DNA of 64,000 nt, from positions 105,265,683-105,329,682 of the forward strand of contig NC_057718.1 of the NCBI RefSeq assembly GCF_004010195.1, read 5' to 3'. The translations under genes and the position numbers were made by a program. The notes beneath the pieces were generated by a model, which was not told where the DNA came from, searched no databases, and saw only the letters and a program-made list of their open reading frames with translations. Below are positions 1-64,000 of this stretch, one piece after another (position 1 is the stretch's first letter; the number at the start of each line of letters is the position of its first letter). This DNA is from Chiloscyllium plagiosum (Eukaryota).

Positions 1-779
1 CCGGGAATATTCTCCCTCAGCACAGCTGTAATGCTATCCCTTATCAAAAATACCACTCCCCCTCCTCTCTTGCCTCCCTTTCTATCCTTCCTGTAGCATT
101 TGTATCCTGGAACATTATGCTGCCAGTCCTGCCCTTCCCTGAGCCATGTTTCTGTAACTGCTATGATATCCCAGTCCCATGTTCCTAACTACGCCCAGAG
201 TTCATCTGCCTTCCCTGTTAGGCCCCTTGCATTGAAATAAATGCAGTTTAATTTATTAGTCCGACTTTGTCCCTGCCTGCCCTGACTGTTTGATTCACTT
301 CTGTTCTCAACTGTACCAGTCTCAAATTGATCTCTTTCCTCACTATCTCCCTGGGTCCCACCTCCCACCGTACTAGTTTAAATCCTCCCAAGCAGTTCTA
401 GCAAATTTCCCTGCCAGTATATTAGTCCCCTTCCAATTTAGGTGCAATCCGTCCTTCTTGAACAGGTCACTTCTACCCCAAAAGAGATTCCAATGATCCA
501 AAAATGTGAATCCTTCTCCCATACACCAGCTCCTCAGCCATACATTCATCTGCTCTATCCTCCTATTCCTTCCCTCACTAGCTCATAGCACTGGGATTAA
601 TCCAGATATCAGAAAAAGACAGCATGGTTACCTTGATTTGCTTCTAAATGCCCTGCCATAATACCTTTTAAAATAGCTTCTCACATCTTAACAGATGCTC
701 AGCTATCCAGCCTGTATTTTCCTGCAATTCATCTGCTCGTGAAGCAGAATGAACAACAGACCTGCACGAGAAGGACAGC

Positions 780-1890
780 AGTAGTACAACATAAAGAATC
801 TGCAAGGGGGTACAGATAGGTTGTGTGAGTGAGCGAGCAAAAACTTGTCAGGTGAGTTTAATGCAGCAAAACAAAGAGTGCTGCACTTTGGTAGGAATAA
901 TCAAAACTTGGATCATCATTTAAATGGACACAGACTCCAAAAAAGTGAAGCACATGAGGATTGAATGTTCTTGTGCATAAAACACAAAGTTAGCAGGCAG
1001 GTGCAGCAAGTAATCAAGATGACAAGTTGAAATTTTACCTTTATTGTTAGGGATTTGAGCTTGAAAACAGGGAAGGCTTGTTACAACTATACAGGGGTAT
1101 TGGTGAGATGCACCTGTGGTACTGTTACAGTTTTAGTCATTATATTTAAGCAAAGATATACCGGCATTGAAGCAGTTGAAAAGAGATTCATGAGCTGATT
1201 CCTGGGATGAAGAAGTTAACTTATCAAGAACAGCTAAACAAGTTAGAGAGCTTAAGTGAATGGAGGAAGGTTTCACTGAAGCATACAAGATTTTGAGGGG
1301 GCTTAACAAGATAGGTAGAGATGTTTCCATTAGTAGGGGAATCTCAAACTGGGGACAGTTACAAAAATAAAAGGGGACATTCGTTGAAAACTGAAATGCA
1401 AAGGAGTTTCTTCTCTCAGTGGATAACAAATGTCTGGAATTCTCCATCCCAAATAATTGTGGAAGCTAGATCACTGAAAGCATTTAAAGGGGAGGTGGAT
1501 AAGATTTTTCAAATATAAATATAATAATCAGGTCTGAAAGAAGAGTAGAGGCCTGGGGGAGATCAGTCATGATAGAGACAGAGTCAGAGTCAGATGTACA
1601 GCACAGAAGCAGACCCTTTGGCTCAACTTGTTCATGCCAACCTAAATTAATTTAATACCATTTGTCAGACTTGGCTCATGTCCCGCTAAACCGTTACTAT
1701 TCATATACCCATTATGATGCCTTTTAAATGCTGTAATTGTACCAGCCTCCACCACTTTCTCTGGCTGCTCATTCCATACGTGCACCAGCCTTTGTGTGAA
1801 GAAAAAAAAAAATCACCCTTTAAGTCCTTTTTAAGTCTTTCCCCTCTCATCGTAAAACTATGCCCTCTAATTCTGGACTCTCCACTGGGC
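780..1890. mobile_element. Two converging CR1-type LINE 3' fragments (plus ~780-1510, minus ~1575-1890)
   Basis: MFPLVGESQTGDSYK...WNS and SRIRGHSFTMRGERLKKDLKG, typical CR1 ORF2 C-termini. Confidence 0.75.
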
Positions 1891-3827
1891 AAACCTGAAA
1901 GGATTCTATTTCTTTTGTTCTTCCATTTCCTGACAACTATTTCTTGGATGTTCAGTGTACCTTCTACAATGAAGAAAGATGCAAAATAGCTGTTCAATTC
2001 ATCTACCGTTTGCTTATTTGCCATTATTCATCCCACTTTTGATACAATCAACTCTCACTTCATGAATGTTCCTTTTCTAAACTACCATCAGAAACACGTA
2101 TGTCTTTACATTTTTAGGTAGCATTCTTTATGGTCTATATTTTTCCCTCATTAATATTTCATGCATCCTTTGCTGTTTCTCATACTGTATCCAATCCTCC
2201 GATCTGCCATCTATCTTTGTGTAATTATATGTTGCTTTAAGACTGATACTATGATTAACTTTTTAAGTTAACCATGAATGGTGCCAACCCCCACCTCTGT
2301 GGTGACTGAATCCTCTAGCTAATATCTTAATGGACCTTTATCAAAATTTAGCATAACCTCTTTGCTTTTGCAGTAAATGCCTCTATTTATTAAGATCAAG
2401 ATCAAATAATTTTGGAAAAATTCTCTTAATATGTCCCACCATCTTCAAAGATTGATGCATGTGTACTTCTCAGTCCCTGCTTCTGCACATTTTAAAATTG
2501 TGTCATTAAGACCAGAGCATATTTCTCTGTCCCTTCTTCCAAATGCATCACCTCATTTTTCTCTATATTAATTTCCACCTAGACTTGTGACACGAAGTCC
2601 AGCTGCAGACAATTCATACCATCCTCACCAGTTTCCACTCTCCCAAGTTTGGCACAATCAGCACAATTTGAAATTTTACTCCCTCGTCCAACATCCAAGT
2701 CATTTATATATAAGCTAAAGAAAAAGCCCTGGTCTTTGCACTATGCTAAGAGAACACCATGGTCTCTCATTTTCCAATGCAAGAAACAATCCACCATAAC
2801 TCACTGCTTTCTGTCCTCAAGTCAACTTTATATCCAATTGGATCTTAACTTGCCTATACTATTTGCAATGCCAAAATTGAATGTCAGTCAACCAGCAACT
2901 TCTAACAAAGTCACTCATGTTCTGATACTACTGACCTGAAACATTAAGTCTAATTTCTCTCACCATTGATGCAGTCATACATTTTCTGCTCTTCTTACTT
3001 CATTTCCCTGAGCTTTGATTCAATGGCAGCTAATTATCTGTTTCTGAACAAAGTAAGTTTTGATATTGATTCCCACCTCAAACTCAAACACCAAAAAAAA
3101 GTTTGCTATTATTTCCTAGCTAGATTTTTTGATTAGGAAGCAAAGAAATGCTCGATGATCTTAAAACGAAACTGGCCAAATGCAACATCCAATTTAAATC
3201 AGAATAGAGAAAGAATTAATTTGAATCAGTGAAAATTACTTTTCTTATAAAGATATTATTATAAAGATGTTACTGTATTGGACTATGAAGAATCTGTAAT
3301 TATTAGAATTTAATTTTGAACTACAGTTACCCACTGAGCATTTGAAAAGTATGATGGCCAGATTATGTAGTCAGTGATGTAATGGCACTCGCCAGCCATC
3401 TCAGCCAGCTGACCACAGAATTTCCATGACCTTTTCAGAGGAGATTCCCTATCACAGAGTCTGATTCAGCATGATCCAGCCTTCAATGTTTGACAGTGCA
3501 GAAAACAACACTGCTGTTCTTCAGTAATAAACACAAAATCCTGGATAAACCCAGCAGGTCTGTCAGTATCTGTGGAGAGAGAAACAGAGAGTTAAGAATA
3601 AGTCACATCAGACTTTGAACATTTAACTTGGTTTCTGTCTCCACAGGTGCTGCCAGACTGCTGGGTTTCACCAGCATTTTCTGCTGTAATGGCACATTTC
3701 CAGAATCAGTGTCTTGCCTTTATTTTACTGCTACTTTTCAAGCAGATAGTCTCGTATGAATTTTACACAGTTTAATCATAAAGGAATTGAGAAAAATAGA
3801 TCCTGTGTGGACTAGCTGGCAGGAATA

Positions 3828-5185
3828 TTTGCAGACATCTTTAACCTCTCCTTAATATGATCTGAAGTCCCCATTTGCTTCAGGACCACCATCATCCAGT
3901 GCCAAAGAAAAATCATGCAGCCTGCCTCAAATGATTACCAACCAGTGACTCTGACTTCCATAATTACAAAATGCTTCAATAGATAAATCATGGCTAACAT
4001 CAACTCCAGCCCATCAAACTGCCTTGATCCTTTGCAATTTGCCTATCAGCGCAACAGGTCCACAATAGATGACATCTCCCAGACCCTACACTCATCCCTG
4101 GAACATGTGGATAACAAGGATATCTACATTAGGTTTCTACTTATTAACTACAGTTCCAATTTCAACACCATAATTCCTAACAAACTTATCCCTAAACTCT
4201 GAGACCCAAGTCTCACCTCCTCCTTTTCCTGACCCACAGACCACAATTATTATGAACAGGGGACAACATCTCCTCCGCCATAATCCTCAATACTAGTGAC
4301 CCCGCAAGGCTGCGTACTCAGCTCCTACAATACACACAACAATGTGGCCAACTCTAGTGACAAATTTGCTGATGACACCACTATTGTAGATCGGATTTCA
4401 AACAACGACAAGACAGGATACGTGAAAGAGATTGAGTGCTTAGCGGTATGGTAGGACGACAACAATCTCTCCATCAATGTCAACAAAATAAAGGAGCTGG
4501 ATATTGACGTCAGAAAGCAGAGTGGAGGGCACGCCCCTGTCTGCATCAATAGTGCTGAGGTGGAGATGGTCAGGAGCGTTAGATTCCTGCGAGTGATGAT
4601 CAACAGCAATCTGTCTGGTCCACCCACATCGACGCAACAGTCAAGAAAGCACAATGTCTCTATTTTCCTCAGGGAACTAAGGAAATTTATCATGGCCACA
4701 AGGACTCTTACCAGTTTTTATAGATGTACCAAAGAAAGCATCCTCTAGGACACTTCACAGGGTGGTATGGCAACTGCTCTTCCCAAGACCGCAGACCTGC
4801 ACAGTCATGAAAACAACCCAATCCATCCACTGACTCCATCTATACTTCCCACACTGCCTCAGGAAAGCAGCCAACATAATCAAAGACCCTTCCCACCACA
4901 ATTATACTCTCTTTCACCCTCCTCTTTCAGGCAGAAGATATAAAAGTCTAAATATACATAGATTCAAGAACAGCTTCATCCCTGCTGTTATCAGACTTTT
5001 GAACAGATGTTTCAAAATGTTAATTCTGATCTCTCTCTACACTTTCCCTGCGGCTGTAACACTGTACTCTGCACTCTGTTCTGCTACCCTGATGCATTTT
5101 GTATGGTACAATCTGCCTGCAGAGCACACAAAACAACACTGTTCACTGTATCTCTGTGTATATGACAACAGTAGATCAAAATTAA
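3828..5185 (+). mobile_element. Rex1/Babar-like LINE, decayed RT and 3' end
   Basis: ORF 3990: LDPLQFAYQRNRST...DNKDIYIRFLLINYSSNFNTIIPNKL; KFADDTTIV-encoding segment ~4362. Confidence 0.8.
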
Positions 5186-5734
5186 AATTTAATCATTTAC
5201 TTTAATGACAGGCATAAATCTGTGTCACTTTTTGACACTGGCAATAAAAATTATACAAATAAAATGCTTTCTTGAGAATTTAAATCAATGTGATATTTAC
5301 TGTTTTGGTTTTCTTCAATACCATTATACAGGAAAGCAGATTATATGGTTAACCTTATTGACCTGTGAGATTGTAGCACCAAATGAGTAATTTCAAACCT
5401 ACATATAAATAAGGAGGAATGGATCATTTAACTCCACAAGCCTGCTCTGCCATTCAGTAAGATGATGGCTGACCTGACTACAACCTTAAATTTATATTCC
5501 TGCCTACCACTGATAATATCATATCCCCTTAATAAGAATCTGCCTACCTCTGCTTGTCATCCTATCAGAAACACAATCAATAATCAGAAAGAATCTTGTC
5601 ACCTCTCCGTCTTAAAGGGACAACACTGTACTTTTAAACATTATTATAGATTCACTGTTCTAGATTCTCACACAAAAGGAAACATTCCATATTTACCCTC
5701 TCAAGAACTTCCTCAGGATTTTATATGTTTCAAT

Positions 5735-6365
5735 TGTTATGGATCAGGTCGGACCCCCTCAAGACATTTCAAGAAAGTAGCCAAGATGCTAACTTTGCTC
5801 GTTGTTTTAAGCAGGTGTGGGTGGATATTCCAGGAGTGATTTGATACAGCTGGCCCAGGCACTGACTTTTAAACCAAACAGAATTTATTTGCAAGATTAC
5901 TGAATTAAACACAAACAAAAGAGAACAGAATACAGAATGACTGAACCTATCTGAAACCCAACACATTATCACAACTTCATAATGCTGTTCCAAATACTTG
6001 CTACAATCCCCATAAACACCCCTTGCAAAAAAGGTAAAATCAAACACAGGGTCTTACAGGAGAGATGTCAGAGAGAGGAAGGATCAGCATGGACGCGCTT
6101 CTTTAGGTCCAGCAGTTTCACAACTCTGCTTGCTAAAACCAAATCAAACCAGAGAAAAGCTGAGCTGGCAGAACTGCCCACTCCCCCTTCATTATACAAG
6201 TGTTTTTTTTAACTTGAAAGAGTTTTGCCTGAGGTAGTATCTATTAGTTATAGTCAAATTGGCCCTAAAACCCTTCAAACCTAGACCTCCCGGAGTCTGT
6301 GATTATGATCCTCTTAAAAAAAACCAAGGACAACACAACCTTGTTAAAGGAGCAGCACCATCACA
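5735..6365. mobile_element. Solo LTR (631 bp) inserted in a CR1 fragment
   Basis: TGTTATGG...CCATCACA termini (imperfect inverted repeat, TG..CA) flanked by a 4-bp target-site duplication CAAT (5731-5734, 6366-6369). Confidence 0.75.
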
Positions 6366-7376
6366 CAATCAAGTTGTAGCTTGCTGTTCTAAACTCCATT
6401 GGATACAAATCTAGTCCACGAAGCTTTCCTCATCGAATAACCTGCCCATTCCAGATATTAATCTGGTAAACATTGTCAGAAACTGCTTCCATTGGATTTA
6501 CATCTTTCCTTAAATAAAGTTACCAACACTCTGCACATTACTTCAGATTTGGTCAGGAATCTTCATCTTCAAAATCCTCATCAGCTTCATTTCATTCTAT
6601 TTTTGTAATGCTTCCCATTTTTTCATTCCCATCAATTCTCGATACAATTGGGAATAGGATGACACTACTTCACCTTTAACAGTTTCAACTTAACTTACTA
6701 CTCCCTGGAACTGCATGTCTAAACTTTTCACATCCTACTTGTCCAATCATTTTATACTTCTCATTGCCGCAGAAAGGCTGCCAACATCAAAAGTTCCTCC
6801 CACCCAGGTAATGCTCTCTTCCTGCAGGCAGAAGATATAGAAGCTTGAACATAAGCATTTCAGGTTCAAGAACAGCTTCTTTCCTGTCATTAATAGGCAG
6901 TTAGACCTCTCTAACTTCAAATAATGCTGATCTTGCTAATAGTGATCTTGCTTTATGCATCTCCTGTACAGCTGTAGCTTTGTATGCCTCACTGTCTGAG
7001 CATCCCATGATATGTATGTCCTTGTTTGCTACAATCTGCCTGTACTGCTCACAAAACAAAACTTTTCACTGTTCGTATGTACGTACATTGTGACAACAAT
7101 TAATCAAATAAATAGATCAATGGGATGCATTGGAGTCCTGTCTCCATGCCTTACACATGATGGCTGCAGTGCTGAGGCTTAGACTTACCTTTGAGTAACA
7201 AACGCAAGACAATGTAGCAACATCTTTATTTAAAGTCCATAATTTTACTCAATTTCTGTCAAAACGTCATCTACAATTAATCAACATCCACTTGTTTTCA
7301 CCTGTGGACGACTATGAGACATGGTCTACATTCAGTTATATAAATGGATAGCTGCTGCAATGAGGAGAATACATAC

Positions 7377-7513
7377 TTCTTGCTCACTGGGTGAAGCAGT
7401 CTCCAGTAACCGAGTAAGCTCCTTCCCCATGGTGCTTTCTAGCTCCCGGCACTCAAACTGGACAGAAATACCTTTTGACATGGTTGTGGTGAAAAGTGAA
7501 GGTAAAGGAACAC
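7377..7513 (-). CDS. UGP2: UGP2 (UDP-glucose pyrophosphorylase) exon 2: (G)VPLPSLFTTTMSKGISVQFECRELESTMGKELTRLLETASPSEQE
   Basis: Splice sites ttctag|GT and GAA|gtatgt. Resembles human MSQDGASQFQEVIRQELELSVKKELEKILTTASSHEFE with the same phase 1->0 structure, and lies downstream of MDH1 on the same strand as in other vertebrates. Later exons were not found and presumably lie left of the window. Confidence 0.8.
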
Positions 7514-7769
7514 CTAGAACATAGGGCGAGAAAAGCAACATTTTCAGTACACAGCCCTGAGAAATGCATTACAATAACTTTGCTGATGGTACTTTGCCGC
7601 TGAATCATTCATTGGCAGGAATTGATCAAAATATTAAATTAAATAGAGATCACCAAAGAACAGATCTTGAGAAAGCATGCCAAATAGGCCAAGAGGAGCA
7701 TAACTGGTTTCTGATAGTTTGAAATTAAGTATAACTAGTCACCTGGCAGGATTTAGCCTTTAACTGGAT

Positions 7770-9220
7770 GAAGACATCAGTACTTGTTTTTCCTCATACA
7801 TATTCATGACCTAGATCTCGGTATTCAGGGTACAATTTCAAAGTTTGCAAATGATGTAAAATTTGGAAAATTGTAAACTGTGAGGAAAGTATAGAACTCA
7901 AAAGGATATGGACAATTGGTCAGTGAACAGATGGGTGGCATAGTTTTCAAAGCAGAAGTTTAATTTGGTGCATTTTTGGTAGGAAGAACATTGAAAGACA
8001 ATGTGAAATAGGGGTTACAATCCTAAAGAAGGAGGAGGCGCAGGCACAGGCACAGAGGGACCTGTGTGTATATATGCACAGATCACTGAAGGTGACAGTA
8101 GCGTAAACATAGCAATAAGCACTCAGTAACCTTGACTTTATTAATAGGGGACTAGCATACGAGAGCAATGAGGTGATGCTGAATTTATATATGACACTTG
8201 TTAGACCTTAGCTACAGTATTGTGTACAGTTCTGGGAACCACATTAAAGAAAGGATTGAGTGCATTGGAGAGAGGATGAAAGCAATTTACAAGAATGACA
8301 CCATGGATGAGAAATGTCAGCTGGAGGTTGGATTGAAGCCATTGGGACTGTTCTCCTTGGAGAGAAAACCAAGCAAATATTTCAGAGGTTTTCAGAAACA
8401 AGAGGAGATAGAGAGAAACTGTTCCTGTTTGTAAAAAGATGAAGAAAAGGGCATAGATTTAAAGTGATTTGCAAAAGCCACAGGGGTAATATGAGGAAAA
8501 AGTGTTTTTTTTTTCACTTAGCCTGGAAATGTGGTGGAGGCATAATTAATTGGGGCATTTGAAAGGGCATTGGATTATACTTTGTTAAGAACAACATGCA
8601 CAAATATAGGGGTAAAAACAGGAGATTGGCTCGAGGTTCATTTTAAAGAGTTGGTGCAGGCACAATGAGTCAAATGATCTTCTGAAAAAATAGAAAAGCT
8701 TCACTGAATTTATCATGGCTAATCTGATAATTCTCAACTCCACTTTCCTGCCTTTTTTCCCATAACTCGCCCCTCATAATTAAAAATATACTTAATGACC
8801 CAGCCTCTACAGCATTGTGGTAAAGAATTCCAGAAATTCATTTCCTCTGAAAGAAGAAATTCCTCGTCTGTCTTAAAATGACCCCTTCTTCTGAGATTAC
8901 ATCTTCTAGTCATAGAATTGCTGACAAGGAGAAAACATCTCCACATCTACTCTGTCAAGGTCTCTTAAGAATCCTGTATGTTTCAATAAGGTCACCTCTT
9001 ATTCTTTTAAACCGCAACAAGTACAGGCCCAATCTACTCAAACTATTATCATAAGACAGACCCTCCATATCAGGAAGGATACCAGACCTAATGAACCTTC
9101 TCTGGATGAACTTCCAATGTCAGTATATCTTTCCTTGGATAAGGGGGCTCAAAACCTTTCATCGTATTCCCACATGGTCTAACTAATGACTTATATAGTT
9201 TCAGCAAGACTTGGCTTTTT
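7770..9220. mobile_element. Old CR1-type LINE fragments (plus ~7770-8660, minus ~8700-9220)
   Basis: SKFANDVK-like RT segment at ~7840; LLKLYKSLVRP motif in ORF 9088. Confidence 0.65.
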
Positions 9221-9224
9221 TTTA

Positions 9225-11590
9225 ATATTAGAACATAGAACAGCACAGAACAGGCCGACAATGTTGTACCAAGCATTTACCTTAATCTAAGATCAACTTA
9301 ACCTATACACCCCTCAATTTACAGACATCCATGTGCTTGTCCAGCAGTCACTTAAATATCCTTACTCCCACTGCTGGCAGTACATTCCACACACGCAGCA
9401 CTCTCTGCATAAAGAACTTACCTCTGACATCTCCCCTGTACCTTCCTCCAATCACCTTAAATTAAGACCCTTCATGGCAGCCATTTCTGCCCTGGGGAAA
9501 TCTGTGTACTCTATCTATACATCTTATTACCTTGTATACCTCTATCAAGTCACCTTTCTTCCTCCTCTCCGGTGTGAAAATCCCTAGCTTACTCAACCTC
9601 TCTTCATAAGACAAGCCCTCCAATCCAAGCAGCATCCTGGTAAATCTCCACTGCACCCTCTCCATCTACATCCGTCCTATAATGAAGTGACCAGAACTAG
9701 AAATAACATCCCAAGTGTGGTCCAACCAGGGTTCTATAGAGCTGCAGCAAAACCTTGCAGCTCTTAAACTCAATCCCCTTGTTAATGAAAACCAAAAACC
9801 ATATGCCTTCTTAACCCTATCAACTTGGGTGGCAGCTTTGAGGGATCTACGTACGTGGACCCCAAGATCCCGCTGTTCCTCCACATTGCCAAGAATCCTG
9901 TATTCAACATTCAAATTCAACCTTCCAAAATGAATCACTTTGCATTTATCCAGGTTGAACTCCATCTGCCACTTCCCAGCCCAGCTCTGCATCCTGTCAA
10001 TGTCTTGTTGTAGCCTGCAACAGCCCTCGGCACTATCTACAACACCACCAACCTTTGTGTCATCAGCAAACTTACTTACCTACCCTTCCACTTCATCCAA
10101 GTCATCTATAAAATCTACAAAAATCAGGGGCCAAGAACAGATCCCTGCAGGATATCACTCGTCACCAACTTCCAGGTGAAATACTTTCCATCCACCACCA
10201 CTCACTGTCTTCTTTTGGCCAGCCAATTCTGTATCTAGACAGCCAAATTTCCCTGTATCCCATACCTTCTAACTTTCTGAATGAGCCTACCATGGGGACC
10301 CTTATCAAATGCCTTACTGAAGTCTACATAGACCACATCCACTGCTCGACCTGAGTCAACTTGTCTCCTCACATCCTCAAAGAACTTAATAAGGTTTATG
10401 AGACATGACCTGTCCCTCACAAAGCCATGCTGACGATCTTTAAATCCTCTCTCAGAATCCTTTCCAATACTTTGCTTATCACAGACGTAATACTGACTGG
10501 TCCGTAATCCCCAGAGATTGCCCTATTCCCTTTCTTGAACAGAGGACCAACATTTGCCTCCCTCCAATCAGCTGGTAGTACACCAATGGAGAGTGAGGAT
10601 GCAAAGATCTTTGCCAGAGGCACAGCAATCTCATTCCTCACTTCCCTTAGTAACCTTGGACATATCTGGTCCTGCCCTGGAGACTTATCTATCTTGATGG
10701 TTCCCAGAGTTTCCACTTTCTTAATATCAATCTGCTCAAGCCCATTAACCTGGTCCATGGTATTCACAAGGTCCCTCTCTCTAGTGAATACTGAAGCAAT
10801 AAACTCATTTAGGGCCTCCCATACCTCATCAGACTCCAGGCCAAGTTCCCTCCACTACCTCTGATCAGCCCAACACTCTCTCTGATCATTCTCTTATTCC
10901 TCACAAATGTGTAGAAATGCCTTTGGGTTTACCCTCATCCTTCCTGCCAAGGCTTTTTCGTGTCCCCTCCCAACTCTTCTCAGTCCATTTTTGAGTTCTT
11001 TCCCAGCTACCCTGCAATTCCCTAAGCTGTGCCAGATCCTTGCTTCTCAATCTTAAGTAAGCAGCCTTCTTTCTCTTGATGAGAAGCTCCTCTTCTCTTG
11101 TCATCCAAGGCTCCTTCACCTTACCATTCCTTGCCTGTCTCAGTAGGACAGTTATCCAACACTCGCAACAAGTGCTCCTTAAATGGTCTCCATATTTCTG
11201 TTATGCATTTCCAGTAGAACAATTGTTCCCAATTTATATTCCACAGCTCCTGTCTAATAGTGGTATAATTTCCCCTCCCTTAATTAAATACCTTCCCATA
11301 CTGTCTGTTCCTATCCCTCTCCATGGCTATGGTAAATGGGTGGTTGTGGTCACTGTCACCAAAATGCTCTCCCACCAAGAGATCTGACACCTGACCTGGC
11401 TCGTTGCCAAGCCTTCCCTCCAGTCGGCCTATCTACATATTGAGTCAGGAGTCCCTCCTGGGCACACCTGACAAAAATCAGCTCCATCCAGACCACGTGC
11501 ACTAAGGAGATTCCAATCAATATTGGGGAAGTACAAGTCACCTATAACAACAACTATGTTATATCTGCACCTTTCCAAGATCTGCTGTTC
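9225..11590 (-). mobile_element. CR1/HER1-type LINE, long decayed ORF2
   Basis: ORFs with KSPGQDQICPRLLREV, DWREANVGPLFKKG, VDVVYVDFSKAFDK, WQMEFNLDKCKVIHFG, LERVQWRFTRMLLG. Confidence 0.9.
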
Positions 11591-13049
11591 AATCTGTCTG
11601 TTATATAGGCTATACTAGCATTGCATTTAGAAACATGTACTATATATATAACATTTTATGCACCCTGACAAATTTATTTGAATGTTTGAGGAGTTAACAA
11701 GCAGGATAAATGGGAATCACTGGTTGCAATATTTGGATGTATCAATTATTGGATGAGGTAAGTGAATGCAATCAAGTTTGCAGATGACACAAAAATAGGC
11801 AGGAAGGCAATCTGCAGAGGAGCACAAACAGGTCAAGCAAGTGAGCAAAAACTTGGCAAATGGAATATAATGCGAAAATATGAGGTCATGCACTTTGGCG
11901 GAAAGAGGAGCTGAATATGATTTAAATACAGAAAGATAACAAGCAGCGAGGGATTTGACGGTCCTCAAGCATAAATCACAAAAAAGCTAGCAGTTTAAGT
12001 CTGTTTTCAGAATACCTGGAATACTGTGAACAGTCTGATCGCTAATCTAAAAGAAAGGTGTACTGGGAATGGGATTTAGAAGAACGAGAGGTGATTTATT
12101 GAAACATACACAATCCTTATGGGACTCAACAGGGTAGAAATTGAAAAATTGTTACCCCTTATGGGAGAGTCTAGGAGCCATGGGCATAATCTCAGACAAG
12201 ACGTCATCCAAATCAGAAAGAATTTCTTCTCTCAGAAGATAATGAATAGGTGGCATTGTTTACCATAGAGAGGTGTTGAGGCGGGGTCACTAAGTATACT
12301 CAAGGATGAAATAGACAAATTTTTAATCAGTCAGAGAATCAAGGGTTAGGTCAAAAAGGCAGCAAAGTTGATCCAAAATTCCATGGTATAGCTCTACTTC
12401 TTTGCTTTGTTTTCAAATGTTTACTCAATTTAATTTTGAAAGCTACCGTCAGTGCCATTTGAGGATGAACATTTCAGATTACAACTAGCCACATGTAAAA
12501 AATTACCAATTATCTTAAATCTATGCTTTTGGTTCACAAATTTTCCTGTCACTGTAAATAATTTCTCTGAAGCTGTTTTCTATTGGAATCCATTATAAAT
12601 GGTTATTAGGTCATCCCCTAACCATCTAACCTTAAGGATAACCACTCTAGCTTTTATAGTCTCTCCTGAAACTCCTCATCCTGATGAAAGAACCTCCTTC
12701 TGCATTTTATTCAATATTCTGACATATAATCAGTTCTTCTATAACGCAATGATTGCTCTCTAGTGCAACCCCACGTTACAGAAAAGTCAACCTTTAGAAA
12801 CAGCGTTTAAAGTGTTGATGCTATAATCATGTTACAGCCAACACACATTTTAAACATTCCTGCTGTAGAAACAGCATCCCCAATTCGCCAAACTCGTTAT
12901 AGCAAATTTGCAGTGACAAAACATGCATTATAACAGAACAACCTATAATCTCATTTGTAAAGTTTCTAAGGCCTTTTATCAGACTGTTAGGACCATAAAA
13001 CTCAAGAGTAAAAAGTACACCAACCAAAACTTTGAGTCTGCCACACCAT

Positions 13050-15180
13050 AGTGTTATAGAGTCTCAAAGCACGGAAACAGACCCTTCAGTCCAACTCATC
13101 CATATCAACCAGAAATTCCAATCTGACCTGGTACCATTTGCCAGCATTTGGCACATATCCCTCTAAATCCTTCCTATTTATATATAACATTTAAAAGGCA
13201 TCTGTACGGATAATTGTATCTGCCTCCAGCACTACTTCTGGCAGCTCATTTGGTACATTCACCACCCTCTGCCTGAAAATGTTATCACTCAGATCCTTTT
13301 TAATTATTTTCTCTGTCACCGTAAATCTATGCCCTCGCCCTTGGAAAAAGACCTTGGCTATTCACCCTTCTTTCTATGCCGCTCGTGATTATATAAAAGG
13401 TCCCCCACAGCCTCTCCATATAACTCAAACTCTCCAGTTCCAGCAACATCCTTGTAAATCTTTTGTGCACCCTCTCAAATTTCACAACATCCTTCCTATA
13501 GAAGGGGCAACCAGAATTGTACGCAGTATTCCAAAAGTGGCCTTACCAATGTCCTGTACAGCCACAACATGACATCCCAACTCCTGTACTCAATGTTCTT
13601 ACTAACGAAGGCAAGTGTGCCAAAATGACTTCTTCACCACTGTCTACATACAACTCCACTTTCAAGTAACTATGTGTGCCTGCATCCCCAGGTCTCTTTG
13701 TTCAGCAACACTCCCCAGGCTCTATCTTTAAGTGTATAAGTTCTGCCCTGGCTTGCCTTCCCAAAGTGCAACACTTCATATTTATCCAAATTAAACTTCA
13801 TCTGCCACTCCTTGGTCCATTGGCCAATATGATCAAAGTTCTGTTATACTCTGAGATAAATTTCTTCACTGTGCAATACACCACCTATTTTGGTGTTGTT
13901 ATCTGCAAACTTACTAACCTTACCTCCTATGTTCATATTCAAATCGTTTACATAAGTAACAAAAAGCAGTGGACCCAGCACACCGCTGGTCACAGGCCTC
14001 CAGTGCGAAAAGCAACACTCGACTATCATCCTCTGTCTCCTACCTTCAAGCAAATTTTGTATCCAATTGGCTAGTTCCCCCGGACCCCATATGATCTAGC
14101 CTCAGTAACCACTTTACCATGGGGAATCTTGTCGAATGCTTTGCTAATGTCCATATAGATGTTGACCACTCTACCTTCAATCTTGTTTGTCACCTCTTCA
14201 AAAAAACTCAAGCAGGTTAGTGAGACAAGATTTTCCATGCACAAAGCCATGATGACTATCCCTAATCAATCCTTGCCTTTCTAAATGCACGTTAATCCTG
14301 TCCTTCAGAATTCCCTCCAACAACATACCCACCACTGACGTAAGGCTCACCGTTCTTAAGTTTGCTGGGTTTTCCTTATAGCCTTTCCTAAATAATGGTA
14401 CCACATTAGCCAACCTGCAGTCTTCCAGCATTTCACCCATGGCTGTTGATGATACAAATATCTCAGCAATGGGCCCAGCAATCTCTTCCCTAGCTTCACA
14501 CAAAGTTTGGGAAACACCTGATCAGGTCCTAGGGATTTATCTACTTTTGTGTGTTTTAAGACCTCCAGCACCTTCTCTTGAACTCTTTCAAGACAACACT
14601 ATTTATTTCCTCAAGTTCTCTTGCTTCCATGTCGTTCTCCACAGTAAATATCGATGCAAAATATTTGTTTGGTATCTTACCCATCTGTTGTGGTTCCACA
14701 CAAAGTCAGCCAAGCCGATCTTTAAGGGGTCCTATTCTCTCTATCATTACCCTTTTGTACTTATAGAATCTTTTCTGGATTCTCCTTAACTCTATGCCAA
14801 AGCTACTTCATGTCCCCTTTCTGACCTCCTGATTTCCCTCAAGTATACTCCTACTGCCCTTATATGCCGCTAGACATTCACTTGATCCCGGCTGTCTATA
14901 ATGGAAATGTCGTATTTTTCTGGACTGGAGCCTCAATTTTTCTTGTTGTCATCCAGCCTTGCCCTATACCTACAAGCTTTGCCCTTCACACGAGCAGGAA
15001 TATTCTGTCTCTGAATTTTTGTTATCTCTTTTTTAAAGAATTCCCACTTCACAAACATTTCTTTATCTGCCAATAACCTCCTCCAATCAACTTCTGAAAG
15101 TTCCAATTCCAACAAATTTGGTCTTACTCCAACTTAGAACTTCAATTCTATCATTTTCCATAACTATCTTAAAACTAATA
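13050..15180 (-). mobile_element. CR1/HER1-type LINE
   Basis: ANVVPLFRKG, HGFVHGKSCLTNLLEFF, LGPLLFVTYVNDL...SKFADN. Confidence 0.9.
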
Positions 15181-15184
15181 AAAA

Positions 15185-16730
15185 TAGGAATGCATCCCAG
15201 GGTACTAAAAGAGATGGCAGGAGAAATAGCAAGTGCACTGGTGGTAATTTTCCAAAATTCGCTTGATTCTGGGGCAGTCCCAGCAGATTGGAAAACATCA
15301 AATGTGACACCACTATTTGAAAAAAGGTAGACAAAAGATGGGGAATTATAGACCGGTTAGCTTAAACTCTGTAGTGGGGAAGATACTTTAGTCTATTATC
15401 AAGGAAGAGATAGCAAGGCATCTCGATAAAAATTGACGCAGTGTGGGCTCACGGAGGGCAGGTCATGCTTAACAAATCTTTTGGAATTCTATGAGAAAGT
15501 GAGGACTGCAAATGCTGGAGATCAGAGTCGAGAGTGTGGTGTTGGAAAAGCACAGCAGGTCAGGCAGCATCCAAGGAACGGGAGAATCGATATTTCAAGC
15601 AAGGTAGACAACAGGGACCCAGTGGATGTAGCGTACCTAGATTTCCAAAAGGCCTTCGACAAGGTGCCACACAAGATAAAGATGCATGGCATTAGTGGTA
15701 AAGTATTAGCATGGATAGAGGATTGGTTGACCAACAGGAAGCAAAGATGGGGGTAAATTACTGCTATTCTGGCTGGTAATCAGTGACTAGTGGTGTGCAT
15801 CAGGGATTGGTGTTGGGACTGCAATTATTCACAAATTATATAGATGATCTGGAGTTGGGGACCATGTGTAGTGTGTCAAAGTTTATGGATGACACTAGGG
15901 TAAGTGGCAGAACAAATTAAGCAGAGGAACATACATACATTGAGTTGGCAAAGGTCTGGCAGATGGAATATAACGTTAATAAATGTGAAGTCATCCATTT
16001 TGGTCAGAGTAACAATAAAAAGGATTATTACTTGAATGGGAAAACGTAGCATGCTGCCATGCAGAGGGACCTGGGTGTCCTTGTGCGTGAATCACAGAAG
16101 GTTCGTCTGCAGGTACAAGTAATTGGAATGTTCTCCTTCATTGCTAAAAGGATTGAGTTTAAAAAGCAGGGAGGTTATGTTGTAGCTGTATAGGGTGCTG
16201 GAGAGGCCACACCTGGATACTGTGTGTAGTTTTGGTCTCCTTACTTGAGAAAAGATATACTGGCACTGGAGGGGGTGCAGAAGAGGTTCCCTGGATTGTT
16301 TCTGGAGTTGAGGGGTTTGGCTTATGAGGAGAGGCTGAGTAGACTGGGATTATATTCATTGGAATTCACAAGAATGAGGGGGAATCTTATAGGGACATAA
16401 AATTATGAAGGGAACAGATAAGATAGAAGTAGGATGGATGCTTCCACTGGCAGGTGAAACTAGGACAAGAGGGCATAGCCTCAAGATTAGAGGAAGCAGA
16501 TTTAGGACTGAACTGAGAAGGAATCTATGGAATTCCTTGCCCAGTGAAGTAGTTGACGCTGCTTCAGTAAACGTTTTTAAAGCTAAGATGTTTTTGAACA
16601 ATAAAGGAATTAAGGGATACAGTGAGAGCATAGATAAGTAGATCCGAGTCCACAGCCATGATCTTATTGAATGGCGGAGCACGCTCGAAGGGCCAGATGG
16701 CCTACTCCTGCACCTAGTTCTTATGATCAC
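15185..16730 (+). mobile_element. CR1-type LINE carrying a ~100-bp PLE-derived insertion (~15500-15598)
   Basis: GMHPRVLKEMAGEIA, SCLTNLLEFYE, VDVAYLDFQKAFDKVPH, TRGHSLKIRG. Confidence 0.9.
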
Positions 16731-18315
16731 ATGCCCCAAAATACACCCCAATTAACACCTCAGTCACTTGCCCTGCCTGGTTTCCCCAAAAGAAGATCAA
16801 GTATTAGTCCTTCTCTAATATATACAACCTCATATTGAATAAGAAAGTTTTCTTGTAACACTTAGATACCTCCCCATCCAAGCCTTTTAACACTATGATA
16901 GTCCAACTCTGCTGGGAAAGTTAAAATCTCCTACCATTACAACCTTATCATTCTTACAGGTGTAAGAGATCTCCTTACATATTTGGTTCTCAATTTACTG
17001 ATAAGGTGACAATCCCTTTCTTATTTCTCAGTTCCACCCAAATAACTTCACTCAATGTACTTCCTGGAATATCTTCCTTAAGCACAGCTGTAATGTTATC
17101 CCTAACCAAAAAAGCCACTCCCCCTCCTCTCCTGCATCCCTTTCTATGGCATCTATACTCCAGAACATTAAGCTGCCAGCCCTGAACCATGATTCTGTAA
17201 TAGCTGTGATATCCAAGTCCCAAATTCCCAACTATGCCCTACATTCATCTGCCTTTTACCTGTCAGGCCTCTTGTATTGAACTAAATGCAGTTTATCAGT
17301 CTTATGGCTTGCTCTTCTTATCTACCATATCAGACACATCTATCAGCTAATGAAGGAGTGGCGCTCCGAAAGCTAGTGTGCTTCCAATTAAACCTGTTGG
17401 ACTATAACCTGGTTTGTGTGGTTTTTAACTTCGTATCAGACACAGCTTTTTTTCCTTACTCACTATCACTTTAAAGTTTAAAGCTTCCCCAGTTGATTTA
17501 GATTAGTTTGGATTAGATTCCCTGCAGTGTGGAAACAGGCCCTTCGGCCCAACACCGACCCTCTGAACATAACCTTCAACTCCACGTTCCCACCTATAAT
17601 CCCCAATTACCTCTGATTTAAAAAGTCTCTTTCAGCCTTCTGACAAAAAAAATCCTCCTTTTTTCTGTCTTACTTATACTATATCCTCAGTCTTAAATTT
17701 TTCCATAAGTGTAAACATCAGTTGTTTCACCCAAATAACTTCACTCAACGTACTCCCTGGAATATCTTCCCTAAGCACAGCTGTAATATTATCATTACTT
17801 TTCTTATTAGTCAGAAATTGCAATTAACATAACACATCTCCTAACAAAACAGGATATATTTGCAGTTAAAAAGATAGCAAGACTTGATATTTTAAAGCTT
17901 CTGTTTACTACTTACTTTACAGAGACTACAGTTAACAAAGTTTGCATTTCTAACATGCTGCATTGTTAAAAATGGTCCTGAATGAATGAATCACAACAAT
18001 TAAACTACTATAGTACACAGTCAAAATGCCAAAGTACACAATATAAAGCATTTAAGGCAATTACATACTGCAATGAAAGCCCACATATAGAATTTTTACC
18101 AACTTGTTTCAAATGCTGCCCCATACAATCTAAAAACTGAGAAATATGCTGCCACTGGACAATGCTATTTCAAGTTGGATATTAAATTTTTATGCCTGTC
18201 ATGCATGACCTAACAGACAGTGCATTTTGTCATGTTTCACAATTGTGAAATTCCTTGTTATAGCCCTTCAACAAATTCTACAAAACTCAGAGAATTAATC
18301 GCTTCATAACTGGCA

Positions 18316-18689
18316 GGAACAGAGAGTGATCCGGTCCCAGGGACAGACCACAAACCGGGACAGAGTGTGATCCCGTCCCGGGGCAAACCACAAACCGGGA
18401 CAGAGTGTGATCCCGTCCCGGGGACAGAGTGTGATCCCGTCCCGGGGACAGACCACAAACCGGGACAGAGTGTGATCCCGTCCCAGAGACGGGCCACAAA
18501 CCGGGACAGAGTGTGATCCCGTCTCGGGGACAGAGTGTGATCCCGTCTCGGGGACAGACCACAAACCGGGACAGAGTGTGATCCCGTCTCGGGGACAGAC
18601 CACAAACCGGGACAGAGTGTGATCCCGTCCCAGAGACGGGCCACAAACCGGGACAGAGTGTGATCCCGTCCCGGGAACAGACCACAAAA
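18316..18689. repeat. GC-rich modular minisatellite (~24-bp module A plus ~17-bp module B)
   Basis: 10 copies of GGGACAGAGTGTGATCCCGTCYC and 8 of GRGACRGRCCACAAACC-like modules; explains the repetitive ORFs at 18258-18824. Confidence 0.95.
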
Positions 18690-18749
18690 TAAAGGGAAAG
18701 CTATGAAACCCTTGGCTGAAGTAACAAAAAGCTCAGATTCCTTGAGTTC

Positions 18750-19420
18750 TCCCGGTGCGGGGGGGGAGGGGGGAAGGAGTGGGGAAAGGGGGGGTGGGGG
18801 GAGAGGCCGGTTGCCCGCTCTCACCTGTCGCCATGGTGCCGCTGGGCGCGAGCCGGGACAGCCAGCTCCCGCTCCCTCTCAGGCGGGACTGGGGCACCGG
18901 GAGCCGGCCCCTGGAGGCGGCACGGGCGGGGCGGGGCGGGGCGGGGGAAACTGACAACCGGCCCCGCCCCCGGCGCGCCGCTGCAGCCAGGCGGTGAGCG
19001 CGGCAGAAAACGCGCTCCCGAGGCAGGAGGCGCCGGGCGCGATGCGCGCTCCCGTCCCCGGGGGCAGGGTCCGGTCTCAGATCACGGCCTTACCGCCCTC
19101 GCAGTTTGACCTCTGACGGGGGAGAGGACGCCCCGTGAAGCGGGGAAGTCCGGATCAGGGTTTGAGGGGGGTGTCCGGCTGGGAGGGCGGGGGGAGTGGC
19201 CGGGCGGGGGAGGGGAGGGGGTCCGCGTCTCTGGGATTGAAGGGGGTCCCTGATCCCGCTCGCGCTCCCACCTTCGCACTCCGGTGGACAGCCAGCTGAT
19301 TAGTCCCCGCCCCCTCTTGCATTCCTATCGGTTCGCCGCAGCGACGGACAGGCGGTACAGCCTATCAACGATCGGCACGTCGGCCTCACGTCAGACGTGG
19401 GTGAAGGAGAGATGAGAGAT
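18750..19420 (-). promoter_or_regulatory. UGP2: CpG island / UGP2 promoter with tandem GC boxes
   Basis: Very GC- and CpG-rich; tandem GGGGC repeats (Sp1 boxes) at ~18924-18946; CRE/ATF-like CACGTCAGACGTGG ~19387-19400. Confidence 0.8.
18825..18834 (-). CDS. UGP2: UGP2 coding first exon (ATG GCG ACA G)
   Basis: ggcaccATGG Kozak followed by ACAG|gtgaga, inside the CpG island. The phase-1 end matches the phase-1 start of the exon at 7513. Confidence 0.75.
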
Positions 19421-21904
19421 GGGAGATGGGGGATGGGGGATGGGGGAGGAGTGGGCCGTTCAGCTGTTGGTGTGAGGCGAGGCAACATCCGAGGAGCAAA
19501 AGTCCTTCATCAGGAATAGAGGCAGGAAGCCTCCAGGGTGGGGATCGCATGTGTTACTCAGTCTACACTTCAGGAGAGTTCAATGGGAGACTGTTTCTTA
19601 TGTTGCATCACGCTTTAGAAATTCAAAGTTAATATAATATTTTAAAAGAATGTTAAAGAGAGTGAACCAGTGTATGCATTGAGTGAAACCAAACAGTATT
19701 GTACTGTCTATTCAATCTTAGGAATAGTTCTGCCCTAGTTAGGATAAGGATAAGCTCCTGAGGGAGCTTGAAAGTGTAGATGTGGAAAGGATGTTTCCTT
19801 TTGTTAAAGAATCTAGAACTAGGGGTCAAAGATTAAAAATAAAGGGACACTCAATAAGGAGCCAAGGCTTGGTGTGGATTGGAGTCTACGTGACAGTGTG
19901 GTCTGGGGTTGGAAGGCCATTGTCCTGAACTATTATTTCTGCAAAGCTGAACTTTTTACTTCTCTATTTCCTAAGATCTTGTAACTAAAGAAGCTGTACC
20001 TAGGTATCTTTCTACCTAAGATGCTGCTATAAATGGTGATTTATAAATGTTTTACTGTCCTCATTTGAGTAAGTGACAATAAAGCTAATTCAATTAAGAT
20101 GGAGATGAGGAAACATTTTCTCTCATAGGATTGGGATTCTTTGGCATTCCCTTCCTCAAAAGTCAGTGGATGTGGAACCTTTAACATTTTTTCTTAGGCC
20201 AAGGTAGATAGATTCTTAATGATGATGTGGATAAGCGAATATCTTTGTTACACAGTAATGTAGAAACATAGATGATAGGATCAGGAGGAGGCCATTCAGC
20301 CCTTTGAGCCTGCTTCACCATTCATCACAATCATAGCTGATCGTTCAAGTCAATAGCTTAATCCTGCTTTCTCCCCATAACCTTTTATCCCTTTGCCCCA
20401 AGTGTTACATCTAGCCGCCTCTTGAATACATTCAATTTTTTGGCACCAACTACTTCCTGTGGTAATGAATTCCACAGGTTCACCATTCTTGGTGAAGAAA
20501 TGTCTCCTCATCTCTGTCCTAAATGGTCCACCCTGAATCCTCAGACTGTGACCCCTGATTCTGGATACACCGTCATCAGGAACATCTTCCTTTCATCTAC
20601 CCTGTCTAGTCCTGTTAGAATTTTATAAGTCTCTATGAGAACAGAGTTGACATTGAAAGCATTTTAGCTTTGATCTTGTTGAATGGAAGAGCAGACTTGA
20701 ACAGCCTACTCTTCTGGATCGTTGTTCGAATGAGAGAAAGAAACATTGTCTTGTGATGGAAAGCACAAATTCCAATGTCAATATAATTATAATGTAATGA
20801 TTGATGTAAATACAAACCTTTGTAACTGAGTTTCTAAGAAAATTAAGAGCAAAGTACAGTGTAAAGACAGTCTTTAAATTGATTTAATTTATATATTACC
20901 ATCTGTCTGAGCATTGTCTGACACACCTCTGTGGCCATGGCCATGGCCATCATTTAATGAAGTGCTTTTTGAACCTAGACACGAGATCCGCAGGTGAGTT
21001 TACACATAGGTTATTATTACAGACCAAGGGGAGAATCAGCACATTGATGTTAAATATTTTATATTCAACCTGTTGAGAAATGTTATTACACACATCTGGA
21101 GCAGGTGGGATTTGAACCCAGGTCTCCAAGTCCAGGGGTAGCGACACAGCCCCTGCACATTCATTTAAGGAAACTTATTCAGACACAGAATTTACATGAG
21201 GTTCAATTTAAAGGAAATTGTCACAATGGGAGTGTGGAGAGATATATATACATAAATCCTTTTGAAAGATTCCTTGCCCTGTGATTTGTCAATTGGCAGG
21301 AACAAAACAAAAATCAGAACAAAAAAATCATCCATTTGGAGACCTGAGCTGACTGGCTCTGTCACCTGTGTAGCTACGTGATACATTGTAACCAGAGTTT
21401 TTTCTGATAGCAATCCTTACTTTACTAATTCAGAACCAAGTACAATATTTCCTTAATCACTGAGGTGTGACAGGATCTGAAATTGTGATTGGTGGAATCT
21501 GGGGTATGGCTTAAGATATTTCATTGTCCTTAAGCCTTCTGTAAAATGACACTATGTTCTTCCAAAGAATGCTATTTAGTCAGATGCTCTGCCTGTTTTG
21601 TTGTGCCCTTCAGAAGCAATCCAACTTGGGGAATCGGAGCTGCCACATGCATTAATCATCTGCCAAAAAAAAAGCTTTGATCACTTGTCCCTGTAAATCA
21701 AGTTGTGATGTTAAATCCTCTTGTGAGAAAATCCAGAATTAGGAATCACTGAGGGTCCTCTATTTACAATGGAGATGAGAATTAGTTTTTTGACAGAGGG
21801 TCATGAGTCTTTGGAACTGTTTTCCTCTAAACATGGTGGAATGCTTGAATATTTTTAAAGCAGAAGTAGGTAGAATCTTGTTGAGTTTGGAATTAAAGGT
21901 TTTT

Positions 21905-22212
21905 TATTAGATTAGATTACATTACAGTGTGGAAACAGGCCGGTTGGCCCAACAAGTCCACACCGACCCGCCGAAGCGCAACCCACCCATATCCCTACAT
22001 TTACCCCTATACCTAACACTACGGGCAATTTAGCATGGCCAATTCACTTAACCTGCACATCTTTGGACTGTGGGAGGAAACCGGAGCACCCAGAGGAAAC
22101 CCACGCAGACACGGGGAGAACGTGCAAACTCCACACAGTCAGTCGCCTGAGGCGGGAATTGAACCCGGGTCTCTGGCGCTGTGAGGCGACAGTGCTAACC
22201 ACTGTGCCGCCC
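21905..22212 (-). mobile_element. HE1-type (V-SINE) tRNA-derived SINE, full length
   Basis: Head GGGCGGCACAGTGGTTAGCAC with B box GGTTCAATTCCC; V-domain TGTGTGGAGTTTGCACGTTCTCCCCGTGTCTGCGTGGG; LINE-like tail ending in (TAATC)n. Confidence 0.9.
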
Positions 22213-22339
22213 ACATTGTATCCATTGTAAGCAGGAATGTGGAGTAAACAGGTCAGACAGGATCTTATTGAATGGGAACAGGCTCCAAAGGCCAAATGGC
22301 CTGCTACTCTGTCTATTTCTCCTGCATTGCAACCCACCT

Positions 22340-24750
22340 GTGATCATAGAACGGCCCTCAATATTGTGTTGGCCTATCCTACTCTTCATTGGACTATCTT
22401 CCATGTGCCTATCCAAGAGTCGCTTAATTGTTCCTAATGTATCTGACTGTACTACCACTGCTGGCAGTGCATTTTACGCACCGACCACTCTTTGTGTAGA
22501 GGACCGACCTCTGACATGTATCCTAAACTTTCCTCCAATCACCTTAAAATTATGTCCCCTTGTGATAGACGTTTCTGCCATGGCACAACGTCAACTATAT
22601 GACTTTCAACATCTTGTACACCTTTATGGGCGGCATGGTAGCTCAGTGGTTAGCACTGCTGCCTCACAACGCCAGAGACCCAGGTTCAATTCCCGCCTCA
22701 AGCAACTGTCTGTGTAGAGTTTGCACATTCTCCCCGTGTCAGCCCCGGTTTTCTCCGGGTGCTCGGGTTTCCTCCCACAGTCCAAAAATGTGCAGGTTAG
22801 GTGAATTGGCCATGCTAAATTGCCCGTAGTGTTAGGTGTAGGGGAATGGGTCTGGGTGGGTTGCTCTTCGGAGGGTCGGTGTGGACTTGTTGGGCCGAAG
22901 TGCCTGTTTCCACACTGTAAGCAATATAATCTATCAAGTCATCTCTCGTCCTTCTTCGCTCCAATGAGAAAAGCCATAGCACCTCAACCTATTTTCATAA
23001 GACGTGCCCTCCAGTCCAGACAGCATCCTGATAAATCTCCTCTCTCAAGCTTCCTATAATGAGGCAACCAGAACTTAACACAACATTCCAAGTGTGGTCT
23101 AACCAGAGCTGCAGTATAACCTCGCAGCTCTTAAACGCAATCCCGCTGCTAATAAAACCAACACACCATATGCCTTCTTAACAATCCAATCAACTTGAGT
23201 GGCCACTTTGATGGATCTATGGACATAATCCCCAAGATCTCTCGGTTCCTCCACAATGCTTCCTTTAGCCCTATATTCTGCATTCAAATTCAACCTTCCA
23301 AATTCCAACACTTCTCACTTTTCAAGGTTAAACTCCATCTTCCACTTATTAGCCCAGTTCTGCATCCTGTCAGTGTCTCGTTGCAACCTAGAACAGCCCT
23401 CTGCACTATCCACAACTCCAATCTTGTGTCATCGTCAAACTTACTAACCCACCTTTTTATTTCCTCATCCAAGTCATTTATAAAAATCACAAAGAGCAGA
23501 GATCCCAGAACCGATCCCTGCAGAACACCATTGGTCACAAAGCTCTAGGCTGAATACTTTCCATCTACTACCACCCTCTCTCTTCTATGGGCCAGCCTAT
23601 TCTGTATCCAGACAGCCAGATTTCCCTGCATTCCATGCCATCTTACTTTCTGAATGAGTCTATCATGGGGATTCTTATCAAATGCCTTGCTAAAATCCAT
23701 GTACACCACATCCACTGCTCCACCTTCATCGATGTGTTTTTGTCACATTCTCAAAGAATTCAATAAGGTTTGTGAGACATGTCCCTTGTTCATCTCTTAA
23801 ATGTAGAATGCCTTAGCGTTTTCATTAATCCTACCTGCCAAGGCTTTTTCATTTCCCTCCTTTTACCTCTCCTACATCCATTCTTCAGTTCCTTCCTGCC
23901 TATCTTGTAACCCTGTTTGATCCTTGCCACCTCAATTTTACGTAAGCTTCCTTCTTCCTCTTGACTAGATGTTCCACATCTCTTGTCACCCAAGGTTCTT
24001 TCAACCTAGCATCCCTTCCTTGCCTCAGTGGGACAAACCTGTCCAACACTATCAACAAGTGTTCCCTAAACAAACTCCACATTTCTGTCATGCATTTCCC
24101 TGAAAACATATGTTCCCAATTCAGGTGCCCCAGTTCCTGCCTAATAGCATTGTAATTCCTTCTCCCTTTTCCCATACCATCTGTTCCTATCCCTCTCCAT
24201 GAGTATTAGTAAAGGCCAGAGAGTTGTGATCATTATCACCAAAATGCTCTCCCACCGAGAGATCTGACACCTCACATGGTTTGCGCCAAGCAGCAAATCC
24301 AACATGGCCTCCCCTCTAGTCAGCCTATCTACATATTGTATCAGGAATCCTTCCTGGACACGCCTGACAAAAACTGCTCCATTCACACTACTTGAACTAA
24401 GGAGATTCCAATTAATATTAGGAAAGTTAAAGTCACCCATGACAACAACCCTGTTACGTCTGCACCTCTCCAAATTCTGCCTCCCAATCTGCTTTTCCGT
24501 GTCTCTGTACTATTGGGGGGCCTGTAAAAAACTCCCAAGAAAGTGACTACTCCTTTCCTGTTTCTGATTTCCATTCATACTGACTCCGTAGACAAACCCT
24601 CCTCAATGACCTCCCTTTCTGAGCTGTGATACTATCCCTGAATAGCAATGCCATTCCTCCACCTCCTTTACCTCCTCCCACCCCCTTATTCCTTTTGAAA
24701 CATCTAAACCCTGGAACATCTAACAATCATTCCTGCCCCTTTCATATCCT
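22340..24750 (-). mobile_element. CR1-type LINE (endonuclease to 3' end) interrupted by an HE1 SINE
   Basis: GVFYRPPN and VVMGDFNFPNINW (APE endonuclease); [20 protein letters not shown] (RT). Confidence 0.9.
22628..22930 (+). mobile_element. HE1-type SINE, full length
   Basis: A box TAGCTCAGTGG, B box GGTTCAATTCC, V-domain and tail. Confidence 0.9.
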
Positions 24751-25973
24751 GATCACTTCAGGGTCCTCTTGGAATTAGAAACTCCCCCTGGAAAGCACAT
24801 TGACTTTACTGGCACTTTGAGGAAGATTAAATCTCAGCATGGCAAAAGGCCCTTTGGCCCTCGTGTCCACATGAATGATCAAACATTAATTTATTCACAT
24901 CCTATTTTACAGCACTTTCCTCATAGATTGTAAATGAAACAATCTGTAATTCCAAGTGTCTTTTCTGACATTTGATCTTTAATGTGAACTGAGTCTTCAC
25001 CTATTTTCAATCCATTGGTTTCTCCCTATTTGGAGTCACATTCACATTGGGCAAGAAGTCTGAGCTGAAACTGACAGTCAATCTTCCAAAACCTTTGGGG
25101 GGAATACTCGCTGGGAATTTAGTCATTTCAGCCAGATCATGACCCTTCTGAAGGATAACAAAGTTATTTGTATCTTTTTGTTTTGTGAAAAAGTTAGTGA
25201 ATGGGCAAGGTAGTTATGTACTGTGACATACAAGTCGTTTTGTAAGATATTTTCTAATCAACCTGTTCAGAGATGTTATGGCACTCCTCCGGAGTAGGCC
25301 TCCTAGTTTAGAATTAGAACTACTGCTTCACCAGAAGAGCCCCTCCAGTTGTTTTGTAATGATGTAGGCAATAGTGGAATTAATTAAATGTAGCACCATC
25401 TCCTGATTAGTGAACTAATTACACCCTTTGTCTTGTGATCCAGCTGGACAGTTTCCAATGAAACCTACCTCTATGTTCATTTAGCCACCACACCTGCCCT
25501 CCAGTTGGTTAGTAAAACTTACTGGAATGTATAACCATCATGTTATTGCATCAATGTGTAGGAATGCATCTCATCAACCAGACACTCTAGACTGCATTCA
25601 ATTTTTTGCCATTCTGTGATTTCACAGAGTTTCCACCCCTTGTGTTTAATTTAGCACCACTCCCCGAAACCATCCTAAACTACATGTAACTCCTTCATCA
25701 GTAAGGTGTTTACATCAAGTTCAGTCAGTAGTAATAAATTGGAGCATATTATTATATAAAAGGTTCTACATGAAAACAAATTAGTAATTGAATAAAACTA
25801 CCCCGGAGAAATCGAACAGCTCCAGAAAACAATGTCACAGATTTAATCAAATAGGAAAGTCAGTCTAACTCACATCTATCGATTATCTTGCTGTCAATAA
25901 CAAATTTGTTTGTTATTGGAATTAATTAATTAATTATTAATTAATACATTTTCAGTGTTTGTTCTTGTGATTC

Positions 25974-26054
25974 TGACTTCAATTATGTGTTTATTTCATA
26001 TAAATTCCAATTATTAATTGGAATTAATATGAAATAAACACATAATTGAAGTCA
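25974..26054. repeat. Near-perfect 81-bp AT-rich palindrome
   Basis: 40-bp arms, 1-nt centre at 26014, one mismatch. Confidence 0.95.
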
Positions 26055-26469
26055 AAATGTATCTTGTTCCAGTAAATGGAACACTGAGACCCAAAGTCTG
26101 CCGGACTTCATTTAATGGACGCTCCACCCCAAAACCTGCAGCACTCTCTCAAAGAGGAGCCATGCAAACTGCCTGGCGTTTTAAAAATCTGATCTCACAA
26201 TATTGACCTTCTGTTCCATTAATAACCCTTTGAAGATGACAAGGCCTTTCTTTGCCAACATTAAAAATATCTCTGGTGGTATTTTCCATCGGTAGTTTCA
26301 GGGCTGGGGCAATTTCTTCAGTTTATTTTGAGCCTGGGTGAAAGGCTCTCTATTGTTGCAACTAAATTCTGTGGGGGCTGCTTCACAGGTGTACTGCAGG
26401 GAGGAGGTTGTAGGTAGTCAGTGTGACACATTCAGGGAGCTGAGGGTGTAAGTGCTCACCTCCTGACTC

Positions 26470-27005
26470 CCCAAAAGTCAGGAGTGTAATGGAATACTCC
26501 CCACTTGCCCTGGATGGGTGCAGCTCCAACAACATTCAAGAAGCTTGACACCATCCAGGACAAAGCAGCCCACACTTGATTGGCACCACAACCATAAACA
26601 TCCACCCCCCTCCACCACCGACGCCCAGTAGCTGGAGTGTGTACCATCTACAAGATGCACTGCTGAAATTCACCAAAGATCCTCAGACACTTCCAAACCC
26701 ACGACCACTTCTATCCAGAAGGACAAGGACAGCAGATACATGGGAACATCACCCCACCCCACCCCCTGCAAATTCCTCTCCAAGTCATTCATCTTCCTGA
26801 CTTAGAAATATATCGCTGTTCCTTCACTGTTGCTGGGTCAGAATCTTGGAATTTCCTTCCTAATGGCTTTGTGGGTCAACCCACAGCAGGTGGACTGCAG
26901 TGGATCAAGGAGGCAGCTCACCTCGACCTTCTCCAGGGGGAACTAGGGATGGGCTAGAAATGCAGGTCCAGCTGGCAATGCCCACATCCCATAAATGAAT
27001 TTTAA
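26470..27005 (+). mobile_element. LINE 3' fragment; its tail recurs at ~53640-53770 (plus) and ~41510-41600 (minus)
   Basis: VRSVMEYSP..KKLDTIQDKAA-coding segment and WNFLP-like C-terminus; family not assigned. Confidence 0.55.
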
Positions 27006-28279
27006 AAATCAGTAATGATCCGATTGATTGGCAGAGCAAGCTGGGGTGTGGGTGAGTGCATATGTGATGGTGGGTGCTGGATGGTTTACTCCTGTCTTCA
27101 TTTTGTCTGTTTGCAGATATTACAATAATTGTGGACAATGGATCAAGTCAGTGTTAAGGTAACTGTTTCTTGACATTTCCAGTAATGTTACAGATGAGAA
27201 TTTTGATTTTGATGGAATGTGACAGGAAAGGAAATGAAGAAATTTTGCCAATTAATATTTTGCTATTAATTAGCAAGCTCAAACTAAAATGAAAAACTAT
27301 CAGAGGCGTGAATAATAACAGGTAAAACATCTTGCATGGTTGGATTAGGCAGGAGAGGAAATGTCCCAGCCACACCCACACCTGGAATAAATAAAATAGA
27401 ATGTCATAAGCTTAACCCCAAATTCCTGATTTATGATGGGTCAATGCTTGTGTACAGGTATGATTAAAAATACCTGTGATATTCGTAAGGACTCTTGGGA
27501 ACACCCAAACACTTGAAACTCAAGTCTTGGTCTAATGATTAGTTCAATGACAATTCAAAGGTTCCAAAAGGACATGTTTAGAAGTTTGATTTGAATGAGA
27601 TATTGCCAACACACATACATATGTTCACAGTACACAGATAGTGAGGTGTTTCTGATTCCGGCCACTCATTTGGGAAGGTACAAATCTACGTTTGATTGCA
27701 TTCTAATAACCAACTTCCTTTAATTTTGGGAAATAGCTGGATTTGTTTGGAGTCAAGATGCTTTCAAAATAATTGTCTGACAAATGAAACTAAGTCATTT
27801 CTGTGGTAGTTGAAACAGACAGAGCTGGTATGCACTAGGGAAGTTAATGATTGACCAGCTACTATCTTGCAACAATCTCCACATATACAGTACATCACCA
27901 AGAGCTGGAGTGCTCCTGTTCCAAATACTGTAAGCTCTTATTGCTGGTAAGTGAGGGGCATGCAGTGGGCCCAGTGAGAATGGAGTACAACATTCCTATA
28001 TTCCTGGAAGTCATTCTGTAAACTGCCTGGTATCAACTGCTCAAACTCCAGCAACAATCATGACATATTTGGACATCCTTAGATGGTCATTCTGCTAAAT
28101 CCTGCCAATTTTTATTGGATATGGGCAAATAAGGTGAATAACTGTGAAGCAAATTGTTCTTAATATTTGCGCCATTATTGGTGGCCATACTTTCAGCTAT
28201 CTGGCCCTCTGTTCTGTAATTCTGTCCCTAAATTGTTTCCTCCTATTGATTTCTACATCCTATATGATCCCTTTACAGT

Positions 28280-29305
28280 AGACTGGAGGCCTGTGACCAG
28301 TGGAGTGCCACAAGGATAGGTGCTGGGCCCACTACTTTTTATCATTTATATAAACAATTTGGATGTGAGCATAAGAGGTATAGTTAGTAAGTTTGCAGAT
28401 GACACCAAAATTGGAGGTGTAGTGGACAGCAAAGAAGGTTACCTCAGATTACGACAGGATTTTGATCAGATGGGCCAATGGGCTGAGCAGTGGCAGATGG
28501 AGTTTAATTTAGATAAATGTGAGGTGCTGCATTTTGGGAAAGCAAATCTTAGCAGGACCTATACACTTAATGGTAAGGTCCTAGGGTATGTTGCTGAACA
28601 AAGCGACCTTGGAGTGCAGGTTCATAGCTCCTTGAAAGTGGAGTCACAGGTAGATAGGATAGTGAAGAAGGCATTTGGTATGCTTTCCTTTATTGGTAAG
28701 AGTATTGAGTACAGGAATTGGGTTTCATGTTGCAGCTGTACAGGACATTGGTTAGACCACTGTTGGAATATTGCATGCAATTCTGGTCTCCTTCCTATCA
28801 GAAGGATGTTGTGAAATTTGAAAGGGTTCAGAAAAGATTTACAAGGATGTTGCCAGTGTTGGAGGATTTGAGCTATAGGAGAGGTTGAATAGGCTAGGGC
28901 TGTTTTCCCTGGAGCATCGGAGGCTAAGGGGTGACCTTATGGAGGTTTAGAAAGTCATGAGGGGCATGGATAGATTAAATAGACAAAGTCTTTTCTCTAG
29001 GGTGGGAGAGTCCAGAACTAGAGGGCATAGGTTTAGAGTGAGAGGGGAAAGATATAAAAGAGACCTAAGAGGCAACTTTTTCACTCAGAGGGTGGTACGT
29101 GTGTGAAATGAGCTGCCAGAGGAAGTGGTGGAGGCTGGTACAACTGCAACATTTAAGAGGCATTTGGATGTGTATATGAATAGGAAGGGTTTGGAGGGAT
29201 ATGGGCCAAGTGCTGGCAGGTGAGACTAGATTGGGTTGGGACATCTGGTCAGTATGGACGAGTTGGACCGAAGGGTCTTTCCGTCCTGTTCATCTCTATG
29301 ACTCT
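28280..29305 (+). mobile_element. CR1/HER1 LINE, 5'-truncated, relatively young
   Basis: 164-aa ORF LGPLLFIIYINNLD...SKFADDTKIGG...WQMEFNLDKCEVLHFG; ends in the CTCTATGACTCTAT tail. Confidence 0.92.
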
Positions 29306-29943
29306 ATATAAAACTTTTAAAAAAGAAATTTGAATTTCCAGTTAAAACGTTATGGATGTCACAAGATTTCATAGTTTAAGATGATTTCTGTAATAATTAA
29401 GATTATTACTCGAGCAGAAAGCAATTTTAAAGGAAATGATATGTTCCCTTTATCACAAGAGAACCAGGATACAGGAACTAAGAAGTCCTGTTTCAAGTTT
29501 ATAGAACATTGGTGAAACTGCACCTAGAATACTGGTCACCCTAACTAAAGAAGGAAATACATGCCATAGATGGCCTGTAGTTAGGGTTGACCAGACTAAT
29601 TTCTGGGATGGTGGGACTGTAGTCTCTGGAATGTAGAAGAATGAAAGGTGATCTGATGGAAATTTATAAAATTCCTAAAGGGGTTGACATAGTCAATTTA
29701 GAAAGGATGTTTCCCCTGGATGTGAAGTATACCCTTAGTGGACACAGCCTCAGAATGGGAGAAACAGAGATTTAAAAAAAGAATGAAAGAGACAGAGCCT
29801 GAGATAGAGTGGGTCCCCTGATATCCCATTTATGTGACCCAAGTTAAATTTTGTTTGACGTTTCTGTGAAGCTCTGTTGCACATTTTAATGATTGAAAGT
29901 TGCTGTTTAAACATAAGATGTTGCTCTTGTAGATTGCTGATTC

Positions 29944-31405
29944 AAAATCACACAACACCAGATTATAGTCCAACTGGTTTATTTGGAAGTACAGGCTTTC
30001 AGAGCATTGCTCCTTCGTCAGGTAGCTAATGGAGCAGGATCATAGGACACAGAATTTATAGGAAAAAAATCAAAGTGTTGTACAGCTGATGCAATGTATT
30101 GAACAAACCTAGATTGCTGTGAAGTCTTTAATCACTTAGAATGGGGAGCATGATGTGGAGATGCTGGTGTTGGACTGGGGTGGAGAAAGTTAAAAATCAC
30201 ACAACACCAGGTCACAACCACCTGATGAAGGAGCAGCGTTCCAAAAGCTAGTGCTTCCAAATAAACCTGTTGGACTATAACCTGGTGTAGTGTGATTTTT
30301 AATGCAGGTTTTAACTGATTAATGTGTAAATCCCAGAACGTCTTTCAAGTCTCAGGCCCGAGATAACTTATAAGGTTTTATAAAAAGAAAAGTGACATCT
30401 CAGCTCAGACAAAGCATTAAAGATGTGAGTCTGTCTGTATCACAACCTTGAGTTAGACTGGTTCTATTTCCAAGGTAGGAATTTATAAAATATCACATGG
30501 ACTAACTGCCTATAGATTGGTTGCTTTTTGAACAAAAGAGAATATATCTGCAAACACAAATCTGCAAATGCAAATTCACCCCATAGACCTATATGCGTGT
30601 GTGAGGCAGAGAGAGGGAGACTCTGTATTTGTGTGTGTGTGTATGAACCCAAGATCTCAGCTGAGGCCATCCTCATGGGTACTGAACATGGCTATCAGCC
30701 TCTGCTCGGCACTTTGCGTTGCTGAGTATCGCAGTCTGCCATAGAGGATGATCACCTAAAGATCCGAGACCAAATGTCCTTGACTGTTGAAGTGGTCTCC
30801 GACTGGGAGGAAACATTCCTGTCTGGCAATTGTTGCATGGTGTCCATTCATCCGATATTGTAGTGTCTGTCTGGACTTGCCAATACCGTATACCATGCCT
30901 CAGGGCATCCTTGCCTGCAGCGTGTGAGATAGACAACACAGATACATTCTATTTTGTTCAAAAAAACACAGTCTGTAGACAGTCAGTCCATGTGCCATTT
31001 TATAAATTCCTACTTTGGAAGTAGAACCTGTCTGACTCAAGATTGGGATACAGACAGACTCTAACCTCACACCTTTAATGGATTGTCTGAGCTGAGATGT
31101 CACCTTTTTTTATAAAACCTTAAGCTAGCTCAGGCCTGAGACTTGAAAAAATTTCTGGGGTTTACACATTAATCAATCAAAACCTGCATCCCCATTCTAA
31201 GTGATTAAAGATTTCACAGCAATCTAGGTTTGTTAGCAGACCAACTAACAGTACGCCATCAGTTGTACAATACTTGATCTTTTACTATAATTTCTGTATC
31301 CTAAGATCCTGCCCCACTAACTACCTGATGAAGCAGCAGCGCTCCAAAAGCTAGTGCTTCCGAATAAACCTGTTGGACTATACCCTGGTGTTGTGTGATT
31401 TTTAA
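29944..31405. mobile_element. Penelope-like element with ~470-bp inverted terminal arms and a central GIY-YIG remnant
   Basis: 29944-30555 is the reverse complement of 30938-31404, apart from a nested insert at 30147-30302. The minus-strand centre encodes IGKSRQTLQYRMNGHHATIARQECFLPVGDHFNSQGH. Confidence 0.85.
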
Positions 31406-31408
31406 CCA

Positions 31409-32835
31409 TGTCTTCTCTGCAGCAGTTTGTTCACTGGATCTATCTATCTCTGTGTTTGTTGATAGCCTTTTTGGTAGAAGCCAGATTTCTAAGAACTCTC
31501 TGAGGTGTCTCTGATTGGCATGTCCTAAAATGGTTACTTTGTCATAGCGAATTGATGGCTCTTTTGGTCTGTGTGTATGGAGTTGAGGAAGAGTGAATCA
31601 TGTGGTTTAGTTGCCAGTTGGTCTTCGTGAAGTCAGATGGCTAGTTTTCTTCCTGTTTGACTGATGTAGTGCTTGTTGATTTTATATACCATTGGCCAGA
31701 TATACTGACAAATCAATGACACACCGATGGGCTCTTCCATCTCAGGACTATTAGAAGAAGCAGTCATGCAGAGACTAGAGAACTCAGCCCTTCCTCTGAT
31801 CCAACTATGGATACAATACATGGACAACACATTTGTTGTCATCAAATGTACAATACTGGAGGAAACACACCACCTCATTAACAATATACTCACCAGTATC
31901 AGGCTCACTAGGGAGGAAGAGAACAACAACAACCAACTCCCTTTCCTAGATGTCATGGTAGAATGGATGCCCAATGGAGGATTTACAACCAAAGTATCCA
32001 GGAAAGCCACCCACACGGACCAGATCCTCAACTACAACAGCAATCATCCCAATGTCCATAAACAGAGCTGTGTCAGGACACTATTCAAAAGAGCCAAGAC
32101 ACACTGCAACACACCAGAACTGTGCAAGGAAGAGGAAGAACTCTTATACAAAGTCTTTGCTAACAACGGATACCCCATCAGCTTCGTCCGCCGATGCCTG
32201 TCCACTAGACAATGCCAAGAAGACACTGTACTTACCAACACATTGGCCACCATTCCCTCTGCAAAGCTGTTACAACCACTAGGTATTATGGGAGCACACT
32301 AACTAACACTACACCAACTACTTACCAGGAGAAAGGACCCCATACCCACAGCGTGCAGGACCAATGTGGTATCCAAAATCCCCTGCAACAACTACAACAA
32401 GCACTACATTGGACAAACAGGAAGAAAACTAGCCATCCAATTTCACAAACACGACTGACAACTAAACAGCATGATCCACTCTCCCTCATCTCTGTACACA
32501 CAGACCAAGAGGCCATTAAATCGATTATGACAAGGTAACCATTCTAGGACAAGCCAACCAGAGACATGCAAGAGTTCTCAGATGCCTGGCTTTCTAACAA
32601 AAAGGCGATCAACAGATAGACCCAGTGTACAAACCACTGCAGAGAAGACTCAGAAGTGACACATACCCCAACAGAGCAGAACCACATAAAAACCAAATGG
32701 GACAGAACAACAGTGCTTCATGGGGGTCATGCTGATGATGTTAACCAACATGGTAATGGAATGTCTGCACGATAACCCAGCAACTTGACAAGCTAACCAG
32801 CTCCCACACGCACAACCCGAGCAACAGCTCTTCGC
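31409..32835 (+). mobile_element. Penelope-like element (RT plus GIY-YIG) preceded by an inverted copy of its own 3' region
   Basis: ORF 31727: MGSSISG..QYMDNTF..QLPFLDV..RKATHTDQILNYNSNHP; GIY-YIG segment HYIGQTGRKL at ~32400; inverted copy 31409-31690 (KHYISQTGRKL). Confidence 0.9.
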
Positions 32836-34419
32836 GAAAACCTTAAAAGTTTTATCTAGTGCCAATCCAACAATTCAAATCCCTCCAGAATGTCTCCATT
32901 GAAGCTACCTCCATCACATTCAAAAGCAGCACATTCCACTTGCTGGAAGAAAAGGTGTTTCCTCATTTCACTTTTTTGCTTCTTTTGTCAATTACTTTCA
33001 ATCTGTGACCGCTTGTTCTTAATCTTTTCATTAATGTAAACATTTTCTCCCGATCTATTCTGTGGACACTCAGGACTTTGAATACTTCCATTAAATCCCC
33101 TCTTAATCTCATTAGGTGAAAAGAAAACAAAGTTCTGCTGTCTAGCTACATAACTAAAGTTTCGCATCCTCAGAATTATTGTTGTAATTGTTTTCTGTAC
33201 CTTTTCGAATGTCTTCACATCATTTCTAAAGTATGGTTCTCAGAAACTGCTTGCAATACTCCACCTGAAATTTGTGTATTCTACCTTAGTTTCACACTTA
33301 GCTAGCTTTTATACTCTTTACTCCTATTAATAAAGTTCAAGATGCTCTATATTTTATTAACCACCATCTCAACCTGTTCTGCCATTTTTTATGCACACAT
33401 ACATTCATGCCCTGGGTATTCCCACATTGACTTTAGACTACTCCATTTATTTTATACTGTCTCTGTGTCCTTTTCATAAAAAACAAAAACCTCACATTTC
33501 TCTGCATCTTCATCTGCAACATATCTGGCCATTGCATCAAGTTGTCAATGTCCTTTTGAATTTTTACACTGGCCTCAGTTCACAATGCTTTGTATCAAGT
33601 CTGTCAATATTGAAATTGTGTTACTTACAGCAAAGTCTAGATCATTAATATACATCCGGAAAAGCAAGGGTCTCAGCACTGACCCCTCGGAAACTCCGCT
33701 ACACACTTCCCATAAAACAGAAAAAAAAATTGTCTATTTACAAAAATTCTCTGGGTGAGTGATGGGAACGATTTAGAATGCACGGTGCCTTTAACGACCT
33801 CTCCGCAGGGGAGCCGCTTTGTCACTAACACAGAGGTAAATTATTCTTGCAGTTAAATGCAAACTTGGACGAGATTCCAGAAACAGATTAACTCTTAAAA
33901 TTCCCTAACTTACCAAATACACAGAATTAAACATTCCATCTTGTTGCAGTCAAAACAGCCAATTCATGCATCACTCAGCGGCAGCAAGAGAAAATAATTT
34001 TGATACATTAGAAATTGACATCCACACATTCTTCTTTCCCAACACAAACTATTTGTACAACTGATTTGTGCCGGTTAATACAATTGTTAGCTACGTATAA
34101 CATGTATAAATTAACTTTTCTGTAGTGATTGGAATGCTCACTGTAGTGTTTGAGTTTAAAGTAGCACATGATCCCCATCTAGTGGTTACTGTGTGGATGG
34201 CTTCACCTTGCACATTGCATCTCCAATTAAATTGCACGTTGAGAATAAATGTATTTCAGTGCTACACATCAAGGGACCATTTCGAAGTTTAGATTAGATT
34301 TCCGACAGTAAAATCCCCATGTATCGAGTTTGCAAATCTCAGCTGTATTGCTATGAGGAGGTCATCAACTTTGGTTAAAGGCACTGTTGGTGGTTTAATC
34401 TGTAATGTCATGCAAAAGG

Positions 34420-34995
34420 ACACAGTGACTCTGGTTAATAGTGCTGCCTGACAGCGATGTGGTCTTCTCTAAGTCGGGGAGACCAAACGTAAACTCACGG
34501 CACGTTTGGCAGACATCTCAGCCTGGCCCACAGGAGCCAATTGACCTCCCAGGCACTGCCCATTTTAATTCCCCTTCCCACTCCGTTTCCATCCTGGGCC
34601 TCCTCCATTGACACAGTGAATCAAACCGCATATTGGAGGAACAACACCTCATCTTCTGCCTGGGCATCCTACATTGAGTTCTCCAGTTTAAAGTAACCTT
34701 TAAATGTGGAGTTTGCACATTCTCCCTGTGTCTGCATGAGTTTCCTCCCACAATCCAAAGATGTGCATGTCTGGAGAATTGGCAATGCTAAATTGCCCAT
34801 AGTGTTCGGGGATGTGTAGGTTAGGTGCATTAGTAATAGGATAAGGGAATGGTAAAAGTGAGTACTGCAGATGCGGGAGATCAAAGTTGAGAGTGTGGTG
34901 CTGGAAAAGAATGGGTCTGGGTAGGATACTCTTCAGAGGGTCGGTATGGATTTGTTGGGCCAAATGGCCTGTTTCCATACTGTCGGGATTCTATG
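34420..34995 (+). mobile_element. HE1-type SINE interrupted by a PLE GIY-YIG fragment (~34465-34690)
   Basis: Degenerate tRNA head at 34420; VGETKRKLTARLADI and LEEQHLIFCLG-coding insert; V-domain resumes ~34704. Confidence 0.7.
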
Positions 34996-35479
34996 AAACT
35001 CTACAAATTTCTGCAACAATGTATCTAGTCACAACCTTTCCTTTTTGAAAATACTTAATGTCAACTTTATTTTTCAGGTGTCCATTTTGATTGAGTGGAA
35101 ACACTGTCTATTTAACATTCATATCCTGAAGAATTGAACCCATATGCAGGCTAACACCTATGTACACTATTGAAGACCTGCTTTATGGTTGGGAGTCTTT
35201 CATATTGACTCCGCTCAGGAGTGATTTTCTAGGGGATCTTTCACATCTGACTGAGTGCAGGTCCTCCCATGGGAACCAAAGGGTCTGGACTGAAGGCATG
35301 TCTGCTTCTTATGAGTAAGGGGATAAGTTGAGTTTGAAGATAAATTGGAGAGAGTCTAGTGTGGGTTAGGTGGGTCAGGGTTAGTTGGGGTGTTGACAGA
35401 GCAACCAGGGAGTCAAGGGAAGATTGTTAAGGGAGGTAGAGGAGGCAATTGCTAGGATTACAGAGGGTGATTGATTTTG

Positions 35480-36310
35480 ATTTATCATGTACGTACTGAG
35501 ATATTGCTAATCAGACAAATCATTTTACATAAGTACATCAGAGTAATAGAACAGAATGCAGAATATAGTGTTATAGCTTTAGAGAAGGTGCAGAAAAAGA
35601 TCAACTCTAATATATGAGAGGTCCATTCATAATTCTGATAACAGCAGGGAGGAAGCTGTTCTGAAATCTGTCAGTACGTGTTTTCAAATGTTTACATCTA
35701 CTGCCGGATAGAAGGTGGAAGAGTATAACCAGGGTGGGAGGGGTCTTTGATTTTGTTGGCTGCTTTCCCGAGGCAGCAGGGAGTGTAGATGGAGTCAATG
35801 GAAGGAAGGCTGGTTTCCATGGTGGACTCGGCTGTGTTCACAGCTGTCATTTCTTGTCTTCATGGGCAGAGCAGTTCCAGACCAAGCTGTGGTACATCCT
35901 GATAGGATACTTTCTATGGTGATCTATAAAAATTAGTGAGAGTTGTTGCGGACATGCCAAATTTCCTTAGCCTCCTGAGGAAGTAGAGGCTTTGGTGTAG
36001 CTTTCTTGACTGTAGTATCAATGTGGATGGACTAGAACAGATTGTTAGTGATGGTTACTCTGAGGAAATTGAAGCTCTGACTACCTCCACCTCAGCACCA
36101 TTGATATAGACAGGACTGTGTTCTCCACTCCACTTCCTGAAGTCAATGACCAGTGCCTTCATTTTGCTGATATGGAGGGAGAGATTGTTGTTTTTACACC
36201 ATGCCTCTAAATTGGCTGTCTTGTCATTGTTTGAGATCCAACCCACTCAGGTTGCAAATTTGTAAACTGAGTTAGAGCTGAGTTTGGCCACACAGTCGTC
36301 AGAAAATAAC
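35480..36310 (-). mobile_element. Rex1-like LINE 3' fragment
   Basis: ORF 36055: ISNNDKT..AWCKNNNLSLHISKMKALVIDFRK; TDRFQNSFLPAVIR; same family as 3828-5185. Confidence 0.75.
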
Positions 36311-36819
36311 AAGTATAGTTGTATACTGGGAGTCAGTGTATTTTGCCCAAGAGTTGGTTTCTTTCCCTATCCAAGTCAGTACCATCCAAAATCTAAGAAC
36401 TGGAGACTTTCTACATCAGGAAATCTGGGTCATTGGATAAAAATATAAACAGATCTTTGACAGAGGCTAAGATAACCATAAAAGAAAACTTAGGCAAAAA
36501 TACTCAAATGGATCATTTTAGTCAAATATTCTACTAACTATAAACTATTGTTTTACTTTCTACTTTGGATGTTTGTACAGGCAATGAACAGTTCTACACC
36601 ATTTTGAACCCACAAGAGGAATTGCGTGTCAATGTCTAAGCATGGTGTTGGTCAAATTATTCAGTCAGGGTTCGAAAATATACTTTCAGCAACTGGCTGA
36701 CAAATTTCAGCTCAAATAGGAATTTAAAAAGTGTCAATCGTGGGAGGTGACATCCCCATCAAGACCAGCGTTTGTTTCCCATGAACCAAGCATCGTACCA
36801 GGCCATCTCATATTTATAG

Positions 36820-37127
36820 CTGAAAATGTGTTGCTGGAATAGCGTAGCAGGTCAGGCAGCATCCAAGGAGCAGGAGAATCGACATTTCGGGCATGAGCCC
36901 TTCTTCAGGAATCTGACTCCATCTATTGGCGCACCGATCTTTACACCGCTGAGGCTAAACGCCAGCTCATGGACACCTCCTCCTACTGCCCCCTTGACCA
37001 TGACCCCACCTCCCACCACCAAACCATCATCTCCCAGACCATCCATAACCTCATCTCCTCAGGGGATCTCCCATCTACCGCCTCCAACCTCATAGTCCCA
37101 CAACCCCGCACCGCCCGTTTCTACCCC
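36820..37127. mobile_element. Short inverted PLE insertion with 22-bp TSD
   Basis: CCAGGCCATCTCATATTTATAG at 36798-36819 and 37128-37149; minus-strand PLE 3' end joined to plus-strand RT fragment (DTSSYCPLDHDPT...PRTARFY). Confidence 0.85.
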
Positions 37128-37504
37128 CCAGGCCATCTCATATTTATAGTCCAGATAAATGAAACTGAATTTAAATTCCAGCTGATATGGGGAGATTTGA
37201 AGTTGTGCCCTGGGACTGCTGCGTATTAGTCCGCTGACAGTATTACTACGCCACCTGAAACACATTATGCAGAACTCAATCGTGCACTGCAAAATAAGGT
37301 GACCAATTCCCCTTTTGGCTGGTTCTCTTTAGTACAGATACTGCCATCCTCAAAACATTATTGTACTTGACTGCCCACAAAATCCAGGCAATTCTTTAAA
37401 ATGTATTTCCACAATGAAAATTCCATTCTGTGAAATATACAGGAGAAACTAAGGTTTAACCCCATGAAGGGCACTGCTGGAGAAATCCAACATGTCTGAC
37501 AGCA

Positions 37505-40500
37505 TTTCGTGTCATGGAGCTGTACAGCACAGAAACAGACCCTTCAGCCCAACTCGTCCAAGCCAATCAGGTATCCTAAACTCATCTAGTTCCATTTGCC
37601 AGCACTTGGCCCATATTCCTCTAAACCTTACGTATTCGTATATCCATCCAATGCCTTTTAAATGTTGTAATTGTACCAACCTCCACAGGTTCCTCTGGCA
37701 GCTTATTCCATACACACACCACCCTCTGCATGAAAATGTTGCCTCTTAGGTCCCTTTAAATCTTTCCCCTCTCACTTTAAATCTATGCCTTCTAGTTCTG
37801 GAATCCCCCGCCCCAGGGAAAATGCCTTGTCCACTTACTCTGTCTGTGCCCTTCGTGATTTTATAAATCTCTATAAAGTCACTCCTCAGCCTCTGACACT
37901 CCAGGGAAACCAGCCCCAGCCTATTCAGCCTCTCCCTATAGCTCAGACCCTCCAACCCTAGGAACATTCTTGTAAATCCTTTCTGAACCCTTCAAAGTTT
38001 CACAACATCCTTCTGATAGCAGGGAGACCAGAAATACACACAATATTCCAAAAGTGGCCTAAATAATGTCCTGTACAGCTGCACATGATCTTCCAACTCC
38101 TTTTACTCAATGCTCTAACCAATAAGGGAAAGCATACCAAACGCTGCCTTCACTATCCTATCTACCTCAACTCCACTTTCAAGGAACAATGAACCTGCAC
38201 TCTGAAATCTCATTGTTCAGCAACACTCCCCAGGGATCTTACCCTTAAGTACATACAGAGTCATAGAGATGTACAGCACGGAAACAGACCCTTCAGTCCA
38301 ACCCGTCCATGCCGACCAGAATATCCCAACCCAATCTAGTCCCACCTGCCAGCACCCGGCCCATATCCCTCCAAACCCTTCCTATTCATATATCCATCTA
38401 AATGCCTTTTAAATGTTGCAATTGTACCAGCCTCCACCACCTCCTCTGGCAGCTCATTCCATACACGTACCACCGTGTGTGTGAAAACGTTGTCNNNNNN
38501 NNNNNNNNNNNNNNNNNNNNNNNNNNNNNNNNNNNNNNNNNNNNNNNNNNNNNNNNNNNNNNNNNNNNNNNNNNNNNNNNNNNNNNNNNNNNNNNNNNNN
38601 NNNNNNNNNNNNNNNNNNNNNNNNNNNNNNNNNNNNNNNNNNNNNNNNNNNNNNNNNNNNNNNNNNNNNNNNNNNNNNNNNNNNNNNNNNNNNNNNNNNN
38701 NNNNNNNNNNNNNNNNNNNNNNNNNNNNNNNNNNNNNNNNNNNNNNNNNNNNNNNNNNNNNNNNNNNNNNNNNNNNNNNNNNNNNNNNNNNNNNNNNNNN
38801 NNNNNNNNNNNNNNNNNNNNNNNNNNNNNNNNNNNNNNNNNNNNNNNNNNNNNNNNNNNNNNNNNNNNNNNNNNNNNNNNNNNNNNNNNNNNNNNNNNNN
38901 NNNNNNNNNNNNNNNNNNNNNNNNNNNNNNNNNNNNNNNNNNNNNNNNNNNNNNNNNNNNNNNNNNNNNNNNNNNNNNNNNNNNNNNNNNNNNNNNNNNN
39001 NNNNNNNNNNNNNNNNNNNNNNNNNNNNNNNNNNNNNNNNNNNNNNNNNNNNNNNNNNNNNNNNNNNNNNNNNNNNNNNNNNNNNNNNNNNNNNNNNNNN
39101 NNNNNNNNNNNNNNNNNNNNNNNNNNNNNNNNNNNNNNNNNNNNNNNNNNNNNNNNNNNNNNNNNNNNNNNNNNNNNNNNNNNNNNNNNNNNNNNNNNNN
39201 NNNNNNNNNNNNNNNNNNNNNNNNNNNNNNNNNNNNNNNNNNNNNNNNNNNACATGATTTCCCACGCACAAAGCCATGTTGACTATCCCTAATCAGTCCT
39301 TGCCTTTCCAAATATATGTACATCCTGTCCCTCAGGATTCCCTCCAACAACTTGCCCACCACCGACGTCAAGCTTACTGGTCTATAGTTCCCTGGCTTGT
39401 CCTTACCACCCTTCTTAAACAGTGGCACCACATTCGCCAACCTTCAGTCTTCCGGCACCTCACCCGTGACTATCGATGATACTAATATCTCACAGCAAGA
39501 CACCCAGCAATCACTTCTCTACCTTCCCACAGAGCTCTAGGGTACACCTGATCAGGCCCTGGATTTATCCACCTTTACCCATTTCAAGACATCCAACACT
39601 TCCTCCTCTGTAATCTGGACATTTTGCAAGATGTCACCATCTATTTCCCTACAGTCTAGATCTTCCATATCCATTTCCACAGTAAATACGGATGCAAAAT
39701 ATTCATTTAGTATTTTCCCCATTTTCTGCAGCTCCACACAAAGGCCGCCTTGCTGATCTTTGAGGGGCCCTATTCTCTCTCCCTAGTTACCCTCGTCCTG
39801 AATGTATTTGTAAAAACTCTTTGGATTCTCCTTAATTCTATTTGCCAAAGCTATCTCATGTCCCCTTGTTGACCTCCTGATTTCCCTCTTAAGTATACTC
39901 CTACTTCCTCTATACTCTAAGGATTCACTCAATCTATCCTGTCTATATCTTACATATGCTTCCTCCTTTGTCTTAACCAAACCCTCAATTTCTTTAGTCA
40001 TCCAGCATTCCCTATACCTACCAGCCTTTCCTTTCACCCTAACAGGAATATACTTTCTCTGGATTCTCGTTATCTCATTTCTGAAGGCTTCCCATTTCCC
40101 AGCCGTCCCTTTACCTGTGAACATCTGCCCCCAATCACCTTTTGAAAGTTCTTGCCTAATACCGTCAAAATTGGCCTTTCTCCAATTTCGAACTTCAACT
40201 TTTAGATCTGGTCTATCCTTTTCCATCATTATTTTAAATCTAATAGAATTATGGTTGTTGGCCCCAAAGTACTCTCCCACTGACACCTTAGTCAACCTGC
40301 CCTGCCTTCTTTCCCAAGAGTAGGTCAAGGTTTGCACCTTCTGTAGTAGGTACATCCACATACTGAATCAGAAAATTGTCTTGTACACACAACAAATTCC
40401 TCTCTATCTAAACCCTTAACACTATGGCAATCCCAGTCTAAGTTAAAATCCCCAACCATAACCACCCTATTATTCTTACAGATGGCTGTGTCCTGCCCTC

Positions 40501-40570
40501 ATTTGGCTTTCCCAAAATGCAGCAGCTTACATTTATTTCAAGGAAATTACATCTGCCACTCCTCGGCACA
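37505..40570 (-). mobile_element. Nested CR1/HER1 LINEs (younger copy ~38255-40485 inside an older copy)
   Basis: Two 3' tails (~37505, ~38255); ANVVPLFKKGGKDKPGNYRPVSLTSVVGKLLE; the older copy resumes ~40490. Confidence 0.85.
38495..39251. other. Assembly gap (N run) within a CR1 LINE
   Basis: Run of n. Confidence 1.
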
Positions 40571-41090
40571 TTGAAATCTTTGTTCCACAGATCTGGCCAG
40601 AGTAAGGCAAATCTGAAATGTAAAGTGTTTCCCTATCTCATGATGCTACCTATCTTGCTGTGTATTTCCAGAGTCTTTTGTTTCATTTCAAAAGTTTCAG
40701 TTTATTGTTTCCAGATAAATATACTCTCACCAACGTTCCAAAGTGGGGGGTAAAAAAAACCTTCAATCAAGAATTTTCAGGTTCTGGAGGAACCTGACAA
40801 GATTCATAGGGAACCAACTACAGAAACCTGCAGAATCACACTACTATGCTGTCATGGTGATGTTCTATAACATTTGCAGAGTGTTACAAACTGTGCAGTT
40901 TGAGGCTAAATTATTTTTGTAAAGCAACTCCACTGGAAGATTAATTGAAAGCAGTAATTAAAATATGCAAGGAGAACCCACGTAGTGAATACCAGGTATT
41001 TTTCTACAGGTCTCTTGTAATTTTTAACCAGATAATGGTGCAAAACTGCTCAAGGAATGCAAAAACAAAATGTAGGTTACTGGCATGTAT

Positions 41091-41096
41091 TTTATT
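41091..41096 (-). terminator. MDH1: Candidate MDH1 polyadenylation signal AATAAA
   Basis: First AATAAA on the minus strand, ~180 nt after the stop codon. Confidence 0.5.
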
Positions 41097-41272
41097 ATGT
41101 TTATACCTTCTCTACCTAGTACAATAATGCATACTCACTGAATATTAATCGTGACAATGCAGCACAAATTTCTTTGTGAGATTATATAGATAACAGAATC
41201 AAAACAGGTTGATTCATTTTATCACCAACATGGAACATACAGTGATTACAGTATTTAGGTTAGACAGTCTTC

Positions 41273-41398
41273 TCAAATACTTGACAGAAACTCAGAGGCT
41301 GTTTCTTTCTCCTCAAGCAGCTCTTTGGCAGTAACTTTCAGCTTTTCACAGGAGAAGTCACTGATTTTCAGACATTGCACAATATCCCAAGTTTTATT
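41273..41398 (-). CDS. MDH1: MDH1 exon 9 (last coding exon) [41 protein letters not shown]
   Basis: Acceptor ttccag|AAT, ends at TGA. Joined exons give an uninterrupted 334-aa ORF, the same length as human MDH1. Confidence 0.96.
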
Positions 41399-42781
41399 CT
41401 GGAACAAAAGGCAGATGATTAGTAAACCCCTTTTAAAGACAGTAAAAAATATTTCATACAGTATCTCTAAGATCAGCCATTGTGCAGTTATGATACTTTT
41501 TTCCCTTTGTTCTTTCATGGGATCTGGGAACCTTGGCAAGGCTGGCATTTGTTGCTCGTCTGAAACTGCACTTGAACTGAGTGGCCAGTTGGCCATTTCA
41601 GAGGGAAGCTAAAATGTCAGCCAGGTTGCTGTGGGTCTGAAGTTATACGTGGGCCAGACTGGTAAAAGATAGAAGATTTCCCTCCCTTAAGGATTTTTAG
41701 AACACTCGTTAATTTTTCATCATCTTTGTTCTTTATCATTTTTAGTTTGGAGCTGTAAACTCAGTTGATGACAACCGTTGGACTGTGAACTTCAGGCGCT
41801 TTCTTTAAAAAAAAAACTAAACCAATAAGTTTGTTCAGGAGGCCAGCCTGGAAGGTAACTGCATAATGATCCCTGTTTACAGAGAAAAGTCTATAAACAT
41901 TTCAGTTGGTGGATGAATTATGATCAACAGATGTTTGGATATAGACTAATGCTAGTCAGTCTGACAAAGAGAAACCAAAGCTTGAATTGTTTTTGAATTG
42001 TGATTTAGTCAGAAGGATTGTGCTGGTGAAAGATTTAATTACTCGATGGATGTCCTCTTATTATCAAGATATTGGAAGTCTGGAGAATAGATTTTCAGTT
42101 AAGTATAAAATGAATATTCTTGAACCTATTGGAAGATATTTACAGGCATCAGGGTCATCAGAAACCAAGCAAGATACAATCCCTTGTGTCTGAGATTACA
42201 GATCATGGAATAAACATTAACCGTGCATACATCTTTTGAATTTGGGGAGGGACTAGAATCAAAGAAGATTGGGCTTAAGTCATAGATGTTAATTAGATTA
42301 CCTTATTGCTCAACTTTGCTCTGCTAAAGTTACTATATTATTAATTTGTTAAATCTCTTCCAGCTATAAATCTGGTGTCTTGTATTGGTTTTTCAAAAAG
42401 TATGTTTAGGTACCATTGGGGTCAGTTGAGGATCATCAAGTATTTTAATTTTATTGTGTTTCAAATACAGAGATAGGGAGGCTGATTTCACTTGGTTGTG
42501 TTGTAATAAGGGAACTAGTCATCCAAATGGGAGTTTACAACATGTCTCACAGTCACTACTTGATTAATTTTCAGTTTCGATGTTATGAATGGAATCTAAA
42601 TTCATCAAGTTGCTGCTGTACTGAGTCCCTGGAACATTTGCCAGGGGTTCTGAATGACTAAATTATTGATGTGAATACTTCATGTCCATCTGCCCCCATG
42701 AAATATTTAATTAAAACAGATGAAATATCCAAATGGTGCAGAGACATTTAACAAAGGGCAACATGTTGCTTAACAGCTTAC

Positions 42782-42871
42782 CTTGATTTGCACTGGGAAC
42801 GAAAAAACCAGGTCATTGGGAACACCATATGGGTTTCCATCAGAAATCACTCCCATGGAAACCCATTCATC
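42782..42871 (-). CDS. MDH1: MDH1 exon 8 (90 nt) [30 protein letters not shown]
   Basis: Splice sites tacag|GAT and AAG|gtaagc; [10 protein letters not shown] motif. Confidence 0.97.
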
Positions 42872-42999
42872 CTGTACAAAAAAAAGTCAGATAAAACAAA
42901 AAACTGCAGAGCTCAACTCACAGAGAAAGCAGAGTTAACATTTCAAGCCCACTTACCCTTCTTCAGAAGGTGAAGGAAGAATCAGAGTTTCCTACCTAC

Positions 43000-45865
43000 C
43001 TCGAGTGTGGCTATATTCAGATGGGGGTGTGTGCATGTGCTGTGCTGTTCATGTGGCAAGTGCCATGCACATGTATGGATGGGTTGCAGGGACAGCCAAA
43101 GCGATGGTGATATAAAAGTAAAGGCTGAGGTTGGCACAATAGATAAGGGGAGCAAGTCTAACAGTCAAAGCAGAGAAGAGTTTGGCAAAGAACGAGGTAA
43201 GACTGAAATTAAACTTCATTTACTCCATGCTAGAGGTCTGACAGGGAAGACTGAACATAGAAAGTCCCATGTTGCCAACCACGCCCTATTAAATGATTTG
43301 GATGTGAACATAGGAGGTATGTTAGCTTGTTTGCAGATGACACCAAAATAGGTGGTGGTGCAGTGGACTGGTGGTTATCTCAGAGTACAGCTGTTTGCAG
43401 GTAAAGGGATGTCTGGCAAGTGAGAAGCTTTCAAAAAAATGAGACAGAATTCAGAGGGGTTAGGTTCCTGTTAGAGTGATGGGTAAGGCTGGTAGGTGTT
43501 GGAAATAATGAATGGAGAGAGATATTGAGCTTCTGGTCAAGAATAAGATAGTGGTGTATATCAGGTACAGACAACTGGGATCAAGTGAATCTCTTGAAAA
43601 GTATAAGGGGAGTAGGTGCATTCTTAAGAGGGAAATCAGGAGACCAAAAAAAGGACACAAGATAACTTTGGCAGATAAGGTTAAGGATAATCCAAAACAG
43701 ATTCTACATGTATATTAAGGGCAAAAGACCAACTAGGAAGAGAATAGGGCCCCTTAAAGATCAATGAGGTCACCTACGTGTGGAACTACAGGCGATGGGA
43801 AGAGCTACCAAACAAATATTTTGCTTCAACATTTACTGTAGAGAAAGTCATGGAAGCTTGGGAACTTAGGGAAATAAATATTGATGTCTTGAAAACAGTC
43901 CATATTACAGAAGAGGCGTTGGAGATCTTAAAGTATAAGAGGTAGATAAAATCTCTAGGACCTAATCAAATGTATCCAATGACATTGGGGAAAGCTGGGG
44001 AAAATTTGCAGCGCACCTAGCAGAGATATTTGTATCAACGACAGCCACAGGTGAAGTGTTAGAAGACTGGAGGTTGGTTACTGATGTACCTTTAAGAAAG
44101 GCTATAGGCAAATGCCCGGGAACTATAAACCAGTGAGACTAATGTTAGCAGTGGGCAAGTTGTTGGAAAGGATTCTGAGGGACAGAATTTACATCCATTT
44201 GGAGAGACAAGGACTAATTTAGGGAAAGTTAGCATGATTTTTGTGTGGGAAATCATGTCTTGCAAAGCTTGATTAAGTTTCTTGAGGATGTGACGAAGAT
44301 GATAGATTAGGGCAGAGCGGTAACGTTGTCTACACAGACTTTAGTGAAGGCTTTGATAAAGTTCTGCATGGTAGACTAGTCAGTAAAGTTGCGAGCGTGG
44401 TGCTGAAAAAGTACAGCAGGTCAGGCAGCCTTCGAGGAGCAGGAGAGTCGATGTTTTAGGCATAAGCTCTTCATCAGGAATGAGGCTAATGAAGAGCTTA
44501 TGCCTGAAACGTCGATTCTCCTGCTCCTCGGATGGTGCCTGACTGGCTGTGCTTTTCCAGCACAACACTCTCGACTCTGATCTGCAGTCCTCGGTTTCTC
44601 CAATTTAGTAAAAGGAGATCATGTGGGTTTCAGGGAGAACTTGCAAACTGGATACAAAACTGATTTGCTGGTAGGTGACGGAGGGTTGTTTCTTGGACTG
44701 GAAGCCAGTGACCAGTGTTCCACAGGAATCGGTGCTGTGTCCATTGTTTTTGGTCGTTTATATAAACAATTTGGATGAGAACATAGGAAGCATGGTCAAT
44801 AAGTTTGTGGATGACACCAAAATTGTTGGCATACAGAGGAACCTTGATTATCTGAACATCAGTTATCCGAAGATGATCTCAAGGTCCCGATAGAACCTTT
44901 ACATCAAAGATGTGTTTCAACACTGATCACGTCTTTTGTTTACAGTGATTAAAAGTGAACTTTGTTTACTGACATGCTGCCAAGAGCAGTCCTGAACATC
45001 GATGGGAGCCCAGGCATACTGATCTCCTGCCCTCTCTCTCTTTCCCCACACTTTCCGTGGAGTTCAACATAGGGGTATACCCTAAACCCCCACTCCCCAG
45101 ATAATCTCTCCACATTGTTCACTGAAAATTGGGTCACAGGTAGACAGGGTCATACAGAAGGCACACTTGCCTTCATTGCTCAGACTAGAGTGTAGGAACA
45201 AAACCAGAAATTGCTGGAAATGCTGAGCAGATCTGGCAGCATCTGTGGAGAGAAATCAGACTTAATGTTTTGGGTCCAGTGACCCTTCCCCAGAACTGGG
45301 TATAGGAGTTGGGACACATTTGCGGTTGTACAGGATGTTGGAGAGGCCACTTTTGGAGTACCGTGCGCAGTACTGGCAATAGGAAGGATATTAAATTGGA
45401 GAGGATGCAAAGATACACTAGGATATTACTGGGACTGGAGGGTTGGAGTTATAAGAACAGACTGGATAAGCAGAGACCTTTTTTTCCACTGGAGCGTGGG
45501 GAGGTTGAGGGGGTCATCTTTTAGAGGTTAATAAAATCATGAGAGGCATAGATAAAGTGAATAGCAAAGTGTTGGGAAGTTAAAAACTAGAGGGCATAAT
45601 TTTAAAGTGAGAGGGGGAAGATTTAAGAAAGGACGTGAGCAGCAACTTTTTCCATACAAAGGATGATTCCTTTGTGGAATGAACTGCCAGAGAAAATGGA
45701 AGATGCAGATAGCTACAACATTTAAAAGTCATTTGGACAGGTACATGAATAGGAAAGGTTGAGAGAGATACGGGCCAAAGGCAGGCAGACATGACTAGTT
45801 TAGTTTGGGAAAGGTGGTCGGCATGGACAAGTTGAACCGAAAGGTCGGTTTCCTTTATGACTGTT
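43000..45865 (+). mobile_element. Rearranged CR1-type LINE in MDH1 intron 7 with several small nested insertions
   Basis: KREIRRPKKGHKITLADKVKDNPK; VPQESVLCPLFLVVYINNLD..KFVDDTKI; 3' tail ~45860. Confidence 0.8.
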
Positions 45866-45913
45866 TTACAAAGCAACAGGATTAGATCTTACAGTACACA
45901 GGAATAATGAAGG

Positions 45914-45950
45914 GTTCCTGACGAAGGGCTTATGCCCGAAATGTCGATTC
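45914..45950 (+). ncRNA. Minimal hammerhead ribozyme motif (PLE-associated)
   Basis: CUGACGA-A-GGGC-UUAU-GCCC-GAAA-UG-UC-GAUU. Confidence 0.55.
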
Positions 45951-46258
45951 TGCTGCTCCTCGGATGCTGCCTGACCTGCTGTGCTTTTCCAGCACCACTC
46001 TCTAGACTCTGATCTCCAGCATCTGCAGTCAGCATGGAAACTCACTTTCCCCTATGGGAGTAATGTTTGCAATGATACCCATGTAGCAAGGTGTAAACTG
46101 GGGAATAAACTTGTTAGTTAGTGTGGGTGGAAGCAGAAAATAAACCATCTAAACAGAGACAGAGCATTTTAAATGGATGGCATATCCAACAGATCATTCA
46201 ATCCTAGGAGACAGAGTTAGTGTAAAGGTAGCCAAGTTCAAGTAATTCGTTAACATAC

Positions 46259-46372
46259 CTCAGCAGTACCAAACCAGAGGGTCCTCATGTGATCAGAAAT
46301 GGCCTTAGCAGCAGACATTGCACTTGAGAGTTTCCGTGCCTTAATCACTGCAGCTCCACGCTGCTGCACAGT
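46259..46372 (-). CDS. MDH1: MDH1 exon 7 (114 nt) [38 protein letters not shown]
   Basis: Splice sites cag|ACT and GAG|gtatgt; near identity to vertebrate MDH1. Confidence 0.97.
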
Positions 46373-48088
46373 CTGTTGGCAGGGGGAAAAAAAGTTTAGT
46401 TTTCCAACTGGTTACATGCAGCAGGTTGTGTGCAATGCAGGAATCGCTTTCTTCTTCCTCACTCCTTCTGGAAAGTTTTGTTGGGCTATGGTAATGCTGG
46501 GGCACTTCACAACGTCTACCGTAAGAAACTAAATACATGCAAGTCTATGAACAACAGAGAAAACAACTGGATGGCAACAAATATTTAGAAAACTATCAAA
46601 AGTAAGCACAGGAAATAATTTCACACAAGTATTTGTGAACTGTACATTTTTTAAAACAAAGAAGCTCAAGCCTGACATCGAAATGAGTAATTTGAAATTA
46701 AGCCACAAACAAACATTGTTTTGAACCACAATCAACCTCAGGTGAATGGACAATGTCACATGAACAAAACATTAGCAACATACAGTTACAAATACATGAA
46801 GGCAACAATGTTGAGGGATCTGATAAAAACCATTTGGTGCTCTATTTAAAATCAAAATGCAAAATCTGTCTCATAACATGTTTCTGGACAGAAGGAAACA
46901 TTGTTATTTTTAAGTTATTCATTTTTCATAACCTCTGGGAAGACATTTGCTGCATTTAGTGTAGCATTCAAAGAACAGATTGCAGTTTCTGTTCAGTCAC
47001 AGAATTCAATGCAAATGTAAAGTGAACATGCTCACCGAGCTGGGAATTTGGTTTGCAGATGTTTTGTCCCCTTTCTAGGTGACATCCTGTGTGCTGTGGA
47101 GCTGCCTGTGAAACATTACTGCATTGTGTTGGTTGGAATTTAAAGTGAACATTTAGCTGACACAGCTTAATAAATGTAGAGTGCTTTGGTTAACGGTACT
47201 TCTAAATATCCTTTGCCTGAGAAAACACAGTTCTGGCATGGTTTCCGATATCCTTCATCTGTTCAGAAATCAATGGGAATATTCCTTAGCTCTCCCCAAT
47301 TCCAATTTCTTAAGTTGCACACAAGCACGAGTCAGGAACTGTCAAAATGAAATAAATAGTACCCAGAATGCTTAACAGTTTGGGCAATATTCGAAGGGTT
47401 TATGTCAGAAACGTCGATTCTCCTGCTCCTTGGATGCTACCCGAGCTGCTGTGCTTTTCCAGCACAACACAACTCTGATCTCCAGCACCTGTAATTCTCA
47501 CTTTCTTCCAATATTTGAAGGGGTGGCAAAAGAAGGCAAAAGGGATAATGTTTCATGTGGAGATGTGAAGCATTAACTGTAGCTGTCCAGCAATGCTGGC
47601 AGATCGGTTGAGTATTTCTGACATTCTTTGATGATTCCAACATTTGCAGCATTTTTGCTTTTGCAGTCAAAATAAGATTTTTTTTGTGCCAAGTTTAGAA
47701 TGATGCAGATTAGGAAGGCAGCTAACTTAGATCCTATACTATACTGAGTTATCAGTGTCAGGTACACATTCACACAAATAATACTTGGTGAAAGTTTGCA
47801 TTGGAGAAGACAAAACAGATTTCAGCTGTTAAGACCAATGCAGGTGGCCAACTGACATCTCCTGTCAAATACAACAACGACCACCTTAGGGACAGTCTGG
47901 CAAGATTATTCAATAGGAGATCAAAACCTTGCTCTGCACAAAATAACCCAGTCATAATATCCACAGCACTGTCAGTTTTAAGTAAAATTCAACGAAGTGA
48001 ATGCGTGTCTTTGAAAAACCACAAAAGAAATTGAACTTGGAAGGTCTTCACAATAAACATTATGAAAACGAGTTCTGAAGTTACTTAC

Positions 48089-48265
48089 AGTGATAAAGTC
48101 ACCCTTCAGCCAGTTATCATCCTTAACAGCATCATAGATACTCATTTCCTTCCCTTTAACTTTGACAGTGGCATGAGTAACATCTGGATACTGAGTTGAA
48201 GAATGATTGCCCCAGATGATAACATTTTTCACATCATTGGAAGGCACTCCCAGTTTGAATGCAAT
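48089..48265 (-). CDS. MDH1: MDH1 exon 6 (177 nt) [59 protein letters not shown]
   Basis: Splice sites tag|ATT and ACT|gtaagt; catalytic His in WGNHS. Confidence 0.98.
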
Positions 48266-48399
48266 CTAAATATAAAGCTTAATTTGTAATAAATCCAGTT
48301 AAAGAGAAGAAACAATTTACTTAAATAAACAAAGATAAATTATTCTGCAATCTTTAAATTATTTATCATACTGCTTATTTGGTCTGAATTCAATCTCAG

Positions 48400-49180
48400 A
48401 TTCAAATTCATCCAGCACAGAAATGCCCTTTGGCCTAGAGTCTGCACCAACTTAACCACCATTAAAAGGGCACTAATCCCAATTTCCTACACTTGTCCTA
48501 TATCTGTTAGTGTTATGATATTCGAAGTGCCCATCCAAATTTTTTTTTATAAAGGTTGTAAGGTTTCTAGCCTCCATTACCTTCCCAGGCAATGCATTCC
48601 AGATTCCCACCACCTGCTGAGTGAAGCTTTTTCTCCAAATCACCTGTCTTTTACCCTAAAACTAGGGTGATCAACTTCTCAACCAAGGGGGAGCAGATGC
48701 TCTCTATTCACCCTGTCCATACCCCTCAATCTTATACACTTCAATCATGTACCCCCCTCAGTCTTTCCTGCTCTAAAGAAAACAATCCAAACTTATCTAG
48801 TTTCTCTTCATAGCATAATTGTTCCATCCAAGGTAACATCCTGGTGAATCTCCTCCGTAGCCGCTCATCCTTCCTGTTGTGAGGTGACTAGAATGCACAC
48901 ACTACTCCAGCTGTGACCTGACCAACACACTTTACAACTCCAACATTACCTCCTTGTTCTTATACTCTATGCCACACTGATGAAAGCAGATGTCCCATTT
49001 GCCTCCTGAACTATCCTGTTCACATGCTCTGCTGATTTCAGGGATCTGTGAACAATTACCCCAAGATCCCTCTGTTCTAAGCTACAGAGTGTCCTACCAA
49101 TCATCAAATACTCGTTTCTTCTGCCAAACGTTACGTCACATTTATCAAGGTTAAACACCATTTGCCTATCTCAACATCTT
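48400..49180 (-). mobile_element. CR1-type LINE 3' fragment
   Basis: FNLDKCDV..EQRDLGVIVHRSLK. Confidence 0.75.
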
Positions 49181-49490
49181 CCTGTAATCTAAAATCACCT
49201 TCACTAACTCATCACTTTTTGGAAATCTGCAAACTGTTCTACTACAGACAACATTCAAATTGTTAATTCCATCTAGGATATTACTTCAAAATGACGACCA
49301 ACCTTGTACAAAATTAACAGACAGTGAGGTTTTGCCTTTGTCCATATAATCAGAAACTTTGCCAAAGATTAAAAGCAGGACTGTAGACATTTGAATATTG
49401 GCAAGTTATAAAATGTAAATGTAGAGACAACCCCCATTCTAAGTGAAGCTCTCCAACAAGCCTCATTTTAAAAGCAGAGTTTAGACATAC

Positions 49491-49613
49491 CTGAGCTTTT
49501 GCTCGGTTATGATCTAAGCGAGTCAGGCAAGAGAAGTTCTCTTTCGGAATGGATGGGGCACACTTAATTGCAGTCAAACAATTGGTGTTGGCTGGGTTGC
49601 CCACAACAAGAAC
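49491..49613 (-). CDS. MDH1: MDH1 exon 5 (123 nt) [41 protein letters not shown]
   Basis: Splice sites cag|GTT and CAG|gtatgt; VGNPANTN and LTRLDHNRA active-site motifs. Confidence 0.98.
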
Positions 49614-50349
49614 CTGCAAGAAATAATTTGATTTATTATACAGTACCAGTAAAAAATCCAGTAAGATAGACAGTAACCACATGATTTGTTTCATCGGGCC
49701 AAATGTGACACACATACATTGTAGATTTCTGCAAAATGAGGAGCAAAGGACTTGCACATGTTTTGACTGCAGGTTAAATGATTCCTTACTTGCAAACAGT
49801 TGGAAGTTTGTGGTTTGCAGCTCTCTGCTACCTTGCCTACAAACCTGACCTTAGAACATATTGGCACTGCTCAGCTCTCGAAAGATTGCACATCCCCCAA
49901 ATGAGGTGAATGAAACCTTACAATATTTTTAAAAACGTGACCCAATAGTACTTCTGTAAATTTAACTCTTCTGGAAATACATTAGTTTTTTTTTTAGGTC
50001 TTGCTGTACTAGGCATAGACCTCAATACCTTGTACAAGTTAACAAATGTCTTTTCTTAGAGTGGCCTTGAGCAAGCAGGTGTATTGACGCTAGTAGGTAT
50101 CTAAATTTAATAGACAAGCATATGACATATTTCAAGAAGTTTACTCAAATTTAAGTGGTTAAAAAGGGACTCATAGGTGGCTTATTAGATTAATACCTGG
50201 GAAGAGATCACCTTATAATGAAATTATGGAATTCAGAAGAGCATGGGGTGATTTGAATCAAGTTTATAAGGTCCTGAATAGACCTGACAATCTGGATGAG
50301 GAAAGAACAAGGAACACTGAAGATACGGGTCACCCTTTTAACATTGAAA

Positions 50350-52300
50350 CATAGAAAATAGGAGCAAGAGGAGACCATTCAGCCCTTCAAGCCTGCTCTG
50401 CCATTCACTACGTTCACTGCTGATCATCTGACTAGACAGCCTACTCAAGGTCACAGAGTAGGAAAAGCCTAATCCTGCTTTCTCTCCATAACTTTTGAAC
50501 CCCTTGCCCCAAGTGCTATATCTAGCTGCCTCTGGAATACATTCATTTTGGTATCAACTACTTCCTGTGGTAATGAATTCCACAGGCTCACCATGTTTGG
50601 TTGAAGAAATATCTATCTCCAGCCTAAATGATCTACCCCAAATCCTCAGACTGTTACCCGTAGTTCTGGACCCACCCACCACTGGGAACATCCTCCCTGC
50701 ATCTACCCTGTCTAGTCCTGTTAGAATTTTACAAGTCTCTGAGATCCTCCCTCATTCATCTGGACTCCAGCGAAAGTAATCCTAACCTAGTCAATCTCTC
50801 CTCATACATCGGTCCTGCCACCCCTGGAATCAGTCCTGTTAACTTTCGCTGCTCTCCCTCGAGAACAAGAGAGCATCCTTCCTCAGAAAAGCAGACGAAA
50901 AATGCACACAATACTCTAGGTATGGCCTCATGAAGGCCCTGTATAACTGAAACAACACATCCCTGCTCCTGTACTCAATACCTCTCAACGAAAGCCAACA
51001 TACCATTTACCTTCTTTACCACCTGCTGCACCTGCATGCTTACCTTCAGCAACTGGTGCATAAGGACACCCCGGTCCCACTGCACACACCCCGCTCCCAA
51101 TTTACAGCCAGATACTAATCTGCCTTCTTGTTTTTGCTTCCAAAATTAATAACCTCACATTTATCCAAATTGTACTGCATCTGCCATTGATTTGCCCACT
51201 CACCTAACTTGTCCAGATCATGCTGAGGGATCTCCGCATCACGTCACAGTTCACCCTCCCACACAAGTTGGTATCATCTGCAAACTTTGAAATGTTACTT
51301 TTTGTTCCCTCATTTAATTCATTAATATATACTGTGAATAGCTGGGTTCCCAGCACTGATCCTTGTGGCACCCCATTAGTTACTGTCTGCTAATTTGAAA
51401 CGGTTCCATTATTCCTTCTATTTCCTCTCTGCCAACCACCTTTTAAAATCCATCTCAATACACTTCCCCAATCTTGGGTGTTTTACTCTTGCATAATAAT
51501 CTCTTAAGTGGAACTTTGTCAAACACTTTCTGAAAGTCTAAATATACTACATCAAGTTATTAGTTAGATCTTCACAGAATTCCAACAGATTTGTCAAATT
51601 TCTTTTAGATTAGATTCCCTACAGTGTGGAAACAGGCCCTTCGGCCCAACAAGTCCCCACCAACCCTCTGAAGAGACCCATTTCTCTCCAATTAATACAC
51701 CTATCACTATGGGCAATTTAACATGGCCAATTCACCTGACCTGCACATCTTTGGACTGAGGGGGGAAACCGGAGCATCTGGAGAAACGCACGCAGACACG
51801 GGGAGAATGTGCAAACTCCACACAGACAGTCACCCAAGGCTGGTGTTGAACTTGGGTCCCTGGTGCTGTGAGGCAGTAGTGCTAATCACTGAGCCACCAT
51901 GCCACCCTAAAATTCTACCATTTGCTGCCGCAGGATTTGAACACATGTTCCCATGACATGAGCCAAGTCCTAAAATTACTAAGCAAGTGACAACACCACT
52001 AGGCCATTGCCTCCCCACTTTCCCCTTCATAAATCTATGCTGATGCTGCCACTGCTCTCCAAAAGTTCTGCCAGAAAGTCTTTGATAATGAAATTCGTGA
52101 ATTTTCCCCAATATCGATATTAGCCTTACCGATAAGAGTCAGAGATGTACAGCATGGAAACAGACCCTTTCCCTGTTTTCTCTCAATCTCCCTTTTTGAA
52201 TATTGAACATTAGCTACCCTCCAATCTGTAGGGACTGCAGAATACTGAAGATAACCACCAATGCATCCACTATTTCTACAGCCACTTCCTTAAGTACTCT
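50350..52300 (-). mobile_element. CR1-type LINE with nested SINEs
   Basis: CR1 3' tail at ~50350; GATRISAG/SKFADDT-type RT-coding segments at ~51270-51370. Confidence 0.7.
51605..51907 (-). mobile_element. HE1-type SINE
   Basis: Same head, V-domain and tail as 21905-22212. Confidence 0.88.
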
Positions 52301-53370
52301 GGAATCTACTTTGGGAAAAAAAAAGGAGGAATTCTTTCTCTCCTCTCTCTCCTCCTTCTGCTCCTAGTTTAGATGATCTCTTTATTCAATTTTTTTTTAT
52401 TCCATCGAATTACATAGTAATAAACTGCATCTGTCAACGACAGCACCAATTATCCCTGTCCTTCTGAATCAAGGAAGCATCTATAGAGAAAATCTTAATA
52501 TTTGACAAAAATGACCAGATGGTTCTGATGAAAGGTTACTGACATGAAGAGTTCACAGTTTCTCTCTAAGCAATTTGAGTTTATACTTCACAATTCCAAC
52601 AATCAAGTGCTTTGGGACCTGTTACATTATTTCTTTCTCATTTATTTAATTTATTCATCTTTTATTAAAATGAACTTGGCATGCTTTATTTCCAATCGCC
52701 ATTGGATTGATTTATTTCAAACGTAGCTTCAGTCCCAAAAGTGATCCACGGAGTACCCCTCTCAATCTCATTCTAGTCTGTAAGACTTCAATCAGACCTT
52801 CTAAGCCAATTGTCTGCCCTCTGCTATCAATTAGCCTATTTTCACTTTTGAAAACTCTTTCCACTAAGAACCATAAGGACAATCCAAGTATATAAATATT
52901 AATCTTTGTTTAAATAAGGTCTCTAACAAGTTATAATATCCAAATACAGAAATAAAAGTACAGTGGATGCTGGATCTGAAATAAGCTCAAACATTCTCAC
53001 AAAAGGTCATTAGCCTGAAATGCTTGCTTGATTCCTTTCCCCAGAGGTGATGCCAGAGGTGTTGAAAAGTTCTAGTATTTTCTTTCTACTTTCCAAACGC
53101 TCATTCACTGGACCCCTACATTAATTCTATGCCATCCACTAGATTCCTATATTAACTCAATTTTTCTGACAGTTGGTGAGGCTTATAGCTCCCAGGGTGT
53201 TTTGTTTAACAGCAGTTTTTGACTTAGCTACTTCCTGTTCCTTAGGAACCTCTCCTGAATTTGGGAAGATTAAGAAGAAAATGGCAAAACGTTACTAGTC
53301 CAAATCAAATACACAGTTACACATTCAGTATGAAGATGGTGGCATTTAACAAATTCCAAGGCTTTGTCAC

Positions 53371-53546
53371 CTTGACTGACTTCTTGGCAAACTTGTCCAA
53401 AGAATATCCCTGGGATTTGAATATGTTGGCATTAGCTTGGAGCAGGTCCTTCCTTTCCATGCCCTCCCGTCTTGGCATAGAGCCCACCAGAATCGCAACA
53501 TCAATGTCCTTGAAAGCTTCTTCCTCTTTGTCAGTTGCAATGACTT
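53371..53546 (-). CDS. MDH1: MDH1 exon 4 (176 nt) [59 protein letters not shown]
   Basis: Lies within ORF 53317..53574; splice sites cag|AA and AAG|gtgaca; substrate loop [11 protein letters not shown] intact. Confidence 0.97.
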
Positions 53547-54775
53547 CTGCAAGGAACATATAAAGTAAGAGCAATATGATTGCTCACCATGCAGTGAGTT
53601 GAATCCCTGGAACCTCCCTCTTAACAGCATTGTAGACGTTCCTACACCCCAAGGCCTGCAGTAGTTCAAGGCAGCAACTCATCACCACCATTACCAGGGC
53701 AATTAGGCACAGGTGATGAATGCCGATTTAGCTTGACATCCCACCCCTCAGAAATTAATTTTTAAAAATGCACTCCTAACGTATTAAGCTACTTGAAGCA
53801 GAATTTCCAAAGTGTAATTCCAGGTTGGTTTGATTTGAGTTGAGGGGCCATAGAAAACAGAAAAGCTTAATAGCTTATTTCTTGGTGGCTGTTGTACCAT
53901 TCAATGAGATCACGGCTGAACATCAGTAACAAGTAACACATTACAATTAGCTTCAGGGCCTCAGGGCCTGGGCAGGGAGAAAACGTCATTTCCAAACGGA
54001 ACTAGCTTTCAGTGACAGCTGCAAGATGAGGTTTTAACAGGATTGTACATGTCCAAATCACCTATAAATACTCACTTGACAATCAAAAATGAAGAATATT
54101 GATCAAGCATGGTCAGGGATGTGTGTCAGGAACAATTAAAAAGGGAAACAAAACTAAGGATTTTAAAAATAAAGCCCACAGCTTTGATTCAGATGGTCTG
54201 TAACCCATGTTTAATGTATGGCAGATACCTAATAGTTACAATCTGTTCCTAAGCTTGAACAGTTTTTTTCTCTTCCAAATAAGCAGTTCCAGATTATAAT
54301 GTCACAAGAAAACACGTAGTTTTTAGCTACTTGGCAAAGTAAATAAAATCAACAAAAGCTGTGCATCAAATCTCTCGATCAGCAGTTGTGAAATGCCGAT
54401 GTGCAATGAATACTGATCGGACAATCACATCTGACCTTGTATTAAAGATCCATAAACATGGGACAATCATTGTACAAGAGTAATTCCAACGAATTACCAA
54501 ATAGCCTAACAGATCTACAATCAGAATTCAATTCCCAGTTGCACAATTAGTATTTAAAATTCTAGCTCTCACCGACTTTCAATTCAGCAAAATTTCAACT
54601 GACAGCTGAAACGATGGAGATGTCAATGTAAAGGAAGCTCAGATTAAATGTGCATTACACTAAATATGCATTGTACCAAGAGTTAAACAAGTTACTTCAA
54701 GTAGAGAAAAGGAAACGAAGAGCATAAATAAGACTCAATTTCAATTGGAAAGTAACATCCAACTTAGCTACTTAC

Positions 54776-54872
54776 CACACACCAGTTGAAAAGCACAATC
54801 CCGGATTTCCATCACAACACCATCCAGTACTGACATCATTGGTGCAATATCGAGCAGCACGAGGATGATGGG
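54776..54872 (-). CDS. MDH1: MDH1 exon 3 (97 nt) [32 protein letters not shown]
   Basis: Splice sites aag|CCC and G|gtaag; homologous to human [27 protein letters not shown]. Confidence 0.96.
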
Positions 54873-55641
54873 CTTTGGGAATTATATTAAAACATAATTC
54901 AGTACTACACTACATGGACACTTTGTCACTCCACATTACTCATTACACTTTAGAAGAATTATTTTATTTGGAGACAACACTCCTTTGGCATTTTTCAATG
55001 AGGATTCATGGTCCACACAAAAATGCACACATTCTTGTCTGTTTCAAGATAAACCTTTGAACACAAGGCAATTTCATAGCTGTGCAGGTAAAGAAGCTAT
55101 TTCCAATTCTCATCCATTGCTACCTGCATTAAACTTCGCAACCCATTAATTGGTGCAATATTCTTAAGATTCAGTGACTACAGTGCCCCTGGTGAGGGGG
55201 AGATGCAAACTAATTTATAGCTTTGCCTTCTCTTTGAGGGGGTCGGCGTGGGAGCAAAAGCAAAAAGAAAACCATTACTTTGTGGTGGAAAAGCTGTCAA
55301 CTGATTTAACAGATTGCCAGCAGTAGATACACGTTCAGGTTCCCTGAACGCTGCAGAAACTAGCAATTCATCTGGGTCAATTTGCTTTATCTGATTACTG
55401 CCTTTTGTTCTCTCCTACTATTACCAAGCAGCTTCTTAAAAAAAAATAAAATTTATGAACACTGTGCTGCTAGAGTCATACAGCATGGAAACAGACCCAT
55501 TGGTCCAACTCATCCATATTAACAAAGTTTCTCAAACAAAACTAATTATTGCAACACTCCATTATTTTAATAAAACAAATGAAAAGACTGATTGTTTAAT
55601 CGACTGTTTATATATATATTTTTAAATACAGTAAACATTAC

Positions 55642-55740
55642 CTGGTCATTTCCAAAAACATCCCCCTTTGCAATGTTGTAGATAAGTGAATAGGCAATCT
55701 GACCAGCAGCACCAGTCACAAGAACTTTAATCGGCTCTGC
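55642..55740 (-). CDS. MDH1: MDH1 exon 2 (99 nt) [33 protein letters not shown]
   Basis: Splice sites ttctctccag|GCA and CAG|gtaatg; contains the Rossmann-fold GAAGQIA motif of cytosolic MDH. Confidence 0.97.
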
Positions 55741-56586
55741 CTGGAGAGAAATTGAACAATGGGAAACTGTGGATGATTCAGAGGCACATTAAAAAATTAC
55801 ATACGATTTTTCAAAGCTTACCCTATCTGTAGGTTCCAGGAAATTAAGCTTTCTTCCACCACTGTATCCATTTCAAATAAACAATCTATTAAGCTTCAGT
55901 ATTAGAGGCCTGACGTTATCTACAAGCGCAAAATGTTTACAAATATTTTTTAAAAATCTTTGAGTAATTAAACTCATCTGCAAATCTGTATTAGAATGAA
56001 TTTCTGTGTAGCCACACACATAAAAGAGGATTAAAGCTAACATAAAAGTTTGACGAATTAGCTTTGAAAACAGCTTGTATTCAGAGCAGTGAAATTAATT
56101 TCTCTGAAAAACCATTCATTATTTTTAGAACTTTGAAACAAAATCACCATGTGTTAAAATAGAATGACTTAAAGATCACATTCTTATGAAGGAAATTGAC
56201 CTTACATACAATATGTGTTTTTTCTTAGTAGCATTTCAGCAGCAACATTGTCCAAGGTCATTTGACAGATAGAGGATACACTACTGGATCACATTACTCA
56301 AATTGTTTCAACACCAGCTCAGTGGAAAATACATCAACTCCACAATCCCATCCACTACCACACCCCAAAAATCTCCCCAATTAGTTGATATTCAGTATTG
56401 ATTCGGTGTGGGGAGGGGTTTGGTCAGAGGAATGTTTCCACAGTCAAATTACAGGAGGACATGCAAGAGATGCCTTAGTGAACCTTAAGGAAAAGAAAGA
56501 TGCTGTTTCTGCATAGTCTTCTGCTAAATCATGAAGTACCTTACTGCACTCTTACTACATTTCCTCACATGACAAAGCTTGGCTTT

Positions 56587-56883
56587 TTAGATTAGATTCC
56601 CTACAATGTGGAAACAGACCCTTCGGCCCAACAAGTCCACACTGACCCTCTGAAGAGTAACCCACACAGACCCATTCCCTCTGACTAATGTACCTAACAC
56701 TATGGGCAACTTAGCACAGCCAATTCACCTAACCTGCACATCTTTGGATTGTGGGAGGAAACCCACTCAGACACTGGGAGAATGTGCAAATTCCACACAG
56801 ACAGTCGACCAAGGCTGGAATCAAACCTGGGACCCTGATGCTGTGAGGCAGCAGTGCTAACCACTGAGCCACCATGCCGCCCC
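56587..56883 (-). mobile_element. HE1-type SINE
   Basis: Same head, V-domain and tail. Confidence 0.88.
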
Positions 56884-57703
56884 AAAATTATCTTCAGAGT
56901 ATGTTGCTTGACTATTTTGCTTTTGCATATGCAGTATATTAACCTTGCTAATTTAAAAAAAAACATTCTGTAGGTTAGGAACTGCCACCTTCAACTCACA
57001 AGAGACCAAAAAAACTACAGATGCTGGAATCCAAAATAGACAGGCAGGAGACTGGAAGAATATAGCAAGCCATGCAGCATCAGGAGGTGGAGAAGTCGAC
57101 ATTTTGGGTGTAACCCTTCTTCAGGACTGGGGGTGGATATGGAGGGAGCTACAGATAAAGGGGGTGGCGCGGGCAGGGTGGTGAAGTGGGAGTAGATGAA
57201 GACAGGTAGAGGGTAGAAGCTGGTTGGCCAATGGGAGGAATGAATCCAGTTGGTGGCTGAGAGGGGTGGAGGGAGGGGGAGGGGCAGGGAAGAGAGCCAG
57301 GGGATGGGGAGGGAGGTTATTTGAAATTGGAGAACTCAACATTGAGTCCTCCGGGCTGTTGGCTGCTGAGGCGGAAGAGGAGGTGTTGCTCATCCTATTT
57401 GCAGTGTGCTTCATTGCAACAATGGAGGCAAAAGATGGTCATGTCAGAAAGGAAGTGGGTAAGAAAATTAAATTGGGTGGTGACTGGGAGGTCCGTTCGG
57501 TGCTTGTGGGCCCAGCTGAGATACTTAGCGAACTGTTCCCCAAGTTTATATTCGGTCTCCCAGATGTAGAGAAGCCCACACCTGATGCAGTAAGCTAGGT
57601 TAGAAGGGAGGTAAAAACAATGACTGCAGATGCTGGAAACCAGATTCTGGATTAGCGCTGCTGGAAGAGCACAGCAGTTCAGGCAGCATCCAAGGAGCAG
57701 CGA

Positions 57704-57739
57704 AATCAACGTTTCGGGCAAAAGCCCTTCATCAGGAAT
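57704..57739 (-). ncRNA. Minimal type-I hammerhead ribozyme motif (PLE-associated)
   Basis: Minus strand reads UAUUC-CUGAUGA-A-GGGC-UUUU-GCCC-GAAA-CG-UU-GAUU: intact core, 4-bp stem II and palindromic ACGU stem III; stem I is weak. Confidence 0.65.
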
Positions 57740-57788
57740 AAAGGCAGAGAGCCTGAAGCGTGGAGAGATAAGCTAGAGGAGGGTGGGG

Positions 57789-58151
57789 NNNNNNNNNNNN
57801 NNNNNNNNNNNNNNNNNNNNNNNNNNNNNNNNNNNNNNNNNNNNNNNNNNNNNNNNNNNNNNNNNNNNNNNNNNNNNNNNNNNNNNNNNNNNNNNNNNNN
57901 NNNNNNNNNNNNNNNNNNNNNNNNNNNNNNNNNNNNNNNNNNNNNNNNNNNNNNNNNNNNNNNNNNNNNNNNNNNNNNNNNNNNNNNNNNNNNNNNNNNN
58001 NNNNNNNNNNNNNNNNNNNNNNNNNNNNNNNNNNNNNNNNNNNNNNNNNNNNNNNNNNNNNNNNNNNNNNNNNNNNNNNNNNNNNNNNNNNNNNNNNNNN
58101 NNNNNNNNNNNNNNNNNNNNNNNNNNNNNNNNNNNNNNNNNNNNNNNNNNN
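57789..58151. other. Assembly gap (N run) within a PLE
   Basis: Run of n. Confidence 1.
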
Positions 58152-60632
58152 CAGGCAGTCACGGAGGGAACGGTCTTTGCGGAAGGCGGAAAGGGGTGGG
58201 GAGGGAAATATATCCCTCGTGGTGGGGTCTTTTTGGAGGTGGCGGAAATGTCGGCAGATGATTTGGTTTATGCGAAGGTTGGTAGGGTGGAAGGTGAGCT
58301 CCGGTTGCAAGGGAAGGTACCTTGGGGTTCAGGGGTGGTTGGTGAGGAGAGTGCGCAAACCAAGGATTGTTGATGGGAACAGTCCTTGCAGAAGGCAGAG
58401 AGGGGTGGAGAGGGGAAGATTTTTTTTGTGGGGGAGGGGTCTATTTGGAGTTGGCAGAAATGTTTAAGGGTGATGTGTTGGATGTGGAAACTGGAGGTGT
58501 GGTAGGTGATGACAAGGGGGGCTTTGTCTTTATTGCGTTGGGAAGAGGAGGGGGTTTAAGAGCAGTGGAACGGAAACCTGGGGTGATGCGCGGAGGGCTG
58601 TCTGGATGACAGAGGGAGGAAAAGCACGATGCTCAAAATAGGTGAGCACCCGGGATGCTCAAGAGGAAGGTCTTCTCACCTGAGCAAATGCAGCGGGTGA
58701 GTTGGGAAAATGGGATGAAGTTTTTGCAAGATACTGGGTGGGAGGTGGTGTAGTCCAGGTATTTATAGGAGTCTGTGGGTTGGTTGTAAACATCTGTTTG
58801 GAGACTGTTGCCAGAGACGGAGGTGGTGAGGTCCAGAAAGGGGAGGTAGGTGTCCAAGATGAACCAAGTGAATTTGAGGGTGGGTGGAAGTTGCAGGTGA
58901 AGTTGATGAACTGCTTCAGTTCAGCCCGGGTGCAGCGTCCTGCACCCATGCAGTCATCAATTTAACAGAAGAGGAGCTGGGGCCTCCTCCATTACTGCAA
59001 ATTGGAGGGACACCACCTCATCTTCCGCCTGAGCAGTCTACAGCCTGGAGAACTCAACACTGAGTTCCCTTCCACCAACTGGATTCATTCCTCCCATTGA
59101 CCTACCAGGTCGTACCTCTACCTGTCTTCACCTATCTCCACTATCCCGACTTGACTACCCTGTCCCCGCCGGCCCCTTTATCTGCAGTTCCCCATACACC
59201 CAATCCCAGACCTGAAGAAGGGTTACACCTGAAATGTTGACTTCTCCACTTCCTGATGCTGCCTGGCTTGCTGTGTTCTTCCAGCCTCCTGCCTGTCTAT
59301 CTTCAACTCACTGCCCACATAAAATTTTATTATATGTGAATAATACCAAATTGCAGAAACCGTATTGAAATTATTTCTGTAACCTGTAGGCAGTTGTGTT
59401 TTGAATATCAAGACTTGGTGCACCTTGATGACACCATCCAAAATCAACTTTGACAAAAGAACCACAATAGTTACACAAAAATAAACAAATCTTGAGGTCA
59501 TTCCATTTCGACCACACCTTCAGAACTCTCAGAAGGAATCTTCCATTGAAAGCAAGGTATACAGACAATCAGAAATCATTTCATCCAAGCCTTACATAGG
59601 CCTTTCAATGTCTGAACTTCAAGACAATTATAGCCAGTTACAGTTAGAATCAAGATACAAATCTGACTCTGATCTCTTTGCTAACTAAACCGACATGCTT
59701 TTTGCTTCCTCCTTCAAAATAACTTCTCTAAATATCAAATTCTCTCCTAATGGGAAAAAAATCTCTTAAGTCTATTGCCAGTTTATAACATTTCCTTTCT
59801 CAGTAAAAAGATCCTCCATTTAATAATATGTTCTACTTTGCATAAGCATCCATGATTTTCAATCATTAGTTTCTCAAAGATACACATTCTCAAAACTGAC
59901 TGTCTAAAAACTCTGGAAATTCGACACATTTAGCATGCCATGCATCATCCTTCCAGTTAAAGTTAACCTACCTAGGCAATTCAGCAGAGTTGCAAATGGC
60001 AGTGGACTTATCATCTGATTGACCAGTTGTACACCAGACTAGTCCCACACACAAATTAAAAATTTGACCCCACCTGTATAACCCACTGTCCAAAGTCAGA
60101 CAAAATAACCTTGCTTTCACATCCAGCTGATTTGAGAGGAACTTGCAGCATTCCTATTCATCTGACCTTGGAGGTGAATATTGTGCGTCATTTCCAGAAT
60201 CTAATTCTTAACTGAAGGTTAAATAGCACACATTAACCATCAACATCTCAGTGAAAGCTCAGAAACCCAATGTATTTTTAGTTTGGTGTTTTATCTTGCA
60301 AGCTGAAACAAACTATTTCACGTTACTGAGCCAGAGGGAGCCATTTCTAAATCATGAACTACCCATTAGTTAATGCCTACCTATCGCAGTGGCCTAGATA
60401 TCTAGTTAAATTTTAAAAAGCTAAAGGTTTACAGTGAAGAAATAACACAAACTAGGTCCAAATGACATTGAGAAATATTGTGTGCAATATACAACAGCAA
60501 CTGAGACACTGACCATTATACATCAAATAATAGTTGACATCTATAAGTACTGACCATTGAGGTGAATGTAAAACAGTGAGAGAGATACTGACCATCCTAA
60601 GCTCTACATAAAACAGTGAGACAGATACTAAC

Positions 60633-60635
60633 CAT
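60633..60635 (-). CDS. MDH1: MDH1 exon 1 coding part (ATG only)
   Basis: Minus strand reads gcagcaaaATG|gttagt at the edge of a CpG-rich region. Vertebrate MDH1 exon 1 contributes only the Met, and exon 2 begins in phase 0. Confidence 0.8.
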
Positions 60636-61420
60636 TTTGCTGCTGCAGGTTGACCTTCGCTGCTGTCTATCGACCGCCAAATGCTAGAAGACAGTCACAT
60701 GACCGTACGACGTTAACCGCGCGTTGCGCCCTGGGCGATGTAGTCTTGTTTCCATTGAAATAACGCTAACATCCTGATAGCTTCGAGACGGTTGGACTAC
60801 AATATCCATCATGCATCGCGCCGTACGGCCGTCTCTCACACTCAGTATCCCACCGCAAGGTGCACATCCGGTCATGGAGAGCAAACAGTGCCAATGCTCA
60901 ATTGACCATCCCTATCACTTCCAAGGAGTAAAAGCAATTGGTGTTGGCATGAATTATTTATTATCTTTGTTATAATAGTACATGTGTGCTTCGCGAACGG
61001 CTGGCTGTCTTCACAAGGTGGTTATGATTTATATAACGGGCGGATGGATTGTAGACAGTCTAGGGAAAGGTGTGTTTCCGGCTGCCCCGGAAGGGATGAT
61101 ATAAGTGGTTGCTAAGAGACGGAGAGCAGTGCGGCTGTGTGAGGTAAAGATCTCCTGGATAAAGGGCTTGGTGTGATCTGGAGTGTGTATGTGTAGGTTG
61201 TGCAGGTCCTGCAAGCAGAGAGTTGTCAGAAATGGGTCCGGTATCTGCAGGGGGTCAAGGACAGCGGAGCCCGGGGAGGTGACCTTCCCCTTCCCCTTCT
61301 CCAGGAAGCAGTTAATACCGGTCTCAGGTCCTCAGGCATGTCGCCGCGACCCCGTGGGGAAGCTGGTCCCCTCGAGGTGGTGAAGAGCTTCTTCCTTCCC
61401 TCGATCACTGATCGCCTGGT
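60636..61420. promoter_or_regulatory. CpG-enriched MDH1 promoter, probably bidirectional (divergent WDPCP expected by synteny)
   Basis: Local CpG enrichment; GTCACATGAC E-box 60694-60703; RFX X-box-like GTTTCCATTGAAAT 60748-60761 and GTTGCTAAGAGAC 61108-61120; opposed ETS cores TTCCGG/CCGGAAG ~61076-61093; plus-strand donor GAG|gtaaag at ~61143. Confidence 0.6.
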
Positions 61421-61619
61421 CATGTACAAGGAGGATAGAATATCAATCGTGATCTGAAATTGTTGAACCCATTACTGAGTACAGGACATTAAGTGATTAA
61501 TTGGAACCTGAAGTTCTGCCCATGATGTGCCCTCATGGTTTTCTCCCACTATATTCTTCATCCTCTTCAATTACCCTGAAGTAATTGTTTAATGCGTGGG
61601 TTTGTCTGGTTAGCACAAT

Positions 61620-62055
61620 AGAGACATAACATCATAGAGATGTACAGCACGGAAACAGACCCTTCGATCCAAACCGTCCATGCCGACCAGATATCCCAAC
61701 CCAATCTAGTCCCACCTGCCAGCACCCGGCCCATATCCTTCCAAACCCTTCCTATTCATATACCGATCCAAATGCCTCTTACATGTTGCAATTGTACCAG
61801 CCTCCACCACTTCCTCTGGCAGCTCATTCCATACATGTACCATCCTATGTATGAAAAAGTTGCCGCTTAGGTCTCTTTTACATCTTTCCCCTCTATGCCC
61901 TCTAGTTCGGACTCCTTGACCTTGGGGAAAAGACTTTGCCTATTTATCCTGTTCATGCCCGTCATAATTTTGTAAACCTCTATAAGGTCACCTCTCAGCC
62001 TCTGACGCTCCAGGGAAAACAGCCCCAGCCTGTTCAGCCTCTCCCTATAGCTCTA
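61620..62055 (-). mobile_element. CR1/HER1 LINE 3' end
   Basis: Near-identical to the reverse complement of 28870-29300. Confidence 0.85.
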
Positions 62056-64000
62056 ATATGAAACAATGTTTTTCACTATATCTCGATACATGTGATAATA
62101 ATAAATCAAATCACAGTTTCCTCAAGAGAAAAGTCATTGCTGTGGAAATCATGATCAACACAGCCTTCCAACTTAATGCTGGGATTCTATGGGCTGGTAA
62201 ACTCATTAGAAATCTGGCCACTTAATTCCCTAATGCACAAATTGATGTTTTAAAAGAATAAATTGAAGTCTTTAATTAGAAGTAGCTAAATTTTTTTGAA
62301 AGTCTTTGCTTCCTGTATTAAGCATTGAGAACTGGAACAATATTTGAAACTAGTGATAATTCAAACAGTAGCACTGATGTTGAAATACAATTATTCAGGG
62401 CTTTATTAGAATTGATGCACAGAACACACAGCCTGTAGTTTATTACAAATTTGAGTTTATATTCCAGCAGTTAATGAACAAAGCCTTGCCCTAACTCCTT
62501 AAATCATTCCCATAAATCACAGGGAAGAGTTTTGCAATTTTGTATATTTTGTAGTCATATTCTATTCAGTTATATTTTATTGTTTTTTTTTGAGGAGTGA
62601 TATATAACAGTGAATGTTAAGTGATCCCACTTATTTGATATCTGATTGCCATGTCAGTTGAACAGGAGGAAGGGATGTTTTGTGAAGTAAAAAAAACAGA
62701 GATAACTGGAGAAATTCTAGAGGTCCAAACTTGGTCTAAAGAAGAGTTACTGGACCAAAAATATTGACCTTGCTTTCTGTCCACAGATGCTGCCAGACCT
62801 GCTGAATTTCTTCACCTATTTCTGTTTTTGTTTCAGATTTCAAGTATCCACAGTTCTTTGTTTAATATTCTATGTATTGTGGGATAGTTGGTAGCATCCT
62901 TACCTCGAGGCCAGAAGCTCCAAGTTCAAGTTCCCATCAGCACTTGCTAATTGTCTTTTGATAATGTCTGTTGAATATTTATTTTTAAATTACTGCTTTA
63001 GGTTTAAAAAGAAGTAAATTGAATCTGAAAGTAGACTGGAAGGATACTAAGCTATAATGTCCATGCACTATAATGATTCTGTTTAATCAAAGATATTGTG
63101 AAATTTTAAATGTTTAGATTTGATTGAACTTGTTTTCTTGTTTTGAAATTGGATCTGAAAATATGGATTTTACATACTTCTTTATACATAATAAGGCATC
63201 CTTTTTTAGAATGAAGTCTGGAGATTTTGTGTTCTGTTTAAAAGTTTAAAATAAAATGCATAGCATTTCTGATCTATTGTTTAGAAGAAATATTTTAATA
63301 CATGCTAAAGATAGTTTGATTGGGTAATAAAGGATAGTGATATGGTTTTTACTATGCAAATAAAATCCAAATATAATTCTGTTCCATCTGACTTTATCCA
63401 TGTTTTTATTTGTGTAAAAACTATTAATGGCAATACAAAATCTGTAATAAAATCAATAAGTTACAGATATTTATTGTACATTTTACTCTATTTTCTTAGT
63501 TTTCATAACAGGTGCTTTCAAAAGTTACAAAGGTTAACATATAGAGGGGGTTAAGAATATTTAATCATTCACAGTTATAGAGCATAGCCAATGAGCCTTT
63601 GTTAATTTTGTACTGTACATGTCACTGCAGGACTAAACAAAGTGATTATTTTTCTGGTGCTTGCAGGGTGAGCAAAATACAGGATTTAAAGATTTTCTTT
63701 CTTAAAAGATCAAACTGGTATATTTATAAAACAGAAATGCTACAAATACACATCAGCTCCATAATTTCAAAAGAGAAAAGATTAGTTAACGTAGAAATCC
63801 TTTGTTAGAACTGTATCAACATGTTTGGTACATTTAGTGTTGAATAGATATATATAGAAATATTGCAAGAACATTAAAATAACTTGACAACAATGTAGGA
63901 CAGGAAGCCAATCGTTAAATTCCATCTTGACAATTAACAATGGAGCAGTATGTTGGTAGATTGAGTTGTGTATCTAGTTATGTTGTGCAAAGGCAAGGGA

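What the first reader, a model, noticed from the sequence alone, without database searches (positions are those of the whole stretch)
15500..62860. Dispersed ~100-130 nt hammerhead-headed mini-elements (Penelope-derived, retrozyme/SINE-like)
Seen: more than 10 motifs of the form CUGANGA-[stem II]-GAAA-NN-UH, intact or decayed, at ~17345(+), 19500(-), 30000(-), 30222(+), 31325(+), 36880(-), 42950(-), 44450(-), 44486(+), 45270(-), 45918(+), 52525(+), 57105(-), 57711(-), 59212(+), 62735(+). They fall in at least two families (downstream GATGCTGCCTGACCTGCTG or AAACCTGTTGGACTATAACCTGG). Several solo copies with no flanking coding sequence (45914, 45297, 44480, 52521, 17343) appear to start only a few nt upstream of the CUGANGA core. 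Established: Penelope-like elements carry minimal hammerheads with a palindromic stem III thought to act as dimers. Inference: cleavage occurs 3' of the core, so it would not by itself create this shared 5' boundary. The pattern suggests either a non-autonomous ribozyme-headed short element mobilised by PLE RT, or systematic RT stalling at the ribozyme fold.
Basis: partly seen in the sequence, partly recalled or inferred. Interest (0 to 1): 0.75.

Follow-up and report, generated by a model that had tools for sequence, protein, structure and literature searches.

The report
Penelope stubs starting at hammerhead edge
These short repeats in a shark-like genome are the tail ends of Penelope-like jumping genes, a known kind of debris, but many stop sharply just upstream of their small hammerhead ribozyme motif, likely because the element's RNA begins there.

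Summary
The motifs are real: 5 complete minimal hammerheads against 0 in 12 shuffles; 15 of the 16 listed sites belong to four repeat families, and a fifth family was missed. They are not shown to be a separate SINE or retrozyme class: four of the five families have long copies joined to Penelope-like coding sequence in this window, and 5 of the 16 sites are such long copies. The shared 5' edge holds: 8 of 22 arms end 0-9 bases upstream of CUGANGA, and genome-wide it is the top listed loose-end site in DNA contigs of two species (804 and 767 contigs). It is not the cut site. Best reading (0.5): reverse transcription starts at the internal 'tail' site and runs off an RNA 5' end at helix I. Added here: an initiator-like TCAKTY sits at this spot in 5 of 26 non-shark families against 3 of 286 background windows. 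No RNA 5' end was mapped. This scan noted the same edge before on this genome (e1-7858200, e1-7858061, e1-7858714). Known kind, one open and testable property.

The parts
45915..46053 (+). Family A short copy, complete hammerhead core at 45918, 5' edge at -3, long tail
36820..37127 (.). One insertion: family A short arm (36820-36912, - strand, 5' edge at -4, complete core at 36908) joined to an inverted piece of PLE reverse transcriptase gene (+ strand), between a perfect 22-bp target duplication (36798-36819, 37128-37149)
44387..44601 (.). Head-to-head pair of family A short arms (cores 44477- and 44486+; edges -9 and 0); both arms share the same stem II variant
47392..47508 (+). Family A copy starting inside the core (about +5), 14-bp target duplication with 1 mismatch
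15493..15609 (-). Family A copy starting at about +17, inserted in another repeat
34845..34909 (-). Family A tail only (starts at +66)
19481..19544 (-). Family A remnant, edge at about -29, GAAA half deleted
57607..58305 (-). Long family A copy (core 57735, complete) with coding sequence running into the N gap 57789-58151, nested inside the family C element
57005..59306 (.). Family C PLE: RT and GIY-YIG-like coding remnants on - (about 58990-57320), end repeat with core 57124-, and an inverted arm 58993-59306 (+) with complete core 59212
29938..31408 (.). Family B head-to-head element: - arm 30938-29938 (core 30021; its far end reads by eye like a GIY-YIG C-terminus) and + arm 30939-31408 (core 31325, edge -386)
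30148..30302 (.). Family B short unit nested in the long B arm: inverted long-tail piece (30148-30214) plus short arm (core 30222+, edge about -6)
17342..17433 (+). Family B short copy (decayed core 17347, edge -6..0), 14-bp target duplication with 1 mismatch
45186..45297 (-). Family D short copy (decayed core 45293, edge about -4)
62733..62857 (+). Family D short copy (decayed core 62736, edge about -2)
42890..42968 (-). D-like copy with complete core at 42966, in sense orientation about 20 bases upstream of a splice acceptor of the cytosolic malate dehydrogenase gene
3524..3708 (.).
31410..32850 (+).
47030..47136 (-).
52522..52575 (+). CUGAUGA with decayed downstream part; family membership not supported

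Best explanation
The short repeats are end pieces of at least five Penelope-like retrotransposon families, and their shared 5' edge likely marks the 5' end of the element's own RNA, predicted to be a transcription start at the first bases of hammerhead helix I. Shown: long and short copies share the hammerhead-plus-tail module, two 3' end positions, head-to-head pairs and target duplications; the 5' edge lies 0-9 bases upstream of CUGANGA and not at the cut site. Established for the anole element: RT starts internally at two tail sites about 100 bases downstream of the hammerhead and copies to the template's 5' end. Inferred: in a tandem PLE the same module lies at the front of the messenger RNA, so priming at that front tail site gives an 85-135 base run-off copy, while priming at the rear site gives the long, randomly truncated copies; two cDNAs primed from the two nicked strands join head to head. 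The genomic copies are mostly decayed relics (5 of 15 keep a whole core).
For: Window: 8 of 22 arms stop at -9..0 (8 stops in 122 nt copied, against 6 in 1,355 nt downstream and 3 in 1,784 nt upstream; Poisson P 1e-7, interval chosen after seeing the data); 6 of 18 without family D (P 5e-6). Genome-wide (stretch 57000-57788): loose ends at 57739 (-4 of family A) in 804 contigs of X1, 767 of X15 (a second species), 275 reads of X21 and 111 contigs of X23, with unrelated flanks (agreement 0.32-0.44); opposite-strand joints at the same place (22 and 18 contigs); raw-read depth falls to 8.5% (family A) and 13.5% (family C, then nearly flat for 200 bases) upstream of the core. The long 3' end at +126 (320 and 272 contigs) matches the anole RT start 111-118 bases into an ORF that begins at stem II (PMC11167929). 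An initiator-like YCA lies at the edge in shark families A (TCATTC) and C (CCAGTC), A at -4; family D shows CAGTT in one copy. In 26 non-shark PLE families TCAKTY has its A at -9..-3 in 5, against 3 of 286 upstream windows (Fisher P 1e-4); local shuffle P 0.0008, joint top of 360 reorderings, about 4 of 21 after clustering relatives. Four of 14 second arms in those loci end at -5 to -15 (L107, L118, L082, L109).
Against: No RNA 5' end was observed: the one raw RNA run is single-cell poly(A), shows no begin/end pile-up, both strands about equally, and 96% of reads run on into unlike flanks. In the only mapped Penelope, D. virilis, the start lies 46 bases upstream of a 75-base intron (PMC2377424) whose end is at helix I (PMC4209133), i.e. 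about 120 bases upstream of the edge. 21 of 26 non-shark families lack TCAKTY and 17 lack the looser BBCABW; three of the five hits (TCAGTC) read equally as splice acceptors. The loose letters at -4 begin with the same four bases in all four runs, so many copies reach -8, and one window arm reaches -9, upstream of the proposed start; the reference differs from most copies at -5, so ends from -4 to about -12 collapse on one place. 10 of 14 non-shark arms end elsewhere. No full-length shark element was available. Window breakpoints were placed by eye.
Confidence: 0.5

Rival explanations
1. Short copies carry their own internal promoter and are re-copied in trans, so they are a true non-autonomous, SINE-like lineage (compatible with the same RNA start).
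For: About 85-90% of core-bearing reads do not extend upstream. Family D has no long copy among its 4 well-supported arms, 7 with the weaker ones. Penelope has an internal promoter (PMC2377424); non-autonomous Chlamys PLEs are described (PMC8557442).
Against: Families A, B, C and E have long coding copies with the same module in this window. No discrete small RNA seen in X21, which is weak because the library is poly(A) single-cell. No subfamily of short copies with its own diagnostic changes was shown.
Confidence: 0.17
2. The RNA is trimmed from its 5' end by an exonuclease until the hammerhead fold, or the PLE protein bound on it, blocks it; RT then runs off the trimmed end.
For: A few bases of spread just outside helix I; the anole protein binds this region and assists the ribozyme (PMC11167929); a ribozyme fold at the 5' end of R2 templates improves insertion, suggested to act against 5' degradation (PMC11331408, abstract only).
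Against: It does not predict the initiator-like motif. As single strands the five copies folded are not reliably more stable than shuffles (z -1.9 to +1.7), though these are decayed copies.
Confidence: 0.13
3. A 3' splice site just upstream of the core sets the edge (spliced template or a splicing intermediate).
For: In D. virilis the intron ends at helix I (PMC4209133). Families B and C have a pyrimidine run plus YAG within 6 bases of the core; YAG is mildly enriched in non-shark families (9 of 26 against 43 of 286, P 0.016).
Against: Spliced copies should share an upstream exon, but flanks beyond the edge are unrelated (agreement 0.32-0.34 in DNA contigs) and target duplications abut the edge. 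Family A has no AG there. YYNYAG is not enriched (2 of 26, P 0.33). No GT..AG joint among the 15 of 368 joint rows shown.
Confidence: 0.08
4. RT stalls or switches template at the ribozyme fold.
For: Inversion joints also concentrate at the edge; in family A the bases upstream can pair with the core as an alternative hairpin (copy 57735).
Against: The edge is on the far side of the fold for an enzyme moving 3' to 5' along the RNA; in vitro product length followed the template 5' end through the hammerhead and ribozyme mutants did not change it (PMC11167929; a different family). The upstream hairpin is not evident in B, C or D (sequence).
Confidence: 0.09
5. Ordinary random 5' truncation, with the edge produced by looking only at copies that keep the core, or by ribozyme cleavage.
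For: Six of 22 arms start inside the module and eight upstream; reference mismatches sharpen the pile-up.
Against: Stop rate per base at -9..0 is about 15 times that inside the module and about 40 times that upstream, counting core-less copies too; depth shows a step then a plateau; the cut site is 30 bases away.
Confidence: 0.03

Closest known systems
Minimal hammerheads (min-HHR) of metazoan Penelope-like elements (Cervera and De la Pena 2014, PMC4209133; parts 1-2 of 4 read)
   Same: CUGANGA core, unpaired base before stem II, G10.1-C11.1, palindromic helix III, short helix I; thousands of mostly single motifs 'probably related to truncated PLEs' and pairs on opposite strands; several families per genome.
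   Different: That paper reports no shark and, in the parts read, no shared 5' edge or initiator-like motif.
Insertion structure of endonuclease-bearing PLEs (Craig et al. 2021, PMC8557442, passages; Arkhipova et al. 2013, PMC3846280, part 2 of 5) and internal RT initiation of anole Poseidon (Frangieh et al. 2024, PMC11167929, main text)
   Same: Heavy 5' truncation, inverted 5'-truncated arm, optional 30-40 bp tail giving two 3' ends, variable target duplications, solo end repeats.
   Different: 5' truncation is described there as variable; here most copies stop at one edge. Frangieh's Fig. S2 coverage plot could not be seen and may bear on this.
Non-LTR retrozymes of animals (Cervera and De la Pena 2020, PMC7229834, passages; Li, Clavereau and Pollet 2026, 10.64898/2026.07.22.740005, parts 1-3 of 5)
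   Same: Type I hammerhead, derived from PLE end repeats, dispersed monomers occur, present in a chondrichthyan.
   Different: Retrozymes are defined by head-to-tail tandem units; none here. Copies here are single or head-to-head and end at PLE tail sites.
D. virilis Penelope promoter (Schostak et al. 2008, PMC2377424; passages and Discussion)
   Same: Promoter in the end repeat drives the downstream tandem copy; TATA-less, with initiator and downstream element.
   Different: Its start is about 120 bases upstream of helix I with an intron between; the start proposed here would be at helix I itself.

Membership tests
PLE minimal hammerhead (min-HHR) | CUGANGA ... GAAA-NN-UH core with stem II and one unpaired base before it | tested here: met
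   5 complete sites against 0 in 12 shuffles; stem II pairs 3 and 4 kept in 15 of 15 copies with several pair types
PLE minimal hammerhead (min-HHR) | Palindromic helix III dinucleotide for dimer folding | tested here: met
   CG or GC, or a wobble derivative, in 13 of 15 copies
PLE minimal hammerhead (min-HHR) | Lies in the end repeat of a PLE with RT and GIY-YIG coding sequence | tested here: met
   Family E by tblastn with shark PLE proteins; C by a weak tblastn hit and translation; A and B by translation read by eye; D has no long copy here
PLE minimal hammerhead (min-HHR) | Self-cleavage as dimer or with protein help | not testable with these tools
   Bench assay; no cut-site pile-up among the rows shown
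EN+ PLE truncated insertion | Two 3' ends about 30-40 bases apart (tail), inverted arm, variable target duplication | tested here: met
   3' ends near +83/+125 (B) and +88-101/+126 (A); four head-to-head units and two elements with inverted arms; duplications above chance at 4 of 15 intervals scanned
Neptune versus Poseidon clade | RT phylogeny and cysteine linker | not tested
   E is called Poseidon-type and A-C Neptune-like from recalled motifs; no tree was built
Non-LTR retrozyme | Head-to-tail tandem units each with a hammerhead | tested here: not met
   No tandem array over any motif in the window; genome-wide not tested
Non-LTR retrozyme | Small linear and circular RNAs made by self-cleavage | tested here: inconclusive
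   Poly(A) single-cell reads run on into flanks on both strands; the library cannot show such RNAs
SINE-like non-autonomous element | Short copies descend from short master copies with their own promoter | not testable with these tools
   No whole genome held; needs a tree of all copies

The most novel reading that the evidence does not exclude
In many Penelope-like elements the messenger RNA starts at the first base of hammerhead helix I, so the 'ribozyme' is the 5' cap-proximal module of the RNA; the element's RT primes at the tail site just behind it and sheds hundreds of thousands of strong-stop-like stubs, some of which keep the internal promoter and spread as a hammerhead-headed SINE class, with the genome's breakpoint map serving as a fossil map of transcription starts.
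Probability: 0.3. Interest if true: 0.65.

Novelty: new member of a known kind. Interest (0 to 1): 0.38.

Why it matters
The motif, its host elements and its abundance as solo copies have been known since 2014. What the PLE hammerhead is for, and how PLE insertions get their ends, is still open (Craig 2021 and Frangieh 2024 say so in the passages read). A sharp, cleavage-independent edge at helix I, seen in two shark-like species and hinted at in other animals, with an initiator-like motif on it, turns that question into a simple test: map capped 5' ends and assay the module as a promoter. If it fails, the copies remain ordinary retroelement debris.

Tried and rejected
No whole genome is held for this window. 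Rfam at E<=1 gave no hammerhead. Pfam found no domain in the PLE fragments tried; of 14 frames only one other LINE piece and the malate dehydrogenase end hit. Family A patterns found 0 matches in metagenome contigs and viral contigs; the 38 matches in prokaryote genomes align over at most 39 bases and are treated as chance. No PLE relative in viral contigs. No protein relative for the 70-residue GIY-YIG-like piece of family C. No RNA holder listed among indexed runs; X23 is only guessed to be RNA. Single-strand folding of five copies gave no consistent stability over shuffles and not the hammerhead fold. Cleavage as the cause of the edge: rejected (30 bases away). Tandem retrozyme: rejected for this window. 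A fixed initiator-to-ACGT spacing like the Drosophila downstream element: considered by eye, spacing varies between families, dropped. A lariat branch-point stop: considered, dropped because a purine-rich core follows instead of a pyrimidine tract. Paper searches that found no report of the shared edge or of an initiator at the hammerhead; subscription papers (Arkhipova 2006, Lunse 2017; recalled, not seen) and Repbase/Dfam entries are outside the library. Term search in Frangieh's text supplements found nothing; its figures and the bioRxiv supplements of Li 2026 were not seen and may bear on novelty.


Full report
Setting. The window is vertebrate DNA of a shark-like genome: a PLE reading frame at 31709-32299 is 62-65% identical to Chiloscyllium punctatum proteins, and two exons on the minus strand match cytosolic malate dehydrogenase. 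No whole genome is held. Positions below are counted from the C of CUGANGA (0).

The motifs. A strict minimal-hammerhead descriptor finds 5 sites against 0 in 12 shuffles, and 14 against 0-4 with one core mismatch. Rfam has no matching model. The 16 listed places all hold the motif or a decayed form; 15 belong to four families (A-D) by BLAST and nhmmer; 52525 is not recovered by the D profile. Between families stem II changes sequence and keeps pairing (pairs 3 and 4 in 15 of 15 copies), and the helix III dinucleotide pairs in 13 of 15; only 5 of 15 keep the whole core (one mis-registered row left out). This is the min-HHR of Cervera and De la Pena 2014, who already noted mostly single motifs from truncated PLEs and pairs on opposite strands.

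What the copies are. Four families have long copies here. E sits behind an RT and GIY-YIG frame. C runs from RT remnants at about 58990 through a GIY-YIG-like frame to the core at 57124, with an inverted arm at 58993-59306; a long A copy is nested in it. B forms a head-to-head element with arms of about 760 and 386 bases upstream of the core. The labels GIY-YIG-like for A-C and the clade names are from translations read by eye and recalled motifs; no tree was built. Short and long copies share two 3' ends about 30-40 bases apart, the PLE tail (Craig 2021). Target duplications above chance flank 4 of 15 intervals scanned, including a perfect 22-mer around a short A arm joined to an inverted RT piece (35 of 37 random intervals scored 4-8). 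The two arms at 44477/44486 share one stem II variant, as expected if both came from one template. There is no tandem array over any motif. So the short copies are PLE end pieces and do not meet the definition of retrozymes.

The 5' edge. Of 22 well-supported arms, 8 stop at -9..0, 6 inside the module (+1..+70) and 8 further upstream; stops per base are 0.066, 0.0044 and 0.0017 (Poisson P 1e-7). With three weaker D-like copies it is 11 of 25, and without family D 6 of 18. The interval was chosen after seeing the data and the edges were placed by eye. The independent test is: four runs laid on 57000-57788, which holds A and C with upstream sequence. The place 57739 (-4 of A) is the top listed loose-end row in X1 (804 contigs) and in X15, a second species (767), and the second in X21 (275 reads) and X23 (111); the letters beyond are unrelated apart from the first four. 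Opposite-strand joints fall on the same place (22 and 18 contigs). In raw reads depth drops to 8.5% upstream of A and 13.5% upstream of C, then stays nearly flat. Limits: 24 of 2,247 loose-end rows are shown; the reference differs from most copies at -5, so resolution is about -4 to -12; other subfamilies' upstream sequence would not align, which may overstate the drop for A; for C only a small pile (13 contigs at -2, X23) is listed. The predicted cut (+27 to +30) is not among the shown rows and has 1 of 25 window arms.

Mechanism. For anole Poseidon, purified protein starts reverse transcription internally at two sites about 100 bases downstream of the hammerhead, nicks and extends both DNA strands, gives products whose length follows the template's 5' end, and is indifferent to ribozyme mutations (Frangieh 2024). 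The shark long end at +126 fits that geometry. In a tandem PLE the end repeat is also the promoter and 5' part of the next copy's RNA (Schostak 2008). If that RNA starts at helix I, priming at the front tail site yields exactly these stubs. I tested one prediction on independent DNA: 80 PLE loci from metagenome contigs, 33 with a minimal hammerhead, 26 families after dropping duplicate and doubtful rows (11 of 37 rows). The initiator consensus TCAKTY (recalled) has its A at -9..-3 in 5 of 26 against 3 of 286 upstream windows (P 1e-4), BBCABW in 9 of 26 against 31 of 286 (P 0.002); local shuffles give P 0.0008 and 0.006, the motif is joint top of 360 reorderings, and about 4 of 21 remain after clustering relatives. 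Shark A and C have TCATTC and CCAGTC with A at -4. Four of 14 second arms in the non-shark loci end at -5 to -15; one (L109) is a direct copy upstream of the coding region.

Against. No RNA 5' end was seen; X21 is poly(A) single-cell RNA, with no begin/end pile-up, both strands, and 96% of reads running into flanks, which looks like passive read-through. D. virilis Penelope starts about 120 bases upstream of helix I, with an intron ending at helix I, so the model is not universal and a splice-linked reading remains; three of the five motif hits also read as acceptors, though YYNYAG is not enriched and no shared upstream exon appears. Most non-shark families lack the motif and most of their arms end elsewhere. 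Exonuclease trimming to a protected fold (by analogy with R2 templates, abstract) and self-propagating short masters, best for family D, are not excluded.

Novelty. The elements are a new member of a known kind. My paper searches found no report of the shared edge or the initiator-like motif, but figures, preprint supplements, subscription papers and repeat databases were not seen. Earlier notes of this scan describe the same families and the same edge on this genome, two of them with the same 'RNA begins there' reading; I had written that reading before opening them, and they are not independent support. None of the notes shown names an initiator test. Interest 0.38.

Noticed in passing
window 42890-42968 (-), acceptor at about 42869: A D-like copy with a complete hammerhead core lies in sense orientation in a malate dehydrogenase intron, its T-rich tail ending about 20 bases before the splice acceptor.
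   Followed up: partly
window 57607-58305 in 57005-59306; 30148-30302 in 29938-30938; 29938-31408 abutting 31410-32850: PLE copies are nested in or abut other PLE copies three times in 64 kb, which may reflect a target preference for PLE sequence.
   Followed up: no
window 45897-45917 and 17342-17346: A few bases at the 5' junction of two short copies read as a tiny inverted copy of the core region (fold-back), though small deletions explain 17347 equally well.
   Followed up: no
window 3524-3596 (-): One family D arm begins about 2 bases from the predicted cut site; single case, expected by chance about once in two such windows.
   Followed up: partly
window 57724-57747 (-): In family A the bases just upstream of the core can pair with the core itself, an alternative hairpin that would switch the ribozyme off in RNAs that start further upstream.
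   Followed up: partly
window 18319-18688: GC-rich minisatellite of 24/41/65-base units next to a CpG-rich stretch (18700-19500) that looks like a gene start.
   Followed up: no
window 25976-26052: Near-perfect AT-rich 77-base palindrome (weak microRNA-family scores, below thresholds).
   Followed up: no
   Followed up: partly
L109 3773-7315, L113 3208-3708: Non-shark PLEs with a 4-base helix III insert (CGCG); in L109 a direct hammerhead copy about 2 kb upstream of the matched coding region starts at -15 after an A-rich flank, a candidate 5'-complete element.
   Followed up: partly

Follow-up and report, generated by a model that had tools for sequence, protein, structure and literature searches.

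Repeated start-plus-donor units at the MDH1 exon 1 boundary of the shark Chiloscyllium plagiosum: probable latent 5' splice sites left by a decayed tandem duplication

Introduction

At the boundary between the first exon and the first intron of the cytosolic malate dehydrogenase gene (MDH1) of Chiloscyllium plagiosum, a start codon followed directly by a 5' splice site is present not once but four times in close succession. A preliminary description of this locus proposed that the choice among the four donors sets the number of upstream open reading frames (uORFs) in the leader and thereby dials MDH1 translation. Does the array serve such a regulatory purpose, or is it what remains of a local duplication whose extra donors go unused? 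We addressed this within a 64 kb window (the whole stretch of DNA that was analysed), combining gene and protein comparison, repeat analysis, placed RNA data and published work on donor choice.

Results

Identity and exon structure of the gene

The spliced open reading frame is identical to XP_043552650.1 of Chiloscyllium plagiosum over its full length (334 of 334 residues), and 329 and 326 residues are identical to the C. punctatum and Hemiscyllium proteins, respectively. The frame is intact, with both Ldh_1_N and Ldh_1_C (PF00056 and PF02866) above cut-off; exon 2 has cytoplasmic MDH chains as its best PDB matches and exon 4 retrieves MDH1 proteins of sharks and other vertebrates. Judged by these matches, the gene encodes cytosolic malate dehydrogenase, MDH1; it is intact and has nine exons.

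All exons lie on the minus strand. Exon 1 (60633..60697) consists of a short 5' UTR and the ATG only, and is delimited by an RNA joint at 55739-60632 (side of 66 in the RNA run X1, described below). Position 60697 is the 5' end of the RNA contig as placed rather than a mapped start site; the X1 bin depth of 26.2 corresponds to an exon end there (19 nt x 382.5/277). Intron 1 as spliced (55741..60632, 4892 nt, GT..AG) leads to the common acceptor of exon 2 (55642..55740), which opens with Ala-Glu-Pro at 55740. Exons 3-9 span 41273..54872, all introns being GT..AG: exon 3 at 54872-54776, exon 4 at 53546-53371, exon 5 at 49613-49491, exon 6 at 48265-48089, exon 7 at 46372-46259, exon 8 at 42871-42782 and exon 9 at 41398-41273. 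RNA contains the junctions of exon 2 with exon 3 and of exon 3 with exon 4. The gene and its first exon are thus as the preliminary description had read them, with the repeated units placed at the boundary of an MDH1 exon 1 that codes for Met alone.

In 87 of 137 fetched proteins Met stands immediately before the exon 2 block; 35 have other N-termini, many of them extensions joined at the start of that block, and 15 lack the motif. This pattern agrees with conservation of an intron behind the start codon. The shark gene resembles those vertebrate cytosolic MDH1 genes whose first exon codes for Met alone in its 334 amino acids and both domains, and differs in its duplicated start/donor boundary. 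Upstream of exon 1 lies a small CpG-rich promoter region (60600..60900, CpG observed/expected 1.0-1.3), and the ratio drops to 0.36 at 60500-60700 and to 0 at 60400-60600.

Four start-plus-donor units and their origin

On the minus strand, ATGGTYAGT occurs with its ATG at 60635 (GTTAGT) and at 60595, 60557 and 60516 (GTCAGT in all three), which upholds the positions first described as well as the spacings of 40, 38 and 41 bp. No further copy was found on either strand of the window. Four occurrences per 64 kb is an unremarkable count (shuffle mean 1.42, with 6 of 100 shuffles reaching four); the clustering is unusual, as three extra units lie at most 130 nt from the first (~5e-10, Poisson estimate). 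Unit 1 (60596..60635) comprises ATG1, which is the real start (-3A/+4G), the used donor 1 (GTTAGTAT) and a 31-nt tail containing an in-frame TAG at 60599-60597 and an ATG-TAG at 60609, both on the minus strand. Units 2 (60558..60595), 3 (60517..60557) and 4 (60477..60516), also on the minus strand, carry ATG2 with donor 2 (GTCAGTAT), ATG3 with donor 3 (GTCAGTAC) and ATG4 with donor 4 (GTCAGTGT), and no use of these three donors was seen.

Units 1 and 2 agree at 25 of their first 27 nt, as expected from the near-identity of ~27 bp reported earlier, and TRF returns an array at 60548-60636 (period 40, 2.3 copies, 77% matches, score 104). When the 9-nt core is left out of the comparison, units 1 and 2 still agree in 22 of 31 tail columns (p=0.0002) and units 2 and 4 in 18 of 31 (p=0.0002-0.0008; 18 of 29 ungapped), and the tails of units 1 and 4 are weakly homologous (p=0.02-0.04). 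The unit 3 tail has no recognisable homology: it matched none of the other tails (p 0.14-0.78) and is indistinguishable from random intron sequence, so it is by its core and its position in the spacing alone that unit 3 is counted in the array. The tails have decayed with indels, and the spacings of 40, 38 and 41 share no common frame. Homology of units 1, 2 and 4 past the core points to a decayed ~40-bp tandem duplication. The proposed origin by head-to-tail copying is thereby upheld for these three units, with unit 3 included by core and spacing only, and on sequence grounds the array is likely a genuine and old tandem duplication of the junction between exon 1 and intron 1, with decay that differs from unit to unit.

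Sliding units 1, 2 and 4 over 59900-61000 in search of additional decayed copies gave top scores at the four known units only. A weak ATG-TCATT at 60468, noticed by eye, was left out of the unit count. Metagenomes scanned with either the unit 1/2 pattern or the exon 1 boundary yielded 0 matches in both cases. A duplication of a dimer (units 1 and 2 giving units 3 and 4), with 51 of 85 columns alike, is possible but unsupported, the unit 1 and unit 3 tails showing no significant similarity.

Units 2-4 share one and the same 9-nt core, in contrast to tails that are ~62% alike or unrecognisable. At a tail identity of 62%, an intact core in unit 4 would arise by chance with P ~0.014, a value that overstates selection because the finding was picked from a genome-wide scan for intact cores. 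That the cores have stayed intact next to decaying tails is the sole hint of selection on the array.

Donor use in RNA

Four of the 24 sequencing runs listed were placed on 53200-61500, and two, X19 and X1, are informative; both are labelled as the best-matching organism. X19 consists of raw single-cell poly(A) reads, of which ~2% of the run was read, and X1 of contigs taken by guess to be RNA. X20 placed no reads, and X2, from another organism, is deep over exons 3-4 with no depth over exon 1 and almost none over exon 2.

A single exon 1-2 joint, 55739-60632 (donor 1), appears among the 15 joints listed, a further 208 being weaker; listed joints have at least 3 reads, and Logan contigs drop rare variants. 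In X19, donor 1 is connected to exon 2 by eight reads with five start places, next to six reads for the exon 2-3 control junction and ten for exon 3-4, so that donor 1 has about the same read support as constitutive junctions in that run. In X1, one unbranched 1267-nt contig (depth 382.5) runs through exons 4-3-2-1 via donor 1 and reaches 60697. Joints to 60592, 60554 or 60513, as expected from donors 2-4, are absent from the 15 joints listed in both X19 and X1.

Read depth over the units sets bounds on their use. The X1 bin at 60402-60678 has a depth of 65.4, of which the donor 1 contig accounts for 64.9; the remainder allows at most 1.0% for donor 2, 0.5% for donor 3 and 0.33% for donor 4, and lies within the intronic background range (neighbouring bins, depth 1-4). 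The corresponding X19 bin holds ~404 letters, of which the eight reads explain up to 376, leaving room for one or two more reads at most; the absence of alternative donors among eight reads gives an upper 95% bound of 31%, or 45% on five starts. A splice-selected uORF dial is therefore unsupported: the second leader isoform on which it depends was not encountered, with donor 1 alone among the joints listed and donors 2-4 held to ~1% or less in X1. The condition named earlier as refuting the dial has two halves, that the donor at 60633 alone be used in all tissues and that the extra units lack conservation; for the first half, exclusive use stands among the joints listed and extends to two informative runs, not to all tissues.

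Upstream reading frames of the hypothetical leaders

Joining any of the four donors to exon 2 does rebuild the same Met-Ala-Glu-Pro N-terminus on paper, and on paper only the resulting isoforms would encode one protein behind leaders that vary in their uORFs. With the 5' end set at 60697, the number of upstream ATGs is 0, 2, 3 and 6 for donors 1-4, and not 0-3 as first proposed, owing to additional ATGs at 60609, 60540 and 60523. The frame that ATG1 opens into the intron reads MVSICLTVLCRA followed by a stop (12 codons) and ends 1 nt upstream of ATG2, exactly as described; ATG1 and ATG2 both have strong contexts (-3A and +4G each). In unit 3, a 13-codon frame from ATG3 closes with a TAA that overlaps ATG4 (TAATG, 60518-60514, minus strand), which mirrors the TAG-G-ATG arrangement of units 1 and 2. 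That the ATG1 and ATG3 frames each stop at the next ATG has chance probabilities of ~0.04 and ~0.12 in post hoc tail shuffles, and unit 2 fails to repeat the pattern.

Calicivirus-type stop-restart, for which TGGGA is the motif, was considered for the TAATG overlap and rejected: TGGGA is absent from the leader and its only copy is at 60852. RNA structure over 60440-60697 is no better than that of shuffles (95 of 200 fold as well; z = 0.0), and Rfam returned 0 matches over 59800-61500 at E up to 1. Just outside the leader, 3 nt 5' of the RNA contig end, an ATG-TGA start-stop at 60700-60695 (minus strand) would constitute a minimal uORF if transcripts start further upstream.

The hypothetical donor 3 mRNA would contain a short uORF1 and then an ATG2 frame overlapping the main frame, out of register, by 28 nt, an order reminiscent of the ATF4-type two-uORF leader as covered in review PMC13631847. 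It differs in that ATG2 lies 1 nt past the uORF1 stop, presumably too close for the usual delayed reinitiation, and in that the donor 3 isoform is unseen.

Donor strength and latent 5' splice sites

Donors 1 and 2 each match U1 at 8 of 11 positions, donor 3 at 7 and donor 4 at 7 plus one wobble, next to 6-9 of 11 for the seven internal MDH1 donors; this match count is a proxy for consensus fit, where PMC3510495 uses PSSM and MaxEnt. Intron 1 holds 12 further donor-like sites with at least 7 U1 matches, so that unused donors are ordinary there.

Latent 5' splice sites, studied by the Sperling laboratory under the term 'suppression of splicing', are described in PMC3510495 as consensus-like sites less than 1000 nt past an authentic donor, separated from it by an in-frame stop and normally unused; stress, or removal of the stop, activates sites of this class. 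Donors 2-4 lie 40, 78 and 119 nt downstream of donor 1, behind a TAG in the ATG1 frame, and share the first four properties: consensus fit (by the above proxy), distance below 1000 nt, the intervening in-frame stop and no use seen normally, the last in two runs whose conditions are not on record. The likeness extends to the sites treated in PMC1524910, which argues that latent-site suppression depends on the first AUG. The MDH1 copies differ from other latent sites in that they come from tandem duplication of a real donor, and in that each has its own ATG and would yield a full-length frame behind uORFs, not only a truncated one. An ATG on each latent donor is the automatic result of duplicating a Met-only exon end.

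Two further sources bear on the competition between such donors. In vitro, when two strong donors compete, the downstream one gains ground once they are more than ~30 nt apart and takes ~100% at 45 nt or more (PMC3413131), and in competition reporters flanking elements can offset U1 complementarity (PMC6280755).

Discussion

We consider it probable that the four units are the remains of a decayed ~40-bp tandem duplication and that donors 2-4 are latent donors in intron 1 without a regulatory job. In favour of this reading, the window's other first-exon-like site likewise has a ~40-bp tandem array close behind it. Proximity to the cap favours a donor, and donor 1 would win as the one that is transcribed first, lies nearest the cap and alone has true exon sequence upstream. 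Donors 2-4 are preceded by U-rich intron sequence, which may contribute to their being passed over. In the mRNA made by any leak to them, ATG1 with its strong context would open the 12-codon uORF; as this uORF ends far upstream of seven later exon junctions, poor translation and clearance by nonsense-mediated decay (NMD) would be expected. According to PMC13631847, reinitiation requires factors to be re-recruited, for which reason reinitiation 1 nt past the stop should be poor. Leak products from donors 2-4 are thus probably NMD targets. With the gene left intact by its first copy, the duplication would have been tolerated.

The equal U1 match of donors 1 and 2 (8 of 11 each) weakens this latent-donor reading. 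Taken together with the downstream-site preference seen in vitro, it implies that context restrains donor 2 or that its product is destroyed. Since NMD would hide products of donors 2-4 in steady-state RNA, their absence lowers the case for regulation and does not remove it, and rare or stress-only use of these donors may occur.

The most serious alternative, though an unlikely one, is regulated unproductive splicing, in which stress- or tissue-dependent use of donors 2-4 would place the full MDH1 frame behind uORFs and lower its translation or send the mRNA to NMD, acting as a dimmer and not as a graded dial. The U1 match of donors 2-4 (7-8 of 11) is in the range of donor 1 and the internal donors, and the frame is rebuilt from each unit's own ATG. 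The cores are intact while the tails decay, both the ATG1 and ATG3 frames end at the next ATG (subject to the post hoc probabilities and the failure of unit 2 given above), and the X1 remainder could conceal a branch of ~1%. Precedent comes from human cells, in which heat shock and hypoxia activate latent donors whose products are NMD targets (PMC3510495). But no junction of donors 2-4 is found among the joints listed for X19 or X1, the load of 2, 3 and 6 upstream ATGs in mixed frames forms no clean ladder, and the leader folds no better than its shuffles. In its specific form, a stress-gated off-switch, heat or hypoxia would shift splicing to donors 2-4, turn the real start into a uORF start and reduce MDH1 output through uORFs and NMD, with the full frame reachable by reinitiation and the cores kept by selection; we hold this form to be equally doubtful.

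Slightly less likely again is that the extra cores act without splicing, as docking sites for U1 snRNP near the promoter that shield intron 1 from early polyadenylation or aid transcription. Protection by U1 from premature cleavage is established. The donor cores are intact from +1 to +6, three poly(A) hexamers lie on the sense strand of intron 1 (59824, 59331 and 58534), and the ATG could be a passenger, since ATG before the donor supplies the -1 G. 'Telescripting' is the term used for such protection in PMC4889658. Docking leaves unexplained why the A and T of the ATG, at -3 and -2 and unpaired with U1, are kept in all four units; donor 1 is itself already a U1 site, and intron 1 offers the 12 other donor-like sites.

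It is more improbable still that each unit serves as a small reserve exon 1 for transcripts starting past ATG1, giving isoforms free of uORFs. Every unit is a complete ATG-donor end, and ATG2 has the strong context that a start would need (-3A, +4G), but RNA depth over the units is background and the CpG-rich region stops near unit 1. A false duplication in the assembly is scarcely credible, as the copies, 62-93% alike, are separated by substitutions and indels, unlike those of a mis-assembled repeat, and the nearest N gap (57789-58151, within intron 1) is more than 2 kb from the units.

In our assessment the MDH1 array is neat but unexceptional, an instance of latent donors arising from local duplication. 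As a natural test of donor choice it has modest value: of two donors with equal U1 match and a separation of 40 nt, the upstream one is preferred in the RNA examined, contrary to the downstream trend in vitro. Were the regulated version true, the locus would illustrate a one-step route by which ATG-only first exons acquire a splice-controlled uORF/NMD switch, here acting on an enzyme of the malate-aspartate shuttle. Genes are known in which the choice of 5' splice site within the 5' UTR adds or removes uORFs (review PMC13631847), and the MDH1 layout would likewise allow donor choice to set uORF content. At MDH1 no alternative isoform is seen among the joints listed. The cases covered in the passages considered involve separate leader elements, and the main text of that review nowhere uses the word 'duplication'. 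In the literature searched, with most subscription papers outside it, no title dealt with splicing of MDH1 in sharks or with a duplication of ATG-plus-donor units, and the passages of PMC4063476 considered contain nothing on exon 1 structure.

Other features of the locus

Within the CpG-rich promoter (60809-60730), two ACTACA-containing motifs stand in opposite orientation at 60744 and 60801, and we take them to be ZNF143-type sites. Such sites typify bidirectional promoters. At this promoter we identified no gene on the opposite strand, and Pfam searches of 50 of the 100 flanking ORFs recognised no neighbouring genes.

Between 56500 and 59300, intron 1 contains many SINE and LINE fragments, and most of the placed reads are drawn to these from other loci. 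The acceptor of exon 3 is AAG (54875-54873, minus strand) with a weak pyrimidine tract, and its junction is present in X19, X1 and X2. In the whale shark (Rhincodon typus), MDH1 isoform X2 is annotated from an internal Met (MMSVLDG), an internal start that presupposes a transcript model lacking the ATG of exon 1.

At the other end of the gene, the stop context is TGA GAA GAC (41278-41267, minus strand), with an AATAAA at 41096. In mammalian MDH1, TGA CTA is a readthrough signal that leads to a peroxisomal extension; the shark stop context is without TGA CTA.

Elsewhere in the window, a CpG island at 18319-19450 (minus strand) includes a first-exon-like ATGGCGACAG followed by GTGAGA near 18833; the gene there may be UGP2, judging from human synteny only. 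Behind this site, the other first-exon-like site of the window, lies a compound 24/41-bp GC-rich minisatellite (18319-18688), so that a second ~40-bp tandem array directly follows a first-exon-like sequence.
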